In this document: positions 1 to 64,000 of the stretch, piece by piece
How positions within the stretch are numbered: the stretch's first letter is position 1
Layout of the letters: each line of letters begins with the position of its first letter
Assembly: GCA_965214705.1 (NCBI GenBank)
Contig: CBDCCI010000002.1
Span: 224,001 to 288,000 of the forward strand
Length of the DNA: 64,000 bases
Source of the DNA: Alphaproteobacteria bacterium
GTDB taxonomy: Bacteria > Pseudomonadota > Alphaproteobacteria > UBA828
Direction of reading: 5' to 3'
Notes under the pieces: model-generated
The model's input: the letters and a program-made list of their open reading frames with translations, nothing else
Databases searched by the model: none
What the model was told of the DNA's origin: nothing
Program-made: the position numbers and the translations under genes

Positions 1-1
1 G

Positions 2-568
2 GGTCAGGCGCTGGTGAAGGCCGAGCTTGAGGCCGAGGCCGGCGTAGAAGGCGCGGTCTCGCCCTACGCCATCGCAGCGTTGCGCCTGCTCATGCTCACC
101 GGCTGCCGCCTCAACGAGATCCTCACGCTCCGCTGGGACGATATCGACCGTACCGCCGGCGAGTTCCGGCTCCGCGACGGCAAGACAGGGGCCCGCATGG
201 TCCCGCTCACGCCCACGGCAGAGACGGTGCTGGCCGGGATTCAACGTGTGCCGAACAACCCCTGGGTCATCGCCGGCAAGAAGCCCGGCACCCACCTCGC
301 CACCATCACCGCAGACTGGTATCGCCTGCGTGCCCATGCGGGATTGGACGACGTGCGCATCCACGACCTCCGCCACTCCTACGCTAGCCGCGCGCTGGCG
401 GCGGGCGAGAGCCTGAGCATGATCGGCAAGCTGCTGGGCCATGCCGACATCCAGACCACCGCCCGCTACGCCCATCTGGCACGCGAGACCAAGCGCCTGT
501 CTGCCGCCCGCGTCGGCGGCAGCATCGGTGCCGAGGGCACTGGCGATAAGGACAGCCCCTCAACATGA
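2..568 (+). CDS. Tyrosine recombinase/integrase, C-terminal part (5' end outside window)
   Basis: Catalytic motifs TGCRLNEI, DGKTG, HDLRH, LLGH, TTARY; frame open to the window edge; stop overlaps next ATG (ATGA 565-568). Confidence 0.93.
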   Translation, partial: GQALVKAELEAEAGVEGAVSPYAIAALRLLMLTGCRLNEILTLRWDDIDRTAGEFRLRDGKTGARMVPLTPTAETVLAGIQRVPNNPWVIAGKKPGTHLATITADWYRLRAHAGLDDVRIHDLRHSYASRALAAGESLSMIGKLLGHADIQTTARYAHLARETKRLSAARVGGSIGAEGTGDKDSPST

Positions 569-1446
569 ACGTGGCAGTGCCCTCGGCACTTCCCGCGCAG
601 GGAACGATCACGGAGCACACCGTGGCGGCGCTCTCTGCGGGCAGGGACACGGTGGTCTGGGACCGGGCGCTGACCGGCTTCGGCGTCCGGGTCTATCCCT
701 CCGGCGCCAAGGTCTACGTGGTGCAGGCGCGGGGGCCCCAAGGCACGAAGCGCATCACCGTGGGCCGCCACGGGGTGATCGGGGCTCAGGAAGCCCGCCG
801 GCGCGCGGCGCTCATCATCGCCCGCATCCGCGCGGGTGAGGCGCCCGTTCCCGAGGCACAGAAGACCGAGACCATCACCGTTGCCACCCTCGCCCAGCGC
901 TACCTGCGCGAGCACGTGGCAGTGCATTGCAAGCCGACGACGGCGGCCCAGTACCGGCTTGCCATCGAGCGCTACATCGTGCCCGCCCTCGGCACCTGCC
1001 CGGTCTCATCCCTCGGGCGCGCGCAGGTGGCCGAGCTGCAGCATTCGCTTAGCGACCGCCCGGCCATGGCCAACCTGGTGATCGCGACCCTCTCGCGCAT
1101 GATCGACCAGGCCATGGCCTGGGGCGTGGCGGGGGAGATGAGCAACCCCTGTCGCTCCGCCCCCAAGTACCGGACGCGCCGGCGCGAGCGCTTCCTGACG
1201 GACGCGGAGTTCCAGCGGCTCGGCCGGGTGCTGGACGAGATGGAGGCGGAGGGGCGCCTCTCTCCCTACGCAGGGGCGGCGCTCCGCCTGCTCATGCTCA
1301 CCGGCTGCTGGCGCAACGAGATCCTGACGCTGCGCTGGGAGGACGTGCATCTGCAAACGCAGGAGCTGCATCTCAGCGACAGAAAGACAGGGACATTTGT
1401 CGACGGCTACGCTAATCATGCGTTCAGCTACGCTGGCGCGCGATAG
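565..1446 (+). pseudogene. Truncated arm-type tyrosine integrase
   Basis: Arm-binding N-terminus (VVWDRALTGFGVRVYPSGAKVYVVQ); catalytic Arg reads Trp (TGCWRNEI); similarity to paralogues stops after DRKTG (~1392); no HxxR, LGH or Tyr. Confidence 0.88.
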
Positions 1447-1575
1447 AGCATTATATTTACTACTGTTTTCTTGATACCTCACCGTATTGGGCCCCTTGCA
1501 ACGCCGCAGAGAATGCGCTTGAATACGTCCCGGCTCGATGTCGCACATGTGCGATTTGATCACGGAGATGGCGCC

Positions 1576-2757
1576 ATGCCCAAGCGAAGCACTCTGAAGA
1601 TCGCCAAGCGCACCGTCGATGCGCTCCGCGTCGAGCGCGGCGACGCAACCTTCTGGGACCGCGACCTCGCCGGCTTCGGCGTCCGCGTGCACGCGACCGG
1701 GCGCAAGGTCTACGTGGTGCAGTCCAGGGGGCCGGGGGGGCTGAAGCGCGCTCGGGTCGGCAGGCACGGCGACATCACCGTCGAAGAGGCGAGAACGCGC
1801 GCGGCGGCGGCGATCGACCGGATCAAGCGGGGCGAGGATCCCTTCCCGGCGCCTGCGGCGCCGGCACTTACCGTGGCCGGACTGGCGGAGCGCTATCTGG
1901 AGAAGCATGTGGCGATGCACTGCAAGCCGAAGACGGCGGCACTCTACCGGACGGTGCTGGACCTGCACATCCTGCCGGTGCTGGGCGGCAAGGCGCTCGG
2001 CGAGGTGGGGCGGGAGGACGCGGCGGAGCTGCATCACCGGCTGCGCGACACCCCCTACATGGCCAACACCGCCGCAGGGATCCTGTCGAAGATGTATCGG
2101 CTGGCGGAGAGCTGGGAGCTGGTGCCGCGCGGCTCCAACCCGTGCCGGTCGCTGCGCTACTACCGCGAGCATGCGCGCGAGCGGTTCCTGACGCCGGAGG
2201 AGTACCGCCGGCTGGGCGCGGCGCTGCGCGAGGCGGAATCGAAGGCAACGCCGTGGCCGCAGGCGGTGGCGGCAATCCGGCTGCTGATGCTGAGCGGCTG
2301 CCGCAAGAGCGAGATCCTGACGCTGAGGTGGGACGACGTGGACCGGGTGGCGAACGAGCTGCGGTTGAGGGACGCGAAGTCGGGGCCGCGCATGGTGCCG
2401 CTGACCCCGCCGCTGGTGAAGGTGCTCGACGGCATTCCCCGGATAGAGGGCAATCCGTGGGTCGTGCCGGGCCGCAAGCCGGAAACCCATCTGATCAACC
2501 TCGACTACTACTGGAAGCGCATCGCGGTGGAGGCCGGCATCGAGAACGTCCGCCTTCACGATGCCCGTCATTCCTATGCGAGCCGGGCGCTGGCGCTGGG
2601 GGAGAGCCTGAGCATGATCGGGCGGCTGCTAGGCCATTCCCGGGTGGCGACGACGGCGCGCTATGCGCATCTGGTGCGCGACGCGGAGAAGGCGGCGGCG
2701 GGCCGGGTGGGCGACAGCATCGGCGTTCACGTGGCGCCGGAGCGGAGCGCGGCATGA
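1576..2757 (+). CDS. Arm-type tyrosine integrase, first of coupled pair
   Basis: GGAG upstream of ATG 1576; FWDRDLAGFGVRV arm domain; SGCRKSEI, DAKSG, HDARH, LLGH, TTARY intact. Confidence 0.93.
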   Translation: MPKRSTLKIAKRTVDALRVERGDATFWDRDLAGFGVRVHATGRKVYVVQSRGPGGLKRARVGRHGDITVEEARTRAAAAIDRIKRGEDPFPAPAAPALTVAGLAERYLEKHVAMHCKPKTAALYRTVLDLHILPVLGGKALGEVGREDAAELHHRLRDTPYMANTAAGILSKMYRLAESWELVPRGSNPCRSLRYYREHARERFLTPEEYRRLGAALREAESKATPWPQAVAAIRLLMLSGCRKSEILTLRWDDVDRVANELRLRDAKSGPRMVPLTPPLVKVLDGIPRIEGNPWVVPGRKPETHLINLDYYWKRIAVEAGIENVRLHDARHSYASRALALGESLSMIGRLLGHSRVATTARYAHLVRDAEKAAAGRVGDSIGVHVAPERSAA

Positions 2758-3926
2758 AGGGGACGCGGCGGCGGACGATTTCCAACCGCATGGTGGCGGC
2801 GCTGGAGGTCGAGCGGGACACGGTGTTCTGGGACCGGGAGCTGAAGGGCTTCGGGGTGCGGGCCTATCCCGGCGGCGGCAAGGTCTACGTCGCTCAGGCG
2901 CGCGGTCCGAAGGGCCCGAGACGCGTCACGGTGGGGCGCCATGGTGTGGTCAACGCCGAGGAAGCGAAGCAACGCGCGGCGCTGATCATCGCGCGGGTCA
3001 AGGCGGGCGAGGACCCGGTGCCGGAGCCGCTGGCGGGGAAGCAGGCACAGGGGCCGACGGTTGGCGATCTCGCGGTGCGCTATCTCGAGGAGCACGTGGC
3101 GGTGCGCTGCAAGCCGAAGACCGCGCGCACGACGCGTAGCGTGGTGGAACGGCACATAGTGCCGAAGCTCGGCGGGCTGGCGCTGGGGGCGGTCGAGCCC
3201 CGTCACGTGATCGAGTTTCATCACGGTCTCAGCGACCGGCCCGCGATGGCGAACATGGCGGTGGCCACGCTGTCTCACATGTACCGGCTGGCCGAGGGCT
3301 GGGGCATGGTGGCGGATGGCATTAACCCGTGCGGGTCGGTGACGAGGTATCCGGCGAAGCGCCGGGAACGGTTCCTGACCGACGTGGAGTTCGAGAAACT
3401 GGGCCGGGTGCTGGACGAGGCGGAGGAGACAGGCGGCGCGTCGGCGGGTGCGGTAACCGCAATCCGGCTGCTGATGCTGACGGGGTGCCGGAAGAACGAG
3501 ATCCTGAGCCTGCGCTGGCGGGACGTGGACCTCGATGCGGGCGAGCTGGCGTTGGCCGACGCGAAGACGGGCTCGCGCGCGGTGCCTCTGCCGTCCTCGG
3601 CGGCGCGGCTGCTGGCTGCGCTGCCCCGCAAGCCCGGCAATCCCTGGGTCATTCCGGGACACAAGCCGGGCACGCACATTACCGACATCGACGATGCCTG
3701 GCAGACGCTGCGGGCGCGCGCCGGGCTCAAAGACGTGCGCCTTCATGACCTTCGCCACAGCTACGCTTCCAGGGCTCTCGCGCTCGGAGAGAGCCTGCCG
3801 ATGATCGGCAAGCTGCTGGGCCACAGCCAGGTGGAGACCACGGCGCGCTATGCGCACCTGGCGCGCGAGTCGGTGCACGAGGCGGCGGCCCGGCTCGCAG
3901 ACAGTCTCGCCGCTGACGTATTGTAG
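2754..3926 (+). CDS. Arm-type tyrosine integrase, second of coupled pair
   Basis: ATGA overlap 2754-2757; FWDRELKGFGVR; TGCRKNEI, DAKTG, HDLRH, LLGH, TTARY intact. Confidence 0.93.
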   Translation: MKGTRRRTISNRMVAALEVERDTVFWDRELKGFGVRAYPGGGKVYVAQARGPKGPRRVTVGRHGVVNAEEAKQRAALIIARVKAGEDPVPEPLAGKQAQGPTVGDLAVRYLEEHVAVRCKPKTARTTRSVVERHIVPKLGGLALGAVEPRHVIEFHHGLSDRPAMANMAVATLSHMYRLAEGWGMVADGINPCGSVTRYPAKRRERFLTDVEFEKLGRVLDEAEETGGASAGAVTAIRLLMLTGCRKNEILSLRWRDVDLDAGELALADAKTGSRAVPLPSSAARLLAALPRKPGNPWVIPGHKPGTHITDIDDAWQTLRARAGLKDVRLHDLRHSYASRALALGESLPMIGKLLGHSQVETTARYAHLARESVHEAAARLADSLAADVL

Positions 3927-4110
3927 GCTCGCACTTCGGGAATATCGGCGCCCATGCCGTCATGGATGGAAAAGCGGGCCGGGCACTTGGCGGTCTGTTC
4001 GGGTTGATGGCCGTGACTGTCAATTGTTGAGAACACCGCACGCGCTGGAAATAGATCGCACCGGGCTCTGCATTCGATCACATGGCGGCATTCCCTGCAC
4101 TCACCGGCGG

Positions 4111-6426
4111 TCAAGAATCGGGGACAAGTGCATCGCCGGTCTGCAAGTACAGAATATCACATCGAACCTCCAACCGTTTGCGCTCATCAGCCCTAGGCAG
4201 AAATTCTTTCGCGATCTCTTCCGGAATAGGAATGAAAGTGCGATTTTTGGTAAGAATAGTTGCGGTAATCCTTGGCCCACCTCCGGATCCAGAACCTACC
4301 AGTCCTGGACACAGAATGTCGTAGTACAGTCCAAAATGTTTTGAATGGTGATGAAATACGAAAATAACCTTACGACCACCCCACACGATGTCTGTCGAAT
4401 GAGGCTGAAGAAAGAAGTGTCCCTTGTCGCGCTGAACACGATCACTTATTGAAAGAAAGCAGCGATATCCGTTAACCGGCGTTTCGCTCGTCAATATAAG
4501 AGCCCTTGTCTCCTCTTCCCGACGATCAATACCAGGTATTGCGCCGAGGGAGTCGGAAAGGTCTTCTTGTGACACTTCACTTCCGGGTTCACGAATAACG
4601 GACGAAAGTGGCGCCGTTCCGTCACGGCTTACCTCGACGAAAGATCGGTCTGTGTTGGCCAGCCGTTTCTTTGCATCCGCGACCGTCATCCTTCCTGCGT
4701 GCAACTCCTCGAAGATATCCTCAAGGTTCGCCTTATCGTCTAGTTCATACTCAAACCATTCCCGATTTGACCGCAGGTGACGCAAGAAGGCTTCCGAACC
4801 CTCCCGAGTACTGCTTGGCACCAGATTCGCGATTCTCGAGAAGAGCGTTGACCGGACGAAATCCTTTACGAAGGGACCGAACGCGTTGAAATCGTCGCGA
4901 TAGAGAGAAAGCAGGGGAGCAACACTAGTTGAATCCGGGTCCAGATAAATCACAACGGGCAAGCTGGAATCTTTAACGAGCACTGGCAACCCGCCTGAGA
5001 TTGCGCCAAAACGCACGTCCACTTCAAGAAAGTAGTCGTCTTCCAGGATCCTTGCCATGCGAGTCGCCAAAGCCGAATGAGCGAAACTGAGTCCCCCAAT
5101 TTCGAACTCCTTAGTCACGCGAGGTCTTGTATCGACCTCCTGGATACCCTGACTCGTGAGGTAGCCCAACTCACAGTCCCGACGTGGCGATCTTCGGGAA
5201 ACCACGACGAGTGGTTCGTCCTCGCTTGCATACGTCTGAATGACCGATTCATCGCGGCCACTGTAGTATCGTAGTCCACCACGCTCCACCACCGTCGCCA
5301 ACGGTTCGGACTTACTGTTTGGCCGAGGTATGACCTCAAGTGGACCGCAGAGGGCGAACTGTCCTGTCGCAAGGATCCAACGCAGGAATCCGTCGTTGGC
5401 GAAGGACACCGAATGCTCGGCGGCGATTGGAGAAACTACCTGGTCGAGCGCTGAAACAACTTGTTGAAGCAGTTGATTTGAGGGGGCATCCAATGCTTCA
5501 CGACCTGCGGTAGGTTTCAGAAACGGCAGGTCGACTACTCCACCCCAATGGTATCCTGATTGCATCGCAACGGTCGCAAGACCGAATCCAGACCGTAACG
5601 TTCGGATAACGTTACGGTCCTGAAGCAGGATAATCGAACCTGGCCTTCCCAGTCCTGTTTGCGATAGGACGTGTTCCATCACAACGCGAAGTTCGCCAGA
5701 CGCCATGCCCAGCACCTCAAGATCGCCAGAGACGATTCCGGCAAGGGATGCACCTGGGAGACGTTTTGACCAGGAGTGTCGTTCGGAAGGGAGCACGGTT
5801 CTGGGACCGGCGCCGCTCAGCATTTCGCCGTTAAACCAGACTGGTACGTCTACGAACTCGACGAACCCATGGAGGAAAGCGCGAGCGTCGTGCACAGGCA
5901 TTCTGCTCTCGGGAGCCAAGCGAGCCTGAACAGTGGTACCTGGCTGTCCCACTGGCTCCATCGAAACAAGGGAGATGCTCTTGTTGTCCGTGGACAACTC
6001 CGCCTTCCGCACGGACGAAAACGTGCGTTCTTGGGCAAGCGCCGATTCACTTTCCACGGACAGTTCGTGGGCGACGCCAAAATTCGCCATGGCCCCGATG
6101 CCGAATGTTCCCACCACGCCAGCCGCTCGCGCAGTTTCGGTGTTCTTTCCACTCCTTCCTGCATACCAGAAGTTCGTTTCGATCTCTTCGGCAGTCATGC
6201 CGATCCCGTTATCGGCTACGATGACGCTTTCGTCGTCTACAGTTACCCGAATTGCCGGCTTGAAGTTTTGATTCGGAATCGCCTGTCTCATTCGAACGGC
6301 GTCAAATGCGTTCTGCGTGTTCTCGCGAAGAAGCGCCAAAGGTGACTGGTAGATTTGGTCGGCAAGGAGTTCTAGCATCCGGGAGAGCTCGAGTTTGAAG
6401 GCGATTTTCTTCTCAGTTGAGCTCAT
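4111..6426 (-). CDS. Hsp90/HtpG-like GHKL ATPase with long unrecognised C-terminal region
   Basis: LYQ/IYQSPLALLRENTQNAFDA (N box), DNGIGMT, GTFGIG, GTTV; ATGA-coupled to upstream gene; visibly lower GC than flanks. Confidence 0.85.
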   Translation of the reverse strand: MSSTEKKIAFKLELSRMLELLADQIYQSPLALLRENTQNAFDAVRMRQAIPNQNFKPAIRVTVDDESVIVADNGIGMTAEEIETNFWYAGRSGKNTETARAAGVVGTFGIGAMANFGVAHELSVESESALAQERTFSSVRKAELSTDNKSISLVSMEPVGQPGTTVQARLAPESRMPVHDARAFLHGFVEFVDVPVWFNGEMLSGAGPRTVLPSERHSWSKRLPGASLAGIVSGDLEVLGMASGELRVVMEHVLSQTGLGRPGSIILLQDRNVIRTLRSGFGLATVAMQSGYHWGGVVDLPFLKPTAGREALDAPSNQLLQQVVSALDQVVSPIAAEHSVSFANDGFLRWILATGQFALCGPLEVIPRPNSKSEPLATVVERGGLRYYSGRDESVIQTYASEDEPLVVVSRRSPRRDCELGYLTSQGIQEVDTRPRVTKEFEIGGLSFAHSALATRMARILEDDYFLEVDVRFGAISGGLPVLVKDSSLPVVIYLDPDSTSVAPLLSLYRDDFNAFGPFVKDFVRSTLFSRIANLVPSSTREGSEAFLRHLRSNREWFEYELDDKANLEDIFEELHAGRMTVADAKKRLANTDRSFVEVSRDGTAPLSSVIREPGSEVSQEDLSDSLGAIPGIDRREEETRALILTSETPVNGYRCFLSISDRVQRDKGHFFLQPHSTDIVWGGRKVIFVFHHHSKHFGLYYDILCPGLVGSGSGGGPRITATILTKNRTFIPIPEEIAKEFLPRADERKRLEVRCDILYLQTGDALVPDS

Positions 6427-7847
6427 TGCGTCATCCCTCTAGCGGCGATTGTTGCTTTCAGTTCTTCGAAGAGACCGAAAGGTACCAGAGGTTTCGAAGC
6501 CCGAAGGCAGATCATGGCCTCGTCAAATCGACGAGCGTCAAGGAGCAGGGAGACGATCTCTACAACCTCACCCACATTCTCGGGTGGGTCGAGTAGCGCG
6601 ATCAGCCTATTCGTCTGACCAAGCCCTCTTAGGGCCTCTATTTCGACCTGTCTCTTCTCCATCGTTCGACAGGATGGCACATCTGCAATGAGCGCGAGAG
6701 CTTTCTCATACTGCTTGTTGCCGATGGCTGTCATTGCGTCGTCGAGCCGTTGGTTGGCCGTAGGGCCGGCTGCCTGACGCCGTGCTGGCGGCAAACTCAG
6801 GCTAATGGACGTTCTACCACCGAAATCGTCTCGATGAGCGCCGGTAAATACTCCCGCTGGCGACATGCCCCTCACATGAATCGTAATCGATCCTCTGTCT
6901 GGATCTACCACTACAACATTGAATTGGCGACGTTCTCCCATCGGCAACTCGCCATCGCCGACCGCAAGGGATCCAGCGCCCACCACGACCATTGAGGTCA
7001 GATTCGGTAGACGTAGCTCAAACGGAGCCGCTCCGGGATAATGCTGATGCCCATGCAGACCGAGACCGAAGCCAAAATCGACCAGCCTGTGCACTATGCG
7101 CTGATCCATGTAATCGTGCGCGCGCGGTCCGCCCGTTATGTTGTGGTGCCACACCGCGAGGCCTAGCCCGGTTTTCGATCCCGCAAGGAGTTTTTGCGAC
7201 AGAGCCAGAGACGTTGGATCGATATCTCCGACATGGCAAAAGCAGTCATTACCGTACCACGAGGAAAATCCGGCCACGGAAAAGTCTAAGTCTGGATATT
7301 CGATAAAGAAGAGATCCTCAGTTCCATGTTCTAGTGGGTTTGGCGCCATTCCTTCGTAGAAATTCTTCCGAAATTTTCGGAAATGCTCAAACCGGGACGC
7401 ATACAAGTGCTGGTCGAAGATCTCGTAGGCTTTCCGGTCTCTCCAATTCCAGCGAAAACCTGAAGCGGCCTCAATGGCCTTTGTCGCAATGCCGTCCGGG
7501 CAAGTTCCAATCGATTTCATCGCCGCAAGCGAGCGACACCAGTGAACGTCGTGGTTTCCAGGGACGATGACTATTCGCGATCGGTCGGAATCAACAAACT
7601 CCTTTCCCAGATTATCGAGAAATTCAGCAGCTTCACGGTACTGGGCCTCAACCAAGACATCCGGATTGAGTGAGTCCAATCCTGCACCCTGAATCAAGTC
7701 ACCGCTTACCACGATTAGCTCGGGTCTCGGTATTCCTTCCGAGGTCCATCGGGCGGCATCGCTGATGATCGCTGAGAGAAGCTCGGTATTACTTAGATGG
7801 GGTCCTGATGTTCGATGCAAGTCGGAGATATGGAGCAACGTGGGCAC
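6423..7847 (-). CDS. Calcineurin-like metallophosphoesterase with helical (TPR-like) C-terminus
   Basis: HISDLH, SGDL, PGNHD, WHH, LHGHQH motifs; GTG start at 7847 after GAGGA. Confidence 0.87.
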   Translation of the reverse strand: MPTLLHISDLHRTSGPHLSNTELLSAIISDAARWTSEGIPRPELIVVSGDLIQGAGLDSLNPDVLVEAQYREAAEFLDNLGKEFVDSDRSRIVIVPGNHDVHWCRSLAAMKSIGTCPDGIATKAIEAASGFRWNWRDRKAYEIFDQHLYASRFEHFRKFRKNFYEGMAPNPLEHGTEDLFFIEYPDLDFSVAGFSSWYGNDCFCHVGDIDPTSLALSQKLLAGSKTGLGLAVWHHNITGGPRAHDYMDQRIVHRLVDFGFGLGLHGHQHYPGAAPFELRLPNLTSMVVVGAGSLAVGDGELPMGERRQFNVVVVDPDRGSITIHVRGMSPAGVFTGAHRDDFGGRTSISLSLPPARRQAAGPTANQRLDDAMTAIGNKQYEKALALIADVPSCRTMEKRQVEIEALRGLGQTNRLIALLDPPENVGEVVEIVSLLLDARRFDEAMICLRASKPLVPFGLFEELKATIAARGMTQ

Positions 7848-8045
7848 GAATTCATCCTCGACCGCAGAGTTATCGTTCAGCCTGAGCTGGATGGACAGCA
7901 CGACTGGTGGGTTCGGAAAACGATCCCGAGCGTTCGGATACCTCGCTTCCGTCGATAGCGGCCAGCGCAATCTCCTGCATGTCGGGCGAGTACCATGCGA
8001 TGCCGGTCGACTGCCTGTCGCAACCAATAAAGGGTCGCGAAACCC

Positions 8046-8990
8046 TCATTTCTCCGTTCTGGGACCGAGGAAGCGCTCGCCATCGTAGTGAATCATGTGG
8101 TCGGGCGAATCGCATAGCCACACTTCAGTTTCCCAAGCGATGTTCTTGATGTGCTTGCGAAACTCCCTCAAATCCGGAAACGCGCTGACATAGACGGTAC
8201 CCGCCGCGCAGTCGGCGAGCATGGCTTCCAGGTCGACCACGCGTGTTGGCGAGACCGGGCCGTGAGACGTCACCGCCTCGACCAGAAACAGCCACTCGCG
8301 TTCGCCGTCGTAGAGCACGACGTCGGGCAGCTTGTCGTGGTCGGTGATCGCGATGCCGAGCTCGTTCAGTCGATCCCTGTCGACGAACAGGTTCTTCCTG
8401 GCTGTATCACCGAGATACAGCAGGTGAGCACCGGGAGCGAACCGCGGCGCGAACTGCTCGACGATGGCTTTTTGAACCTCATTGTGCCGGCCCGGTGAGA
8501 GCCGAAGCTCCCGCCCGTCGGGCAACTTGACCGGTATGAGGGTGCGGTCCCGATCACGTGCGTAGCGTTCTACGAGCGTGCCCTGCTCCAGGCGGAACCG
8601 TTCCACGGCGGCGTCCCATTCATCGCGGCCATAGCACTGAACGACGTCTAGGACCGCTTCGCTGACAGCGTAATGGGCCTTCGGGCTGTTTGTCGCGAGG
8701 CTGGGTTCGAATGGATTGTAGTCGGCAATGCCGCCTTGGACGAACTGGTGGAGCACCTGTCGGCGAAAGGTCTCGCGCGTGTTCGGCGCATAATCTGTGC
8801 CGTAGTGCTGCTCGAGGTAGTCCATGATGCCCTTGGTCACCGTGCATCGGCGTCGCTCGGCGGCGGACCAGGGGGTATCGGGCGTCAGTCCGCAGAGCGC
8901 GAGCAGCGTCATCCCGGCCATTGGATTGTGCTGCGCGGGCGGCATGCCCAAGGCTTCGAGAATGCGCTGTGCCTCCTGGACGTCAGCCAA
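8046..8990 (-). CDS. BsuBI/PstI-family type II restriction endonuclease
   Basis: YAPNTRETFRRQVLHQF, LSPGRHNEVQKAIVEQFAPRF, HDKLPDVV, LVEAVTSHGP, IAWETEVW, HMIHYDGERFLGP. Confidence 0.92.
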   Translation of the reverse strand: MADVQEAQRILEALGMPPAQHNPMAGMTLLALCGLTPDTPWSAAERRRCTVTKGIMDYLEQHYGTDYAPNTRETFRRQVLHQFVQGGIADYNPFEPSLATNSPKAHYAVSEAVLDVVQCYGRDEWDAAVERFRLEQGTLVERYARDRDRTLIPVKLPDGRELRLSPGRHNEVQKAIVEQFAPRFAPGAHLLYLGDTARKNLFVDRDRLNELGIAITDHDKLPDVVLYDGEREWLFLVEAVTSHGPVSPTRVVDLEAMLADCAAGTVYVSAFPDLREFRKHIKNIAWETEVWLCDSPDHMIHYDGERFLGPRTEK

Positions 8991-10653
8991 CAGCCGCCTC
9001 CTTCAATGCGGGCGGAGCGGCTATTCTCGCGACAGGTTCGTCCAATCCCGCGGCGGGATCGTCAAGACGCTTCACCACCCGCCCGAGTGCGATGATCGTC
9101 TCGCGGGCGGGAAGCGGCATGGCACGCAACTCGGTCGCGCTCACCTGAGTGTTGCCGTTGACCGACCGGAACCAGGTGTCGAGGAGGCGGCTGTTGTACA
9201 GCCCCGCCAAGCCCCAGGCCTCGTCTTCGGAGAGCGTACCGCCTGGACGGTGAACGTAGTTGAGGTGGTTTTCCAGCCCGATCTCCGGAAGCGCGAGGCC
9301 TGCGGCAATATAGGGAGCTGCAGTCAGTCGGCGCGGCTCCTCCTTGGCGCTAAAGCGGCGGATGAGAACGTAGTTCCTGTTCGGCACGAGAAGGGCCCCG
9401 GCACCGGCGCGCGCGATGTACTCGGGCTTGTGTCGGTCCAGGGGCCAAGCGACCCGCATCGCGCGGACGTGGTTCATCCAAAGGAGCGGCACATGGGTTG
9501 CCGGAACCTCACCTTGCATGGCGATGAATTCCGTTGCCCGGAACGGCACCACCGGTCCGGTCGAGATGTTCAGCCCTAGGGCGGCGAGGCTGCTGGGCCA
9601 CGAATCCACCAGTGCCAGCGCCTCATGGTCCTCGTCGCAAACCGGCATCCGGAGCACCTTGTCGGCGGTGGCGAGATTGAGCACCGCGTCAACCATGGTC
9701 TCGCGAGTGCTCGGCCTGCCGATGTCGTCGATCCCGAGGCTTGACGAAATGGACAAGGGTGTAGCGGCCCCGTTCTCGTGCCAGCGATTCTGGCGGACCC
9801 CTGAGACGATGACGTTCTCCTGCAGTACCGCGTCTCGACGGAACGCGTCGCGCCGGGACTCGAACACATGCACTCTCGTCGGCCGGATCATGTCGAAGAA
9901 CGCGCCCCGGAACCGGCGGAAGTACGAACCGGAGGCGAAGCTGCGCGGCGTGATGAACACGAAACTTCCCCGTCGCCGCAGCAGCGCGGCGCCTACCGCC
10001 ATGAACAGGGCGTATATGTTGGGCTGGCCGTGAACCACATCGGCTGCGGCGACGGCGCGAGGATCGCCCTTGCCGATCTTGAAGTAAGGCGGGTTGGCGA
10101 TGACCGCATCGAATCCCCCCGCCGCGGTCTCGGAGGCGAAGAGTCCGCACGGGCGCATCGCATCGGCGTTTGCCATGATGAAGTCGGTGGCTTCGATTCG
10201 AACCACAACCCGCACCCGAAAGCTTGCTTGGCACCAATTCGCGAGATAGTCGAGTGCCGCCCGCAGCGCGGGGATCAGACCACTGTCGACCTCATAGGCG
10301 ATCAATTCAACCGTATCGGGTTTCGGCTTGCGCGATGCAATCGCCTCGACTGCCGCGCAGCCGAGGATGCCGGCACCCGCCGCGGGATCGAGGATCCGAA
10401 CCTTCCGCCGTTTTGCCGTGATCCGCCCGGCCATCGTGATCCGCCCGGCCATGAAGTCTGCGACGGGGATCGGCGTAAGAAAGAAACCGTACTCCTTGCG
10501 TTGCCGCACGGATATCCGCGCGGCGCACCATTCGCCAACACGGTCGGCGTAGGCGGTGGGCCGCTCTCCCTCATGGGGGAGCGGCAAGCGAGAGCACCCA
10601 AGTGCGGGCTTAGTCGCAGGTCGTTTTTCCGAATGTTCTATGAGATCCGGCAT
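8983..10653 (-). CDS. N6-adenine DNA methyltransferase, BsuBI/PstI-like
   Basis: GFFLTP, ILDPAAGAG (motif I), IANPPY (motif IV), STGPVVPFR, ENHLNY, NGNTQVSATELR; AAGGAGG upstream of ATG 10653; overlaps endonuclease start. Confidence 0.92.
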   Translation of the reverse strand: MPDLIEHSEKRPATKPALGCSRLPLPHEGERPTAYADRVGEWCAARISVRQRKEYGFFLTPIPVADFMAGRITMAGRITAKRRKVRILDPAAGAGILGCAAVEAIASRKPKPDTVELIAYEVDSGLIPALRAALDYLANWCQASFRVRVVVRIEATDFIMANADAMRPCGLFASETAAGGFDAVIANPPYFKIGKGDPRAVAAADVVHGQPNIYALFMAVGAALLRRRGSFVFITPRSFASGSYFRRFRGAFFDMIRPTRVHVFESRRDAFRRDAVLQENVIVSGVRQNRWHENGAATPLSISSSLGIDDIGRPSTRETMVDAVLNLATADKVLRMPVCDEDHEALALVDSWPSSLAALGLNISTGPVVPFRATEFIAMQGEVPATHVPLLWMNHVRAMRVAWPLDRHKPEYIARAGAGALLVPNRNYVLIRRFSAKEEPRRLTAAPYIAAGLALPEIGLENHLNYVHRPGGTLSEDEAWGLAGLYNSRLLDTWFRSVNGNTQVSATELRAMPLPARETIIALGRVVKRLDDPAAGLDEPVARIAAPPALKEAAVG

Positions 10654-10655
10654 TC

Positions 10656-10868
10656 TCAGCCCGAGTCCTCCTTTCTGCTTGCTTGGTCTGCAAGTCTCAG
10701 AGGCAACTCTTTCTGCGCACGATGCTCCTGCACGAAGCGTTGGATTGCCTGGCGAACGACCCACGACAGGGACACATCGCTCTTTAGTGCCATGGCGTTG
10801 AGCGCGGCGTAGTCTGCTTCGTCGAGGCTTACCGTCAGCCTTGTGGTCTTCTTCCGACGTTCAGCCAT
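10656..10868 (-). CDS. CopG/ribbon-helix-helix regulator leading the R-M operon
   Basis: RLTVSLDEADYAALNAMALKSDVSLSWVVRQAIQRFV fits RHH pattern; ends 2 bp before methylase start. Confidence 0.8.
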   Translation of the reverse strand: MAERRKKTTRLTVSLDEADYAALNAMALKSDVSLSWVVRQAIQRFVQEHRAQKELPLRLADQASRKEDSG

Positions 10869-11270
10869 CGGTCTCGCATGCGTAGGGTCGAACGAGGCAC
10901 ATAGGCTACATCGGTATGCACCAGTCAGCAACAAAGTGATGCATCTATGGAACCAAAACTAAGCTGGATCGCGAACTCTTGAGGGAGATCGAAGTGTGCC
11001 GGGGCTCCGGCGGCGGGTGATGCCGGCACCAGCGCACATCCTGCGGTATGCCGAGCGGCACGATCGCCGAACGAGGATGGATCGACGGGCTCTGGACGCC
11101 GTGCGCACGAATTTCGGCGACGACGCCATCGTGCGGGGCCGGGGCTTCGGAACGAAGCTCGTTCTGCGGAGGCCTTCCAGGATCGACCGAGGGGAACGCC
11201 GCTCCAATGGGAGCCGGCATCCTGTCCAGCGTGTGCCGGGGCATTCTCTTCGCGCCCGTTTGTCGGACGC

Positions 11271-12044
11271 TCACTCCCTGGTCATCGTCCAGATGACCTC
11301 GCCGACGATCTGGACATTCCCGGCGAGGCGGGTACGGGCTTCGTAGTCGGGGTTGGCGCAGTTCAGCCGGAGCCTCGGCGGATCCGTCCCGCCGACCGGC
11401 TCGACGCGCCAGACCGCGAAACCGCCGGGTTCCCGGAGCACGAAGAGCCCGCCGGCGCTGGGATCCCGCTTCGCCGTGTCCACGACCAGGCGGTCGCCCT
11501 CGCGCAGTAGGGGTTCCATCGCGTTGCCGCGCACCCCGACGATGCGCAGGCTCGCGGGGTCGGCGCCGACGGCTCTACGGATCATGGCTTCGGGCAGCCG
11601 CCAGCGCGCCTTCTCCCGCTCAAGCTCCTCGCCGCGCGCGTCCGGCGCGGCGGAAGGCTCGATCTCGATCTCGGGCACGGCGGCGAGGCCGGAAGTGGCG
11701 GAAGGCCGTTTGCGCTGCGCGCGTTTCCGAGGCTTGCGCGGCGGGATCTCGGCGTGGCGCAGCAGGCTGGGGTCGCAGTCGAGCAGCGCGGCGAGAGCGG
11801 CGCTGTCCCGGTATGAGAGCGCGCGGGGGATGCCGCGGGAGAGGTACTGCTGGAGCCAGGCCCTGTTCCTGCCGATGGCGAGGGAGGCCGCGGCGAGCGA
11901 GACGCCGCGCTCACGGAGCCGTTGCCGAAGATTCTCCGGCGCCGGATCGCGCTCCGTCGTGTGCTTCTTCGGCCGTGCCGCGGCCACATCCGCCGGGTCC
12001 CGGCCGAACCCGCTGCCGGCGCCGGTCGCTGCGCCTGTCAGCAT
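11271..12044 (-). CDS. CI/LexA-like repressor with S24 domain lacking the catalytic dyad
   Basis: HTH (SLAAASLAIGRNRAWLQQYL) plus S24-like domain reading RGNAMEP and FAVWRV; clear paralogue of the upstream gene; start uncertain. Confidence 0.82.
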   Translation of the reverse strand: MLTGAATGAGSGFGRDPADVAAARPKKHTTERDPAPENLRQRLRERGVSLAAASLAIGRNRAWLQQYLSRGIPRALSYRDSAALAALLDCDPSLLRHAEIPPRKPRKRAQRKRPSATSGLAAVPEIEIEPSAAPDARGEELEREKARWRLPEAMIRRAVGADPASLRIVGVRGNAMEPLLREGDRLVVDTAKRDPSAGGLFVLREPGGFAVWRVEPVGGTDPPRLRLNCANPDYEARTRLAGNVQIVGEVIWTMTRE

Positions 12045-12724
12045 TTCCTCACGGTCCAGACGACCTTGCCGACGATGTGGGCTTCCTCGGCGAGGCAGCT
12101 GTAGGGCTCGTAGTCGGGGTTGGCGGAGTGGAGGCGGAGCCGCGGCGGCTCGGCATGGGGCAGCACCTCGACGCGCTTGACCACCAGCCCCGAGCCGTCC
12201 CAGAGCACCGCCATCTCCCCGGTATCGGGGCTGCGCCGGGCGATGTCGACCAGCAGCCGGTCGCCGTCGGAGATCAGCGGCTCCATGGAATCGCCGCGCG
12301 CGCGCAGCACGCGCAGGCTGCCGGGATCGGCGTCGCCCTCGTGGCGGATCATGCCCTCGGGCAGGTACCAGCGCGCCTTCTCGGCGGCGAACTCCTCGTT
12401 GAGCGCGCCCGGACCGGCGGCGGCCTCGACCGCCACCTCGGGGATGGCGACGAGCGGCGCGCCGGGAAGGGGCGCGGTGCGCCGGCGGCGCTTCTGCGGC
12501 CTGCGCCGGGGCGGCTCGGAAAGGCGCAGCTCAGACGCCTTGCAGCCGAGCAGCTTCGCGAGGCTCTCGGCGTCGGCATAGCCGAGCGCCTTGGGCGTGC
12601 CGCGCTCGAGGAACTGGTGCAGGTAGCTGGGGCTGCGGCCGATGGCGGCGGAGGCCTCCTTCATGGTGAGGCCGCGCTGCCATAGGAGATCCCTGATTTT
12701 TTGTCGTAGCGGGTCGCGTTCCAT
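12038..12724 (-). CDS. CI/LexA-like S24 repressor
   Basis: HTH (TMKEASAAIGRSPSYLHQFL), AAAGPG cleavage-site-like segment, RGDSMEP (Ser), LVVKRV (Lys). Confidence 0.9.
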   Translation of the reverse strand: MERDPLRQKIRDLLWQRGLTMKEASAAIGRSPSYLHQFLERGTPKALGYADAESLAKLLGCKASELRLSEPPRRRPQKRRRRTAPLPGAPLVAIPEVAVEAAAGPGALNEEFAAEKARWYLPEGMIRHEGDADPGSLRVLRARGDSMEPLISDGDRLLVDIARRSPDTGEMAVLWDGSGLVVKRVEVLPHAEPPRLRLHSANPDYEPYSCLAEEAHIVGKVVWTVRKC

Positions 12725-12815
12725 GGTCGGTGTTCGTATCTGTTGCGTAGAACAATAGTGTATTCAAGATCGAAATATATTGTCAAGCCGGAATGTTCCA
12801 CCTACGTTCCGGCCC
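12725..12815. promoter_or_regulatory. AT-rich divergent control region between repressor and tra operon
   Basis: 91-bp AT-rich spacer between divergent starts; TTGACA on minus strand (12781-12786); TGTTC...GAACA inverted pair. Confidence 0.55.
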
Positions 12816-13538
12816 ATGACCCGATACCGCACCCACTTCCTCGGCGCCATCGACGCCCATATGGAGCGTCACGACATGTCTCCCAGCCGCTTCGGCCGGG
12901 AGACGATGCGCGATCCCACCTTCGTCTTCCGCGTGAAGAAGAAGGGGCGCAATCCGCGCCTGGATACGGTGGACAAGCTGCTGGTCGGGATGGGCCGCGA
13001 ACCGGTCGGGGACCGCTTCGTGGCCGAGGTCAGGGCGTTCCTGGCGGTCACCGGCATAAAGCGCTCGGAGTTCAGCCGCGACGTCAACAGGAACCGGTCC
13101 TTTGCGACCTGGCTGCTCGATGGCGGCCTGCCCCGGCTCGCCACCATGGACAAGGCGGACGCCGTCATGGCCGAGCATACGAACCCGGCCCAGCGCGAGG
13201 CGATCAGGGCGGCGGTCGAGGACGGGGCGCCGGCGGTTCCGGTGGGGAAGGAAGGCAATGAGGAGATGGAGATGACCGAGGACGGCTACATGAGCACCGA
13301 GGAGGCGGCGGAGTTCCTGAAACTGTCGCCCCGCACGCTTCAGGCTTACCGGGGCAGCGGCAAGGGACCGCCGTTCAGCCGTATGGGCAACCGGGCGCGC
13401 TATCTGCGCTCGAAGGTGGCGGAGTGGGCGGCCGCGCGCGAGGCGCGCTCGACCACCGAGGCCGACGAGAAGGAGCGCGAGGAGAGAGCGGCGACCTCGC
13501 CGCCGGACAGGGACGACACCGGGAAGGAGGACAGGTGA
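12816..13538 (+). CDS. DNA-binding protein: two tandem Cro-like HTH units plus excisionase-like HTH
   Basis: Internal repeat (MSPSRFGRE..DPTFV..PRLDTVDK / IKRSEFSRD..NRSFA..PRLATMDK); C-terminal YMSTEEAAEFLKLSPRTLQAYRGSGKGPPF. Confidence 0.78.
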   Translation: MTRYRTHFLGAIDAHMERHDMSPSRFGRETMRDPTFVFRVKKKGRNPRLDTVDKLLVGMGREPVGDRFVAEVRAFLAVTGIKRSEFSRDVNRNRSFATWLLDGGLPRLATMDKADAVMAEHTNPAQREAIRAAVEDGAPAVPVGKEGNEEMEMTEDGYMSTEEAAEFLKLSPRTLQAYRGSGKGPPFSRMGNRARYLRSKVAEWAAAREARSTTEADEKEREERAATSPPDRDDTGKEDR

Positions 13539-13861
13539 TGACTGCAATCTCGAACGACCGCAGGAAGCGCGCACTCCGCATCGCCGTGGGCGCGATCGTC
13601 GCGCTGGCGCTGGCGCTGCTCGGCATCGATGCGGCGCTGGCGACGACGGACACCACCTTCACGGATCCGCTGGACACGGTGACGGGCATGGTGTCCGGCA
13701 CCGGCGGTCAGCTCGCGGCGGCGCTCGCGGTGGGCGCGGCCCTGGTGGGCTCGGTTCTGCGCTTCAACGCGATGCAGCTTCTCGGCGCGGTCGGCGTCGG
13801 CGTGGCGGCGGGCGCGGGCACCGGCATCGTGACCGGCCTGGTCGGCACGGCGATCGTCTGA
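13538..13861 (+). CDS. traA: Conjugative pilin precursor (TraA-like)
   Basis: 107 aa with signal peptide and two hydrophobic helices, directly before traL. Confidence 0.7.
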   Translation: MTAISNDRRKRALRIAVGAIVALALALLGIDAALATTDTTFTDPLDTVTGMVSGTGGQLAAALAVGAALVGSVLRFNAMQLLGAVGVGVAAGAGTGIVTGLVGTAIV

Positions 13862-13870
13862 GAGGCCACA

Positions 13871-14164
13871 GTGAACGACACCGCGCGCCATGCGATCCCG
13901 CGCCGTCTCGACGACCCGGAGCGCTGGCTGTTCTGGACCTTCGACGAGGCGGCGGCACTGCTGGGACCGGCGGTGCTCGGGCTCGCGGCGAACCAGTTCG
14001 TCGCGGGACTGGTGGCCGGCATCGCCGGCTGGCTGCTGCTGCGCCGCGTCAAGCGCGGCGGCGGGGCCAACATCGCGCTCTACGCGCTCTACTGGTTCCT
14101 GCCCGAGTTCGTGCTGCGGCTCCGTGGCACCCCGCCAAGCCATGTCAGGCGGTACTTCGGATGA
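13871..14164 (+). CDS. traL: F-type T4SS TraL
   Basis: IPRRLDDPERWLFWTFDE and LYWFLP motifs. Confidence 0.9.
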   Translation: MNDTARHAIPRRLDDPERWLFWTFDEAAALLGPAVLGLAANQFVAGLVAGIAGWLLLRRVKRGGGANIALYALYWFLPEFVLRLRGTPPSHVRRYFG

Positions 14165-14712
14165 GGCGCGAGGCGATGGACGCGGAGCGCCGCCGGGCGC
14201 GGGACACGCGGGCGGTTCTCGCCGGGCTGCTGGCGCTCGCGGTTCTCTCCAACCTGGTGCTGGCGCACGGGCTGACCAGCCGCGAACGGGTGACCGTGCT
14301 GGTTCCCGCCGTCTCGGGCCCCGCCTGGGAGGTGGGGGAGAGCTGGGCGGGGCGGCGCTACCTGGAGGATGCGGCGCGCACCGCAGCGGTGACGCTGCTC
14401 ACGCTCACGCCCGAAAACGCGGCCCATGTGCGCGAGGCGGTCGCGCGCCTCGCCCATGCCGAGGCCCGGGGCGCTATCGGCGCCTGGGTGGCGTCGGAAG
14501 CCGAGCGGATGGCCCGGCGCGACCTCTCGACCGCGTTCTACCCGAGGAGCATCGAGAGCGACGGGCGCGAACTCAGCGCCGAGATCGCGGGCGAGCTGGT
14601 GACCTGGATCGGGCGCGAGGAGGCTTCGCGGCAGAAGCGGCGCTACCGCCTCGCCTTCCGCATCGACGCGGGCCGGCTCGCGCTGCTGCGTTTCGAGCAG
14701 ATGGAGGACTGA
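14161..14712 (+). CDS. traE: F-type T4SS TraE
   Basis: N-terminal TM, VTVLVP, LLTLTPEN, STAFYP, GELVTWIG; synteny. Confidence 0.88.
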   Translation: MRREAMDAERRRARDTRAVLAGLLALAVLSNLVLAHGLTSRERVTVLVPAVSGPAWEVGESWAGRRYLEDAARTAAVTLLTLTPENAAHVREAVARLAHAEARGAIGAWVASEAERMARRDLSTAFYPRSIESDGRELSAEIAGELVTWIGREEASRQKRRYRLAFRIDAGRLALLRFEQMED

Positions 14713-14714
14713 GC

Positions 14715-15593
14715 ATGACTTTGCACCTTCGTGTAGGCGCGGCTGCCGCGCTGTTTTGCGCACTCATTATATATGCCGCGCTGCCGACCGCCGCGTCCGC
14801 GACGCAGGTCACCAGCACAAGTGTCTCCGGCACAAGTGTCCTGGAGGCGGCGGACCACGCCGAGCTCCCGGCGCAGGTCTCGGCGTCCGGGGTGGTCCGG
14901 ATTGCACTCCTGGGCGACCGCATCGCGCGGGCGGTGAAGAGCGCGGGCCGCTTCGAGATCGAGCACGACACCGCGACCGGCGACCTCTACCTTCGGCCGC
15001 CGGACGCTGCCGGCGGCGGAGCGGACCGCGCCGCGAAAGCCGAGGCGGGACCTGAGGCGGCACCTGCGGCGGGATCTGCGGTCCTGTTCGTGGGCACCGA
15101 GAAGGGCTTTACCTACCGGCTGATCCTGACGCCTGTGGCGGGCGGCCCGGCGCAGGTGCTGATCCGCAACCCGGCGGCGGGGGCGGCCGCAGTCCGCGAA
15201 CCCGCCGCCGGCAATCGGCGCATCGGCGCGCTGGTGCGCCTGATCCGCGCGGTGGCGCGGCGCGAGCCTCTTGCCGGCTATGCGATCCATGCCGGGGGCG
15301 CGTTCCCCGGCACGCGTGTCTCCGGATTGACGGTCATCGGGACCTGGCGGGGCACCGAGGCGTTCCCCCGTCCGCGCTTCTCGGCGCTCGTGTTTGAGGC
15401 CGGCCCTTCGGCGTCCGAAGGCGCGGAGAGTGCCGCGGGCCTCGTCGGGACCATTGGTGGATTGCCGGGGATCGGCCGCGTCGCCGCTCTCTGGCTGGCG
15501 GCGCCCGGCACCGGCCCCTCGGGCGGCAGGCTCGCGGTGGCGGTGCACGAGGACACTCGTGCCGGAGACACGCGTGCCGGAGACTCCCGATGA
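14715..15593 (+). CDS. traK: F-type T4SS TraK
   Basis: Signal peptide, VVRIALLGDRI, TGDLYLRP, LFVGTEKGFTYRLIL; synteny. Confidence 0.85.
   Translation: MTLHLRVGAAAALFCALIIYAALPTAASATQVTSTSVSGTSVLEAADHAELPAQVSASGVVRIALLGDRIARAVKSAGRFEIEHDTATGDLYLRPPDAAGGGADRAAKAEAGPEAAPAAGSAVLFVGTEKGFTYRLILTPVAGGPAQVLIRNPAAGAAAVREPAAGNRRIGALVRLIRAVARREPLAGYAIHAGGAFPGTRVSGLTVIGTWRGTEAFPRPRFSALVFEAGPSASEGAESAAGLVGTIGGLPGIGRVAALWLAAPGTGPSGGRLAVAVHEDTRAGDTRAGDSR
14815..14840 (-). repeat. Intragenic 15-bp-period motif, 2 copies (traK 5' region)
   Basis: GCACAAGTGTC-TCCG-GCACAAGTGTC. Confidence 0.8.
15552..15581 (+). repeat. Intragenic 15-bp motif, 2 copies (traK 3' end)
   Basis: GACACTCGTGCCGGA GACACGCGTGCCGGA. 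Confidence 0.85.
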
Positions 15594-16840
15594 GCGCCCG
15601 CACCGCGCCCGCGGGCGACGGCGAGTCGCGCCGCGCCCGGCGCAACCAGCTGGTGCTGTTCTCCGCGATCGCGGCGGCGGTGCTGATGGTGTTCGCGTTC
15701 TGGCTCGCGGCGGGCGGCAGCGGTCCGCCCAGGCCGGAGGCTCGGATCGATGCCGAGCTCGCGACCCCGGGGACCGCCGAGGAGAGCTGGACCCGGCGCT
15801 CGGAAGCCAGGCTCGGCGCCATGGACGCGCGGCTGCGCGACATGGAGGCCGGGGCGAATCGCGTGAGGCAGGAGAACGAGCGCCTCAGGCAGAAACTTGC
15901 CGCCGACGCCGAGGACGCGAAGCGCACGATCGACAGCCTCGCGGCGAAGATCGGCGAGTTGGAGCGCGCGCGGGCGGGTGAAGAGACCGCCGCAGCGAAC
16001 GGCATGCCGGTCGGCGAGCTGTTCCGGCAGGGCGCCGGGCAGCGGAGCGCCCCGGCGACCGGCGCTGCCGCATCCGGGGCTGCGCCCGAGACCGAGTTGG
16101 TGGCTGAGCCTCTGATCGAGACCTTCCGGCTGGACGGTTCGGGGGAGCGGTTCGACGCGCCCGCTGCCAGGGATATCGGCGCCTGGCTCCCGGCCGGGAG
16201 CCATGCGGAGGCCGTGGTGCTCGCCGGCGTCGACGCCTCCGCCGGGGTCTCGTCCCAGGGCGACCCGCGCCCGGTGCTGCTGAGGATCGTGGGTCCCGCC
16301 TGGACCGCGGCCTCGGACGGTACGGCGCTCGCCGTCGATCTCGACGGCTGTACCGTGACCGGCGCCGCCCATGGCGATCTCTCGTCCGAGAAGGTCTACG
16401 CGAGGCTCAGAACGCTCACCTGTGCCGCAGAAGAGCCCGACACAGTGGTCGAGACGCAGGTCGCGGGGTTCGTCGCGGGCGCCGGCAAGACCGGGGTGCG
16501 CGGCCCCGTGGTGAGCCGCGAGGGCGCTCTGGTCGAGAAGGCCTTCCTCGCCGGCATGGTCTCCGGTCTCGGCGAGGGCGCCGCGAGCGCGTTCGCGCCG
16601 CAGGCCGTCGCGACCGGCGCGGGCGCCGCTGTCGCCAATACCGGCCTCGTCGATATCGGCAGGGCCGGGCTCGGCTCAGGCGCGTCGTCCGCGGGCCGCA
16701 AGGTCGCGGACTACCTGATCCGCCGCGCCGAACAGTACCAGCCGGTGATCCAGCTCCAGGCCGGGACCCGGGTGACGGTGGTGTTCATCGAGGGCGCCTG
16801 GCTCGACGGCAGGACGGAGAAGAAGGGGAGGACCCAATGA
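15590..16840 (+). CDS. traB: F-type T4SS TraB (VirB10-like)
   Basis: TM, coiled coil, LPAGSHAEAVVLAGVDA, GDLSSEKVYARL, GVRGPVVSREG, YLIRRAEQYQPVI. Confidence 0.93.
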   Translation: MSARTAPAGDGESRRARRNQLVLFSAIAAAVLMVFAFWLAAGGSGPPRPEARIDAELATPGTAEESWTRRSEARLGAMDARLRDMEAGANRVRQENERLRQKLAADAEDAKRTIDSLAAKIGELERARAGEETAAANGMPVGELFRQGAGQRSAPATGAAASGAAPETELVAEPLIETFRLDGSGERFDAPAARDIGAWLPAGSHAEAVVLAGVDASAGVSSQGDPRPVLLRIVGPAWTAASDGTALAVDLDGCTVTGAAHGDLSSEKVYARLRTLTCAAEEPDTVVETQVAGFVAGAGKTGVRGPVVSREGALVEKAFLAGMVSGLGEGAASAFAPQAVATGAGAAVANTGLVDIGRAGLGSGASSAGRKVADYLIRRAEQYQPVIQLQAGTRVTVVFIEGAWLDGRTEKKGRTQ

Positions 16841-17520
16841 ACGAACGTAACGGATGGGCCGTGAGAGCGGCCGCCACGGCAATGGCCGCGCTGGCGCTGG
16901 CGGGCTGCTCGGCGACCCATGTGGGCGACGACTGGCAGTGCCCGCTCGCGCAGGGAGAAGTGTGCTCGTCCGTCGCAGCCGCCGATCCGGCAGTGCCGAA
17001 GACACGGGTGCCGGGGACACGCGTGCCGGAGACGCTCGTGCCGGGGACGCTCGTGCCAAAGGCTGGGGCTGGGGGCACCCAAACCCCCGCGGCCAAGGCC
17101 GCGCTCTACCGGCCTCGTGGAGAGCCCGCCGCGGCTTCGGGACGGGCGGCGCAGCGGGATTGCGAATCGGACTGTGGCCCGCTCGCCTGGCTGGCAGGGC
17201 TGCTCGAAGGTTTCGCCGGCGAAGATACGGAAGGCGAAGAGACAGCCGTGACGGGCGAAGGTGCGGCCGGCGAGGAACACTCCGGTCCCACCGATGCGGG
17301 CCGCGAACCGGTCGCTCCCGCCGCCGCTCTGCAGGCTGCGCCCGGCGACGCCTCGATCTCGTCCCCTCCGGCCGATGAAGCCGCCGCCGGAGAGAATTTC
17401 CGCGAGCCCGAGGAGATCGCCCGCATCTGGATCGCGCCCTTCGTGGATGCCGAGGGCATCTACCACGAGGGGGTCTGGGTGCGGGCGGTGATCGCGCCGG
17501 CCGAATGGAGGCTTCCGTGA
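16837..17520 (+). CDS. traV: F-type T4SS lipoprotein TraV
   Basis: Lipobox LAGC, WQCP..C, RIWIAPFVDAEGIYHE. Confidence 0.88.
   Translation: MNERNGWAVRAAATAMAALALAGCSATHVGDDWQCPLAQGEVCSSVAAADPAVPKTRVPGTRVPETLVPGTLVPKAGAGGTQTPAAKAALYRPRGEPAAASGRAAQRDCESDCGPLAWLAGLLEGFAGEDTEGEETAVTGEGAAGEEHSGPTDAGREPVAPAAALQAAPGDASISSPPADEAAAGENFREPEEIARIWIAPFVDAEGIYHEGVWVRAVIAPAEWRLP
17001..17060 (+). repeat. Intragenic 15-bp motif, 4 tandem copies (traV)
   Basis: GACACGGGTGCCGGG GACACGCGTGCCGGA GACGCTCGTGCCGGG GACGCTCGTGCCAAA. Confidence 0.9.
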
Positions 17521-20315
17521 CCGGCCTCGCGCGCCGCCTGCTGGATCTCTTCGAGGGACCGGCCGGGCTGGAGCCCTGGTCGCAGCCCGAGACCGGGGCG
17601 GCGCTGGTGGAGCTCCTGCCCTGGCGCGCCTTCGACGAGCGCGGCGAGCTCTATGTCAACGCGGGCTCGGTCGGGTTCGTCATCGAGATCCCGCCCTTTG
17701 CAGGCATCGACGCCGAGACGCTGGGCGCGCTGGCCGGCACGCTCGCCGATGCCGTGCCCGAGCGCTGCACGGTGCAGGTCATTCACTGGGCGAGCCCCCG
17801 CTTCGGCGCGGCGCTCGACGCCTGGGCCGGGCCGAGGCGGGACGCAGGCAGCGTGCAGGCCGGCATGGCGCGGCGGAGGCTTCGCCTCCTCGGAGGCGCG
17901 GGCTGGCGGGCGTTGCATCCGGGCGGGCCGCCGTTCACGCTGTCGGACTACCGGGCCTTCGTCTGCGCCTCGCTCGCGGGTCCGCCCGGTCCCGCTCCCG
18001 AGACCGCGCTCTCGGCGTTCCGCCGGGCGCTCGAAGGTACCCTGGCGTCCGCCGGTGCAACGACGCGCAGGCTCGCGCCGGACGCGCTGCTGTCGCTCGC
18101 CTCCGAGTTGACGGCGCCCACCCTCGCGCCGCTTCCGGAGCCGGGACACTCGTGCCAAAGCACGGCGACGCCGCTCCACCGCCCGCACAGGCGCTGGTCG
18201 CCGAGGGACGCGCTCCACCTGCAATGCTCCGCGCCCGGCCGCGCGCTCACTGTCGCGCCCACCGGGCTGGTGTTCCACGACGGGGAAACAGGGGACACTC
18301 GTGCGGGAGAACGCCCTGGTGCGCCCCGGTCCGCGAACCGCGGGGACACGCGTGCCGGCGACACGCGTGCCGGCGACGTCGCCGTGCGGGTGCTCAGTGC
18401 GGTGGCCTTCCCCGAGGTGTGGCCGGGCTGGCGCGGCAATGCGCTGATCGGCGACTTCCACCGCGACTTCCTCCAGCCCGGCTGCCCGGTGCTCACCTGC
18501 CTCACGGTCATGACCGGCGAGGCGGCCGACGGCGAGAGGGCTTTCCTCAAATCGGCGCGCGCCACCCAGCAGGCGGGCACCGGCATCGCGAGATACCTGC
18601 CGGGGCTGCCCGAGAAGGCAAGGGACTGGCAGCTCGTCACCGAGCGTCTCAAGGACGGAGAGCGCCTGGTCAGGGCTACGTACATGGCGGCGGTCTACGC
18701 GCCCCTCGACGCCATCGACGAGGCCGAGCAGGCGGTGCGCGCGATCTATCACGGCCAGGGCTGGCGCGTGAGCGCCGAGCGCTACGTCCAGCTTCCCTCA
18801 TGGCTTTCGTGCCTGCCGATGGTGCCGGCCGGGGGGCTCGACGCCGACCTCGCGCGCATGGGCCGGCTGAAGACCCTGCTCACCTCGTCCGCCGTCAACC
18901 TCGCGCCGGTGCACGGCGAGTGGCGCGGCCAGGGGTTCGCGCCGGACAGTCCTCCCGCGCTGTTCCTGATCGGCCGCCGCGGCCAGCCCGCCGGCTGGTC
19001 GCCCTTCGCCAACGACGCCGGCAACTACAACGTCGCCGTCACCGGCAAGTCCGGCTCCGGCAAGTCGGTGCTGATGCAGGAGCTGGTCACCGGCATCGTC
19101 GGCGCCGGCGGCGAGGCCGTGGTGATCGACGACGGCCGGTCGTTCCAGCATGCGGCGGAAGCGCTTGGCGGCGCCTTCATCGCCTTCGGCAAGGACCCGG
19201 CCTGCCTCAACCCCTTCGCCATGATCGACGCCGGGACCGCCGCCCATGACGGCGACTACCGCGAGGAATGCTTCGCCATGCTGGCCGGCGTCATCGGGCG
19301 CATGTGCCGCAGGCGCGGCTCCATCGACGACGTCGAGGCGGCGCTGATCGCGGACGCCATCGCCGCAGCCTGGGACGAGGCCGGCATCGAGGCCGATCTC
19401 GGCGCCGTGCGCCGTCACCTGCAGGCCCGCGACGACCGGCGCGCGGCCGACATGGCGACGGCCTTGGGTCCCTGGTGCCCGGGCGGCGCCATGGGACGGC
19501 TGTTCGCGGGCGCGCACACGCCGGCCCTCGATGCCGCGCTCACCGTGTTCGAGCTCGCCGAGCTCAAGGGCCGGGGCGACGTCCAGGCCGTGGTGCTGAT
19601 GCTGGTGGTCTTCCTCGCCACCCAGCGCATGTATCACGGCGAGCGCACGCGGGCGAAGGCGATCGTCATCGACGAGGCCTGGGACCTGCTCTCGGGCGAG
19701 GACAGCCGCGCCTTCCTCGAAGGCGCCGGGAGGCGGGCGCGCAAGTATCGCGGCTCGCTCGTCACGGGAACCCAGTCGGTCAACGACTACTACGCCAACC
19801 CGGCGGCGCAGGCGGCCTGGGAGAACTCGGACTGGACGATCTTCCTCGCCCAGAAGGACGAGTCGGTCGAGCTGCTCAAGCAGGAGAAGCGCATCCACTG
19901 CGACCCCGGCATGGAGCGGGCGCTGAAGAGCCTGACCACCGCGGAGGGCCGCTACGCGGAGCTGCTGCTGCACGGCCCCGACGGCTGGCGCGTCGCGCGC
20001 CTGGTGCTCGATCCCTGGTCGGTGGCGCTGTTCTCCTCGCGGGGACCCGCGTTCGCCGCCGTCGAGCGGCTCAAGGCCGAGGGGCTCTCCACCGTCGAGG
20101 CCATCGACCGGCTCGCAGGGGACACTCGTGCCGGGGACGCTCCCCTCGCGGGCGAAGACGGCATCGGCATTCCGGAGCCGCCGCCGGGCGGTGCGCCCGC
20201 CGGGGGCGAGCTTGGTCACACCGGCGACGAAACCGGCATCCCCGACGCGCCCGGCGCAGACGGCGGTGCCGATCGCGGCATTGAACATGAGGACGACAAG
20301 GGAGCAAGCGAATGA
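17517..20315 (+). CDS. traC: F-type T4SS ATPase TraC (VirB4-like)
   Basis: GNYNVAVTGKSGSGKS, VIDDGRS, IDEAWDLL, RRARKYRGS, TQSVND; GTGA overlap with traV. Confidence 0.95.
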   Translation: MTGLARRLLDLFEGPAGLEPWSQPETGAALVELLPWRAFDERGELYVNAGSVGFVIEIPPFAGIDAETLGALAGTLADAVPERCTVQVIHWASPRFGAALDAWAGPRRDAGSVQAGMARRRLRLLGGAGWRALHPGGPPFTLSDYRAFVCASLAGPPGPAPETALSAFRRALEGTLASAGATTRRLAPDALLSLASELTAPTLAPLPEPGHSCQSTATPLHRPHRRWSPRDALHLQCSAPGRALTVAPTGLVFHDGETGDTRAGERPGAPRSANRGDTRAGDTRAGDVAVRVLSAVAFPEVWPGWRGNALIGDFHRDFLQPGCPVLTCLTVMTGEAADGERAFLKSARATQQAGTGIARYLPGLPEKARDWQLVTERLKDGERLVRATYMAAVYAPLDAIDEAEQAVRAIYHGQGWRVSAERYVQLPSWLSCLPMVPAGGLDADLARMGRLKTLLTSSAVNLAPVHGEWRGQGFAPDSPPALFLIGRRGQPAGWSPFANDAGNYNVAVTGKSGSGKSVLMQELVTGIVGAGGEAVVIDDGRSFQHAAEALGGAFIAFGKDPACLNPFAMIDAGTAAHDGDYREECFAMLAGVIGRMCRRRGSIDDVEAALIADAIAAAWDEAGIEADLGAVRRHLQARDDRRAADMATALGPWCPGGAMGRLFAGAHTPALDAALTVFELAELKGRGDVQAVVLMLVVFLATQRMYHGERTRAKAIVIDEAWDLLSGEDSRAFLEGAGRRARKYRGSLVTGTQSVNDYYANPAAQAAWENSDWTIFLAQKDESVELLKQEKRIHCDPGMERALKSLTTAEGRYAELLLHGPDGWRVARLVLDPWSVALFSSRGPAFAAVERLKAEGLSTVEAIDRLAGDTRAGDAPLAGEDGIGIPEPPPGGAPAGGELGHTGDETGIPDAPGADGGADRGIEHEDDKGASE
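18294..18374 (+). repeat. Intragenic 15-bp motif, 1+2 copies (traC linker)
   Basis: GACACTCGTGCGGGA at 18294; GACACGCGTGCCGGC at 18345 and 18360. Confidence 0.85.
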
Positions 20316-21028
20316 ACGCACGAACCGGGGAAGACCGGCGGGAGACCGCCGCTGCGGCCGGAGTTGCCGGCGGGCGCCTCGCCTGGCCGGGCGATCCGGA
20401 AGGGATCGCGGCCGCCGACATCGACTTCGAGGCGCTGGCGCACGTGCTGGCCAACACCTGCCGCTTCGGCGGGCGCACCCGGCAGTACCACTCGCTGGCG
20501 GCGCATGCGGTCATCGCGAGCGAGGAGGTCGAGGCGCTCGACGGCCTCGGCGAGGAAGACCGGCGAAATCTCGCGATCCACGCGCTGATCGCGGACGCGC
20601 CGTCGGCCTGGCTGCGGGGCGATCCTTCTTCCTCTCAGCGGGCGGCGAAGCTCGCCGCCGGCATCGAGCGCGCGGTGCGCGAGGCGGCGGGGCTCGATGC
20701 CGTGCTCGGCGACGAGCAGGCGGAACTGCTTCGGTTCGTGTTCCGCATGACCGCCGCGGCCGAACGCCGCGACCTCGCGGACGCCGATGCCGGCGCCGGC
20801 GCCGCGTTCCCGCCGCTGAGAAGGCGCATCCGCGCCGTGGGTCCCGGCCGGGCCGCGAGGCTCTGGCTCGCCCGCTTCCGGGCGCTGACGGGGCCCCGGC
20901 ACGAGTGTCCGTCTGGAGACGCGGGCGCCGCTACCGCAGACACGACCAGCGAGGAGACTCGAGATGGCGCGCACATGCAGGCGAAGGAGGGGGAGACGAA
21001 CCGTGGCGAGATCAGGCAAGCGGCGTGA
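20312..21028 (+). CDS. YfbR-like HD-superfamily protein with degenerate HD motif
   Basis: IDFEALAHVLANTCRFGGRT..YHSLAAH; expected ALLHDA..AY.GD reads ALIADAPSAWLRGD. Confidence 0.7.
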   Translation: MNARTGEDRRETAAAAGVAGGRLAWPGDPEGIAAADIDFEALAHVLANTCRFGGRTRQYHSLAAHAVIASEEVEALDGLGEEDRRNLAIHALIADAPSAWLRGDPSSSQRAAKLAAGIERAVREAAGLDAVLGDEQAELLRFVFRMTAAAERRDLADADAGAGAAFPPLRRRIRAVGPGRAARLWLARFRALTGPRHECPSGDAGAATADTTSEETRDGAHMQAKEGETNRGEIRQAA

Positions 21029-21263
21029 ACGGCGCCGCGGCGGCATTCCGCCCGGAATCAGGGTCGTGCGCGATGCCGAGGAGATGTTCCGCGCGGCGAT
21101 CCTGGCTGGCGTGCTATCCGCCGAGCGTTCCAACCGGAGCTGGGCCGGGCACTACCTCTACATGTTCCATGACGAGGACGGAACCGCCTGGTTCAAGCAC
21201 CGCGACACCCGCGCCTACGTGTCGATGACGGCGCGGCAGCGCGCGGCGGGACACGGGTGGTGA
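20964..21263 (+). CDS. Small hypothetical protein in tra operon (start uncertain)
   Basis: Protein-like core RDAEEMFRAAILAGVLS..YLYMFHDEDGTAWFKHRDTR; stop overlaps trbI start. Confidence 0.5.
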   Translation: MARTCRRRRGRRTVARSGKRRERRRGGIPPGIRVVRDAEEMFRAAILAGVLSAERSNRSWAGHYLYMFHDEDGTAWFKHRDTRAYVSMTARQRAAGHGW

Positions 21264-21628
21264 GCGAGGTCCGGGTGGTCCTCTCCGCCATGCTGCTCGC
21301 CGCCGGCGTTGCCGCGGCGGTCGCGGCCGGCGCGGTGCGCCTGTCCGTGGACGAAGGACCGCGTATCGCGAGCGTGCGGCTCGGTGAACTCGCTGCGGAG
21401 CACGCTGCCGATGCAGCACGCGCGGATTCGACTGCGGAAGAGACCGCCGCAACCGCCCGCGCATGGGCGCTCGCGCTTGAGGATGCGCTCGGCGCGGTGG
21501 CCGCACGAAACGGAGCGGTGCTGCTGCCGGTCCGCGCCGTCGCCGCCGGGGCCCCCGATCTAACGGAGGAGATCCGGCTTGCGCTTGAGGACAGACTGGG
21601 GCGCCCCGGTTCGGAGCCGCGGCCATGA
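21257..21628 (+). CDS. trbI: F-type TrbI-like protein
   Basis: N-terminal TM, AVLLPVRAVAAGAPDLTEEI; position after traC. Confidence 0.75.
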   Translation: MVSEVRVVLSAMLLAAGVAAAVAAGAVRLSVDEGPRIASVRLGELAAEHAADAARADSTAEETAATARAWALALEDALGAVAARNGAVLLPVRAVAAGAPDLTEEIRLALEDRLGRPGSEPRP

Positions 21629-22224
21629 CGGCACCGGCGACGTTCCCCGGCGCGCGGCGCCGCGGCGGCAAGCGGGCCTGGGCCGGGCTCGCGTTCATGG
21701 CGGCGCTGGCCGCGCTGTGGCTCGCGGCGGCCTCGCGGGTGCACGTCAACACGAGCTGGTCGGACGACGCCTGGGGCTACCTGGTGCTGCCTGTCGGCGA
21801 GCCCGCCATCGGCGACACGGTGCTGTTCGAGCCGCGCCCGGATCGGGGTCCGGGCCAGGCGGCGGCGCTGGGCGTGAAGACGCCCTACCTCAAGACCGTT
21901 CGCGGATTGCCGGGCGATGTCGTGACCGTGGACGACGATCGCACCGTGCGCCTCGACGGTGCGCCTGTCGCGCGCGCGAAGAGCCACGCTCTCGACGGGC
22001 GGCCGCTCGAGGCGATCCGGCCGAGCCTCATTCCCGAGGGACACTATTACGTCCACGGCGATCACGCCGACAGCCACGACAGCCGCTACGCGGAGATCGG
22101 GCTGGTGCCGCGCGAGCGTATCCTCGGCCGGGCGATCGCCATGCCGGATCTGCCCTGGCTCGGCCTCGAAGGCCCCCTGGTGGGGCCGGACGATATCGGG
22201 CGCACGGCAGAGACGCGGCGATGA
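21625..22224 (+). CDS. S26 conjugal-transfer peptidase (TrhF-like)
   Basis: VNTSWS, YLKTVRGLPGD, GDHADSHDSRYAEIGLV. Confidence 0.87.
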   Translation: MTAPATFPGARRRGGKRAWAGLAFMAALAALWLAAASRVHVNTSWSDDAWGYLVLPVGEPAIGDTVLFEPRPDRGPGQAAALGVKTPYLKTVRGLPGDVVTVDDDRTVRLDGAPVARAKSHALDGRPLEAIRPSLIPEGHYYVHGDHADSHDSRYAEIGLVPRERILGRAIAMPDLPWLGLEGPLVGPDDIGRTAETRR

Positions 22225-22832
22225 TGCGCGTCCCGCCGCTGCCCTTCCGGTCCGTCGCGGCCGTCTTGATGCCGGCATCTCTCGTGCTGGCGCTGCTGGC
22301 GGCCCAGGCGTCCGCGAAGGACCTCGGCGTGCGCGGCGCCAACTGGGCGGTTGCCGAACCGGACCTGCTGGCGCAGATCGAGGCGCGGCTGACGGAATTG
22401 CAGCGCTCGGGCACGCTGGCGCGGCGCTCGTGGACCTTCGACCCCTCGATCACGGTGGCGCGCGACATCCAGGCGCATGACGGCACGTTGATCGCCGCCG
22501 CCGGGAGCCGCATCGACCCCTTCCGCCACGCGCCGCTGACGCGCGGTCTTCTCTTCATCGACGGCCGGCGCGACGCCGAAATCGCCTGGGCGCTCGCGCA
22601 CGGCAGGCCTTCCAAGATCGTCCTGCTGGCGGGCCGTCCCCTGGAGCTGGCACGGCGTCATGGTCGGCCGTTCTTCTTCGATCAGGGCGGGCGGCTTGCC
22701 GCCCGGCTGGGGCTTCGCTTCACGCCTTCGCTGGTAAGGCGCGACGGTGCGCATCTGCGCATCACGGAAATCCCGCTCGACGAATTCGGGCGCGACTCCT
22801 CGAACGGCGATCAAGGGGTTCCGGCGCGATGA
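22221..22832 (+). CDS. traW: F-type TraW (possibly with in-frame internal deletion)
   Basis: AKDLGVRGANWAVAEPDLL, FDPSITV, LLFIDG, FFFDQGG, TPSLV. Confidence 0.88.
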   Translation: MMRVPPLPFRSVAAVLMPASLVLALLAAQASAKDLGVRGANWAVAEPDLLAQIEARLTELQRSGTLARRSWTFDPSITVARDIQAHDGTLIAAAGSRIDPFRHAPLTRGLLFIDGRRDAEIAWALAHGRPSKIVLLAGRPLELARRHGRPFFFDQGGRLAARLGLRFTPSLVRRDGAHLRITEIPLDEFGRDSSNGDQGVPAR

Positions 22833-23830
22833 AGTCCCTCCGTCTCCTCCTGCTGGCACTCGGACTTCTGATCCTCCTGCCGGCCGGGCATGTGATGGCA
22901 CAGACCTGCACCGGGCGGTTCGTGAACCCGATCACGGACGTCTGCTGGGAGTGCCTGTTCCCGATCTCGATCGGCCCGGTCCGGATCGGCAGCGCCTCCG
23001 GCGCGCCGGACACGCCCAACCCGTCCTCGCCGATCTGCCTCTGCGGCTCGCCCATCCCCCGCATCGGGCTCTCGCTCGGGGTGTAGGAGCCGGCGCGGCT
23101 GGTGGACGTGACCCGGGTTCCCTGGTGCTTTCCCAACCTGGGCGGCCTCACCATCGATCCGGGGCTCCCCGCCGCGCGCGGGCGCACCGGGTCGTCGGGC
23201 GGCGACGGCGCCGCGGGCTCGGTTTGGCACGCACATTATTATGTGTATCCGCTGCTCTCCTGGATCGGGGCGCTGCTCGACCTCGGCTGCCTCGAAGGCG
23301 GCGGCCTGGATATCGCGTGGACCTCGGAGCTCGACCCCTCCTGGCTCGACGACGAGCTCTCGTTCCTGCTCAACCCGGAGGCGGCGCTGTTCGCCAACCT
23401 GCCGGCGCAGGCGGCGTGCGCCGCCGATTGCGCCGCGGCCTCCGCCGGCCTGCCGCAGGACGCACTGTTCTGGTGCGCCGGCTGCCAGGGCGGCATGTAT
23501 CCGCTCACCGGCAACGTCGCCGCCCATGTCGGCGGGGTGCAGGCGTCGCTGCTGGCGGCCCAGCGGCTGGTCTACCGCCTGCACCGCGCCGGGCTCGCCT
23601 GGGGCACCTCCGGGTCCGCCGCGCTCTGCGGGCGCTACCCCATGCCGATCATGAAGAAGAGCCAGTACCGCTGGCAGATGACCCAGCCGGTGCCGGCGAC
23701 GACGCCCGCGACTGGCTGCAACCCGACGGGGCGCTCCTCGGTGCTCTGGGAATCGCTCCGCGAACTGCCCGTCTCGGGCGAGAGCTTCGGCTACCTGCTG
23801 TGGAGGAAACGCACATGCTGCATCTTGTAG
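22829..23830 (+). pseudogene. traU: TraU with in-frame amber stop at 23084-23086
   Basis: CTGRFVNPITDVCWECLFPI ... LGV*EPARLVDV (TAG where TGG/Trp is expected) ... FWCAGCQG, WRKRTCC, all in one frame. Confidence 0.92.
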
Positions 23831-24600
23831 GAAGCCTCGGACAGCGTACTGGAGTTCTCGCCCGAGACGGTCTCGCCGGACTGCTGGTGCTGGCGTTGTG
23901 TGCCGGGCCGGCGTTCGGCGAACAACCCTCGCCGGAATCGCAGGCCCGGGCACTGGCCGACGAGGTTCTGCACAAGGCGGGCGAGGCCGGTCCGCAGGGC
24001 CTGGGCGAGTGGACGCGCTCGGTGATCGGCCGCGCCCTGGAGCGGGCCGGCGATGCCGCCACGGGCACCGCCGGGCGTGCCGGTCCGGCAACCCCCGCGG
24101 AAACCCGCCCCGCTCCGCTTCCGGCCGAGAGACACGCGGCGTCCGTGAAGGCGGGACTCTCCGATCGCGGCGGAAGCACCGCCGAAATTGTCGTCTTCAT
24201 GAGTCTTTCGGTGCCGGCGCCGAGCTGGCGCGAATGGGCGCGCGAGGCGGCGGCGATCGGTGCGCCGCTGGTGCTGCGCGGGGTCGGCGAAGGCGGATTG
24301 CGGCAGACCGTGAAGGCGGTCGGCGAACGGCTTGGCGGGGCGGAGGCGGGCGTCGCCGTCGACCCGCGCCTGTTCCGCCTGTTCGGGATCGACCGTGTGC
24401 CGGCGGTGGTCGTCGCGCCCGGCGGGATTGCCGGCTGCGCGAGCCGGGGCGGCGCGGACGACCCCGCGCCGCCGCACGACATGGTGACCGGAAACATCGG
24501 CCTCGCCGCCGCGCTGGAGGCGATCGCGGCGGAGGGCGAAGCGGCACGCGAAGTCGCTCGCGCCCGGCTCGAACGCCTCGGAGGGGGGCAACGACCATGA
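23815..24600 (+). CDS. trbC: F-type pilus assembly TrbC
   Basis: VFMSLSVP, LVLRG, VDPRLFRLFGIDRVPAVV, DMVTGNI; start uncertain. Confidence 0.87.
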   Translation: MLHLVGSLGQRTGVLARDGLAGLLVLALCAGPAFGEQPSPESQARALADEVLHKAGEAGPQGLGEWTRSVIGRALERAGDAATGTAGRAGPATPAETRPAPLPAERHAASVKAGLSDRGGSTAEIVVFMSLSVPAPSWREWAREAAAIGAPLVLRGVGEGGLRQTVKAVGERLGGAEAGVAVDPRLFRLFGIDRVPAVVVAPGGIAGCASRGGADDPAPPHDMVTGNIGLAAALEAIAAEGEAAREVARARLERLGGGQRP

Positions 24601-25742
24601 CCGTGCAACCCGAAACGCCCATGGGCCGGATCGATGTTCTCATCGACCGCGCCGCGCGGGTCGCGCGGCTGCTGGCCTGGCTCGCCATGTTCGCGCTCGT
24701 CTGCCTGATGCTGTGGGTAGTGTCGGGCATGGCCGCGCGCGCGGAGGACCCTAAGGCGGCCGCGAGGGAAATCGGCCGGACGGGAGCCGCAACGGCGGGG
24801 GCGATCGCGCGGGATGCGGCGAGCACCGCGAAGGTGCCGGGCTATGCGGGCACCAACGTGCCGGAACGCGGCCTCACCGCGGGGATGATGGAGGACGCGG
24901 CGCGGGCGCGCCTCGCCGATCCCGACGATCCCGGCGGCGATGCGGGGCGCACGGTGATCCAGGGGACGGCGTCGCGCCCGGCGGCGAGCGTGCCGGCGGG
25001 CGATCCCGTCGTCGAGCGCTCGGAAGGTATAGCGGCTTCGCCGCAATCGCCCGCTCACCGCGCGGACGGCCTCGCTTCGGGTGGCGTGGCGGACTGCAAT
25101 GCCGGTGTCGGAGACGCCAATACGGGCGGCTCCTGCGGTCGGGCGACGTATTGCGTCGGCGCCGGCTGCGAGACCGTGCAACCGCAATCCAACACCGGCT
25201 TCGTGAACGCGGCGACGCGGCTGAACATGGCGGTCGAGCTCGGCGGCGACGAGTTCGACCGCGGCGACATGCGCTTCTTCACCGGCAAGCGGCGGGCCTG
25301 CACCATCCGCCTGTTCGGCCTCGCCAACTGCTGCACCAACTCGGGCGCGCTGATCGGCATTGCGGGGTGCTCGCGCGAGGAATACGAGCTGGCGAAGGAG
25401 CGCCACGGCGGCAACACCCACTATCTCGGAAGGTACTGCGCGAAGAGGACCCTGTTCGGCATCTGCATCCGCCGGGCGCGGGCGTGGTGCGTGTTCGGCT
25501 CGAAGCTCGGGCGCATCCTGCAGCAGCAGGGCCGCGCCCAGCTCGGCATCGGCTGGGGGAGCTGCCGGGGCCTCACGGTGGCGGAGGTCGAGCGCATCGA
25601 CTTCGACCGCCTCGATCTCTCGGAGTTCACCGAGAACCTGATGGACGGGTCGATGGATCCCTCGGTCTCTCTGCCGGACGGCGGCGACACGAAGGCGACG
25701 ATGCGCACGCGCATCCGCGATTTCTACACGCGGGGCCAGTGA
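24597..25742 (+). CDS. traN: Mating-pair stabilisation TraN (short form)
   Basis: Cys-rich C-terminus: FFTGKRRAC, NCC, HYLGRYC, CVFGSKLGRILQQQGRAQLG, CRGLT, IDFDRLDLSEF. Confidence 0.9.
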   Translation: MTVQPETPMGRIDVLIDRAARVARLLAWLAMFALVCLMLWVVSGMAARAEDPKAAAREIGRTGAATAGAIARDAASTAKVPGYAGTNVPERGLTAGMMEDAARARLADPDDPGGDAGRTVIQGTASRPAASVPAGDPVVERSEGIAASPQSPAHRADGLASGGVADCNAGVGDANTGGSCGRATYCVGAGCETVQPQSNTGFVNAATRLNMAVELGGDEFDRGDMRFFTGKRRACTIRLFGLANCCTNSGALIGIAGCSREEYELAKERHGGNTHYLGRYCAKRTLFGICIRRARAWCVFGSKLGRILQQQGRAQLGIGWGSCRGLTVAEVERIDFDRLDLSEFTENLMDGSMDPSVSLPDGGDTKATMRTRIRDFYTRGQ

Positions 25743-26554
25743 TGGCGCCCTTCCTGAAATACGCCATTGCAGCCATGGGCGTGGCGCTGCCGCTCTTCGC
25801 CCCGGTGTCGATTGCGGCGGAATGGCGATCCTGGTGCGGCGAGCGGGGCGAGACCCCGTCGCTCGGCTGGCACTTCTACTGCGACCGCGAGGAAGACGCG
25901 CAGGAGGCGCAACCCGCCCCATTGCCCCCTTCCGGCAGTGCGGATCGGTCCGCGACCGGGCGCATCGAAGAGATGCGCAAGGCGCTGGAAGAGGCCAGGG
26001 CCGCCGCGATCCTCGATCCCACGACGGAGAACGTGACGGCCTATCTGCGCCTCCAGCAGGAAACATTGCAGCGGGCCGCCGCCTTCTCGGACGCCTTCCG
26101 GCGCACGGTCTGGGCGACGCCGGAGCTCGACTACACGCTGACGCGGCCCGTGGGCGCGCTCGCGAAGCGGCTCTGGTCCGACGGGCGCCGCGACGAGGTC
26201 GCGGACGCCCTGGCAACTCTCGGGGAGCGCTACGGGCTGATCTATCTGGGCCATCCGGACTGCGGCGGGTGCCGGGTGTTCGGACCGCTGCTGCGCGCCT
26301 TCGCCGTGCGCCACGGGCTCGACGTGCTGGCCGTGTCGATGACCGGCGGGCCGCTCGAAGGCTGGCCCGAGGCGGTGCCGGATGGCGGACGGGCCGCCAG
26401 GCTAGGACTGGCCGGCTCACCGCTCCCCGCCGTCGCGTTGTTCGACACGGAAACGAAGAAGGTGCTGCCGGTCGGCTTCGGCGTGCTCGCCGAGGATCAG
26501 CTCGCGGAGCGCATCTTCGTGCTGACGCAACTGGAGCCCGGTCATGATTACTGA
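25742..26554 (+). CDS. traF: F-type TraF (thioredoxin-like)
   Basis: GWHFYC, AILDPTTENVTAY, PELDY, CGGC. Confidence 0.9.
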   Translation: MAPFLKYAIAAMGVALPLFAPVSIAAEWRSWCGERGETPSLGWHFYCDREEDAQEAQPAPLPPSGSADRSATGRIEEMRKALEEARAAAILDPTTENVTAYLRLQQETLQRAAAFSDAFRRTVWATPELDYTLTRPVGALAKRLWSDGRRDEVADALATLGERYGLIYLGHPDCGGCRVFGPLLRAFAVRHGLDVLAVSMTGGPLEGWPEAVPDGGRAARLGLAGSPLPAVALFDTETKKVLPVGFGVLAEDQLAERIFVLTQLEPGHDY

Positions 26555-27995
26555 GTGCAAGAAGGCCGCTGCCGGGGCCGCGCTCGCCGTCCTGCTCGCG
26601 GCCGCGCCGGTCGCCGGCACGAGTGTCTCCGGCACGAGTGTCCGCGCCGACGTGCTCACGGAGATGCAGTCCTTCTGGCAGGGCACGGTCTCGAACGTGA
26701 CCGGCCCGACTGCCTTCGAGGGCCAGGCTTCGGGGCACTGGACGCTCGGCAACCTCTACATGCGCGCCCCGGTGCGCTCGGAGCAGATCGCGACGGTGAA
26801 CCTGCCGTCGTTCCGCGCCGGCTGCGGCGGCATCGACGCCTTCGCCGGCGCCTTCTCCTTCATCGATAGCGACCAGCTCGTGGCCTTCGCCCGCGCGGTT
26901 GCGCAGAACGCCGCCGGCTTCGCCTTCGAGCTGGCGCTGGAGACCATCTCGCCGGTGATCGCCGAGACCATGTCGAAGCTCCGGGCGCTGGCGCAGTGGG
27001 TCAACAGCCAGAACCTCAACAGCTGCGAGACCGCCCAGGCGCTGGTCGGCGCGGTATGGTCGAAGAACGACCGCGCGAGCGCCGCGATCTGCGCCGCCAT
27101 CGGCACCTCGCAGGGGATATTCTCCGACTACGCCGCCGCGAAGCACGGCTGCGGCGCGGACGGCAAGCGCAACTCCACTCTGGCGTCGGCCTCCGGCGCG
27201 ATGGCCGAGCAGGTTCCGGTCAACGTCAACTACGCCTGGAAGGCGGTGCGGGCCTCGTCCTTCCTCTCCGGCGACACGGCGCTTGCCGAGTTCGCCATGT
27301 CGGTCACGGGCACGGTGATCGTCACCGCGCCCACGTCCGATTCCGATACCTCCGGACCCCGGGTGCGCATCCTGGAGCCGCTGGCGCTCGACCGGCGGGT
27401 GACCGAGGTGCTGATGGAGGGGGGCGGCGAGCTTCCCGTCTACCGCTGCGATACCGCGGACCGGTGCCTCAACCCGTCGCTCGGGCGGGCGACCGTCCCC
27501 GCGGGCCGGGGCTTCCGCAACCGCGTGGCGATGCTGCTGCGCGACCTGGTGGACGCGGTGAGAGCGGACACCGCGCCGACTCCCGCCGCGCTCGGACTGG
27601 TCAACCTCACGGTGCTGCCGGTCTACCGGGTCGCCAACGTCGCGGCCGCCTACCGGGGCGCGGTGGTCGACCGGGAGATGGACGCGCTCGCCGAGGCCGT
27701 GGCTCTCGACGTGCTGCACGTCTGGCTGTCCGATTTGCACCGGACGGTGGAGGAGCGCGCGGGCGCGCTCGACATCGCCGACGGCGAGCAGCTCGACCGC
27801 TGGCGCGAGGGCCTGCGTTCCAACCGCACAGCGCTCGCCCGGCACCGCTCGGCGGGCCTGCGGCGGTTCAACACCGCGCTCGGAGTGATCGAGAAGCTCC
27901 GCCTCATCGAGACCGAGCTCGCGGGCGCGCTGAGCGCCGATCTCCGGGCCGCATTGGCGTTCTCGCGCGGCGGCGCGGCGGCCGGGTCCCGGTAG
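26544..27995 (+). CDS. traH: F-type TraH
   Basis: NVTGPTAFEGQASG, PSFRAGCGGIDAFAGAFSFI, NSCETAQALV. Confidence 0.93.
   Translation: MITECKKAAAGAALAVLLAAAPVAGTSVSGTSVRADVLTEMQSFWQGTVSNVTGPTAFEGQASGHWTLGNLYMRAPVRSEQIATVNLPSFRAGCGGIDAFAGAFSFIDSDQLVAFARAVAQNAAGFAFELALETISPVIAETMSKLRALAQWVNSQNLNSCETAQALVGAVWSKNDRASAAICAAIGTSQGIFSDYAAAKHGCGADGKRNSTLASASGAMAEQVPVNVNYAWKAVRASSFLSGDTALAEFAMSVTGTVIVTAPTSDSDTSGPRVRILEPLALDRRVTEVLMEGGGELPVYRCDTADRCLNPSLGRATVPAGRGFRNRVAMLLRDLVDAVRADTAPTPAALGLVNLTVLPVYRVANVAAAYRGAVVDREMDALAEAVALDVLHVWLSDLHRTVEERAGALDIADGEQLDRWREGLRSNRTALARHRSAGLRRFNTALGVIEKLRLIETELAGALSADLRAALAFSRGGAAAGSR
26614..26642 (-). repeat. Intragenic 15-bp motif, 2 copies (traH signal-peptide junction)
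   Basis: CCGGCACGAGTGTC TCCGGCACGAGTGTC. Confidence 0.85.
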
Positions 27996-28012
27996 CGGAC
28001 GGAGTGAGCGGC

Positions 28013-30901
28013 ATGTTCGAGCTCTTCACCCTCGGCGGCGGGACCTACCTGGTCGACCTGCTGAACGCGGTCGCCGCCATCACCGGCGGCGGCGCCTATG
28101 TAATGCTGGCCCAGATCGCGGGCGTCGGCGGCCTCGCCTGGGTGCTGTTCCGCACCGCCTTCGGCGGCTCCTGGAAGGACAACGCCAAGTGGGTGCTGCT
28201 GTTCGTCGCCGTCTGGGGCGCGATGATCGTGCCCAAGACGACGGTCAGGGTGGTGGACCGGCTGGACCCCGCATTGGCGCCCGCCGTGGTGGCGAACGTG
28301 CCGATCGGGCTCGCGCTCTTTGCCTCGCTCACCAGCCAGGTGGGCGACGGGCTCACGCGGCTTACGGAGCAGGCGTTCACCCTGCCGAACGACCTCGCCT
28401 ACCAGCGCCACGGGCTGATCTTCGGCGCAAGGCTCGCGGCCAAGGCGACCAGGCTCGAAGTCACCGACGCGGTGTTCGCACGGAACCTCAGGAACTACGC
28501 GAGGCAGTGCGTCTTCCACGCGCTCCTGCTCGGCCACGTCTCGGCCGACAATCTGCGGGAGTCGACCGACCTCTGGACGCTGGTGACGGCCGCGGGCACC
28601 CCGTCGGCGGGCGCCTCGCCCGCGCGCATGGTGGAGTTCGCGACGCGGACCGCGGGCGGCACGGTGGACCGCGAGATCGTCACCTGCCTGGATGCGGCCG
28701 GCAGGCTGAACGCGCAGTGGACCGCCGAGCTCGCCCGCGCCGGCACCGTGTTCGGGCGAAGGCTCTTCCCCGGCGCAGCTACCGACGCGCTCGCCCGCGC
28801 GGAGCTGCTGGCGGCGCTTCCCGCCGCCCACGGCTTCCTCATCGGCGCCTCGCGCTCGGCCGCCGAGATCATGCGCCAGCAGATGACGCTGAACGCGGTC
28901 CACGCGGCGGGCGAGCAGTGGGCGGCCGAGGCCGGCAACGCGGCGGCGCTCCGCGCCTACACCGAAGCGAGGGCCGAGGCGCAGACCGTCTCGGCCTACC
29001 GTGCCATCGGACGCCAGGCCGAGACCTGGGTGCCGCTGCTGAAGATCGTCTTCGAGTGCCTCTACATCGGCGCCTTCCCGATGGCGGTGCTGCTGATGCT
29101 GACGCCTGCGGGGGCGGCGATATTCCGGTCCTACGTCACCGGGCTCGTCTGGCTCCAGTCCTGGGGGCCGCTCTACGCGATCCTGCACCGCATTTCCATG
29201 GGAGAGGCGGCCGAGCGCATGAGCGCGGCGGCGATGATGCCGGGGGGCGACGTCGGCATCTCGCTGGTGGCCCAGGCCGGCATAAGGGCGGTCGCCTCGG
29301 ACGTGGCGGTGATGTCGGGCTACCTCTCGATGTCGGTGCCGTTCCTCGCCGCGGCCCTGGCCTACGGGCTGTCGAAGGCGACCGTGCTCGCGACCTCGGT
29401 GCTGGCCGTCGGCCAGGACGCGGCGTCGTCGGCCGCCCACGAGGGCACCACCGGCAACATCGCGCTTGCCAGCACTGCCTACGACACCCACCGGTTCGCG
29501 ACACTGGAGGGCCGGCAGATCCGCACCTCGGCCCATGTCGATGCGGACCGCCATGCCGGCTACACCCCGGGCGGGGCGCTCTTCACCGTGACCGGCGACG
29601 GCACCGCGGTGGCGGATGCCTCGGCGGCCACCAGCCGCATCCCCGCCGCGGGCATCAGGCTGTCGGAGTCGCTGGCCGCATCCCACGAGGCCCGCGCCAC
29701 GGAGGCCCGCAGCCTCTCGCATCACTTCTCGGCCGAGGCCGGTCAGGCGCGCAACGCCGCCGTGACCGACGCCACCGCACTGGTCGAGCGCTACGCCCGC
29801 GACGTCTCCACGGGCGAGGCGTATGCCCGGGGCGTGACCGAGAGCGAGAGCGCGCAGGCCCAGGCGCTCGAATCGCACATGCAAAAGCTCGCGGAGACGG
29901 CGGGGATCTCGAAGAGCCAGGCGCTGATGCTGACCGGCGAGGCGAAGATCGGCGGGGGATGGAGCAAGATCGTGGAGCTCGGCGCGGGCGGCTCCGCCAC
30001 CTGGCGCGGCCAGACCATCGAGTCGGACGACTGGTCCAGGGTGAAGGACTACGCGGAGCAGCACCAGGTGCTCGACCTCTGGTCGCGGGTCTCGGACGCC
30101 TCGCGGCGCTGGTCCACCACGACAGGCGAGAGCGAGGCGGCGAGCCTGTCCGACAGCCTTGCCGCCAACCTCACCCGGATGCGGAGCTTCCAGGAACGCG
30201 CATCGGTCGCGCTCCAGGAATCCGAGAGCTGGTCGGAGCAGGCGGCGCGGACCGCAACGCAGGCGCAGGCGATCGACCGGGAGCTGGGCCAGCCCTTCTT
30301 CGCCTGGCTCGCCGAGCGGCCGGGCGCCGACGGCAGGCCCCTCGGGACCGCCGCCGCAACCGCCATCGCCCTGCCGCAGACGCCGGAGGACCTGGAGGTG
30401 CTGCGCGAGCATGCCGCCGCGTTCGTGGCCGAGAAGTTCCCCGCGCCCGCCGGCCCCGACCCGGCGGAGATCGGCGGGCGCACCGAGTACGGTGCGGACC
30501 GCGACGAGTTCGCGGACGCGCAGGTCGGCAAGACCCACGAGGCGCATGACGGCTGGGGGAAGGATGTGAAGGAGCGGGCGCGCGCCGCCGGCGCGCCGGC
30601 GCCGGGGGATGTGGACGCGGCTGCGATCCGCGAGCGCGCAGAGACGAAGGCCGACATGACGGTGAGCGAGGCCGGGCGCGAGGCCCGGGCCGGACAGACC
30701 GAAGAGAAAGCCCGCGCAGGCCGCGCCGGCGTGGCGGTCCAGGCCGACAAGCCGCTGGAGCGTCACGCCACCGAGAGCGTGCCGCTGATCGGCGGCTGGC
30801 TCGCCGACAAGCTGTTCGGCACCGCCGAAAACGCCGCGCCGGACGGGGCGGAACAGACGCCCGAGCGGCCCGCGCCCGACCGGCGGGAGCGGTCGCCGTG
30901 A
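28013..30901 (+). CDS. traG: F-type TraG
   Basis: MFELFTLGGG..LNAVAA, VANVPIGLA, WLQSWGPLYAIL; multi-TM N-terminus, polar C-terminus. Confidence 0.92.
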   Translation: MFELFTLGGGTYLVDLLNAVAAITGGGAYVMLAQIAGVGGLAWVLFRTAFGGSWKDNAKWVLLFVAVWGAMIVPKTTVRVVDRLDPALAPAVVANVPIGLALFASLTSQVGDGLTRLTEQAFTLPNDLAYQRHGLIFGARLAAKATRLEVTDAVFARNLRNYARQCVFHALLLGHVSADNLRESTDLWTLVTAAGTPSAGASPARMVEFATRTAGGTVDREIVTCLDAAGRLNAQWTAELARAGTVFGRRLFPGAATDALARAELLAALPAAHGFLIGASRSAAEIMRQQMTLNAVHAAGEQWAAEAGNAAALRAYTEARAEAQTVSAYRAIGRQAETWVPLLKIVFECLYIGAFPMAVLLMLTPAGAAIFRSYVTGLVWLQSWGPLYAILHRISMGEAAERMSAAAMMPGGDVGISLVAQAGIRAVASDVAVMSGYLSMSVPFLAAALAYGLSKATVLATSVLAVGQDAASSAAHEGTTGNIALASTAYDTHRFATLEGRQIRTSAHVDADRHAGYTPGGALFTVTGDGTAVADASAATSRIPAAGIRLSESLAASHEARATEARSLSHHFSAEAGQARNAAVTDATALVERYARDVSTGEAYARGVTESESAQAQALESHMQKLAETAGISKSQALMLTGEAKIGGGWSKIVELGAGGSATWRGQTIESDDWSRVKDYAEQHQVLDLWSRVSDASRRWSTTTGESEAASLSDSLAANLTRMRSFQERASVALQESESWSEQAARTATQAQAIDRELGQPFFAWLAERPGADGRPLGTAAATAIALPQTPEDLEVLREHAAAFVAEKFPAPAGPDPAEIGGRTEYGADRDEFADAQVGKTHEAHDGWGKDVKERARAAGAPAPGDVDAAAIRERAETKADMTVSEAGREARAGQTEEKARAGRAGVAVQADKPLERHATESVPLIGGWLADKLFGTAENAAPDGAEQTPERPAPDRRERSP

Positions 30902-30906
30902 GCGCG

Positions 30907-31314
30907 TCAGATGCCGCGGTCGTGGTTGCGGAGCCCGTGGTCCTCCAGCAGGCGCTCGCGGTCCTCGGCGATGCGCATGTACGCGAACGCGCCGGTGCGG
31001 GTGCTCCAGTCGAAGCCTTCCGCATCGGTGTCGGGAAGACACCCGCGCCCGCGGCCGCCGAAGGCCGGCCGGTCGCCATGCGCGAGGCCGCATCCGAGCG
31101 CGGCGGCGAGGCTGGCGATCGCCGTCCAGGCGACAGCAATCACCCACACGAATCCGACGATCTCGCCGTCCGCGCCGAGGAGGAGCGAGACGGCGGTAAC
31201 GGGCACGGCCAGCGCCAATCCGCCGAGCACGAAGGCGCGCTCCCGCCGGGTGGAGCGGCGCGGCATGCGAGGCCGCCCCGTGCCGTCGGGCGGCGGTGTC
31301 GACGTGCGTGCCAT
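30907..31314 (-). CDS. Small two-TM membrane protein convergent on traG (entry-exclusion candidate)
   Basis: GGAGG upstream of ATG; two hydrophobic segments; stop 5 bp from traG stop. Confidence 0.55.
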   Translation of the reverse strand: MARTSTPPPDGTGRPRMPRRSTRRERAFVLGGLALAVPVTAVSLLLGADGEIVGFVWVIAVAWTAIASLAAALGCGLAHGDRPAFGGRGRGCLPDTDAEGFDWSTRTGAFAYMRIAEDRERLLEDHGLRNHDRGI

Positions 31315-31514
31315 GGCGGAGACCTCCGTTGCAGGGCGCGGGGGGAGCCGGAGGCTGGGAGCGCGGAGCTTCGCTCCCCCTCCGGCCCCGGCTCCTTCGC
31401 CCCGCTTCCGGCCCGGCTCCGCCTCCCGGCGGCGATCGTCGAGTCGATTGAGATTGCCGCGCCGGCTCCCTTCGAGCCGGCACGTCCCACCCCCTGCATG
31501 AAAGGAGATACGAC

Positions 31515-31610
31515 ATGCTGCACATCAACCGGGTGACTCTGCTCGGGTACGCCGGCCGCGATCCCGATCTGCGAGCGCTGCCGGACGGGGGCGGTGGCGA
31601 TGTGGAATGA
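31515..31610 (+). pseudogene. ssb: Truncated single-stranded DNA-binding protein (31 codons)
   Basis: AAAGGAGA RBS; MLHINRVTLLGYAGRDPDLRALPDGG matches SSB N-terminus, then stop. Confidence 0.8.
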
Positions 31611-31661
31611 CCCCAGGCGCCCGGGCGGCAGGGGCATGACTCGAACACGGGAGCCCGGACC

Positions 31662-33728
31662 ATGAGGACGGTCGGCAGCAACACCCTTCGCGGCGGGCAG
31701 ACGGTCTTCCACGGGCTCCGCATGTGGGGCCAGCTCCTGCAGGCCGCGATGTTCCTCGCCGCGATCGCCGTCGTGGCCTTCCCCGTCTGGCACGTGGCCC
31801 GCCAGACCGACGGCTACGACTGGTACGCCGCGGGCATGGTGACCCTCGCCGAGGCCAAGCTCGCGGTGGGCTACCAGGAAACCTCCGGCCAGGAGGTGAG
31901 GATGCGGAACGGGCGATACGAGGTGATCAGTATCCGCGACCTCGCCGCCTCGACCGAAGCGCTGCGGGTCCGGGAGAGGCTGCGGGACCGGGTGTTCGCA
32001 AGCGCGCTCGTCGGCGCGAAGGCATCGGTGGCGGCGATCGTCGCGTTCCTCGCGCTGTTCTGGGTCCGGGGCCGCCAGCTCAACCGGGCCAAATGGCTGC
32101 GCGGCGCCGAGCTTGCGAGCGTTGGCGAACTCGCCCGCCGGGTCCGGCCGCTGCATGTGCGCGCGCGCGACGCCGCGTTGAAAAGGCCCGCGCCCTACCG
32201 CATCGCTGGCGTGCACTTCCCGGATAGGGCCGAGACCCGGCATACCATCGTCTCGGGCACCACCGGATCGGGCAAGACCGTGCTGATCTCCGATCTCGTC
32301 GCCCAGATCCGCGAGCGTGGCGAGCGCTGCGTCCTCTACGACAAGATGGGGAGCTACACGCGGTCGTTCTTCGATCCGGACCGCGACGTGCTGCTCAATC
32401 CGCTCGATGCCAGGTCGCCCCGCTGGTCGCCGTTCTACGAGGCGGCAACCCCACGCGACTTCGACACGATGGCGGCGGCGCTCATCCCCCAGCAGAAGGA
32501 CACCGTCGACCCCTTCTGGGTCACCGCCGCACGCCAGCTCTTCGCCAACGGCGCGGGCGTGCTGAGCGACCGCGGCGTCACGGAGAACAGTGTGCTGGTC
32601 GAGCACCTGCTCAAGACCGAGCTCACGGCCCTGGCGCAAGCGATGGAAGGCACCGTCGCGCAGTCGATCGTCGATCCCGAGAACCCGAAGACCGCGCTCA
32701 GCGTCCGCGCCATGCTCACCGCCCATCTCGGCGCGCTCGAGGTGCTGCCCGACGACGGAACCCCGTTCTCGATCCGCGACTGGATCGCCGGCGACGAGCG
32801 CGGCGGCCACCGAGGTGGCTTCCTGTTCCTCACCTCGCGCGGCGACCAGCACGCCAGCCTGCGCGGCCTCATCTCCACCTGGCTCGAGATCGCGGTCAAC
32901 GCGCTGCTCTCCCTCGACCAGGACGACGGCCGCCGGGTCTGGATCGTGCTCGACGAGCTCCCCACCCTGCACCAGGTGCCCTCGCTCCAGCCGGGGCTCG
33001 CCGAATCGCGCCAGTTCGGCGGCTGCTTCGTGCTCGGCATCCAGGTGGTCTCCGCGCTCCGCGACCTCTACGGCCGGAACGGCGCCGAGACCATATCCGG
33101 ACTGTGCGGCACCCGCGTGGTGCTGTCGGCGCCGGACGAAGACACCGCCAGATGGTCAGCGGCGTCGCTGGGGCGCGCCGAGGTCGAGGAAGCGGTGGAG
33201 GGCTTCTCCTATGGCGCCAACACCATCCGCGACGGGGTCTCGCTCACGCCGAAGCGCGAGCTGCGGCCTCTGGCGCTCGCCTCCGAGATCATGCAGCTGC
33301 CGGCGTTGCACGGCTATCTCCGCTTCCCCGGCCCTCTCCCGGCCGCGCGCATCGCGCTCGATTACGTCGCGCGGACGAAGGCAGCCGAGCGGTTTGTGGC
33401 GCGCCGCGAAGCTTCCGGGGCCGGGCCGGAGAAGGACCCCGCCATCCGCGACCCGGACGGGAGCCGTCGGGACGACGGACCGGCGGAAAACGGCGCGCCC
33501 GGCGAGCCCGAATGGTACGAGGCGGCGGACGAAGCCGCGGCCGGCCCGTCGAAGGCGTCGCCCGGTCATGCCACGGCGTCGGACGAGGATTCCGCCGCCT
33601 CGCGCGAAGGGGCGGACACGGACGGGCCGGCGTCTCCCGACACGGGGGCGGCTTCGGATGGGGAGCAGGCCGAGCCGTCCGAGGGCGAAGAGACGGGGCA
33701 GCCCGGCTCCGGCGGCATCACGATCTGA
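31662..33728 (+). CDS. traD: Type IV coupling protein TraD
   Basis: GTTGSGKT, YDKMGSY, LNPLDARS, DPFW, LDELPTL, ESRQFGG; acidic tail. Confidence 0.95.
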   Translation: MRTVGSNTLRGGQTVFHGLRMWGQLLQAAMFLAAIAVVAFPVWHVARQTDGYDWYAAGMVTLAEAKLAVGYQETSGQEVRMRNGRYEVISIRDLAASTEALRVRERLRDRVFASALVGAKASVAAIVAFLALFWVRGRQLNRAKWLRGAELASVGELARRVRPLHVRARDAALKRPAPYRIAGVHFPDRAETRHTIVSGTTGSGKTVLISDLVAQIRERGERCVLYDKMGSYTRSFFDPDRDVLLNPLDARSPRWSPFYEAATPRDFDTMAAALIPQQKDTVDPFWVTAARQLFANGAGVLSDRGVTENSVLVEHLLKTELTALAQAMEGTVAQSIVDPENPKTALSVRAMLTAHLGALEVLPDDGTPFSIRDWIAGDERGGHRGGFLFLTSRGDQHASLRGLISTWLEIAVNALLSLDQDDGRRVWIVLDELPTLHQVPSLQPGLAESRQFGGCFVLGIQVVSALRDLYGRNGAETISGLCGTRVVLSAPDEDTARWSAASLGRAEVEEAVEGFSYGANTIRDGVSLTPKRELRPLALASEIMQLPALHGYLRFPGPLPAARIALDYVARTKAAERFVARREASGAGPEKDPAIRDPDGSRRDDGPAENGAPGEPEWYEAADEAAAGPSKASPGHATASDEDSAASREGADTDGPASPDTGAASDGEQAEPSEGEETGQPGSGGITI

Positions 33729-33729
33729 C

Positions 33730-36696
33730 ATGGTGGCCTCCATCGGGGCCGTCGCCGCGCCGGCGCAGGGGGCCTCCTACTACGAACGCGACGGCTACTA
33801 CGCGAAGGACTCTGTCGAGCACCGCCAAGCCAGCGCCTGGGCCGGAAAGGGCGCAGTCGAACTCGGCCTTGAAGGTCCCGTGGACCCGGAAACGTTCCGC
33901 GCGGTGCTCGAAGGCCATGTGCCGGACGGCAGCGGAAAGCGGCTGGGGCGCCGGGGCAAGGACGGGGATATCCACCACCGTCCCGGCCGCGACCTGACCT
34001 TCAGCGCGCCCAAGTCCGTATCCCTGGCGGCGCTGGTCGGCGGCGATGCGCGGGTCATCGACGCGCACGATCGGGCCGTCGGCTGCGCGCTCGACTGGTT
34101 CGAGCGGAACGTCGCCGAGACCCGGATGAAGGACCCCGAGACCGGGCGCATGGTCCGCACGGGGAACCAGAAGACCGTGATCGCCACCTTCCGCCATGAC
34201 TCGTCCAGGAATCTCGATCCCGCCCTGCACACCCATTCGGTCATCGCCAACATGGTGCAGGGCGAAGACGGCAAGTGGCGCTCGATGGCGAACGAGCGGC
34301 TCTACGCATCGAAGATGCTGCTCGGCGCGCTCTACCGCAACGAGCTCGCCGGCGAACTCGCGAAGCTCGGATACGGCATCGAGAAGACCCACGCCGACGG
34401 AAGGTTCGAGGTCGCCGGGGTCTCGCGCGACGTCATCGAGGCCTTCTCCACGCGCCGCGCCGAGATCGAGGCGGCGGTCGCTGAGCGCGGAGGCGGCGGG
34501 ACCGCGGACAACCAGCGGCTTGCGCAGCGCGCGGCGCTGATGACGCGCGCAGCCAAGCGCGACGTCGACCGCGAGGCGCTCAGGGTGATGTGGGAGAAGC
34601 AAGCCGGGGCGCTCGGGCTGGACGTGAAGGCGCTGGCGGCGGACGCCCTCTCCAGGGAGGCCGGCAGGGGCGCCGGGAAAGAGGCCGAAGGGGCGATGGC
34701 GGCCGGTCCGGCCGCGGGGAACGGCGCCATGCCCGGCACCGGCGGCGCCGTGGAAGCGGACTCCGCGGCTCGGGCGGGCGCGCCGGCATCGCCGGCGGCC
34801 GCGGCGATGGAATGGGCGGTGGCGCATCTCTCCGAGCGCGAGGCCGTGTTCGCGCGCACCGACTTGCTCGCCGCCGCGCTCGGCTTCAGCCCGGGCGCGG
34901 CGGCGATCGGCGACATCGAGCGCGAGGTCGCGGCGTTGGAGAAGGCCGGGTCGCTGCACGCCGCCCGCCTGCCGGGTCTGGAAGACGCACTCACCACCGA
35001 CCGCGCGGTGGCCGATGAGAAGGAGACGATCTCTCTGGTGGAGCGCGGACAGGGACGCGGCGCCGTCCCGATGCGCGCCCGCGCCGTCGACAAGGCGCTG
35101 CGCAACGGACCGCTCACCCACGGCCAGAAGGAGGCGGTCAGGCTCATACTCGCCGCGAAGGACCGCACCGTCGGCGTCCAGGGCTATGCCGGCACGGGCA
35201 AGACCACCATGCTGAAGCGCGCCCGCGCGCTCATGGAGAAGAAGGGTTACGAGGTGAAGGGCCTCGCGCCCTCGGCCTCCGCTGCACGCACGCTCGAAGC
35301 CGAGGCCGGCATCGCGAGCGAGACCCTCCAGCGCTTTCTCGCCCGCAACGCCGGTGTCGCCGAAGGGCGCATGTCGAGAAAGGGCGCGCGCGAGATGCGC
35401 GCCGCATACCGAAAGACGGCGCTGGTGGTCGACGAGGGCTCCCTCGCCTCCACCGTCCAGGCCCGGGACCTGCTCAGGATCGCCGATACGCTCCGCATCC
35501 CCCGCGTGGTGCTGGTGGGCGATGCGAAGCAGCTCGACGCCGTCGATGCCGGCAAACCCTTCGCCCAGCTCCAGCAGGCGGGCATGAAGACCGCCGTGAT
35601 GGACGAGATCATGCGCCAGCGCGACCCCGCCCTGAAGGAAGCGGTCGAGGCGAGCCTCGCGGGCGACGTCGGACGCGCTTTCGAGAAGCTCGGCGGCAAC
35701 GTGGCGGAGGTCAAAGCCGACAACCTCGCCGGTGCCGCCGCAGCGCGCTGGCTCGCGCTGTCTGCCGACGAGCGCGCGGGGACCGGGCTGATGGCCCCGA
35801 GCCACGGCCTGCGCGAGCGCATCAACGAGATCGTCCGCGAGCGCCTGGTGCGCGACGGTACCGTGCACGGCCCCGCCATGAACGCCGAGCGGCTGGTCAG
35901 CCACGGCTACACCAACGCCGAGAAGACCCTCGCCGCCAACTACGCGCCCGGCGATGTCGTGGCCTTCCACCGCCCCTACAAACGGCTCGGCGTGGACAAG
36001 GGCGACGAGCTGCGCGTCCTCGGCGTCGACCGCAAGGCGCACACCGTGGCTCTGGAAGGAAAGGACGGCCGGGCGGTGGATTGGAACCCCAACCGCCTCG
36101 CCGCCCGCACCGACGGCGTCGAGGTCTACCGGGCCGAGGAGATCGAGCTCCGGGCCGGAGACCGCATCCGGTGGACCCGCAACGATATGGGCCTCGGCCT
36201 CGTCAACTCCGGAATCGCCGAGGTCGCGAAGGTCGCCGGCGGCAGGGTCGCCTTCCGCCTGGAGGACGGGCGCATGCTCGATCTCGCGACGGGCGATCCG
36301 CAGCTCCGCCACATCGACCGCGCCTGGGCGTCCACCGTGCACGCGTTCCAGGGCAGGACGGTCGATAACGTCATCGCCGCGATGGAGGCGAACCATCCCC
36401 ACCTGACCACGCTCAAGAGCTTCTACGTCGAGGTTTCCCGCGCACGCGACCGCGCCGAGCTCGTCACCGACGACAGGGAAGCGCTGAAGGAACGGCTCGA
36501 AGTCGTAACCGGCGAGCGCATCGCCGCGCTCGAAGCGGTCGAGCCGGAGCGGGAGAAGGGTCGGAAGGCGGAATTGGAGGCGGGCGCGGGCCGCGAGAGG
36601 GATACATCGGCATCGCAGGAGCGGCATAAGTCGCTGGAGACGGCATTGGAGCAGACCCGAGCGGCGAAGAGCGTCGACCGCCATCTCGGGCTGTAG
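33730..36696 (+). CDS. traI: MOBF relaxase-helicase (TrwC/TraI type)
   Basis: YYERDGYY, DLTFSAPKSVS, HDSSRNLDPALHTH, FSTRRAEI, QGYAGTGKT, VDEGS, TVHAFQGRT, FYVEVSRAR. Confidence 0.95.
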   Translation: MVASIGAVAAPAQGASYYERDGYYAKDSVEHRQASAWAGKGAVELGLEGPVDPETFRAVLEGHVPDGSGKRLGRRGKDGDIHHRPGRDLTFSAPKSVSLAALVGGDARVIDAHDRAVGCALDWFERNVAETRMKDPETGRMVRTGNQKTVIATFRHDSSRNLDPALHTHSVIANMVQGEDGKWRSMANERLYASKMLLGALYRNELAGELAKLGYGIEKTHADGRFEVAGVSRDVIEAFSTRRAEIEAAVAERGGGGTADNQRLAQRAALMTRAAKRDVDREALRVMWEKQAGALGLDVKALAADALSREAGRGAGKEAEGAMAAGPAAGNGAMPGTGGAVEADSAARAGAPASPAAAAMEWAVAHLSEREAVFARTDLLAAALGFSPGAAAIGDIEREVAALEKAGSLHAARLPGLEDALTTDRAVADEKETISLVERGQGRGAVPMRARAVDKALRNGPLTHGQKEAVRLILAAKDRTVGVQGYAGTGKTTMLKRARALMEKKGYEVKGLAPSASAARTLEAEAGIASETLQRFLARNAGVAEGRMSRKGAREMRAAYRKTALVVDEGSLASTVQARDLLRIADTLRIPRVVLVGDAKQLDAVDAGKPFAQLQQAGMKTAVMDEIMRQRDPALKEAVEASLAGDVGRAFEKLGGNVAEVKADNLAGAAAARWLALSADERAGTGLMAPSHGLRERINEIVRERLVRDGTVHGPAMNAERLVSHGYTNAEKTLAANYAPGDVVAFHRPYKRLGVDKGDELRVLGVDRKAHTVALEGKDGRAVDWNPNRLAARTDGVEVYRAEEIELRAGDRIRWTRNDMGLGLVNSGIAEVAKVAGGRVAFRLEDGRMLDLATGDPQLRHIDRAWASTVHAFQGRTVDNVIAAMEANHPHLTTLKSFYVEVSRARDRAELVTDDREALKERLEVVTGERIAALEAVEPEREKGRKAELEAGAGRERDTSASQERHKSLETALEQTRAAKSVDRHLGL

Positions 36697-37203
36697 AGTT
36701 GAGCCGCGCAGCAGCAAGGGCGCATGTCCACCGCAGGACGACCGGATTGACATTCGTCGCACGCGTTCGCAGAAGCAACCGATGCGCACGGTCAACGAAG
36801 TCGCCGCAGTGGCGCTCGGCGCACCGGGCTACAGTCAGCTGAGTACGATGCGTGCGCGTGCCAGCGCCCTCGACGGACATCCATTGCAAGGGCAAGCGAT
36901 GGGAAACACCAGTGATCGGGATACCTGCGATCGGGATACCTTGACACTGCCGGGCCAGGGCAAATTTGTCCAAGCGGCTGGTAGGCAGTTGAGTTCTGGC
37001 CACGGGTTGTGCGGATCGGCTTTGTTGCGGGGTTTGCGGCGGGGTCTGGCCGAGCATCCGGTTCGGTCAGAGGGTTCTGGCATTACCGTGTGGGCGGTGC
37101 CGTCGCGATTTGGCGGTGCCCCGACATGATGGATCGCGCCACCGGCGTGGTCGGGAGCGAGGGCAGGTACGATCTTTGCGCCCGGCTTGCCGGGCGCCGG
37201 GGT

Positions 37204-37950
37204 TCAGGCCGGCGCGGCGCGCTTTGCGGTCCTCGGCTGGGTGTTCCCGGTCATTTTCAGGAAGTCGAGGACGGCGCGGACGTTGCGGGCGAGCCTGCGC
37301 ACGGTCGAGGCGACCTCGAGCCCCCGGCCCTTGATCAGGCCGATGGCGAAGCGCCGCAGGCGGGTCATGTTCTCGGGGCCGAAGCCTGTGCGTATGCGGC
37401 TGCGGTCCTCGTCCCAGGTCCAGTCGAGGCAGTGGTGCGAGCTGTTCTCGATGCACCAGTGGCCGCGGTTGAGGGCGAGCAGGCTCTGCGCGTTGGCCGT
37501 GCCGGGCGTGTGGCTGGAGATCCCGTAGGCGGTCTCGGTGCCGGTCTCGCCGGTCTTCTTGTCCTGGCGGGAGCGCTCGATCATGAAGACCTGGCCGACG
37601 CCCGGGAAGTCGAGAAAGCCGTTCAACTCCGTGCTCGTCCAGATTGCCCGCTGCTCGATGCGTCCGTGCGACAGCGCGGCCTCCTCCTCGAAGTCGGGCT
37701 CACGCTCCGGCGCCTCTTCGAAGAGCAGCGTCACATCGTCCCGCATGGTCTTCTGGTTCCCTTTCACGATGAACATGAAGTGCGCGCCCCGGTCGAGCAG
37801 ATAGCGGGCGAACTTGCGCTGGGTTAGCAGCGCGTCCGTCGTGACCGTCTTGCCCGCGATGTTCGGGATCAGGTCCACCAGCGCCGTCACGGTGCCGATC
37901 TCGTTGGTGCGCTTTGTCTCCTCGTCGGCCCCGACTTTCAGGAGAAGTTT
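37204..37950 (-). CDS. ISAs1 transposase C-terminal frame (-1 relative to upstream ORF)
   Basis: TNEI, TTDALLTQR, VKGNQ, HGRIEQR, RGHWCIEN, WDEDRSR. Confidence 0.88.
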   Translation of the reverse strand, partial: KLLLKVGADEETKRTNEIGTVTALVDLIPNIAGKTVTTDALLTQRKFARYLLDRGAHFMFIVKGNQKTMRDDVTLLFEEAPEREPDFEEEAALSHGRIEQRAIWTSTELNGFLDFPGVGQVFMIERSRQDKKTGETGTETAYGISSHTPGTANAQSLLALNRGHWCIENSSHHCLDWTWDEDRSRIRTGFGPENMTRLRRFAIGLIKGRGLEVASTVRRLARNVRAVLDFLKMTGNTQPRTAKRAAPA

Positions 37951-38996
37951 TTTTGGGCGAGCGTGGCCTTGGTCTCGTGCCCGACCGCGCTCATGACATG
38001 AGCCTGGGTCCCGTCCTCGTCGATGGCCCCCCTCAGGGTCTTGCCGTCGATGGCAAGCGCCGCGTCGCCTGAGCCGTGGGCCTCCTGCCACTTGCGCAAC
38101 GCCTCGTCCAACTGGTCCGGGTCCACCCGGATCACCACATTGCGGATGGTCGACATCGAAGGCGGCCGGCGCACCCCGTCGCGCAGCCGCACGCCGAAGC
38201 GGGCCAGCGCCTTCTCGCCGAGATCGTCGACCCACTCGGAGATGGCCTTCCAGCCTCGCATGCCGCAGAGCGTCGCGCCACTCGCAAGCGCGAGCACGCT
38301 GGGCAGCGAATGCCGCCGTCCCTTGCGCGTGCGGGGGTCGTCGATGTCCTTGAAGTAGGCGTAGAGCGACTCTTGCTGAGCGGCGCTGATCATGGTTCTC
38401 GGAACTCCTTTCTTCCACAACTCCCGATCCAGCCCGGCAGCGGACAGCCGGCGGCAGGCGTCGGGAACCAGGGGGCGCAGCAGCACAAGCTTCGGCGTCG
38501 AGCCGGCGACATAGCCCGAGCGGTGGCGCCGGAAGCCGCGGGTCTGGCCGACCGCCAGCCATCCAGCCGCCCGGTAGACCGTGCCCCGGAACCTCGCCGC
38601 GTCCACGAATGTTTCCAGCATCAGCACGGGGTGGCCGAAGCGGGCCGGCCAGTCGCGCGCCAAGCGCCGCGCGCAAAGCCCCAGCACCCGCGAGCCGAGG
38701 TTCGGAACACCCCGTCCCGGCAGGATCAGGAAGCGCGCGTTGTTCGCGATCAGATGCAGCCGCCCGTGCTGCGTGCGGAAGTCCCAGCCGATCCACTCGT
38801 CCCGCGCCCGGCACTTGCGCGCCGCAGCCGAAAACACGGCCAGCGCCAGCCACTCGCCGCGCCGATGGGCGACGTACCACGCCGTCGCCCCCACCTTCGC
38901 AGACGCACCCAGGTAGTGATGCCCCTCCATCAGCGCGCGGAACCGGGCCTCGTCCTGCGGCCGGACAGCAGCGACATCGACCTCGGAAAGATCCAC
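37938..38996 (-). CDS. DUF4338 (DruA-like) domain fused to ISAs1 transposase N-terminus
   Basis: HHYLG, RDEWIGW, NNARFLILP, LETFVD..RFRGTVYRAAGW, then DPRTRKGRRHSL and AIDGKTLRG; start uncertain. Confidence 0.86.
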   Translation of the reverse strand: MDLSEVDVAAVRPQDEARFRALMEGHHYLGASAKVGATAWYVAHRRGEWLALAVFSAAARKCRARDEWIGWDFRTQHGRLHLIANNARFLILPGRGVPNLGSRVLGLCARRLARDWPARFGHPVLMLETFVDAARFRGTVYRAAGWLAVGQTRGFRRHRSGYVAGSTPKLVLLRPLVPDACRRLSAAGLDRELWKKGVPRTMISAAQQESLYAYFKDIDDPRTRKGRRHSLPSVLALASGATLCGMRGWKAISEWVDDLGEKALARFGVRLRDGVRRPPSMSTIRNVVIRVDPDQLDEALRKWQEAHGSGDAALAIDGKTLRGAIDEDGTQAHVMSAVGHETKATLAQKNFS

Positions 38997-39255
38997 CGTA
39001 GAAACCGTCCCCCTGCTCGAAGCCGATCCGCAGCAGAACACCGCGAATCCAGTCGCCTCAATCCATAGCAGGGTTGGCGCGCGCTGACCAGACCCAAGGT
39101 CAACTCGTAGCGCAGAACTCAAAAATCAGGCTTGGACAAATTCGCCCTGCTGCCGGGGCAAAGACATATCTTCCCTCGCGAGGCGCAGGCATGTCTTGCC
39201 CTCTTTCCGAGGCCCGCGTTCCGGCGCGGGCTTTCGTGTTTCTGGAGGCCGGACG

Positions 39256-39406
39256 GTGACGTTGTTCGCCTATCTCGACGAGTTCGGACACGTCGGCCCT
39301 TACGTTGCTCGCCAGGACCCCAGATACAAGGAGAGCCCGTTGTTCGGACTGGCGGGCTTCGTCCTTCCGGCGGAAGCGGTACGGGGTTTCGGGACTTGGT
39401 TCTTTC
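39256..39406 (+). pseudogene. DUF3800-like gene, 5' part (interrupted by IS66)
   Basis: GGAGG RBS; AYLDEFGHVGPY..SPLFGLAGFVLP..WFF; rejoins in frame with 62328 onward after removing IS66 and one TSD. Confidence 0.82.
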
Positions 39407-39496
39407 GTAAGCGGTATCGAGGCCCCATACTTCCAACGCATCTGATTTCGCGGCTGACTCTTGGCCTTGGCAAGGAGCCTTGGAGGAGGCATCGCG

Positions 39497-40099
39497 ATGA
39501 AGGATTTGGATTTTCTGCGTGGCCACGAGTTCGGCGGTCACTCGGTCGAGGCGCGAGCGCCTGAAGAGGCCGCCCCATCTGCCGCAGCCCCATCTACGGC
39601 AACTGTTCCGGCTGATCACACTCGGCGGTCATGGTCCGCCGAGGAGAAGGCACGGATCGTCGCGGAGAGCGACGGGCCGGGAGTTGTGCAGAAGGAGGTC
39701 GCGGCTCGCCACGGCATCAGCGCACAAACTCTTCGTCAGTGGCGCAGTCGGTCAGCGGCTTCCGGGAAGCGGCGTGGCCGGCCTTGGCCGGCTGATGTGA
39801 GGGCGCGGATTGTTGCGGAGAGCGAGCGCCCGGATGCATCGATATCGGCAGTTGCCCGCCGTCACGGCATCAGCGAGAAGACGCTGCGCACCTGGCGTCG
39901 CCAGGCGGCGAGTGACGCTGGTGGCGATCGGCAGGGAGCCGGGTCTTCGCCCCCCTATATTCCGGTTGTAGTTGACGGGTCTGCGTCCGAGCGGACGGTC
40001 GCGATTGAGGCGCTGGGCGTCGTCGTTCGCCTTCCGGTGGAGAGCGCGGTCGATCGGATCGTGGCTGTGGCCTCGGGCCTGGGTCGTGCGTCGTCATGA
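39497..40099 (+). CDS. tnpA: IS66 TnpA with two tandem HTH units
   Basis: RRSWSAEEKARIVAES..VAARHGIS..LRQWR and RPWPADVRARIVAES..VARRHGIS..LRTWR; GGAGGAGG RBS. Confidence 0.87.
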   Translation: MKDLDFLRGHEFGGHSVEARAPEEAAPSAAAPSTATVPADHTRRSWSAEEKARIVAESDGPGVVQKEVAARHGISAQTLRQWRSRSAASGKRRGRPWPADVRARIVAESERPDASISAVARRHGISEKTLRTWRRQAASDAGGDRQGAGSSPPYIPVVVDGSASERTVAIEALGVVVRLPVESAVDRIVAVASGLGRASS

Positions 40100-40446
40100 T
40101 CGCGGTGCCCTCGCTTCGCATCGTGTTGGCGGCGCGGCCGGTTGATTTTCGTCGCGGCCACGACGCGCTTGCGGCGACGGCGGCGAGGGAGCTGGACCTC
40201 GATATCTATTCCGGGGTGATCGTGATCTTCCGCTCGCGCCGCGGCGACAGGCTCAAGCTTCTCACCTGGGACGGGACCGGTCTGGTGATGACCTACAAGC
40301 GTCTGGAGCAAGGCCGCTTCGCCTGGCCCCGGATCGAGGACGGTGTGATTCGCCTTACGAAGGGCCAGTTCGAGGCTCTCTTCGAGGGCCTCGACTGGCG
40401 CCGGGTGAAGGCCCGCCCGGTTCGCCGCCCGCTGGCGGCGGAGTGA
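40096..40446 (+). CDS. tnpB: IS66 accessory protein TnpB
   Basis: PVDFRRGHDAL, FRSRRGDRLKLLTWDGTGL..KRLEQGRFAWP. Confidence 0.93.
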   Translation: MIAVPSLRIVLAARPVDFRRGHDALAATAARELDLDIYSGVIVIFRSRRGDRLKLLTWDGTGLVMTYKRLEQGRFAWPRIEDGVIRLTKGQFEALFEGLDWRRVKARPVRRPLAAE

Positions 40447-40539
40447 GGCGAGACGCAGGCGGGGCCGCAGATTTTTGTCGAGGTCCCGCCTGCACTTTTC
40501 CCTGGTCACGCATTGGCGAATCGGATTAAGGGAGCGGCC

Positions 40540-41737
40540 ATGCCGAAGGTCACGCCCTCACCCCTCAGCAGCGCCGGTTAGCCGTCGCCTGCGGTGGTTT
40601 CGGCGGCGCTGGCGACCCTGCAGGCGGAGCTTGCCGAGGAGCGCGTGGCGCGCCGTGCGACCGAAGCAGCCCTATGCGAAGCGGAGCAGGCACGCGGCGC
40701 GGCGGAGGCGGCGAGGCAGACGGCGGAAGCGCGGGCGGCACGGCTGGAGGCCGAGAACGCGCACAGCGCGGAGCAGATCAGCCGGCTTGAGCATCTCAAC
40801 AAGGAGCTCAGGAAGGCGCTGTTCGGTCCGCGCTCCGAGAAGCTCAACGAGGACGAGCGCCAGCTTACGTTCGAGGAGTTTTGGGCGGCGATCGCTGAAG
40901 CCGGCGGTCGGCCCGAGGCAGATGACCAGGAGCAGGACGAGGGGGCTGGCGGCAAGCGCCGGCGGCGCTCTTCCCGGGGGTCGCGCAGCGGGGTGCGCTT
41001 CGGGCCCCAGGTCGACCGGCGCGAGGAGGTGATCGAGCCGGACACGATCATGTGCCCCTGCGGCTGCGGCGAGATGACGAAGATCGGCGAGGACCGCAGC
41101 GAGCGGCTGGACTATGAGCCGGCGAAGTTCACCGTCATCGAGACCGTGCGCCCCCGCTACGCCTGCAACAAGTGCAAGGGCGGCGGGGTGGTGCAGGCGT
41201 CGGCGCCCGCCGCTCTGGTCGAGGGCGGCCTTCCCACCGAGGCTCTTCTGGCGCAGGTGCTGATCGCGAAGTACGGCGATCATTGCCCGCTCTACCGTCA
41301 GTCGCAGATTTACGAGCGCTCGGGGATCGAGGTTCACCGTGCGACGCTGGCGACCTGGGTGGGGCAGGCGTCGTTTCACCTGCGCCCCGTGGTCGCTTGC
41401 CTGAAGGATGAGCTGAAGAAGTCGGATCACCTGGGTCTGGACGAGACCACGATCCGCGTTCTCGACCCGGGCCGGGGCAAGACGAAGACGGGCTACATGT
41501 GGACCCTTGTGCGCGACGAGCGCCACTGGAGCGGCGCCGACCCGCCGGGCGTTGTCTATCGCTATGAGCCCGGTCGCGGCGGCAAGTATGGCGCCAGGCT
41601 CTTGAAGGGCTTTTCGGGGACGGTGCAGCTCGACGCCTACTCGGGCCACAACATCCTGGCGCGGCCGGACCGGCCCGGCGGCCCCGTGACGCGGGCTCTG
41701 TGCTGGGCGCACGTCAGGCGCAAGCTGAAAGAGGTGT
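40540..41737 (+). pseudogene. tnpC: IS66 transposase TnpC, 5' part
   Basis: FGPRSEKL, CPCGCG, KYGDHCPLYRQ, LDETT, DAYSG, CWAHVRRKLKEV; in-frame TAG at 40579 after ATG 40540; broken at 41737. Confidence 0.9.
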
Positions 41738-42109
41738 GAACCTTATAGTCGCTATTTGCGGTACCATTGCGCTGACGTAGGGTTGCAGTCTTCTCCTGTA
41801 TCGTTGCTATAATACAACGACTTAGGGTCCTTGTCAAGGGCGGATTGGGCCGGATCGAATAACACAGATGTGGATCGTGTGTCGTTGAGGAGTTGCATTT
41901 GGGGATGTCAATATGGAATCAGGCTTGTGACATCGGTGTGGTCCAGTTGGCGCGGAAGCTCGAATCGGTGAGCAACATAGAAACGATATGACATATCCCG
42001 GTCATGAGAACTATCGTAGGCATATTCGTGAATCAACTTCCGGATGCAGGATCCACTGTGTCGCAACCGCTGCAAGCCCTTTCGTGCGGATGGCGGCGAT
42101 GAGGGAGGA

Positions 42110-42451
42110 TGCCAGCGGACGCCGCCAGCGCGCGGTGATGAGACCGATGCGGAGTGGCAACGGATCGGCCGGGCAGCTGCGGCGAGCGGCATGGATCGCG
42201 CTTCGTGATCCATCGCGCGCTGGACCGGGACTCTCTGGGGCCGGAGGTTCTGCGCCGGGCGGTGCGCGAGATGCTGGTGCTGTCCAGGCTGGAGAGGGCG
42301 GCTGCGCGAGACCGGCGCCGGAGAAGACTGGGCAGACGCCTGTGACGCGGTGGACGAATGGATCGACCGGGAGGGCATGCTGGACCGGCTGACCAATCCC
42401 GGCGCGGCGAACCGCTGGAAGGCGGTGGGTCCGGCTGAGGAGGACGGGTAG
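42110..42451 (+). pseudogene. Frameshifted MobC-like/RHH remnant
   Basis: Fragments TDAEWQRIGRAAAASGMD and SRFVIHRALDRDSLGPEVLRRAVREMLVL in different frames. Confidence 0.35.
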
Positions 42452-42469
42452 TGACGGAGGAGGCGGGGC

Positions 42470-42634
42470 GGCCCACCGCCTCCGCCATGCCGACGGATAT
42501 CGTGCCGGGAGCGCAGCCGAGGTCGAGAAGGCGTATGTCGCGCTTGAGGTGCGGCAGCAGATGAGCGGCGTTCACAGCCGCGTTCCTGCGTTCGAGCACT
42601 TTCTGGAATTCGGGGCCGTGACCTCCATTGTGCA
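42470..42634 (-). pseudogene. Class I SAM-dependent methyltransferase N-terminal remnant
   Basis: EFQKVLERRNAAVNAAHLLPHLKRDIRLLDLGCAPGTISVGMAEAV; no intact start or C-terminus. Confidence 0.6.
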
Positions 42635-42872
42635 GGTGAGCCTCGACGCGTCCGGAGTCTCGTTGGGGCCCATCGACAGCTCCCTGTCTGAGTTGCCTCG
42701 GCATTGCTGCGCGCCACCGAATGCACCGAACCGCATCCCGCGGTTGCATGCACCGGCGCGCAGCCGGCGTCGCCAAGCGCTCCCATGTACCCGGCTGCCT
42801 ATAGATGCCGACAGATTCTGCGATCGCAGACGCCTTGGATGGACGAACAAGAAAATGAATTCCGCCTGCATC

Positions 42873-42893
42873 ATGCGACCGGATTTGACGCAT
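42873..42893. promoter_or_regulatory. Putative DriD-like WYL operator upstream of AAA+ ATPase
   Basis: ATGCGAC-N7-GACGCAT (6/7 inverted repeat), 41 bp before ATG 42935; resembles the Caulobacter DriD site as I recall it (ATACGAC-N7-GTCGTAT). Confidence 0.6.
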
Positions 42894-42934
42894 CTCTCTG
42901 CCAGACTGCCTCCGCATCACATATGGAGACAGTC

Positions 42935-45019
42935 ATGCCGACCGCCTATGAACGCCATCTCATAGCATCTTATCTCTCCAACGCTGCGGGGCGGCTTCAC
43001 CACCGCGACCGGGAAGCGTCCGCCCTGGCGGAATGGATCGCCGACCGCGACAACCGTTCTGCGTACGACCGAAGGAAGGACTTGTACTCTCGCCTTGTTC
43101 GTCTGGACCTCGAACTTGAGGAGCCCGTATCCGCACGACAGTTGCGCTGCTTGAAACAGGTCCTGCGCGATGAGTGCGCGGCCACGAAGGGAACGAAGCT
43201 CGACCGGACCGGGCAACGCCTCCGCCGCCTTGGGGAGGCCACGGGCCTCGAGGCCATCGACGTCGACATCCTGGAGCTGCTGCTGCGCTACCGGACGCAG
43301 CCGGTGATCGAGTCACTGGTCGACGACATCTTCCTCCACGCCAACAGGCGGGGGATACGTCTCAACGTCAGGGGCACGGCCGTTTCCACCCTTCTCGGCG
43401 TATCCGCCAGCGCCGTTCAGCGCCGTCTCACGACCGGGGCGCCGCTGGTGAGCTCGGGGCTTGTCGCCATCGACAGCGACGGCGACGTGACGGCCGTCGA
43501 CCGGCTGCGGCGGCTGGCCACGGTTCCCGACAGCGCCGGCCTCGACGTGAACCGCCTGCTGCTCGATGCCGCGCCCCCGAGCGAGCTTGAGTGGTCCGAC
43601 TTCGATCACATCGCCGAGGGGCGCGATCATATCGAGCGGCTGATCCGGGGCGCACTGCACGCCGGAGCGGCGGGCGTGAACGTGCTCCTCTACGGCCCGC
43701 CGGGAACCGGCAAGACGGAGTTTTGCAAGGTGCTGTCCGGGCGGCTCGGCGTAACCCTCCACAGCGTCGGAGAAGCCGACGACGACGGCGACGAGCCCAG
43801 CCGCCGCGAGCGGCTGCAGGAGCTTCGGCTCGCCCAGCGACTTCTCAGGCGCAACCGCGGCTCGCTGCTGCTGTTCGACGAGATGGAGGACCTGCTGTCC
43901 GACCACGCCGCCCGCGGACTCTTCCTTTTCGGGCAGCCGCTCTTCGCCGGCGCCCGCGACGGAAGCTCCAAGGTGTACATGCACAGGCTGCTCGAACGGG
44001 CGCCCGCGCCGACGCTCTGGACAATGAACGATGCCCGTTCGATCAGCCAGGCGCTCCTGCGGCGCATGATGTTCGCGCTGGAGCTGCGCCCGCCGACGGC
44101 GGCGGTGAGGGCGCGCATCTGGACCCGGCAGCTTGAGCATCACGGCATTGAGGCCGGGCCGGACGAGGCCCATGCCCTTGCGCAGGAGTTCGCCGCGACC
44201 CCCGGCGTTGCGGCCGGCGCCACCGCCGCGGCGCAGATCTCCGGCGGCGGCATCGACACGGTCCGGCGCGGGGTACTCGGCCTGTCCCGGGTGCTCTCCT
44301 GCGAGATGCCGTCCCAGGGAACGCCGCCGCTCTTCGACCCCGCGCTGATCCGGGCCGATATCGACCCGGTCGCGCTCGCCGACAGCCTCGCCGCCGCCGG
44401 GAGCCTGCGCTTCTCCCTCTGCCTTCAGGGGCCGCCCGGCACCGGCAAGAGCGCCTTCGTCCGCTATCTCGCCGAGCGCATGGGGCTGGAGGTGATGCAG
44501 AAGAGGGCCTCGGACCTGACGTCCATGTGGGTCGGGGAGACCGAGAAGGAGATCGCTGGCGCTTTTGCCGAGGCCCGCGACACCGGCGCCTTCCTGGTCT
44601 TTGACGAGGCGGATTCGCTGCTCGCCGACCGCCGCTTCGCCCGGCAGGGCTGGGAAGTCAGCCGGGTGAACGAGATGCTGACCTGGATGGAGAGCCATCC
44701 TCTGCCCTTCGCCTGCACCACCAACTTCGCCGAGCACCTGGACGCGGCAACGCTGAGGCGCTTCGTGTTCAAGGTTGCGCTCGACTACCTCTCGCCGGAG
44801 CAGGTCGAGACGGCGTTCCGGGCATACTTCGGTGTCACGCCGCCGGCGCGGGCCGCGGCGCTCACCGCGCTGACCCCCGGCGATTTCGCGGTGGTGCGGA
44901 AGAAGGCCGAATTCCTCGGCCGGCTGGAGGATCCTGACGCGCTGGCCGCGATGTTGAGCGCCGAGTGCGGCGCCAAGCCGGACCGGCCCCGACCGGTCGG
45001 CTTCAACTCTTCGCTGTAG
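42935..45019 (+). CDS. Double-domain AAA+ ATPase
   Basis: Walker A GPPGTGKT and GPPGTGKS; Walker B LLFDEMED and LVFDEADS; TTN..LDAATLRRF; C-terminal VGF; GGAG RBS. Confidence 0.92.
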   Translation: MPTAYERHLIASYLSNAAGRLHHRDREASALAEWIADRDNRSAYDRRKDLYSRLVRLDLELEEPVSARQLRCLKQVLRDECAATKGTKLDRTGQRLRRLGEATGLEAIDVDILELLLRYRTQPVIESLVDDIFLHANRRGIRLNVRGTAVSTLLGVSASAVQRRLTTGAPLVSSGLVAIDSDGDVTAVDRLRRLATVPDSAGLDVNRLLLDAAPPSELEWSDFDHIAEGRDHIERLIRGALHAGAAGVNVLLYGPPGTGKTEFCKVLSGRLGVTLHSVGEADDDGDEPSRRERLQELRLAQRLLRRNRGSLLLFDEMEDLLSDHAARGLFLFGQPLFAGARDGSSKVYMHRLLERAPAPTLWTMNDARSISQALLRRMMFALELRPPTAAVRARIWTRQLEHHGIEAGPDEAHALAQEFAATPGVAAGATAAAQISGGGIDTVRRGVLGLSRVLSCEMPSQGTPPLFDPALIRADIDPVALADSLAAAGSLRFSLCLQGPPGTGKSAFVRYLAERMGLEVMQKRASDLTSMWVGETEKEIAGAFAEARDTGAFLVFDEADSLLADRRFARQGWEVSRVNEMLTWMESHPLPFACTTNFAEHLDAATLRRFVFKVALDYLSPEQVETAFRAYFGVTPPARAAALTALTPGDFAVVRKKAEFLGRLEDPDALAAMLSAECGAKPDRPRPVGFNSSL

Positions 45020-45106
45020 CGGCGCAAGCCGTCCCGGGTTCCGTGTCCCGCCATCCCCCGCTAGGGTGACGGGCGCGGAACCCGCAGGCTCGGGAGAGGA
45101 GGCCCG

Positions 45107-46120
45107 GTGCGCTACGAGGGGCTGACGAACATCGTGAAGCTGGCCATTCGCATGCAGGGTCTGCGCGGCGGCATGACGCTCGACGGCATCCGGTCGGAGT
45201 TCGGCGTCAGCCGGCGCACGGCCGAGCGCATGCGCGACGCGGTCGAGCAGGCCTTCGGACCGCTGGAGATTGCCGAGAGCGACGACAACAGGCGCCATTG
45301 GCGGCTGCGCTCGGACGCGCTCCGCCGTCTCGCCCGGGTCTCGGCCGCCGAGCTGGCGGACCTCGCCGCCGCGGCCGACACCCTGGACGGCACCGGATTC
45401 GGCGAGCGCGCATCGGCGCTGCGGGAGTTGGACACCAGGCTGCGGGCCACCCTGCACGCGGACTCGCTCGCTCGCATCGAGGCCGATATCGAGGCGCTGA
45501 CGCAAGCCGAGGGCCTCGCCATGCGTCCGGGTCCCAGGCCGCAGGTGGACAAGGGTCTGCTCGCCATTCTCCGCGAGGCGATCGTCGGCTGCCGCTTGGT
45601 CGAGTTCCGCTACCTGTCTCAGTCCACGGGACGGCGCAGCCGCCAACTGATCGAGCCTTACGGGCTGCTCTACGGCAACCGCCCCTTCCTGGTGGGGCGG
45701 ACCGGCTGGACTCATGGCATGCGGCTGTGGCGTCTCGCGAACATGAGGAAGGCGCGCGTGACGGGCGAGAGCTTCGCCCGCGACCCGGACTTCGATCTGG
45801 AGGCCTATGCCCGGCGTTCCTTCGGCACCTTCCAGGAGGAACCGGTGGACGTGGTGCTGCGCTTCGCCGCCGGGGCGAAGCGGGACGCGTCCGCATTCCT
45901 CTTCCACCCCGGTCAGTCCGCCGAAGAGAACGCCGACGGCACGCTCACGGTCCGCTTCGCCGCCGGCGGCATCGACGAGATGTGCTGGCACCTCGTCACC
46001 TGGGGCGAGAGCGTCACCGTGGAAGAACCCGACCGCCTCCGCCACCGCCTCGCCGCCATGTGCTCGGCGCTGGCCGCGCATCATGGCCTCGATCAAACAG
46101 CGCCGGGAGATCGCAGATGA
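45107..46120 (+). CDS. HTH-WYL-WCX transcriptional regulator, DriD-like
   Basis: GMTLDGIRSEFGVSRRTAERMRDAV, MRPGPRP, EPYGLLYGNRPFLVG, WRLANM, FLFHPGQ, EMCWHLVTWG. Confidence 0.9.
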   Translation: MRYEGLTNIVKLAIRMQGLRGGMTLDGIRSEFGVSRRTAERMRDAVEQAFGPLEIAESDDNRRHWRLRSDALRRLARVSAAELADLAAAADTLDGTGFGERASALRELDTRLRATLHADSLARIEADIEALTQAEGLAMRPGPRPQVDKGLLAILREAIVGCRLVEFRYLSQSTGRRSRQLIEPYGLLYGNRPFLVGRTGWTHGMRLWRLANMRKARVTGESFARDPDFDLEAYARRSFGTFQEEPVDVVLRFAAGAKRDASAFLFHPGQSAEENADGTLTVRFAAGGIDEMCWHLVTWGESVTVEEPDRLRHRLAAMCSALAAHHGLDQTAPGDRR

Positions 46121-46386
46121 AATACCGCGTGACACTGGCGGACGCACCGCCCGACACGGCAAATTCGTTCTGATTTTCGCCGCTGGCTGACGGCACTCAA
46201 TCATGCTCCACCCGCTTTCGTTGAGGACCTTGCAGGGCTGGCCACCGGATTTGGCCGCCATCGCGCCGCCGCATAGCGCTGCCCTTGGCCGCGAGGGTCG
46301 AGCACGGCTTCATCTGAACATGACCGCTCGCCCCCGGCGTTCCGAGGGTTGGCGTCGCGGCGATGGACGCGGCCCGGAGGGGGCGG

Positions 46387-47124
46387 TCAGCTGGGCGCTG
46401 TCCGCGGAGCGACGTTGTCGGTCATTTTCAGGAAGTCGAGAAGCCGCCTCGGTTTCCTGGCCAGATTGCGCATGGTCTCGGCGACAGCGAGCCCGCGCCC
46501 CTTGATAACGCCGATGGCGAAGCGCCGCAGCAGGGTCATGTTCTCCGGACCGTAGCCTGAACGGATACGGCATCGGTCCTCGTCGAAGCTCCAGTCGAGG
46601 ATGTGATGGGCCGCCTCGATGGTCCAGTGCCCGCGATTGAGGGTGAGCAGGCGTTCCGGCGATGCGGCCTGCGCACTCAGGCTGGTGACGCCGTAAGCCG
46701 TCTCGCAGCTTCTCTTCCCGGATTTGACGTGCCGGGTTTCGCGCCGCACGGCGAAGACCTGTCCGACGCCGGGGAAGTTGAGGTAGTCGTTGAGCTCGCT
46801 GGAGACCCAGATGGAGCGCCGCTCGCGGCGGCCGTGCTCGGGCTTGGGGCTCTCGTCCGCGAAGTCCGGCGCGCGGCCTGCGATGGCCTCATCGAGAGTG
46901 AGCCGGATGTCGTCGAGCAAGGTGGGCTGGTTGCCCTTGACGGTGAACAGATAGTCGGCGCCGCGGTCGCGCAGATAGGAGGCCAGCGCGCGCTGGGTGA
47001 GCAGAGCATCGGCGGTGACGGTGCGGCCCGCGATGTCGGGCACCGTCTCGAGCAGGGGGATGATGGTGCCGATCTCGTTGGTGCGCTTCTCCCCGTCGTC
47101 GGCGTCGGGCCTCATGCCGACTTT
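46387..47124 (-). CDS. ISAs1 transposase C-terminal frame (-1)
   Basis: TNEI, TADALLTQR, VKGNQP, HGRRERR, RGHWTIE, FDEDRCR. Confidence 0.88.
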   Translation of the reverse strand, partial: KVGMRPDADDGEKRTNEIGTIIPLLETVPDIAGRTVTADALLTQRALASYLRDRGADYLFTVKGNQPTLLDDIRLTLDEAIAGRAPDFADESPKPEHGRRERRSIWVSSELNDYLNFPGVGQVFAVRRETRHVKSGKRSCETAYGVTSLSAQAASPERLLTLNRGHWTIEAAHHILDWSFDEDRCRIRSGYGPENMTLLRRFAIGVIKGRGLAVAETMRNLARKPRRLLDFLKMTDNVAPRTAPS

Positions 47125-48200
47125 TTTTGACCCCAGGGCGCCTTGGTGTCGTGGCCTATGATGCCGAGCACATGAGCCTGCGTGCCATCGTCATCGATGG
47201 CGCCGCGGATGGTCTTGCCGTCGATGGCCAGCGCGCTGTCGCCCGAGCCGTGGGCCTCGTGCCAGGCCCTGAGCGCGGCGTCGAGCTGGACCGGATCGAC
47301 GCGGATCAGCAGGCTGCGCATCGCCGACAGGCTGGGCGGGCGGTACCGGCCGTCGCGGCGGCGCACGCGGAAGCGCTGCAGCACCCTGGGACTGAGGTCG
47401 TCGACCCATTCGCTGATCGCCTTGTAGCCGCGCATGCCACAGAACGTCGCGGCGGCGGCGAGCGCCAGTACCGTCGGCAGCGCATGGCGCCGGCCCTGGC
47501 GGCGGCGGGGATCGTCGATGCCCTGGAAGAACTCGGGGAGGGATCGCATCTGTGCGGCGGTGAGCGTCATCTTCGGCACTCCATGTCGCAGGCGGGGGTC
47601 GAGATCGTCGGCCCGCAGCCGGGCCCGCGCGGTGCGGGACAGGGGAAGAAGGAACACGCGCTTGGGCCGTGCGTGCTCGCTGTAGCCGGCCCCACCGCGA
47701 GCGAAGCCGCGGGTGCGCCCGACCTCGATCCAGTTGGCCGCGCGGTAGACCGTGCCCCGGAAGAGCGCCGGGTCCACGAACGTCTCCGCCAGCAGCACGT
47801 CGTGACCGAAGCGGATCGGCCAATCCCTCACCAGACGGCGCGTGCACAAAGACAGCACCCGCGAGCCGAGATTGCGTGGACCGCCGGGGAGGATCAGGAA
47901 GCGCGAGTTGTTGGTGACCAGGTGAAGACGACCGAACTGAAGGCCGCGGTCCCAGCCAATCCAGCGATCGCGCGCACCGCACTTCAGCGCCGCTGCCGAG
48001 AAGACCGCCAACGCCAGCCATCGCCCTCGATGGTGCGCGACATAGCGCACGGTCTCGCCCATCCCCGGCACCGCGCCGAGGTAGTGGTGTGTCTGCATCA
48101 CGTCGCGGAAGCGGGCCTCGTCCTCCGCCGCCACGATGTCGACCACCACCTCCGATAGAGCTGCCACAGCTTGCCAGTCCCCACGGCTGCCTCGCGGCAC
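47112..48200 (-). CDS. DUF4338 (DruA-like) domain fused to ISAs1 transposase N-terminus
   Basis: HHYLG, RDRWIGW, NNSRFLILP, AETFVDP..GTVYRAANW, DPRRRQGRRHAL, AIDGKTIRG; start uncertain. Confidence 0.86.
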   Translation of the reverse strand: MPRGSRGDWQAVAALSEVVVDIVAAEDEARFRDVMQTHHYLGAVPGMGETVRYVAHHRGRWLALAVFSAAALKCGARDRWIGWDRGLQFGRLHLVTNNSRFLILPGGPRNLGSRVLSLCTRRLVRDWPIRFGHDVLLAETFVDPALFRGTVYRAANWIEVGRTRGFARGGAGYSEHARPKRVFLLPLSRTARARLRADDLDPRLRHGVPKMTLTAAQMRSLPEFFQGIDDPRRRQGRRHALPTVLALAAAATFCGMRGYKAISEWVDDLSPRVLQRFRVRRRDGRYRPPSLSAMRSLLIRVDPVQLDAALRAWHEAHGSGDSALAIDGKTIRGAIDDDGTQAHVLGIIGHDTKAPWGQKKSA

Positions 48201-48618
48201 TCATATCAGGACACGGGGAGCAAGTCCACTATTTCAGGCAACTCGCTGGCCGGCCTAGCCAAAGGCTGAAGTACAAATCCGCCCTGCACCGCCCGATTCT
48301 CCCTTCCGGGACCCCGAGGAGTTCGAGACATGGGAAGAAACCCCGGACCGCATTTTTTTCTCGCCACGAGGGCCGAGCGCAGATGGTCGGCGATAGCACT
48401 CGAGTCCCGGCGCATGATCCCTGTTAGCGGCCCGATGTGGCGCGACGCAGGATGGCCGCTCCCGGGGATATGCCAGCCGCGAAGCGATCGACAGCGAAAC
48501 CGCCAGGTTGGCCGCCACGGAGAAAACCGGGAAGCAGACCCGCTCACCCATATGGCGCCTCCTGCGGCGCGGACGCGCGAAGGCCGCAAAGGACTGGAAC
48601 TGGAAGAAGGAAACTATC

Positions 48619-49155
48619 ATGGCCTGGCAGGGATCGTTGGACGGCCTTTGCGGCCCCTACGCGATCGTCAACGCCTATCATCAGTGCGATATCGAGGAGG
48701 ACTGGCTGGGCCAGGACATCTTCGAAATCGCGTGTTCGGCCATCGGCGACTGGCCGGACGAGCTGTGGGAAGGAACAACGTTCCGGCAGATGAGAACGAT
48801 GCTCAAAGCCTGCCAGGAGGCGCTCAGGAATGCCTACGAGGAAGCGGACTGCGAGTATCCGATCGAGATCGAGTATCCCTTCCGCAGGAAGGCGCCGCGC
48901 TCCAGGAAGAAATTCCGGAAGCGGCTTCACAGGATATTTTCCCGCGATGAAGTCATCTGCGGAATCGTCGGCATGGAGAATCCCGCCGCCCACTGGTTCT
49001 GCTTCGTCAAGCTGAAGAAGGCTCTGATCGTCTTCGACACGGCGCCCCCGAGCTTCGGCGGAAAGAGCCGCGTCAGGCTGGAAGATCTCCATGTCGGCGC
49101 AGACGGGAAGAAGAAACTTGTCGTTCAACCCCAGAGAGCTGATCGTATTCTGTGA
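48619..49155 (+). CDS. Hypothetical protein, possible papain-like cysteine-peptidase fold
   Basis: QGSLDGLCGPYAIVNA, HWFCF, LIVFDT give Gln/Cys-His-Asp order; AAGGA RBS. Confidence 0.6.
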   Translation: MAWQGSLDGLCGPYAIVNAYHQCDIEEDWLGQDIFEIACSAIGDWPDELWEGTTFRQMRTMLKACQEALRNAYEEADCEYPIEIEYPFRRKAPRSRKKFRKRLHRIFSRDEVICGIVGMENPAAHWFCFVKLKKALIVFDTAPPSFGGKSRVRLEDLHVGADGKKKLVVQPQRADRIL

Positions 49156-49264
49156 GGCATGACCCTGTCGGCGCAGACTTGTGCGTCGAGTGATTGCCTG
49201 TCGGTTGGGGCCGCCGCCGCGTGAACCAGCTGCACCCGGGACATGTTGCGTGAGGATTGAAGAG

Positions 49265-51919
49265 ATGCCGCGCCGGACAGTCATCGCCCACAGCCGGCTC
49301 AGAATGCGGGAGCTGCGGCTGGACGCGGCCCGGAAGCGGCGGCACGGGCTTCAGATCATGGCCTTCGAGCAGCTCGCGGCGCGGCTCGCGGGCGGTCTTG
49401 CGCAGCCCGTCGATGACGATGCGCTGCAGGAAGCGATCACGGCCGTCCTGCCGGAAACGGGTCTGGGCGAGCTCGACGGTATCAAGGCGCTGCCCGGCAT
49501 GACGGGTGCCGCAGCCGACACCCTGCGCAAGGCGTGGCGGGCCGGCCTCGACCTTCAGGCCCGGGCCGGCGAGCATCCGCGCCTCCGGTCCATCGCCAGC
49601 CTCGAGGCGGCGGTCGTGGAGATGTTGCCGACAGCGATGATGCGGCCCGCCGACCTAGTCGCAGCCGGGCGCGCGCGGCTGGAGTACGCGGCGGCGCTGT
49701 TCGGGCCTATCGAGATCGTCGGCATCACCGAGCTATCGCCCGTCTGGCGGCCCCTGCTGCACGCCATCGCCCACCGCGTGCCCGTGCGCTGGAACGCCGG
49801 CCCCCGGCCGGTGCCCGATTGGCTCGACGGGGAGGCTATCGAGATTGTGCGGGACGAGCCGGAGTCGCCGCACATTTCTGCCGTGAGCGCGGCCACTGCC
49901 TACCACGAAGCGGTCGAGGCCATGCGCTGGGCGCGCCAGCTTCTGGCGTCCCGCAGGGCTGAGCCCGCCGACATCGCCATCGCCTCAGCCGCGCCCGCCG
50001 ACTACGACGACCATCTGTTTGCCCTGCGCGCCGACGCCAATCTCGACCTGCACTTCGTGCACGGCGTCACGGTCACGGCCAGCCGTGAAGGGCAGGCGGC
50101 CGCGGCGCTCGCGGACATCCTGCTGCGCGGCCTCTCCCAGACGCGGATGCGCCGGCTCAACACGCTGCTGAGGGCTTGGCGCGGCCCCTTCGCGGACCTG
50201 CCCGATGGCTGGACGCGCATCCTTCCGACCGGCGCGCCGCTCTCGTCGGCCGAGGCCTGGACGCGCCTGATCGACGGGCTGAGCGCCCCGGACTGGGCGA
50301 ATGGAAACGACCACGGCCCGGCGCTCGCCGCCATCGTGGACCTGCTGTCCCGGGGCATCGAGGCCGCCGGTGACGCGGGCGAGACGCTGCTGCGCGGCCA
50401 TGCGCGCGAGATCTGGCGGCGCGCGCTCGCCGCGGGCGCTGCCGCATCCCTCGACCTCACCCTGGAGACAGTCAAGCAGGACGACGGCATCGATCCCTGC
50501 GTCTCGGCCTGCTGGATGCCGGCGAGCGCGCTTGCGGCATCGCCCCGGCGCTTCGTCCGGCTGCTCGGCCTCAACTCCGCGCGCTGGCCGCGCGCCATGG
50601 CGGAGGACCGCCTTCTCTCCGATCACATCGTGGCCACTGCCGAACTCGATCCGCTGCCAGTCGCCGCCGCCGACAGGCGCGACTTCGCGACCATTCTGGC
50701 GACGACGGAGAGGGAGATCGTGCTGTCTCGCGCCCGCCGCGACGAGGAGGGCAGGCTGCTCGGCCGCAGCACCGTTCTTCTCCAGGTCGGCGCTGGCGAC
50801 ACCTACGTGCCGCGCAACCGCGTGCCCGCGCACGCCTTCAGCGAGACCGACCGGCTCATGGCCCGGCCGGAAGAGTTCCGCGCCCTGCCGCAGGCCGTCG
50901 CCGCCTCGGACTGCTGGTTCGACTGGCTGCGCGCGGAGGTCACGCCGCATGACGGCGCCGTCCGGCCCGATCATCCGGTGATCGAAGCCATCCTCGAGCG
51001 CACCCAGTCCGCGAGCTCGCTGCGTCAACTTCTGCGCAATCCCCTGGGGTTCGTCTGGCGCTACGGGCTGCGCTGGCGCGCGCCCGAGAGCGGAGAGGAA
51101 CCCCTGGTGCTCGATGCGGTCGCCAAGGGCGATCTCGTTCATCGCACTCTCGAGCGGGCGCTTCAGGTGCTGGAGGCGGACGGCGGCCTTGCCTGCGCTT
51201 CGGAGAAGCGGATCGCCGACGCCGTGGACGCCGTCGCCGCCGAGATCGCGGCATCCTGGGAAGCCGAACAGGCCGTTCCCCCGCCCGTCATCTGGCGCCA
51301 CACGATCGAAGAAGTGCGCGCGCTCGGCAGCCGGGCGCTCGCCTTTCAAGACGAGAACCTTGCGGATGCGGCCGCCCATGGCGAGGTGCCCTTCGGCGGG
51401 GCGGAGCGCAAATCGGACGCCGCGGTCCCCTGGGACGCCGAGGCGCCGGTGGAGATTCCCGGCACGGGGTTTCGTATCGCCGGATACATCGACCGCCTGG
51501 ATATCTCCGCCGATGGCCGCCACGCACTGGTGCGCGACTACAAGACCGGCCATGTGCCCAACGACGACATCGTGCTTGATCGCGGCAGGGAGCTGCAGCG
51601 CTGCCTCTACGCCTTCGCCGTGAGGGCGCTGCTGGGCAACGAGGTGTCCATCGCGGCATCGCTCCTCTATCCGCACGAGGATCGGGACCTGCGGCTGGAC
51701 GACCCCGACGACGCGCTCCGCACGCTCACCGGACATCTGCAGGCCGCCCGCGCCAATCTCGCTTCCGGCGGCGCGGTGATGGGCGCGGACACTGGAGATA
51801 CGTACGACGATCTCGCCTTCGCACTCCCGGCCAACGCCGGCGCCATCTACCGCCCGAGGAAGGAGGCTTCGGCCACCGCGCTCCTGGGAGATGCCGCGCG
51901 GGTGTGGGAGGCCGCGTGA
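49265..51919 (+). CDS. AddB-like protein with PD-(D/E)XK nuclease domain
   Basis: Degenerate helicase-like N-terminus; SASSL..LRNP, KGDLVH, GEVPFG, GYIDRLD, VRDYKTG, LQRCLY. Confidence 0.88.
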   Translation: MPRRTVIAHSRLRMRELRLDAARKRRHGLQIMAFEQLAARLAGGLAQPVDDDALQEAITAVLPETGLGELDGIKALPGMTGAAADTLRKAWRAGLDLQARAGEHPRLRSIASLEAAVVEMLPTAMMRPADLVAAGRARLEYAAALFGPIEIVGITELSPVWRPLLHAIAHRVPVRWNAGPRPVPDWLDGEAIEIVRDEPESPHISAVSAATAYHEAVEAMRWARQLLASRRAEPADIAIASAAPADYDDHLFALRADANLDLHFVHGVTVTASREGQAAAALADILLRGLSQTRMRRLNTLLRAWRGPFADLPDGWTRILPTGAPLSSAEAWTRLIDGLSAPDWANGNDHGPALAAIVDLLSRGIEAAGDAGETLLRGHAREIWRRALAAGAAASLDLTLETVKQDDGIDPCVSACWMPASALAASPRRFVRLLGLNSARWPRAMAEDRLLSDHIVATAELDPLPVAAADRRDFATILATTEREIVLSRARRDEEGRLLGRSTVLLQVGAGDTYVPRNRVPAHAFSETDRLMARPEEFRALPQAVAASDCWFDWLRAEVTPHDGAVRPDHPVIEAILERTQSASSLRQLLRNPLGFVWRYGLRWRAPESGEEPLVLDAVAKGDLVHRTLERALQVLEADGGLACASEKRIADAVDAVAAEIAASWEAEQAVPPPVIWRHTIEEVRALGSRALAFQDENLADAAAHGEVPFGGAERKSDAAVPWDAEAPVEIPGTGFRIAGYIDRLDISADGRHALVRDYKTGHVPNDDIVLDRGRELQRCLYAFAVRALLGNEVSIAASLLYPHEDRDLRLDDPDDALRTLTGHLQAARANLASGGAVMGADTGDTYDDLAFALPANAGAIYRPRKEASATALLGDAARVWEAA

Positions 51920-54900
51920 TGGCCGGCGGGCGACTGGATCTCTCCGACGACGCCGCCCGGCACGCCGCCATTGCGGTCCACGACCGCTCCTTCCTTGTCG
52001 AGGCCGGCGCAGGCTCGGGCAAGACCGCGGTCATGGCGGGCCGTATCACCATGCTGCTGGCAGGCGGCGCCGAGCCGAGGTCGATCGCCGCCGTAACGTT
52101 CACCGAGTTCGCCGCGAGCGAGTTGCTGATCCGGGTACGCGCCTTCGTGAGCAGACTTGCTGTCGGCGACATCCCGGTCGAGCTTCGGGTGGCCCTGCCG
52201 GACGGCCTGTCGGAAGAGCAGCGCGGCAACCTCGCCGAGGCGGACGCGGCGCTCGACGAGATGACCTGCTCGACCATTCACGGTTTCTGCCAGCGCCTCA
52301 TCGCGCCCTATCCGGTCGAGGCCGACATCGACCCCGGCGCCGCCGTCATGGACCGCGACCAGGCGGAACTCTCCTTCGCCGAGATCGTCGACGCCTGGCT
52401 GCGGGAGGAATTGGACGGCGGGGCGAGCGGCCTGCTCCCCGAGTTGGTCCTGCGCAATCCAGGCGCAACCGTCGGGCTGATCCGCACCGTCCTCGACCAT
52501 CTCCGCCGCCATCGGGAATTCTCCCCCTACGAACTACAGGACATGGATCAGCTCGCGACGGGGTTTCGGGCAGCGGTAGGCGACTTCGGTACGTTCCTCG
52601 ACGAGGCGGAGGCCGAGGAGCCGGAGACCGCCACCATCGCCGGCCACTTTCAGTCGCTGGCCGGGGAGGTCGCCGCCGCGCTCCCGGTCGAAACGCCGGC
52701 CGCGCTCGTCGCGCTGTTGCTCATGGCGCCCCACGACGATCTCTGCACCGGATCGGGCTCCCTTCGTGCGTATCGCAAGAAGGGAAAGTGGGGAGCGGCT
52801 GCGAGGCGCGCTGGCCTGGCCAAGGCCGATGCCGATCGGCTGAACGACGCCGCCAGTGCTCGCTACGCCCGTTGCTGCGCGACGTGGACGGCCTTCCAGC
52901 AGGCCATCGCCACGCATGTGCTCGCCGATCTCGTGCCCCTGGTCCAACCCATCGTGGGCCTCTTCCGCGAGCACAAGCGCGCCGCCGCGCTGCTCGACTT
53001 CGACGACCTGATATTCTCGGCGCGCGATCTTCTGCACGGCCACGACGACGTGCGCCGAGCGCTGGCCGCGCGCTATCGCCACGTCCTCGTCGACGAGTTC
53101 CAGGACACCGACCCGCTCCAAACCGAGATACTCTGGCGGCTCTGCGGCGAGCCGCCTCCCGGTGGCGACTCCGACGACTGGGCGGCATTTGTACTGCGTC
53201 CGGGCGCGCTCTTCCTCGTCGGCGATCCAAAGCAGGCCATCTACCGCTTCCGCGGCGCCGACATCGCGGCCTATGTCGGGGCGCGGGAGGCGTTTCGGGT
53301 GCAGACGGCGGACGCCGTGCTCTCCATCGCCACCAACTTCCGCTCCTGCGCGCCGATTACCGAATACGTGAACGAGCGCTTCGAGACCGCGCTCTCCGGG
53401 GAGAACGGCCAGCCCGGCTTCCAGGCCCTCGATCCCTTCAGGCCCGCGCGGGAGGAAGGACCGTCGGTCGCCGCGCTGGACGTCGAGGTGGCTGACGAGA
53501 ACGGCAAGGCATCGGCTGCCGGACAGCGGGACGGCGAGGCCGAGGCCGTCGCCGACATGTGCGCGCGCCTGATCGGCAGCGAGACCATTCTTGACCCCGA
53601 GAGCGATGTGCAACGCTCGTGCCGTGCCGGCGACATCGCCTTGCTGGCGCCGACCGGAACCGACCTCTGGCGTTACGAGGAGGCGTTGGAGCAGCGCGGC
53701 ATCCCGGTCGCCACCCAGGCCGGCAAGGGTCTCTACCGGCGCCAGGAGATCCAGGACCTTATCGCCGTGACCCGCGTGTTCGCCGACCGCCGCGACACGC
53801 TCGCGCTCGGCGCGCTGCTGCGCGGGCCGCTGGTGGGGCTCACCGAGGAAGAGCTGCTCGACATCGTCTGGGCCTTGCCGCGTGCCGACGATGCCCCCGG
53901 CGATCTGCCGCGCCTCGACCTGCGTGTCGCCCCGAAAGCCATCGAGAACCCTCTCGCGCGGGACATCATAGAGAAGCTTCAGGCCCTGCAACGCCGGGTG
54001 AACGCGACCACGCCGCATGCGCTTCTCTCGCAGGCCGTCGACGTGCTGCGCGTCCGGCCCATCCTGCTGCGGCGTCATCGGGGCCAGGCCGAGCGCGCAT
54101 TGGCCAATGTCGATCTCTATCTCAGTTTCAGCCGGGCCTATGCGGTGCGGGGCTTGCGCGCCTTCGCGGAGGCAATGACGGCCGCGTGGAGCGACGAGGC
54201 CCGCGCTGTGGAAGGCCGCCCCGACGCCCAGGAGGACGCGGTGGCGCTCTACACCATGCACGCCGCCAAGGGACTGGAGTGGCCCATCGTCGTGCCCATC
54301 AACACGATGACGCGGGTGAGGACGCCCGGGAGCGCCGTCACCGACCGCGCCAGCGGGCGATTCTATTGCCCCGTGCTCGGCGTGGCCCCGACGGGCCACG
54401 AGGCGGCCCGCAAAGACGAGGGGGAAGAACTCGGTTGCGAACGGGTGCGCCTTTGGTACGTCGCAGCCACGCGGGCGAGAGAACTCCTCGTTCTGCCCAG
54501 GCTCGATGTCGCTGCCGCCGATTCGGCCTGGCTCTCTGTCGTCGAATTGGGATTAGAGGCGCTACCCGCTCTCGACCTGGAGCGTCTCCCGCCCGAGATG
54601 GATGCTGGCGAGCCTGAGGCGGAAAACGCGCAGACGCGCGAGTCCTTCGCCGCCGAGGCTGCCGCGATCGCCGCGCGCACGCACCGCATCGTCTGGCGCG
54701 CGCCGAGCCGGGACGAGGACACCGCCCGGCCGGTGCTGTTGGAGGAACAGCCCGCCATCCTCGCGACCGACGGCGATGGCGCGCCGGCGGATGGCAATGC
54801 CGCGGCCGCGATCCAGGGCGGGCGCGAGCGCGGCACCATCCTACACAAGCTGATCGAGGAGGTGCTTACCGGCGAAACCGCTGAAGAGGAGACGGCCGTT

Positions 54901-55323
54901 CCCGCCCGCGCCGAGATTCTGATCCGGGCCCTGGGCCGACCCGTGACCGACGATCCCGCGCAGGGCCTTGCGCCGGCGGAGCTGGCGGGCTGTGTGCTCC
55001 GCGCCCTTGCGCTGCCCGAGGTCGCCGCTCTCAGGCCGGGGCTCGTGCCGGAGCTCCCGGTCTACGGCTCCACTGAGACCGGCAGCCAGGAGGAAGCTAC
55101 GCACGGCATCGTCGACGCCATCGCCTTCGATAAGGACGGCGCGCCGAAGGTCGTCATCGACTGGAAGAGCGACGTCGACCCCACACCCGACACCCTCGAC
55201 CACTACCGAGCCCAGATCCGCGCCTACCTCGACATGACCGGCGCGGCGCGTGGCTTGGTTGTGTTCGTAACGTCCGGAGTCGTAGACTCGATTATGCGGG
55301 AGGACGGGGACTCTGGACATTGA
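51919..55323 (+). CDS. AddA/RecB-like UvrD helicase-nuclease
   Basis: EAGAGSGKT, VTFT, STIHGFC, VDEFQDT, VGDPKQAIYRFRGAD, TNFRS, TMHAAKGLEWP, YVAATRA, GIVDA..IDWKSD; TGATG coupling. Confidence 0.93.
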   Translation: MAGGRLDLSDDAARHAAIAVHDRSFLVEAGAGSGKTAVMAGRITMLLAGGAEPRSIAAVTFTEFAASELLIRVRAFVSRLAVGDIPVELRVALPDGLSEEQRGNLAEADAALDEMTCSTIHGFCQRLIAPYPVEADIDPGAAVMDRDQAELSFAEIVDAWLREELDGGASGLLPELVLRNPGATVGLIRTVLDHLRRHREFSPYELQDMDQLATGFRAAVGDFGTFLDEAEAEEPETATIAGHFQSLAGEVAAALPVETPAALVALLLMAPHDDLCTGSGSLRAYRKKGKWGAAARRAGLAKADADRLNDAASARYARCCATWTAFQQAIATHVLADLVPLVQPIVGLFREHKRAAALLDFDDLIFSARDLLHGHDDVRRALAARYRHVLVDEFQDTDPLQTEILWRLCGEPPPGGDSDDWAAFVLRPGALFLVGDPKQAIYRFRGADIAAYVGAREAFRVQTADAVLSIATNFRSCAPITEYVNERFETALSGENGQPGFQALDPFRPAREEGPSVAALDVEVADENGKASAAGQRDGEAEAVADMCARLIGSETILDPESDVQRSCRAGDIALLAPTGTDLWRYEEALEQRGIPVATQAGKGLYRRQEIQDLIAVTRVFADRRDTLALGALLRGPLVGLTEEELLDIVWALPRADDAPGDLPRLDLRVAPKAIENPLARDIIEKLQALQRRVNATTPHALLSQAVDVLRVRPILLRRHRGQAERALANVDLYLSFSRAYAVRGLRAFAEAMTAAWSDEARAVEGRPDAQEDAVALYTMHAAKGLEWPIVVPINTMTRVRTPGSAVTDRASGRFYCPVLGVAPTGHEAARKDEGEELGCERVRLWYVAATRARELLVLPRLDVAAADSAWLSVVELGLEALPALDLERLPPEMDAGEPEAENAQTRESFAAEAAAIAARTHRIVWRAPSRDEDTARPVLLEEQPAILATDGDGAPADGNAAAAIQGGRERGTILHKLIEEVLTGETAEEETAVPARAEILIRALGRPVTDDPAQGLAPAELAGCVLRALALPEVAALRPGLVPELPVYGSTETGSQEEATHGIVDAIAFDKDGAPKVVIDWKSDVDPTPDTLDHYRAQIRAYLDMTGAARGLVVFVTSGVVDSIMREDGDSGH

Positions 55324-55376
55324 ATACAAACGTGCCGAGCCAGCGTGTAGTCTCTCGCCTGGTCGGAACGACCGCA

Positions 55377-57055
55377 GGGTGTAGGTCTGGCATGGTGATC
55401 GTAAGTCATTGATTTAGCGCGATTGGCGGGTGGCCGTAGGCAGCCAGAATCGGGTTTTCGTGACAATCGGCCGGTGCAGGGCCGGATTTTGTCACAACGG
55501 CGGCATCCAGCAGTGGTGGGTGGGAACGCTCCGCACCGCGAGATGCGGTAGGATGCCGCGCCGACAACCCAACATCAGACCCAACATCAGGAGCGTTCCC
55601 ATGCCAGTGTCGCAGTCTCTCATCGCCTCGTCCATCGACCTTTTGGGCCTGCCTGCCGAAGTCGCCGAAGCGGTCGCCCAGGTGGTGGAGTTCTGTCGCG
55701 AACAGGCTGGGTCTGACCCGTCTGCCGAGACGTTCGAAACGGTTGAGACGGGGCTGCGGGACGCCATGAACGGCTTGGGTTGCAAGCTCCTTGGGGCCTT
55801 CGCCGAGAGCCGCGACGACGGTGCGAGCCGGATCGAGCGCGACGGACAGAGCTGGGTCCGGGTGGCGGCGACGCCGAAGACGATCATGACGACGCTCGGT
55901 CCCGTGACCTATCGGCGTGCGCGCTATCGCAGCGGCGCGAGCAGCACGTCGCTGGTGCCGGTGGACGAGAGCCTGGGCCTCATCGACGACTACCTGACGC
56001 GGCCGGCGGCGCAGCTCGGGCTGATGATGATGGGCCACTGTACGCCGCGTGAAGCGGAGGAGTTCTTCGCGAAAATGGGCGGAATGACGCCGTCGGTGAG
56101 CACGCTGCAGCGCCTGGCCCTGAGCATGCATGAGCACTGGGAGAGCGTCGCCCCGGAGACGCTGGCCAGCATCCGTGAAACCCAGGGCATACCGCCCGAT
56201 GCGGTCACCGCGTCCGTCTCCCTTGACGGCGTCATGGTGGCGCTGCGGGCCGGCGAGGACGGCCGTGCCGAGGCGTGCTGGCGCGAGGCCTCTTGCGGCA
56301 CGGTCTCCTTCCACGACGCCGAGGGCCAACGGCTGAAGACCCTCTATCTCGGCCGTATGCCCGAGAGCGGCAAGGCCGCGCTGAAAGCGCAACTTGCAAG
56401 CGAGGTCGCCCATATCCGCCGTGTGAGCCCGAAGATCAGGATCGGCGCCGTCGCCGACGGGGCCGCCGACAACTGGACCTTCCTCGAAAGCCTCTCGCCC
56501 GAGACCGAGGTCATCGACTTCTGGCACGCTTGCGAGCATCTCCGCGTGGCCTCTGACCATGCGGTGGCGCGCCACTGGTTCGAGAAGCACCGCGAAATCC
56601 TGCGCCACGACCCCCGCGGCGTCGACAAGGTGATCCGGGCACTGCGCTACCTCCTGGACAGGGCAAAGGGGGACCCGGCCGAGATCGAGCGCGAGCTGGC
56701 CTTCTTCCGAAAGCACCGCCATCGGATGCGCTACCACGCCCTGAAGGAAGAGGGCATCGCCATCGGCTCGGGTGTGGTCGAGGCGGCCTGCAAGACCCTC
56801 GTCGCGCAGCGCTTGAAACGCTCGGGCATGCGCTGGCGGATCGACGGCGGGCAGGCGGTTCTGACCTTCCGCGCCCTGATCAAATCCGGCCTCTTCGACC
56901 GGGCATGGGATGCGCTCATGGACGCCCGATCCGGACCAGCTAACGACAACATCAGCCCAACCGAAGTCCTGGCACTCGCTGCTTGACCAAAATGAACCAG
57001 CCCATATCCTTTAGCGCCATCACGACTGGCATATCGCCATACGAGAATCACACCC
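55377..57055 (+). mobile_element. ISKra4/ISLre2-like insertion sequence
   Basis: IRL GGGTGTAGGTCTGGCATGGTGAT, IRR revcomp GGGTGTGATTCTCGTATGGCGAT; 8-bp TSD CGACCGCA at 55369-55376 and 57056-57063. Confidence 0.88.
55601..56986 (+). CDS. ISKra4/ISLre2-like DDE transposase
   Basis: SLDGVMV, ADGAADNW, IDFWHACEHL, IGSGVVEAACK..RLKRSGMRW; AGGAG RBS. Confidence 0.88.
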   Translation: MPVSQSLIASSIDLLGLPAEVAEAVAQVVEFCREQAGSDPSAETFETVETGLRDAMNGLGCKLLGAFAESRDDGASRIERDGQSWVRVAATPKTIMTTLGPVTYRRARYRSGASSTSLVPVDESLGLIDDYLTRPAAQLGLMMMGHCTPREAEEFFAKMGGMTPSVSTLQRLALSMHEHWESVAPETLASIRETQGIPPDAVTASVSLDGVMVALRAGEDGRAEACWREASCGTVSFHDAEGQRLKTLYLGRMPESGKAALKAQLASEVAHIRRVSPKIRIGAVADGAADNWTFLESLSPETEVIDFWHACEHLRVASDHAVARHWFEKHREILRHDPRGVDKVIRALRYLLDRAKGDPAEIERELAFFRKHRHRMRYHALKEEGIAIGSGVVEAACKTLVAQRLKRSGMRWRIDGGQAVLTFRALIKSGLFDRAWDALMDARSGPANDNISPTEVLALAA

Positions 57056-57089
57056 CGACCGCATGACTTCAGACAAAGAGGGCCCGATC

Positions 57090-57917
57090 ATGCCGACTGC
57101 GCAACCGCCGTCGTCGGACGTCCCGGAGTGGCTGGCTCGAGCTTCATCCGATACGATGAACACCGAGCCATTTCCGCTCCACGATATTCTCCGTGGCTCG
57201 CTGTATTACCCCGCGTCCTCCTTCGACGGTGATCCCGTCGCATATCTCGCGGGATGCATTGCGAGTTTCATTTACGTCGATTTCGGGCACGGATTAGATG
57301 AAGTCAAAGCCGAGCTGCAAGAACCGGGGTTTCTCGGTTACGAACGCGTTGGCAGCCGATCGGTGACCGAATGCGAATTGACCCCAGAGGGCTGGAGCCC
57401 CGAGCATCCGGCAGAAGGTGACCGAGGAAGGCGCTTCCTGCAGAACCGCATAAAGCCGCCGTTTTGTATCTGGTCCGTGTTCGCGCGCAAATCAGATTAT
57501 TCGCCCTCTCACGGCCCGTCCCGGTTCAGCTTTCTTTATCTTTGCGCAGATGGTAGGGCGGCGTTTCAGGCACTCTATCTGTCGAACGAGCATAGACCGA
57601 AAGCCGTCGCACTGATTCAACCTGGTGACAACGTATTCGAAATCCCCGAGGGGTTGTTCGCGAGAAATGTTCTCCAAAATTCCGCCGGCGCGCCCGAGTT
57701 CCTGCTGTACGGTGGAGCGGGAGGACGCGACTTCTATCTTCAGCCGCCGTGGCCCGGTTATCGAGCTCCGTTCTGTTGTCAGCGTGAAGACAGTGACAAG
57801 TCTTGCACTCTCCGCGAACATAGCGTCGGTCAATTCGCCGAGTGTCGTACGGTCGCCTACCGCGAGGCCTGCTTCCTCGGCAACACCAGCATTGGCGTTT
57901 GGGTCAGAGATTCATGA
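57090..57917 (+). CDS. Hypothetical protein
   Basis: Long lower-GC ORF with protein-like composition (SLYYPASSFDGDPV, SFIYVD, FLYLCADG); start 57063 or 57090. Confidence 0.65.
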   Translation: MPTAQPPSSDVPEWLARASSDTMNTEPFPLHDILRGSLYYPASSFDGDPVAYLAGCIASFIYVDFGHGLDEVKAELQEPGFLGYERVGSRSVTECELTPEGWSPEHPAEGDRGRRFLQNRIKPPFCIWSVFARKSDYSPSHGPSRFSFLYLCADGRAAFQALYLSNEHRPKAVALIQPGDNVFEIPEGLFARNVLQNSAGAPEFLLYGGAGGRDFYLQPPWPGYRAPFCCQREDSDKSCTLREHSVGQFAECRTVAYREACFLGNTSIGVWVRDS

Positions 57918-58006
57918 CACTACATCGCCTCTCGTCACCTGAGGCTCGCGTGACTTCAGCGGGTTGTGCTTCACTTTCTTGTTGTCAACGAGCACGGAGG
58001 CACAAC

Positions 58007-58084
58007 ATGTGGACTGAAAACACTCTGCCGAAGTATGACCAGGAGAAGTTGCGTTACGCAATCGATGTTACCGACGATGAATGA
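58007..58084 (+). pseudogene. IS5-family transposase N-terminal remnant
   Basis: GGAGG RBS; MWTENTLPKYDQEKLRYAIDVTDDE* resembles MWT..R.Y.SDLTD.EW. Confidence 0.6.
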
Positions 58085-58178
58085 CGTTGTTCCCACACGT
58101 CTTCCCCGCAGAGAGTAAATCTCATATCGGGGTGTCCATTCCAAAATCTGCGACTCACCCTGCATCGCAGCCCTATTT

Positions 58179-58718
58179 CTAACCGATCCTCTTGTTGTAT
58201 TTGGGCAACCGATTATGACGAATCAGGAAATCGGCTTGAAGAGTCATCTCAACATCCGTTGGTTGATGCTCTTCCGGCAAACGTGTGAACTTTCCCCTGT
58301 CACGATCAGAAGGAGTCCAAACCGCTACCGAAAGACGATTCCTCTGTCGCTCCCAACGCTCCTTAAATTCTTGACACCGTTTTATGTACTCTTTGTACGC
58401 CGCTTTTGCTTTTTTCTTCCCATATATCTCACGCAATTCAGCGATTTTCTCCCGAAAGTTGGGGTTTATTTTCGACTCGTGAAATGAATTTCCTCCCGCA
58501 TGAGAGTCGAAATAATATTCGCAAGCGTTTTCAAAAGCATTCAGCCTTTCCCACAAATTGGTTGCGCGACCAATATATATGATGTTCCTGCATAGGATGT
58601 CTGGCTGCCTGTTGCGTCGTACACCTCTGGCAATAAGATAAACGCCCCGGCTGTTGAGTTGTTTCTTCAGTTCATTCCGTGCCCTAAAGGCGCACCAATC
58701 AGACATATCGAGCTTCAT
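58179..58718 (-). CDS. GIY-YIG-like nuclease-domain protein
   Basis: RGVYLI, IIYIGRATNLWERL, VE..L..LPKYN; GAAGGAGG RBS; low GC. Confidence 0.7.
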   Translation of the reverse strand: MKLDMSDWCAFRARNELKKQLNSRGVYLIARGVRRNRQPDILCRNIIYIGRATNLWERLNAFENACEYYFDSHAGGNSFHESKINPNFREKIAELREIYGKKKAKAAYKEYIKRCQEFKERWERQRNRLSVAVWTPSDRDRGKFTRLPEEHQPTDVEMTLQADFLIRHNRLPKYNKRIG

Positions 58719-58974
58719 GTTTGGTAAACCTCCTTCAATGCTGAGACCATCCCGATCCGATGAAACTGGTCCCGCAACTGCGCACCTGAAAATCCGCAGG
58801 CGCCAAGCCGGATTACCACAATCCCTCACGTCCCAATACTCGACGAAATCAGACCTGGGCAGTTACCAATTCATAATGCTTCCGTCAACCGCAAACGGCG
58901 GAACGGCAGCGAGTTCCGCCGGAGTTCGATGTGCGCGGGCACGGGCACGGTGCCAGCGTCCAAAGCCTTGCCGG

Positions 58975-59285
58975 CCCCAGAGGCGATGTCAAGATTGCCG
59001 GCGATCACGACAAGGTTCGCGTGGCAGGGCAGCGCTCGATGGCTTCTACGTCGTCCGCACCAGCCTGGCCGCGTGCGCGCCTGCGTCCTGCTGTACATGC
59101 TCGCCTGCCACGTCGAATGGCACATGCGCCGAAAGCGCGCTCCCATCCTGTTCGACGAGGACAACCCGGCCGGCGCCGAAGCCGCGCACGCCTCCATCGT
59201 CGCTCCGGCAAAGCCCTCGCCTTCGGCCCGTCGCAAGGCCGCCGGCAAGCGCACGCCGGACGGCGCGCCGGTGCATGCCTTTGGC
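58975..59285 (+). pseudogene. IS1634-like transposase C-terminal remnant
   Basis: ALDGFYVVRTSL and RVRACVLLYMLACHVEWHMR..APILFDED..SPSARRKA..RTPDGAPVHAF in different frames. Confidence 0.7.
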
Positions 59286-59306
59286 AATGAACCGTCGCGT
59301 GATTCG

Positions 59307-60464
59307 TCACCGCGGCGGACAAGCGTCCTGTACCATGATGTCTGCGATGGCCTGCCCGACCCTCTCGGCCGCTTCCTCGATGTCGCGGTCTCCGAGATGA
59401 GCATAGCGCAGCGTCATGCTTACGTCGGAATGCCCAAGCATGCGCGAGACGACCGGGATCGGTACGCCGTTCATCACCGCGTGGCTGGCGTGCGTGTGGC
59501 GGAGATCGTGAAGGCGAACGTCCTCGATGCCCGCCTCGCGCCGGGCGCGATTCCAGAACGCAAGGTTGTGGCTGCGGGGGCGGGCGGGATCTCGTGGGGA
59601 CGGAAAGACGAAGGGGCTTGCGCCGCGCGGCCGGCGTTCGAGAATACGACGGGCATGGGTATTGAGGGGAACGATCCTGGGCCCGGTCTTGCCGTCGGCG
59701 AGGACCAGCCTGTCGCGATCGACTTCCGACCAGCGCAGCCCGACGATCTCGCTCCTGCGGCATCCGGTGAGCAGCAGGAGCCGGATGATGTCCGCCTGCT
59801 CGCGGCTGCTGTTGCGGGTCTGCCTGTCCAGGATCCGATGGAGCCTGGCGATCTCGTCGCGGGACAGAAAGCGCGTGAGCACCCGTCTCGGGTTCCTTTT
59901 CACGGCCCGCGCGGGGTTCGTTTCAAGGTGGCCGCGGGCGATTGCGAAGTTGACGATCTGCGAGAGAAGATCGAGCGCGCGATTGGCATTGCCGGGCGCG
60001 ATCCGGCTGAACCGGTCGAACCACCGCGTGATGTGCGCCGGGGTGATGCGGTCGAGCGGCTTCGAGCCGAAGGCGGGCAGGAGCTGGCGGTCGAGCAGGG
60101 ACTGGACGCCCTTTCTCGTGGACGGCTTGTATCCGTCGAAGTGGGCCTCCTTCCACGCGCCCTCGACGAAGTCGCGGAACAGCGGCGCAGCAGGCTTGGG
60201 CGCTCCGGTCGCTTCCAAGTCTGCCTTGCGCGCGTGACATTCCCGGCGGACCTCCGCCACGGACTTCAGCGACACCGGGCCGAGAGTGACCCGCCTCGAC
60301 CGGCCGCCGGTGTTCCCCAGCAGGACATAGCTCTTCCCGCCGGTGGGCCGGACCCGGACCCCGAGGCCGACAAGATGATTATCCCAGACCGCGTACTCCC
60401 GCTCGCGGGGGCGGAGGCTGGCGATGGCGCGGTCGGTGAGCCGCATCCGTTCCCTGCCGGCCAT
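59307..60464 (-). CDS. Arm-type tyrosine integrase, second of pair
   Basis: VWDNHLVGLGVRV, TGCRRSEI, DGKTG, HDLRH, LGH, TLRY. Confidence 0.93.
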   Translation of the reverse strand: MAGRERMRLTDRAIASLRPREREYAVWDNHLVGLGVRVRPTGGKSYVLLGNTGGRSRRVTLGPVSLKSVAEVRRECHARKADLEATGAPKPAAPLFRDFVEGAWKEAHFDGYKPSTRKGVQSLLDRQLLPAFGSKPLDRITPAHITRWFDRFSRIAPGNANRALDLLSQIVNFAIARGHLETNPARAVKRNPRRVLTRFLSRDEIARLHRILDRQTRNSSREQADIIRLLLLTGCRRSEIVGLRWSEVDRDRLVLADGKTGPRIVPLNTHARRILERRPRGASPFVFPSPRDPARPRSHNLAFWNRARREAGIEDVRLHDLRHTHASHAVMNGVPIPVVSRMLGHSDVSMTLRYAHLGDRDIEEAAERVGQAIADIMVQDACPPR

Positions 60465-60467
60465 GGA

Positions 60468-61592
60468 TCAACTCTCCACCAGCGCGTCGCCGACGGTCTC
60501 GGCCGCCTCGCGCACCATGGCGTCGGCAAGGTGGGTATATTTGAGCGTGGTTTCCGCGTTGCGGTGTCCGAGCAGCCGGCCGATGGCGAGGACGGAGACG
60601 TTTTCCTTCAAGGCGAGGGTCGCGTTGGTATGGCGGAGATCGTGGAGCCGGACGTCGCGAAGACCGGCCTCGGCGCGAACCTCGTACCAGAACCGGTTCA
60701 GCCAGCCCGTGCTGCGCGGCCCTGCGGCCTGCGGCGCCGGGAAGACCCAGCGGCCCTTTCGTTCGAGCGTATTGAGCACCTTGCGGGCCGGCGCGGACAG
60801 CCAGACGGTTCTGGGTCCGGTCTTGGAATCGCGCAGGAACAGATGCCCCTCGCGGTAGTCGGCCCAGCGGAGCGTCAGGATCTCGCTCTTGCGGCATCCG
60901 GTCAGCAGAAGAAGGCGGACGATCGCAGCCCGCTCCGGGCAGCGCTCCTCGTGGGCCGAGAGCACCGCCGAGAGGCGTCGGATTTCCTCGTCGGACAGGA
61001 AGCGTTCCCGCCCCTTGCGGCGATATCTGCGGATGCCCCGGCATGGGTTGGAGCCTTCGGGCCTGAGCCCCATCGCCTCGGCCTCGCGCATGATGACGGA
61101 GAGCACCGGCATCGAGCGGTCGGCGGCGACCGGGGTGGCGCGGAGCGCGGCGAACCAGCGCCGGACGTCCTTGCCGTCGATGCCGGCGATCTGCCGTCCC
61201 GAGAAATGGGGCAGGATCTGGTTCTTGAGGTAGCAGCGGTTGACCTCGAGGGTTCCGGTCTTCCAGAGGCGCCGGTGACGCTCGAACACGGTTTCGGCGA
61301 CGGCCTCGAAGAGGGTCTCGGCGGGATCGCGGGGGGCGTCCCCGCCCCGCCGGATGGCGGCGAGCGTCTCGCGTGCGCGCGAGCGCGCATTCTCCACGCT
61401 CATGGTGCCGGCGTCGCCTATGATCTTCCAGACCCGCTCGCCGCAGTGCTGGCAGTGGACGAAGAAGCGCTTGCGGCCCGAGGGCAGGACACGGACGCCG
61501 AAGCCCCTGAGCTTGCCGTCGCGGACGTCGCGTGCGGCGTTGCGGGGCTTCAGCGCGCTCACGCGGGCGTCGGTGAGGGCGGGTCTGGTCAT
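60468..61592 (-). CDS. Arm-type tyrosine integrase, first of pair
   Basis: RDGKLRGFGVRV, TGCRKSEI, DSKTG, HDLRH, LGH, TLKY; GGGAGA RBS; 3 bp from next gene. Confidence 0.93.
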   Translation of the reverse strand: MTRPALTDARVSALKPRNAARDVRDGKLRGFGVRVLPSGRKRFFVHCQHCGERVWKIIGDAGTMSVENARSRARETLAAIRRGGDAPRDPAETLFEAVAETVFERHRRLWKTGTLEVNRCYLKNQILPHFSGRQIAGIDGKDVRRWFAALRATPVAADRSMPVLSVIMREAEAMGLRPEGSNPCRGIRRYRRKGRERFLSDEEIRRLSAVLSAHEERCPERAAIVRLLLLTGCRKSEILTLRWADYREGHLFLRDSKTGPRTVWLSAPARKVLNTLERKGRWVFPAPQAAGPRSTGWLNRFWYEVRAEAGLRDVRLHDLRHTNATLALKENVSVLAIGRLLGHRNAETTLKYTHLADAMVREAAETVGDALVES

Positions 61593-61721
61593 TCGCGGTC
61601 TCCCGGTTGCGGTTGCAGCCGGGGAACAGGGGGTTGCCCCATGCGTCCGGATGCAACAAGATGAGGGAGAGAAAACAACCCTGCGTCAGTCAGTTAGCAC
61701 CGAAGGTGCGCAAAGAGGTGT

Positions 61722-62239
61722 ACGACTCGAGCGCCTCGCCGATCGCGCTGGCTGGCCTGAAGCGGATCGCGACGCTCTATGCGATCGAGGAGAAGATCCG
61801 GGGCGAGCCGCCGGCGACGCGTCAGGCGATTCGCTGGGAGGAGTCGGCGCCGATCGTGAACGCCTTCGGTGTCTGGCTCGACGAACAGCGCTCGCGGGTG
61901 TCGGCGCGCTCGCGTCTCGGCGAGAAGCTCACCTATATCGCCAACCAGTGGGACGGGCTGCTGGAGTTCCTGCACGACGGCCGCGTCGAGATCGACTCGA
62001 ACCTGGTGGAAAACCGAATCCGCCCGCTGAAGCTCACCGCCAAGAACGCGCTCTTCGCCGGCAACGACGAGGGTGCGCAAGCCTGGGCCCGCATCGCATC
62101 GCTGATCGAGACCTGCAAGATGAACGGCGTCGAGCCTTACGCCTGGATGCGGAGCACGCTCGAGAAGATCGCCAAGGGTCACCCGCAGTCCAAAATCCAG
62201 GAACTGCTGCCGTGGAACTTCGAGCCCGAGACAAATTGA
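61722..62239 (+). pseudogene. tnpC: IS66 transposase TnpC, 3' part
   Basis: YDSSASPIA..RIATLYAIE, EIDSNLVENRIRP, KNALFAG, SLIETCKMNGVEP, LLPWN. Confidence 0.92.
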
Positions 62240-62327
62240 CTCGCGCGCTCACGGCGCTCCTCAACAAGTCCCCCTCGTAGTCAACCCAGATTCCGGCATG
62301 GGGTCTGCGTAACGCTTACGTTCTTTC

Positions 62328-62920
62328 AGCGAAAGTGCGAACTCCTCGCCTTCGAGATCGGGCGGTCGGGGGAGCACCCCGCCCTTTGGGAGAAGAAGGG
62401 CGCGAGCCTCTACACGGTCACGAACGTGAACCGGTATCCGGAGCTTCGGAGGTTCACGAACCGCCTGTTCAACAAGATCGAGCGGCTCGGAGGCTTCGTG
62501 TTGTACGTCGGGGTGAGAAAGACCGCGGCGCCGGCTGCACACAATGCGAACCGGCTCTATGCCCGGGTGTTCGTGGAGGCGATCAAGCGCATTGACGGCC
62601 ATTGCGTCGAGGACCTCGACGCGCCCGAGGAATTCGTCCTGATTCTCGACGAGCATGAGCAACGCTCGGCGCTCCTGACCGAGGCGGCCAAGAGCATGTA
62701 CGGGCGGACAGAGCGTCGCCGGCGTCTCATCGAACCGCCGTTCCATCTGGAAAGTCATCGCTATCAGACAATTCAGGCAGCGGACTGGATCGCCGGTCTG
62801 GTGGGACGGCTGGGAGCGGTCTGGGCCGATCCGGCGGCATGGCCCGAGAACGAGGCGTTCCGCCGGTATTTCGAGGGTCGCCTCAATCGCGTCAGCCGCA
62901 GGAGCGGTATCCGCAATTAG
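62328..62920 (+). pseudogene. DUF3800-like gene, 3' part
   Basis: QRKCELLAFEI..WEKKG, ILDEHE, EPPFHLESHRYQTIQAADWIAG; in frame with 39256-39406. Confidence 0.82.
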
Positions 62921-63208
62921 GGTTTCTTGCGGGTATATGACACTCGCATTCCGCCGCCCTGCAAACGGAAACGGTCTCTGAACGAAGCCGCTACGCGGAG
63001 TTAGCGGCGTAGAGTTCATTCATTTCCGAGGCGTCGCGGGTGCCGTTTGTTCTGTGCGTTCGCTTCCCGGTTGCGTCAGTGGCGCTCCGCCCGTCGGGTG
63101 GCGGATCCCCAGCAGCCTCCCGATCACCAGTGGTTAGTATCGACCCCTGCGACGGACCGTCGCCGGATCGGTCCGGCGGCGCGCCGTCGCGATCCAGGGA
63201 GATCGATA

Positions 63209-64000
63209 ATGACCGGGACCGCGTGCGACACGAACACCGTCACCCCTCTTCGCCAGCGCATGGAGGAGCAGCTCCGCATCGCCAATCTGGCCGCGAGCAC
63301 GTCCAAGGCCTACATCTGCGAGATCAAGAACCTGGCCAGGTACTACGACGCCTCGCCGGACGAGCTCGACGCCGAGCAGGTGCGCCAGTGGTACCTGGGG
63401 CGGATCGACAAGGGGCTCAGTCCGGGCACGACCAACGTCTCCTTCGCCGCGCTGAACTTCCTCTACATCGACACACTCGGCTGGCCTGACCATGTCGCCG
63501 GCCTGCGCTCCCGCAAGAAGCCCGGCAAGCTGCCGCGCTACATGTCGGAGCAGGAGGTCGAGCACCTCATCCTTGCGACACCCGACCTCCGCCACCGTGC
63601 TGCCATTGTCACCGGCTATGGCGGCGGGCTCCGCATCTCCGAGACCTTGGCCATCAAGGTCGGCGACATCCTGTCGGAGAAGAAGCTGCTGCACATCCCC
63701 TCCGGCAAAGGCGGCACCGAGAGAATGGCACCGTTGCCGGACATCGTCATCCACTACTTGCGCGTCTACTACAGGAACATCTGGCCGCGTCCGACGAGCT
63801 GGCTCTTCTACGGCGTCTCGCTCGACAGGCCCATCGCAACGGAGACCTTGCAGGCCGCCTTCAGGAGGGCGCGCGACATTGCCGAGCTCGACCGCAGCTA
63901 CACCTTCCATTGCCTGCGCCATTCGGCGGCGACCCATCTCCTCGAGCGCGGCGGCGATATCGAGGTGATCCGGGACATGCTCGGCCATCGAAGCGCGAAC
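63209..64000 (+). CDS. Tyrosine recombinase with N-terminal SAM-like domain (type often paired with IS91-like transposases); 3' end outside window
   Basis: Not in ORF track (no stop). AGGGAGA RBS; TPLRQRMEEQL, SPDEL, KLPRYMS, YGGGLRISE, SGKGG, HCLRHSAATHLLE, LGH. Confidence 0.9.
   Translation, partial: MTGTACDTNTVTPLRQRMEEQLRIANLAASTSKAYICEIKNLARYYDASPDELDAEQVRQWYLGRIDKGLSPGTTNVSFAALNFLYIDTLGWPDHVAGLRSRKKPGKLPRYMSEQEVEHLILATPDLRHRAAIVTGYGGGLRISETLAIKVGDILSEKKLLHIPSGKGGTERMAPLPDIVIHYLRVYYRNIWPRPTSWLFYGVSLDRPIATETLQAAFRRARDIAELDRSYTFHCLRHSAATHLLERGGDIEVIRDMLGHRSAN

Follow-up and report, generated by a model that had tools for sequence, protein, structure and literature searches.

The conjugation genes of this window (the whole stretch of 64,000 nucleotides that was analysed) contain a quasi-palindromic unit of 15 bp, GACAC(T/G)CGTGCCGGA, which acts like a tiny non-autonomous dispersed repeat of conjugative elements; few dispersed repeats observed within bacterial genes are as small. 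Compared across loci, the motif reads as a DNA-level repeat that inserts and not as a conserved peptide; this reading draws on clean presence or absence in multiples of 15 bp, on empty sites that look like unit junctions, and on a clustered distribution. The motif described in the earlier note is real, and its copy coordinates agree with ours within 1-2 bases. We count 17 good copies of GACAC(T/G)CGTGCCGG(A) in the window, spanning 14811-26642. Relative to the operon their orientation is mixed (11 plus, six minus), and every copy is intragenic, in traK, traV, traC, an ORF of 238 aa or traH.

The core, GRCACNNGTGYC, has 13 matches in the window, compared with a mean of 0.33 and a maximum of 3 in 100 dinucleotide shuffles. 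For a scan with the 14-mer, T or G was accepted at position 6 and the cut-off was set at two or fewer mismatches. The tra block (13800-31600) gave 16 matches, ten exact, four with one mismatch and two with two, and the remaining 46.2 kb of the window gave none. With three mismatches the 14-mer is pure background, 32 found and 32.1 expected. In public assemblies, contigs of run X4 cover 14700-15248 and contigs of runs X1 and X6, from two studies, cover about 16912-17595, all with zero differences to the window. Independent assemblies thus hold the arrays unchanged, and the arrays are not an assembly artefact.

According to Pfam, the units are hosted by an F-type transfer operon at 13871-33728 on the plus strand. 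It comprises traL, traE, traK, traB, traV, traC, orf238, trbI, an S26 peptidase, traW, trbC, traN, traF, traH, traG and a TrwB/TraD-type coupling protein. The unit-bearing genes are confirmed by TraK_N, TraV, TraC_F_IV and TraH; the label "HD gene" given earlier to 20312-21028 is unsupported, with no Pfam match. Upstream, at 11271-13538, lie two genes for CI-like HTH+S24 repressors (minus) and one for a 252-aa HTH_17 protein (plus). The locus in the window (W) was aligned with the three other F-type paralogues of the genome, A, B and D.

In traK, two units of the CACTTGTG variant at 14811-14840 (minus) encode residues about 38-47, directly behind the signal peptide (..PTAASA|TQVTSTSVSGTSV); A and B have three units there and D none. 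One unit at 15306-15320 (minus) falls at residue about 203 (PGTRV), where A and B have two and D none. Two units and a partial GAC at 15552-15584 (plus; units 15552-15581) lie at the C-terminus, DTRAGDTRAGD, and this array ends nine bases short of the traK stop and traB start. The traV gene carries four units at 17001-17060 (plus), two good and the last two decayed, encoding residues 55-74 (KTRVPGTRVPETLVPGTLVPK); A and B hold 5-6, partly decayed, and D none. In traC we find, all on the plus strand, one unit at 18145-18159 (residue 214, GHSCQ), one at 18294-18308 (residue 264, DTRAG), two of the G type at 18345-18374 (residues 281-290; one in A and B, none in D) and one at 20121-20135 (residue 873). 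One unit at 20895-20909 (minus) lies near the C-terminus of the 238-aa ORF (PRHECP), and two at 26613-26642 (minus) encode traH residues 24-33 at the signal-peptide junction (AGTSVSGTSV).

The comparison of homologous genes, the check set by the earlier note, gave insertions of 15n bp at variable positions. In the four-way alignment W differs from A and B by clean 15n-bp gaps, and all 14 sites are empty in D. At 15448, W and D read CTCG(T/C)CGG|GACCAT where A and B hold 45 bp. In traC, W alone has gained the 15 bp at 18145 and at 20121, which A, B and D lack; the empty counterpart of the latter site is GGGG|GACGCTCC, and the filled one is flanked by direct repeats, GGGGAC..GGGGAC, at 20115-20141. 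More clean filled and empty pairs occur in I-type loci and other genomes, with an additional 30 bp in L018 relative to R1, R4 and L037, in L036 relative to A and B, and in L035 relative to R4. Such 15n-bp presence or absence between paralogues and orthologues is found at non-homologous sites.

The empty sites resemble the junction between two units, GG^GA(C). Among 109 non-redundant arrays the linker base is followed by GA in 82 and by GAC in 48, and a purine precedes in 103. Flanking repeats vary from 0 to 6 bases without a fixed duplication, and the right-hand copy is usually the canonical CCGGAGAC, not a duplicate of the local target. Shared sites differ by whole units, 2 versus 3 at the traK leader, 4 versus 5-6 in traV, 3, 4 and 2 in L022, L025 and L030, and 5 versus 1 in L035 and R4. 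One identical mutated unit, GACACTGGTGCCGGA, is repeated three times in L035, and runs of this kind point to slippage. Decayed units are common and are found next to perfect ones. Between the near-identical copies A and B the unit numbers are unchanged and only 2-3 of 34 differences fall within units, so turnover is not fast. These comparisons show that new copies are exact multiples of 15 bp at sites already reading roughly GG(R)^GA(C), that arrays grow and shrink by unit steps, and that old units decay by point mutation.

Instead of being equally frequent genome-wide, the units are strongly clustered: five conjugation loci, together about 1% of the genome, hold 44 of its 45 exact copies. A base-composition estimate predicts about 0.6 exact copies genome-wide by chance, and the reversed control gave none. 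Three of these loci are F-type (W, A, B) and two are of an unrelated I-type, Dot/Icm-like (R1, R4); the fourth F-type paralogue, D (17 kb), carries no units, and about 7.8 Mb of chromosome holds no copies above chance. The unit is present in 15 of 20 congeners, again clustered, with 25 of 27 matches (G003) and 16 of 21 (G008) inside 25-27 kb. The earlier statement that no good copy exists outside the tra region holds within the window and fails for tra genes as such. As well as F-type tra genes, the unit fills the unrelated I-type (Dot/Icm-like) loci, and it occurs in thin-pilus genes, in relaxase genes of the TrwC type and, on a contig of 47% GC, of the MobA/MobL type, in the RadC/helicase region among leading-region genes, and in a few ordinary genes of other genomes. 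For the stray copies found in sdhD, aspS and hydantoinase genes no use is evident; the copies in the sdhD tail lie in a 1.6-Mb genome of 54% GC. Altogether, over 30 non-homologous sites, spread across unrelated genes and genomes, carry this same 15-mer. The copies in the 54% GC genome and on the 47% GC contig imply that the unit by itself has passed between unrelated genomes.

The window units never break a reading frame and are confined to flexible leader, linker or tail regions. They encode T/SGTSV, PGTRV, DTRAG, TRVPG/TLVPG, GHSCQ and RHECP, and our own unit table bears out the use of five of six frames; overall all six are used and the benign DTRAG, PETLV and SGTSV are the commonest readings, with the overall frames being approximate. 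Insertion never truncates the protein because 15 is a multiple of three and no frame of the unit contains a stop codon.

Among the four options in the earlier note the best fit is the very small coding-compatible mobile repeat, since homologous genes differ from one another by clean insertions of 15n bp whose positions vary. We see about an even chance that the unit is a coding-compatible micro-repeat spread by microhomology-templated copying, with growth by slippage and with selection confining it to leaders, linkers and tails. A nascent DNA end in ..GGR/GAC would mispair with an existing array, most often near by on the same element, copy one or more units, and return through the same microhomology of 2-6 nt; slippage inside the arrays would afterwards alter the copy number. 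Only in cleaved leaders, at signal-peptide junctions and in linkers and tails would selection then leave copies in place. The encoded peptides would be by-products, and no dedicated function of the unit need be assumed; the dominance of DTRAG, PETLV and SGTSV is expected if selection filters random insertions. The template switching is suggested by junction anatomy alone. As a guess, confinement to conjugative DNA may come from local seeding and from the single-stranded replication stages of transfer. Passive copy-choice alone leaves the bare chromosome and the unit-free D unexplained, and bare-unit transfer between unrelated genomes would be hard for a purely local process. It is conceivable, if somewhat doubtful, that the unit is not passive and that an active process or signal, linked to the 15-mer, is common to the conjugative elements of this bacterial community. 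This could be a transfer-coupled templated insertion of unit-length single strands into GGR^GAC sites, those in unrelated recipients' genomes included, or a common cis-acting mark that a host or element factor reads on two unrelated families of type IV secretion systems.

The possibility that the arrays are bound as double-stranded sites by a dimeric or RHH-like protein, encoded by the host or the element, we consider unlikely. The sites would coat, silence, pair or mark transfer operons, like KorB operators or ParB/BisD loading sites, and would be rare insertions retained by selection in conjugative elements and lost elsewhere. Selection for a shared signal would explain the confinement without an element-specific insertion mechanism, and the distribution, over conjugative elements of unrelated types in at least 15 species, fits it. 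So does the sequence: the core is an imperfect palindrome found in both orientations, and in the 245 units collected 11 of 15 positions hardly vary, a figure biased by the collection criterion. The palindrome-symmetric positions 4 and 9 covary (A-T 163, C-G 15 and G-C 6, versus 25 single changes), with a mutual information of 0.26 bit, the next pair having 0.12. This covariation suggests that the palindrome is under a constraint, something a neutral repeat would not need, although the pattern could be mimicked by the spread of two subfamilies (the unit subfamilies are T, G, TT and CCC..GGG) or by hairpin-templated mutation. However, a symmetric double change should weaken a symmetric protein site and not be favoured, and the linker CCGGA and the centre TC are conserved as strongly as the palindrome arms, which fits copying better than recognition. 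Every site is an intragenic insertion, not a promoter, and the many decayed units and the apparently useless stray copies also speak against binding sites. There is no candidate binder common to the F and I loci: when every ORF of the window was searched by tblastn in R1 and R4 plus their 40-kb flanks, the only match was a 60-aa HTH_17 segment, of a family also present at the unit-free D. The CI-like repressors occur only at W, A and B and are absent from R1 and R4, so that operators for the element's own HTH regulators, as had been proposed, are not supported, and we do not think that the proteins of 11271-13538 bind the unit. The comparison with KorB or ParB sites fares no better: the five genome matches to PF02195 (ParB_N) are neither at nor beside any of the five loci, and the window ORFs scanned contain no such domain.

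It is quite unlikely that the unit acts as a single-stranded structure, either in transfer (priming, relaxase or HUH recognition, T-strand protection) or in mRNA, or is inserted by an HUH enzyme, in which case a relaxase or Y2 rolling-circle transposase would nick GGR^GAC and join unit-length single strands. The units are strongly linked to DNA with a single-stranded stage (T4SS loci, three kinds of relaxase genes, RadC/helicase genes), covariation keeps positions 4 and 9 complementary in two variant families (C-G and G-C), and precise insertion with no target duplication and a short conserved joint is expected from HUH strand transfer. Adjacent G-type units can form a stem of 8-9 bp, but none of the 11 array segments folds better than dinucleotide shuffles (z from -1.1 to +1.0), contrary to the earlier suggestion of hairpin signals, and the hairpin of one unit would need a 2-nt loop. 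The orientation is mixed, yet only one strand is transferred; the relaxase candidates of the F and I loci are unrelated, the genome has no Y1 transposase that we could find, and the window is without unit-like sequence outside 14.8-26.6 kb, where oriT is expected. Excision scars of transposons or insertion sequences, made of a target duplication and a few terminal bases, are very improbable. The size fixed at 15 bp, the short direct repeats beside some copies, as at 20115-20141, and a genome rich in insertion sequences would agree with scars, but the variable flanking repeats with a mostly canonical right copy do not. No parent element with matching ends was found, and head-to-tail arrays of up to five units with runs of mutated units fit slippage, not repeated excision. 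Least credible of all is a selected pentapeptide linker module such as PETLV, with the DNA identity as a by-product. A few readings dominate and all copies sit in flexible regions, but multi-frame use already contradicts a peptide, as the same DNA gives unrelated peptides on both strands. The unit DNA is identical between genes whose flanks are only 45-90% identical. Homologues lack the segment altogether rather than conserving the peptide by other codons, which upholds the earlier view of a DNA-level feature.

The dispersed micro-repeat can be compared with several known systems. The cyanobacterial SDRs, which Elhai et al. reportedly described in 2008 as "Very small mobile repeated elements", are said to be 21-27 nt long, genome-wide and mostly outside or between genes; their mobility is deduced from orthologous sites that can be filled or empty, and no transposase is known for them. 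They would share with our unit the very short length, this evidence of mobility and the missing transposase, and differ in size, in extragenic and genome-wide location and in their unrelated sequences. KorB operators of IncP plasmids are short palindromes scattered through transfer regions; systems of the KorB/ParB type require the element to encode a cognate ParB-family protein, and their sites lie mostly at promoters. Sites of this type are palindromes of 13-16 bp bound by a dimer; the palindromic core here has 12 bp, with a conserved A.C mismatch in 195 of 218 units. The dispersed short palindromes in conjugative transfer regions are a likeness, whereas our sites are all in-frame gene insertions with no ParB_N gene near. 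BisD of ICEclc offers, as far as its description goes, a comparison for ParB-type loading sites (PMC12409273).

The Rickettsia palindromic elements (RPE; Ogata et al. 2000, 2002) are, in the account consulted, a palindromic family inserted in frame in unrelated coding genes, tolerated in permissive parts of the protein and seen as selfish DNA (PMC10969869). These traits recall our unit; however, RPEs are described there as about 150 bp, single and dispersed genome-wide, and ours measures 15 bp, forms head-to-tail arrays of 1-5 and is restricted to conjugative elements. Of the MITE/RPE traits, we find filled and empty orthologous sites and in-frame coding insertion, but not terminal inverted repeats, target duplication and a length of ~50-400 bp, the unit having 15 bp and flank repeats of 0-6. 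REP/REPIN sequences are likewise short, palindromic and dispersed, and they increase in number within a genome; REPINs, as that source presents them, are extragenic, longer hairpin doublets dependent on a Y1 RAYT (PMC3116915). Our units are, in contrast, intragenic direct repeats with no excess folding, and Y1_Tnp (PF01797) has zero matches in the genome, which is 98.5% complete. HIP1 of cyanobacteria is an over-represented short palindrome inside genes, its function unknown according to the account seen (PMC5861425); going by that account it is an 8-mer, genome-wide, and arises by substitution, unlike the inserted, element-bound 15-mer. The chromosome-wide spread of such words (HIP1, uptake sequences, Chi) is not seen for the unit. 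PARCELs, as far as their description covers, are tandem intragenic repeats with DNA dyad symmetry, a link to mobile elements and apparent movement between taxa, but theirs is a motif of 25 residues (75 bp) conserved as peptide, and the unit has no peptide conservation. Simple slippage repeats (VNTRs) arise from local sequence and so differ between loci. Like them, the unit forms head-to-tail copies with unit-step variation at one locus, but the same 15-mer stands at non-homologous sites. In the literature we found nothing comparable in print.

If the reading as a dispersed micro-repeat is true, the unit ranks with the smallest dispersed repeats that are known to increase in number within protein-coding genes. 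It would also be the first we could find that is specific to conjugative elements and that passes between unrelated transfer systems (F-type and I-type, relaxase genes of the TrwC and MobA types) and between genomes that differ widely in base composition. If its confinement to conjugative DNA reflects a mechanism or signal, it would reveal an unknown DNA-processing or control step in conjugation; if active insertion is true, the unit would be the smallest known transposing unit, leaving a scar of conjugation. It is a tractable case for how very short sequences get copied to new sites, and a sequence tag for following a family of mobile elements in metagenomes. Read as a natural map, the sites show which parts of type IV secretion proteins can accept five added residues, comparable to pentapeptide-scanning mutagenesis. 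The host group consists of uncultured alphaproteobacteria with several unrelated conjugation machines.

Centred on the core GRCACNNGTGYC, the 15-bp quasi-palindromic unit is found singly or in head-to-tail arrays. The core has 13 matches in the 64-kb window vs 0.33 expected (maximum 3) from 100 dinucleotide-preserving shuffles, so the over-representation described in the earlier note is real. With up to two mismatches, the 14-mer GACACKCGTGCCGG, with T or G at position 6, has 16 matches in 13800-31600 and none in the other 46.2 kb, i.e. within the window there is no good copy outside the tra region, as had been claimed. At three mismatches the 14-mer is at the background level, with 32 matches vs 32.1 expected. 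The unit table for the window holds 17 good units and two decayed ones, the latter in the traV array; the positions are 14811-14840, 15306-15320, 15552-15581, 17001-17060, 18145-18159, 18294-18308, 18345-18374, 20121-20135, 20895-20909 and 26613-26642.

According to Pfam, the host is an F-type transfer operon, with TraL, TraE, TraK, TraB/TrbI-like, TraV, TraC, TrbI_Ftype, S26 peptidase, TraW, TrbC, TraN, TraF, TraH, TraG_N and a TrwB-type coupling protein. In TraK and TraH the units are located directly past the signal peptides, and TraK also has them at its C-terminus. The TraV units are near the N-terminus, those of TraC in the variable part and near the end, and a 238-aa ORF with no Pfam match has one close to its end. 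The units are translated in five frames (SGTSV, PGTRV, DTRAG, TRVPG/TLVPG, GHSCQ and RHECP) and none breaks a reading frame, in agreement with the earlier note. Being stop-free in all six frames is not a special trait, as it is also true of 43% of unit shuffles and 53-65% of random 15-mers of the same composition. Among the contigs of four public runs from two studies, placed on 14700-27100, those that carry the traK-leader and traV arrays show zero differences; the contigs are short, stop at the arrays or close to them and do not keep the paralogues apart, and they confirm the array sequences only.

In the whole genome (7.92 Mb, three contigs) there are 45 exact copies, and none of the reversed motif string used as a control. 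They form five clusters: the window locus (W), its F-type paralogues A (C1:1.957-1.977 Mb) and B (C1:3.022-3.046 Mb), which are near-identical to each other and inverted, and the I-type loci R1 (C1:1.276-1.306 Mb) and R4 (C1:3.442-3.482 Mb). The sole exact copy outside the clusters, in a thiamine-enzyme-like gene, fits the ~0.6 expected by chance from base composition. According to Pfam, R1 and R4 are I-type, Dot/Icm-like systems with a thin pilus (DotH/IcmK, DotI/IcmL, TcpQ-domain proteins, PilS, PilV shufflon N-domain, T2SSE ATPases, coupling protein, SSB), and they have no genes in common with the F-type loci. A further F-type paralogue, D (C1:1.838-1.855 Mb), has 60-80% protein identity to the window genes and no unit at up to one mismatch across its 17 kb. 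Unique conjugative DNA, roughly 100 kb in all, holds more than 30 independent sites; 7.8 Mb of chromosome hold none above chance. The unit is a trait of conjugative elements, not of tra genes.

A sister 15-bp unit, GACCCTCGGGCCGGA, in which two symmetric positions are changed relative to the main unit, builds its own arrays in R1 at C1:1289453-1289507 and neighbouring positions (L009:12940-15484). One of these arrays has 3.7 perfect copies, and another, with a 33-bp period and four copies, embeds the unit. The variant GACGCTCGCGCCGG was considered as the source of the unit. It has 98 matches in the genome, 88 of them at one fixed place near one end of a high-copy repeated element, an example of which lies just right of the window at C3:289400-289540 (L048:2400-2540). 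We prefer a coincidence, for which our own estimate is a chance of ~0.1 per element. The element has no Rfam match, and its one scanned ORF, on the minus strand, has no Pfam match.

The units are insertions. When W, A, B and D are aligned with MAFFT, locus D is empty at 14 of 14 sites, and the homologous tra genes, which the earlier note had proposed to align, are separated by clean gaps of multiples of 15 bp at variable positions. At one site A and B carry 45 bp (three units); in W and D the sequence there is CTCG(T/C)CGG joined directly to GACCAT. At 18145 and 20121 only W has the 15 bp; A and B read AACCGG joined to GCACGG at the former, and the other loci read GGGG joined to GACGCTCC at the latter. 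At common sites the number of units in W, A-B and D is 2/3/0 in the traK leader, 1/2/0 at 15306 and 4/5-6/0 in traV.

A flank-anchored comparison of 122 arrays from 28 loci added many filled/empty pairs from I-type loci and other genomes: locus L018 has 30 bp more than R1, R4 and L037, L036 has 30 bp more than A/B, L035 has 30 bp more than R4, L038 has 15 bp more than R4 and L032, and R4 has 45 bp more than L018. The empty sites look like the place where one unit meets the next. In the set of 109 non-redundant arrays (the near-duplicates B, L028 and L029 left out), the linker base is followed by GA in 82 and by GAC in 48, and a purine precedes 103. L035 contains a run of three identically mutated units, GACACTGGTGCCGGA, therefore there is slippage within arrays, and decayed units stand beside perfect ones in traV of A/B, which indicates birth and death of units. 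Faster change inside units between A and B is unconvincing, with 2-3 of 34 differences falling in units (13,166 columns) and equal copy numbers.

Insertion thus proceeds in 15-bp steps at junction-like sites; arrays expand and contract in unit steps, units decay and form subfamilies, and selection favours permissive regions of the proteins. We favour a mechanism in which template switching via 2-6 nt of microhomology would copy units from existing arrays, mainly in cis, and slippage would afterwards alter the array length. Switching between leading- and lagging-strand templates would fit with both strands being hit. We give this copying with subsequent slippage about an even chance of being correct. 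It is unlikely, if still worth considering, that the unit is instead a functional double-strand site. Positions 4 and 9, opposite in the palindrome, covary, and an A.C mismatch at positions 2/11 is retained in 195 of 218 units. The earlier note had suggested operators for the element's own HTH regulators, which finds no support, the two HTH+S24 repressors being present at W, A and B only; an HTH_17 domain is the sole protein segment that F and I loci have in common, and members of this family are also found upstream of the unit-free D. The KorB/ParB-like sites suggested there fare no better, as no ParB_N gene was found near any of the five loci.

A single-strand structure, or a route through an HUH enzyme, is rather improbable. 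None of the 11 array segments folds better than its shuffles, which speaks against the ssDNA hairpin signals of the earlier note, and a REP/RAYT system is disfavoured by a genome in which no Y1 transposase was found. The identity flanking the insertions is short and variable (0-6 bases), and the right-hand copy is mostly canonical and not a target duplicate. The flanking repeats are not a fixed target-site duplication, and on this evidence it is very improbable that the units are transposon footprints. A peptide repeat is ruled out by the multiple frames (approximate for arrays outside the window, where the codon-score gene caller is weak and low-scoring ORFs may be wrong), by the use of both strands and by homologues without the segment, so that a DNA-level signal is upheld and selection of the unit as a peptide is hardly credible. 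A small part of the probability is given to none of these readings. That a conjugation-linked process or signal new to science stands behind the unit is unlikely, if still worth considering.

Fifteen of 20 further genomes of the genus also contain the exact 14-mer (reversed control 0-1), as do 3 of 20 genomes outside the genus, with a single match each. On long contigs the matches are bunched: genome G003 has 25 of its 27 within 25 kb, and G008 has 16 of its 21 within 27 kb. The unit carriers in these two genomes are probably I-type loci, because no TraC match was found in either. Several genomes rich in F-type TraC genes are poor in units: G005 has ~7 loci and five units, G002 one locus and no unit.

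With one genome per species, the 20-mer GACACKCGTGCCGGAGACAC is found in 23 stretches, all in metagenome-assembled genomes titled Rhodospirillales, Thalassobaculaceae or Alphaproteobacteria, save one Rhodothermales. Eighteen are in homologues of F-/I-type loci (tblastn), one is beside a transposase, two are in a RadC-like gene adjoining a Strawberry-notch-type helicase gene, and an aspartyl/lysyl-tRNA synthetase gene has one at its start. One is in the tail at the SdhD C-terminus (..APETRVPETRVPETLVP..), just before sdhA (G041, L039:2440-2532). This array is the only copy in a 1.6-Mb genome, with a local GC of 54%, and in its closest relative, G046, the SdhD tail is different and shorter. A metagenome scan gave 27 stretches, 21 homologous to the F/I loci; others are in a TrwC-type relaxase gene (one), at the N-terminus of a HATPase_c protein (three) and in a hydantoinase gene (one). 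The remaining stretch is on contig L050 (47% GC), where three units, two of them decayed, lie at 3968-4012 in an open frame of 2508 aa whose domains are MobA/MobL relaxase, AAA_30 helicase and DUF6371. The bare unit thus occurs in unrelated lower-GC genomes, and there too in a relaxase gene. The viral collection has no match to the 20-mer, and megablast of traB-traC against the plasmid collection gave nothing beyond one 46-bp match.

We class the unit as a dispersed intragenic palindromic repeat, a kind already known, with a shortness, arrays and a conjugative tie not matched in the closest known systems. Among these are the very small dispersed repeats known from cyanobacteria, which are reportedly longer, without such arrays and without a link to conjugative elements. 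Also among the closest are the Rickettsia palindromic elements, in-frame repeats that are not as short and are not known to form such arrays or to be tied to conjugative elements (PMC10969869). The same holds for the PARCELs, which are longer and likewise not known for such arrays or for a conjugative-element link (PMC2996958). Literature searches by motif strings returned unrelated papers only, judged from the text available for them. Searches by descriptive terms (15-bp, in-frame, conjugative or palindromic repeats, Rickettsia palindromic elements, small dispersed repeats) found no such repeat described in the articles themselves.

The transfer loci also exchange sequence. The region 11815-14718 corresponds to C1:1975.8-1978.7 kb in A, a block of 2.9 kb that is 97% identical and 100% in its last stretch; the regulators and the genes for pilin, TraL and TraE are 97-100% identical, and from the start of traK the identity is ~65%. 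The region is a recent recombination tract. A recombination junction at the array is rejected, as the block border is at 14682-14714, the traE/traK border, ~100 bp ahead of the first array. Units aside, the F and I loci have only two short DNA segments in common, therefore sequence has been exchanged between them. D and R4 have a whole upstream module in common (C1:1832154-1838052 and C1:3438006-3442922, respectively), with an autotransporter-like protein, a ~180-aa protein and a short HTH_17 protein, and R4 retains a fragment resembling an F-type pilin gene; regulatory modules have therefore been exchanged between both kinds of transfer system.

In paralogue B, a 2.4-kb insertion (C1:3024260-3026692), with ORFs 99-100% identical to the insertion sequence at 37187-39122 of the window, interrupts the traK-traB junction ~50 bp past the traK C-terminal array. 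In the window, a BsuBI/PstI-type endonuclease and Eco57I/N6-type methylase pair (8046-10764, minus strand) adjoins the transfer module. A 1025-aa ORF at 33718-36795 (minus strand), beside the coupling-protein gene, has no Pfam match and 46-59% identity to counterparts at A, B and D; from its position it could be a relaxase. For the adjacent ORF groups at 14-2757 and 59307-61592, which may be genes of recombinases or insertion sequences, paralogues with 36-93% identity are found beside A, B, D and R4.

Follow-up and report, generated by a model that had tools for sequence, protein, structure and literature searches.

A decayed member of a family of integrative elements with paired tyrosine integrases, and a recombination site that may be partly inherited from the previous target

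The tnpC gene of an IS66 element is broken by an insert of 19,974 bp, which raises the question of what kind of element this is and how it came to lie between two copies of a 10-bp sequence. The window analysed is the whole stretch of 64 kb (64,000 nucleotides); its relevant features are collected in Table 1. The best explanation is that the insert represents, in decayed form, a large family of elements which integrate and were originally mobilizable. As to the mechanism, we think it rather probable that two integrases move the element site-specifically and that part of its crossover region was acquired from the last target.

Table 1. Features of the insert and of the IS66 element which it splits
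Feature	Position	Strand	Basis
IS66 left part, the target: tnpA, tnpB, 5' tnpC	39461..41737	+	Pfam
tnpA	39461-40099	+	Pfam (IS66 left part: HTH_Tnp_1, TnpB_IS66, zf-IS66)
tnpB	40096-40446	+	Pfam (IS66 left part: HTH_Tnp_1, TnpB_IS66, zf-IS66)
tnpC 5' part	40594-41737	+	Pfam; DDE_Tnp_IS66 profile positions 2-162
attL core copy: variable AAAGA and invariant GGTGT	41728..41737	+	once in intact IS66 copies
Integrative element	41738..61711	.	self-BLAST and left-end profile matches
Left subterminal inverted repeat, CTGACGTAGGGTTG running on into TTCTCC	41772..41800	+	conserved in 28-sequence left-end alignment
Sigma-70-like promoter, outward: -35 TTGACA, 17-nt spacer, -10 TATTAT	41809..41837	-	11/12 consensus matches; predicted
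GTTGCA-N3-GGGGA, candidate left arm-type integrase site	41892..41905	+	columns at least 90% conserved in left-end alignment
NikA-like ribbon-helix-helix mobilization gene, broken	42090..42455	+	aligned at DNA level with two intact genes of sisters
Double AAA+ ATPase, cargo	42704-45019	+	Pfam AAA
WYL/WCX regulator, cargo	45107-46120	+	Pfam WYL, WCX
ISAs1-family IS, secondary insertion	46144..48285	-	Pfam DDE_Tnp_1, DDE_Tnp_1_assoc; NCBIfam ISAs1 under cut-off
AddB-like PD-(D/E)XK nuclease, cargo	49181-51919	+	Pfam PDDEXK_1
AddA-like UvrD helicase-nuclease, cargo	51904-55323	+	Pfam UvrD-helicase, UvrD_C
ISKra4-family IS, secondary insertion	55377..57055	+	NCBIfam ISKra4 168 bits, under 205 cut-off
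Low-GC cargo	57063..58829	57063-57917 on +, 58179-58829 on -	GC 0.50-0.58 vs about 0.69
int2, IntSXT/P4-type tyrosine integrase, 385 aa	59307..60464	-	Pfam Arm-DNA-bind_3, Phage_int_M, Phage_integrase
int1, IntSXT/P4-type tyrosine integrase, 374 aa	60468..61592	-	Pfam
GTTGCA-N3-GGGGA, candidate right arm-type site	61612..61625	+	conserved as gTTGCAGCCgGGG in 37-sequence alignment
Right subterminal inverted repeat GGGAGAGAAAACAACCCTGCGTCAG	61664..61689	+	right-end alignment
Terminal dyad GCACC-GAA-GGTGC then GC, the element's last bases	61697..61711	+	right-end scan
attR core copy AAAGA-GGTGT	61712..61721	+	
IS66 tnpC 3' part	61712..62239	+	DDE_Tnp_IS66 positions 164-284 and DDE_Tnp_IS66_C (Pfam)

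The insert, its ends and its direct repeat are real, as comparison with other copies confirms. AAAGAGGTGT occurs exactly twice in the window, once at each junction. The homology to sister copies ends at 61710/61711 (self-BLAST against the genome), the left-end matches begin at about 41738 (profile search of the genome), and the break in tnpC falls between positions 162 and 164 of the Pfam profile DDE_Tnp_IS66. The genome contains at least 40 copies of IS66. In seven intact copies, 99% identical, left-flank and right-flank matches overlap by exactly the 10-mer, and in three copies read directly the 10-mer is found once and is continuous with the left flank. From this overlap and the single 10-mer it follows that the insert measures 19,974 bp, or 16,153 bp when the two IS insertions are subtracted, and that the repeat is a true 10-bp repeat, as the original prediction had it.

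This genome has 37 homologous right ends and 28 left ends with the same motif in front of them. In a right-end scan which did not demand GGTGT, the 37 homologous right ends are followed by N5-GGTGT in 35 cases and by N5-CGTGT in 2. The left-end profile gave 31 matches, preceded by GGTGT in 26 cases, by GGCGT in 2 and by no such motif in 3. The 10-bp repeat is an att-type core consisting of the conserved GGTGT and a 5-mer common to element and target. A G just before GGTGT is rare (1/34 attR flanks and 0/27 attL flanks), and for 17 of the 37 right ends no left end to pair with was found within 150 kb. In this genome the family occupies at least 25 different N5-GGTGT sites, so that the suggested targeting of IS66 tnpC does not hold: tnpC is just one of these sites, and it is empty in the three intact IS66 copies read. 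Since these identical sites are unoccupied and the lineage of this copy is single-copy in the genome, the present copy may be inactive. Seven copies with integrase modules 95.7-98.6% identical are found at seven unrelated sites, each with a different CGNNN 5-mer. The proposed transposon-like character is thus supported for the family as far as copy number and site diversity are concerned. In other genomes the terminal dyad is found in 47 of 51 loci, and in 41 of those 47 a GGTGT lies 5-7 nt beyond it.

The two integrase genes are separated by 3 nt from the stop codon of int1 to the start codon of int2. Both proteins have the domains by which the IntSXT/P4 type is recognised, namely DUF4102/Arm-DNA-bind_3 (Pfam E 2.4e-12 and 1.3e-7), a SAM-like core-binding domain and a catalytic domain (Phage_integrase, E 3.1e-21 and 4e-27). 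Among 25 complete pairs the residues R, K, H, R, H, Y are all conserved in every Int1; in Int2 the first five are conserved in 25/25 and the tyrosine in 24/25. The paralogues are 37% identical and fall into two old and separate clades, with a support of 1.0. The order int1-int2 is also kept in most of the remoter pairs (35-41% identity), three of which scored as int1-int1. Homology between copies halts at the int2 stop codon, and a Pfam search recognised no excisionase-like gene in the element.

The end motifs named in the original prediction are all present. The 14-bp CTGACGTAGGGTTG lies at 41772-41785 and its inverted partner, matching at 13/14 positions, at 61676-61689; in family alignments this repeat lengthens to an imperfect one of about 25-30 bp. 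It is a subterminal accessory sequence and not the crossover site. GTTGC words occur at both ends, two of them within family-conserved blocks, and the block GTTGCA-N3-GGGGA has the same orientation left and right. The terminal dyad is present in 37/37 right ends of the genome, which follows from the construction of the scan; its single strand has no better fold than shuffled sequences. The predicted palindrome TCGTTG-N8-CAACGA at 41801-41820, with TATAAT at 41808-41813, overlaps the outward promoter. This putative promoter sits at exactly the same place in 10 of the 15 left ends assigned to the end type of this copy, which comprises 14 left ends starting G-C-A/T-C and the GAACC end of this copy. 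No left-end promoter by the same standard was found in the GGTCC and GAGTCC end types, and no promoter-like site was found between the right terminus and int1.

The element carries cargo, as predicted. The cargo at 42704..46120 has weak IetA/IteA-like domain matches, far under cut-off, and that at 49181..55323 reaches 274.8 bits with NCBIfam addA_alphas, under the cut-off of 860; the low-GC cargo gave no match in Pfam, PADLOC or NCBIfam. The ISAs1-family IS has multiple genomic copies and is polymorphic, since in public contigs from runs X1 and X5 position 46143 is followed directly by 48286; the ISKra4-family IS has about 25 genomic copies of 99.9% identity. No relaxase or phage gene was found by Pfam within this copy, in agreement with the prediction, though a broken NikA-like gene is present, with three deletions (1 nt near 42141, 4 nt near 42195 and 2 nt near 42294) which leave its pieces in three frames. 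In the sister L090 there is a TrwC relaxase of 1592 aa (Pfam E 4.5e-74) besides three NikA-like genes, and four left ends are followed by 90%-identical TrwC copies; the sister NikA-like proteins give Pfam E values of 4e-5 to 2e-4, under the curated cut-off. The presence of NikA-like genes and TrwC in sisters points to an integrative and mobilizable family. The description of the insert as non-conjugative stands in so far as conjugation genes are absent from it, but judged from the sisters this appears to be a secondary state. An F-type transfer region is present in the same window.

The 5-mers at the two ends of one copy can be compared in 20 left/right pairs. They are identical in 9 pairs, differ by one mismatch in 7 and by two in 4, in total 15 mismatches. 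Random re-pairing gave a mean of 68 mismatches, and 15 or fewer in none of 20,000 shuffles. Where two left ends were possible the pair was made by nesting, and this choice also gave the lowest number of mismatches. Positions 4-5 of the 5-mer account for eleven of the 15 (binomial P = 0.009 if positions are equally likely). The 5-mers ACGCT, CGTCA and CGCGA each recur at attL beside unrelated flanks, and comparison with empty sites shows a foreign 5-mer retained at one junction. For five mismatched pairs an empty site is known. In four of them (pairs 20, 8, 6 and 7, the last judged solely by a paralogue) attR has the 5-mer of the target and attL the foreign one; pair 9 is reversed, with attL target-like in 4/5 orthologues. 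In pair 6 the nearest empty orthologues have GGTGC and both junctions GGTGT, which must be a polymorphism, or else a conversion that the simple model does not foresee. The overlap of tyrosine recombinases is usually 6-8 bp; the identical stretch of 10 bp here is longer.

The model which we propose is the following. Int1 and Int2, encoded at the right end, would work jointly as a heteromeric recombinase, probably assisted by the arm-type sites in both ends. They would recombine attL with attR within the 10-bp core, with cleavage points presumably inside N5-GGTGT, to give a restored target and a circle in which the right end, the 5-mer, GGTGT and the left end are joined. Public assembled contigs, which drop rare forms, showed neither a circle junction nor an excised form. 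In the circle the outward promoter of the left end might read over the joint into int1-int2. The circle would re-enter at any GGTGT whose preceding 5-mer equals or nearly equals the carried one, with mismatches tolerated mostly at positions 4-5; the old 5-mer would then remain at one junction and that of the target at the other. In this way the carried 5-mer and the preferred target would drift hop by hop, and such drift could account for the several dozen copies and the variety of their sites. Sisters may spread between cells by means of their own NikA-like protein and TrwC and the mating apparatus of co-resident F-type elements. The present copy, with its relaxase lost, its NikA-like gene broken and two IS gained, would be capable at most of excision and re-integration.

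The pair statistics bear on several other explanations. If these were classical islands with one specific attB per lineage, the variety of sites would stem from the number of old lineages and not from drift. Three copies 97.7-98.5% identical do lie in homologous GTT(A/G)A-GGTGT-ATTCCGGTTG sequences, two copies with GACGT lie in one and the same repeated sequence, and the nine perfect pairs would be expected; but the seven closely related modules at unrelated sites, the mismatches in 11 of 20 pairs and the lack of any strongly conserved target position outside GGTGT in deduplicated flanks make the explanation unlikely. Strand-biased copy-out of the SE/Tn554 type, in which one strand is exchanged, the donor stays and flanking bases are always carried one-sidedly, would suit the high copy number and the four pairs with a target-like attR and a foreign attL. 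SEs leave no empty site and put a 6-bp fingerprint at one end, according to Idola et al. (2023, PMC10214605). A likeness of carried and target 5-mers, however, has not been described for SEs. Pair 9 is the opposite, four of five is not different from 50:50, and beside the pair there is no tfp, srap or tnpC-like gene, homology stopping with int2; we regard copy-out, too, as improbable.

One integrase might do all recombination, the second being a directionality factor, a regulator or the enzyme of a separate reaction (integration versus excision or multimer resolution). Known ICEs and islands manage with one IntSXT-type integrase, according to Smyshlyaev et al. (2021, PMC8138268), and no excisionase-like gene was recognised in this element; both points would speak for such a reading. 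In 24-25 of 25 pairs, however, neither protein has lost any of its six catalytic residues, both have an arm-binding domain, the two genes are tightly linked, and their order is conserved across mutually distant clades, so this division of labour seems very unlikely. The perfect repeat, single in the empty site, and the inverted repeats near the ends would also be compatible with a transposase making a target-site duplication by staggered cuts, with the integrases as cargo. This is at variance with the family data and scarcely credible. The ends have no transposase of their own, the two inner IS being separate multi-copy elements; GGTGT, half of the repeat, is invariant in 35/37 copies, which does not fit a DDE transposon duplicating arbitrary sequence; in 11 of 20 pairs the repeat is imperfect, one side keeping a foreign 5-mer; and the ends co-vary with the integrase pair and not with any DDE gene.

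No published description of a paired-integrase module with a GGTGT site was found. The original prediction of a tyrosine-recombinase element with exactly defined ends is supported and, like it, we could fit the element to no named family. P4/IntSXT integrases have DUF4102 (Arm-DNA-bind_3) as N-terminal domain and occur in islands, ICEs and phages; known members act as a single integrase with an excisionase at one conserved locus, often a tRNA or another conserved gene (PMC8138268). Int1 and Int2 share their layout of arm-binding, SAM-like and catalytic domains with R-K-H-R-H-Y, and the element shares the position of the integrase genes at one end, site-specific integration and a short common core. 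It differs in having two diverged paralogues which are always paired, an invariant core of just GGTGT, and many sites within ordinary genes and IS.

GInts have three Cre/Xer-like recombinases and GinD, one main target gene, no arm-binding domain and no relaxase module; their excision gives attachment-site variants via heteroduplex resolution, and the similarity of element and target site sets the integration frequency (2017, PMC5385486). The likeness is in a tyrosine recombinase operon at one end, variable cargo and flanking repeats, which in GInts are imperfect and 10-11 nt long. The gene set ginABCD, three recombinases and a small helix-loop-helix protein, is not found; the present family has a pair of IntSXT-type integrases without a fourth gene, uses dozens of targets, and includes sisters with NikA/TrwC. 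SEs have the genes intA-tfp-intB-srap and a 6-bp spacer and are found only in Gammaproteobacteria, and SE/Tn554 need two tyrosine recombinases, have imperfect inverted repeats, carry a few flanking bases along and are transposon-like (Idola et al. 2023, PMC10214605). Our element resembles these strand-biased circularizing integrative elements and Tn554 in the recombinase pair, the imperfect inverted repeats and the travelling flank bases, and is unlike them in its integrase subgroup, its core N5-GGTGT and its gene set: no gene lies between int1 and int2, none is conserved after int2, and no conserved third gene corresponds to the tnpA, tnpB, tnpC of Tn554 relatives. It is likewise no RIT with three tandem recombinases between terminal repeats, having two recombinases and subterminal inverted repeats.

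The sisters resemble IMEs with a MOBF (TrwC) relaxase, since L090 and the copies at the four left ends combine integrase(s), NikA-like proteins and TrwC without a mating apparatus; no oriT was identified, and the present copy, without relaxase and with its NikA-like gene broken, differs. We know of no IME of the MOBF (TrwC) kind with a paired integrase. Outward promoters of the ICEclc type are known, and by analogy the predicted promoter of the left end could drive the integrase genes in the circular form only.

The two flanks of the insert are halves of a single IS66 tnpC gene; by Pfam the break falls between profile positions 162 and 164. At least 40 IS66 copies are present in the same genome. 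In seven copies of 99% identity the left-flank and right-flank matches share exactly ten bases, and in three copies which were read directly the 10-mer is found once each, continuous with the left flank. This gives an insert of 19,974 bp (41738-61711), and the 10-bp direct repeat proposed for the junctions is genuine; the 64-kb window has only two copies of AAAGAGGTGT, at 41728-41737 (the left junction, attL) and 61712-61721 (the right junction, attR). The other terminal features of the original prediction were also recovered, i.e., the 14-mer CTGACGTAGGGTTG at 41772-41785 with a 13/14 inverted partner at 61676-61689, the dyad TCGTTG-N8-CAACGA at 41801-41820 with TATAAT inside, and GTTGC words near both ends. 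When the ends of the family are compared (the copies in this genome with homologous ends and the paired integrase genes int1 and int2), the 14-mer proves to be part of a longer, imperfect inverted repeat (25-30 bp) common to both ends. A block GTTGCA-N3-GGGGA, which has the same orientation in both arms, is conserved across the family ends and is a candidate arm site. The terminal dyad, GCACC-GAA-GGTGC at the right end, was also examined for hairpin formation as a single strand. Its folding is not better than that of shuffled sequences (z -0.85 and 0.03), and it is treated as a double-stranded inverted repeat. It should be noted that the genome assembly is of metagenome type, with an estimated contamination of 8.7%, yet it consists of three long contigs (C1, C2 and C3).

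A BLAST search of the own genome with the insert as query gave many paralogous int2-int1 modules (72-85% nucleotide identity), and their homology ends at 61710/61711, the last base of the element. With tblastn about 130 integrase matches were found. Sorted by amino-acid identity there are approximately 19 pairs at 66-93%, 14 at 54-65%, and 15 more distant ones at 35-41%, of which most likewise have the order int1-int2. A scan for the terminal dyad in which the next ten bases were left free identified 37 right ends, 35 flanked by N5-GGTGT and two by N5-CGTGT; the pattern is absent from the distant clade (35-41%). A profile made from left ends gave 31 matches, 26 after GGTGT and two after GGCGT, and the three without either motif were dropped. 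Also dropped was a left end proposed for a copy at C3 512979 from a chance 10-mer match; the sequence there proved to be where a multi-copy IS ends. In deduplicated target flanks GGTGT is the sole strongly conserved part, and G is rare immediately 5' of it. Family elements can be nested, each with its own matching pair of 5-mers (the variable N5, AAAGA here), and one copy with the right flank AGGTG-GGTGT is inserted within int1 of another, its flank matching int1 genes at about 80% identity (see the table).

By the family junctions the repeat represents an attachment core (N5-GGTGT) and not a footprint left by a transposase. Position, orientation and nesting allowed 20 left and right ends to be paired; for the remaining 17 right ends no partner was found within 150 kb. 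Where two left ends were possible the pairing was decided by nesting, which also gave the better 5-mer match. The 5-mers are identical in nine pairs, differ by one base in seven and by two in four, 15 mismatches in total; random re-pairing gave a mean of 68, and none of 20,000 shuffles came down to 15. The mismatches are distributed as 2, 0, 2, 7, and 4 over positions 1 to 5.

Which junction has the 5-mer of the target can in some cases be read from empty sites. The copy at C3 1751275/1780844 has CGAGC at attR, as have three identical empty sites, and CGCGA at attL. In pair 8 ACGAT is found at attR and in all five empty homologues, and the ACGCT at attL is the 5-mer of a sister element. Pair 6 has CGTCC at attR, as in its two closest orthologues; pair 9 is the opposite case, with CGCGA at attL as in four of five orthologues. 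Including pair 7, for which the comparison is with a paralogue only, the target-like junction is attR rather than attL by 4 to 1, a tally which does not establish a side bias. Empty sites for pairs 13, 5, and 3 were not found in the five related genomes searched. Identical 5-mers are also seen again at attL next to unrelated flanks, and together with the empty-site comparisons this argues that the 5-mer travels with the element. Seven copies with 2.4-kb integrase modules of 95.7-98.6% identity are located at seven unrelated sites and have seven different CGNNN 5-mers, so the specificity does not appear to be fixed in the proteins; other close relatives have a homologous target in common. The junctions fit a recombination within N5-GGTGT which would prefer identity with the carried 5-mer and tolerate mismatches near positions 4-5; the putative cleavage points would lie in this core. 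New bases taken up at a mismatched target would be passed on with the element.

Both integrases, Int1 and Int2, have Arm-DNA-bind_3, SAM-like and catalytic domains, a layout described as the mark of the IntSXT subgroup by Smyshlyaev et al. (PMC8138268). Of the 37 copies, 25 have a complete integrase pair, and these were used to compare residues and clades. All 25 Int1 proteins keep R, K, H, R, H, and Y, and so do the Int2 proteins apart from a single tyrosine. The Int1 and the Int2 sequences fall into two distinct clades (support 1.0); in the element under study the two proteins are 37% identical to each other and are encoded by genes only 3 nt apart. The two products may work together as a heteromer, as XerC and XerD do. 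A further reading, judged less likely than not, is that the paired integrases are an obligate heteromeric recombinase whose target is defined by only five invariant bases and a five-base crossover segment copied from the previous site. The integrase pair of this element is a mosaic: one sister shares 94% identity with it in Int1 and just 69% in Int2, and another sister has the closest Int2 (83%) together with an Int1 of 75% identity, which suggests that pairs may have swapped halves.

The TATAAT dyad coincides with a strong minus-strand consensus promoter (TTGACA, 17 nt, TATTAT; 11/12 matches) facing out of the left end. Of the 15 left ends of this end type, 10 have the arrangement at an identical spacing from the terminus; in the other end types the criteria recognized no such promoter, apart from one off-register match, and any match was obtained in 6% of shuffles. 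Upstream of int1 at the right end no promoter-like site was seen. In a circular form the left-end promoter would read over the joint into int1-int2, and a parallel circle-dependent outward promoter is reportedly present in ICEclc. No circle joint (right end back to left end) was found among the joints listed for contigs of four public sequencing runs from two studies (X1, X2, X3, and X5) over 41725-61724; contigs miss rare forms and the search is hence silent on activity, and the listed skips with sides of about 20 nt look spurious. Contigs of X1 and X5 join 46143 to 48286 with 11 bases shared, so an ISAs1-free form of the element exists and this insertion is polymorphic.

Features of the window and related loci in its own genome (contigs C1 and C2)
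Feature	Position	Strand	Remark
Four consecutive IntSXT-type integrase genes	window 1-3923		35-41% identity with Int1/Int2 (distant clade); one gene cut by the window start, one without catalytic domain
BsuBI/PstI-type restriction endonuclease beside Eco57I-type methylase	window 8046-10764		cargo of the neighbouring conjugative element
TraK, TrbI, TraC, TraU, TraH, TraG (F-type), TrwB-type coupling protein, TrwC relaxase	window 13890-36696		conjugation genes
ISAs1-family transposase genes	window 37938-39122 and 47112-48200		
NikA-like gene, broken			leftmost gene of element
Double AAA+ ATPase, then WYL/WCX regulator			right of NikA-like gene
ISAs1-family IS	window 46144-48285		right of WYL/WCX regulator
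AddB-like and AddA-like helicase-nuclease pair			between ISAs1-family and ISKra4-family IS
ISKra4-family IS			right of AddA-like gene
Two low-GC genes			no function assigned; between ISKra4-family IS and int2
int2	window 59307-60464	minus	right end
int1	window 60468-61592	minus	right end
DUF3800 gene and Xer-like integrase	window 62426-64000		integrase runs off the window end
Sisters in mosaic comparison	C1 384057-386321 and C1 1570699-1572954		compared with window 59307-61592
AAA+/WYL cargo paralogue	C1 1346522-1349345		79% nucleotide identity
AddA-like cargo paralogue	C2 16978-20655		84% nucleotide identity
Nested family elements	C1 360465-382340, 429326-505846 and 3355696-3391598		
Element within int1 of another copy	C1 3001623-3009618		

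The cargo was considered as a known defence system, and no system is claimed; PADLOC gave only domain-level matches (IetA-like AAA, WYL, GajB-like UvrD) and NCBIfam scores are far under the cut-offs. Different elements appear to have cargo modules in common, and the AAA+/WYL paralogue is located about 3.4 kb from another paired-integrase element. The N-terminal part of both ISAs1-family transposases matches Pfam DruA (Druantia; E ~1e-21) and is fused to DDE_Tnp_1_assoc; such a tie of an insertion sequence to a family of defence proteins was not expected.

A gene of about 120 codons is conserved at the left ends and comes nearest to NikA-like ribbon-helix-helix mobilization proteins (Pfam E 4e-5 to 2e-4, under the curated cut-off). 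In the relaxase-bearing sister element L090 (13.9 kb) three NikA-like genes are followed by a TrwC relaxase of 1592 aa; relaxases of 90% identity are found downstream of four left ends and more distant ones with other end types. The element under study has three deletions in its NikA-like gene (1, 4, and 2 nt) and no relaxase by Pfam. The distant-clade integrases at the window start head a region with restriction-modification genes and an F-type transfer system; the whole resembles a conjugative element that has an integrase tandem of its own, and the IS66 which was struck thus sits at the edge of a conjugative element. This neighbour could be a helper for the relaxase-bearing sisters.

Relatives of Int1 were found in all 20 genomes searched from the same genus, with four to at least 48 matches each, and in none of four genomes from other genera of the family. 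From a public genome collection 56 loci were retrieved; five were cut at the end and dropped, and the terminal dyad is present in 47 of the 51 examined, with GGTGT 5-7 nt downstream in 41 of these 47. The loci are labelled uncultured Alphaproteobacteria and Defluviicoccus, and two with the same end come from MAGs labelled Gammaproteobacteria, for which mis-binning is possible. A sample of 400 genomes of the class was scanned for the full end pattern. The own genome has 29 occurrences, one other genus eight, and five further genomes one each, the last being approximately the level of a reversed-pattern control. One genome (G328), from another genus and family of the class, has eight full right-end patterns, five with an identical 5-mer; judged from these ends, the family has expanded a second time, beyond the genus.

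The integrase of an integrative island is usually thought to tie the island to one chromosomal site. The two-integrase module is found at dozens of sites in one genome, in genes, insertion sequences and other family copies, and the 20 natural junction pairs are a stepwise record of attachment-site change. This record offers a concrete, testable model for how tyrosine-recombinase elements gain targets, and raises the question why two integrases stay together. If the paired integrases are such an obligate heteromer with a copied crossover segment, specificity resides in DNA and not in protein and is re-programmed by every imperfect integration; the family would then be a natural intermediate of transposition and site-specific integration, and altering the 5-mer at will might redirect integration. 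For annotation it matters that tRNA-based island finders would miss these islands, which are without a tRNA landmark, and that the motif pair at the ends delimits them to the base.

BIM elements, as described in one paper (PMC3414803), have one recombinase plus an unrelated protein and occur in Betaproteobacteria, and were set aside. GInt, SE, Tn554-type and RIT elements were rejected because the element has neither their defining extra genes nor a third recombinase and because its integrases are of a different subgroup. A description of tandem P4/IntSXT-type integrase pairs was not found in the openly available full-text literature. In the domain layout of the integrases the P4/IntSXT islands are nearest, and in the evolution of its attachment site the element is most like the GInts, for which a comparable attachment-site behaviour is reported by Bardaji et al. 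(PMC5385486).
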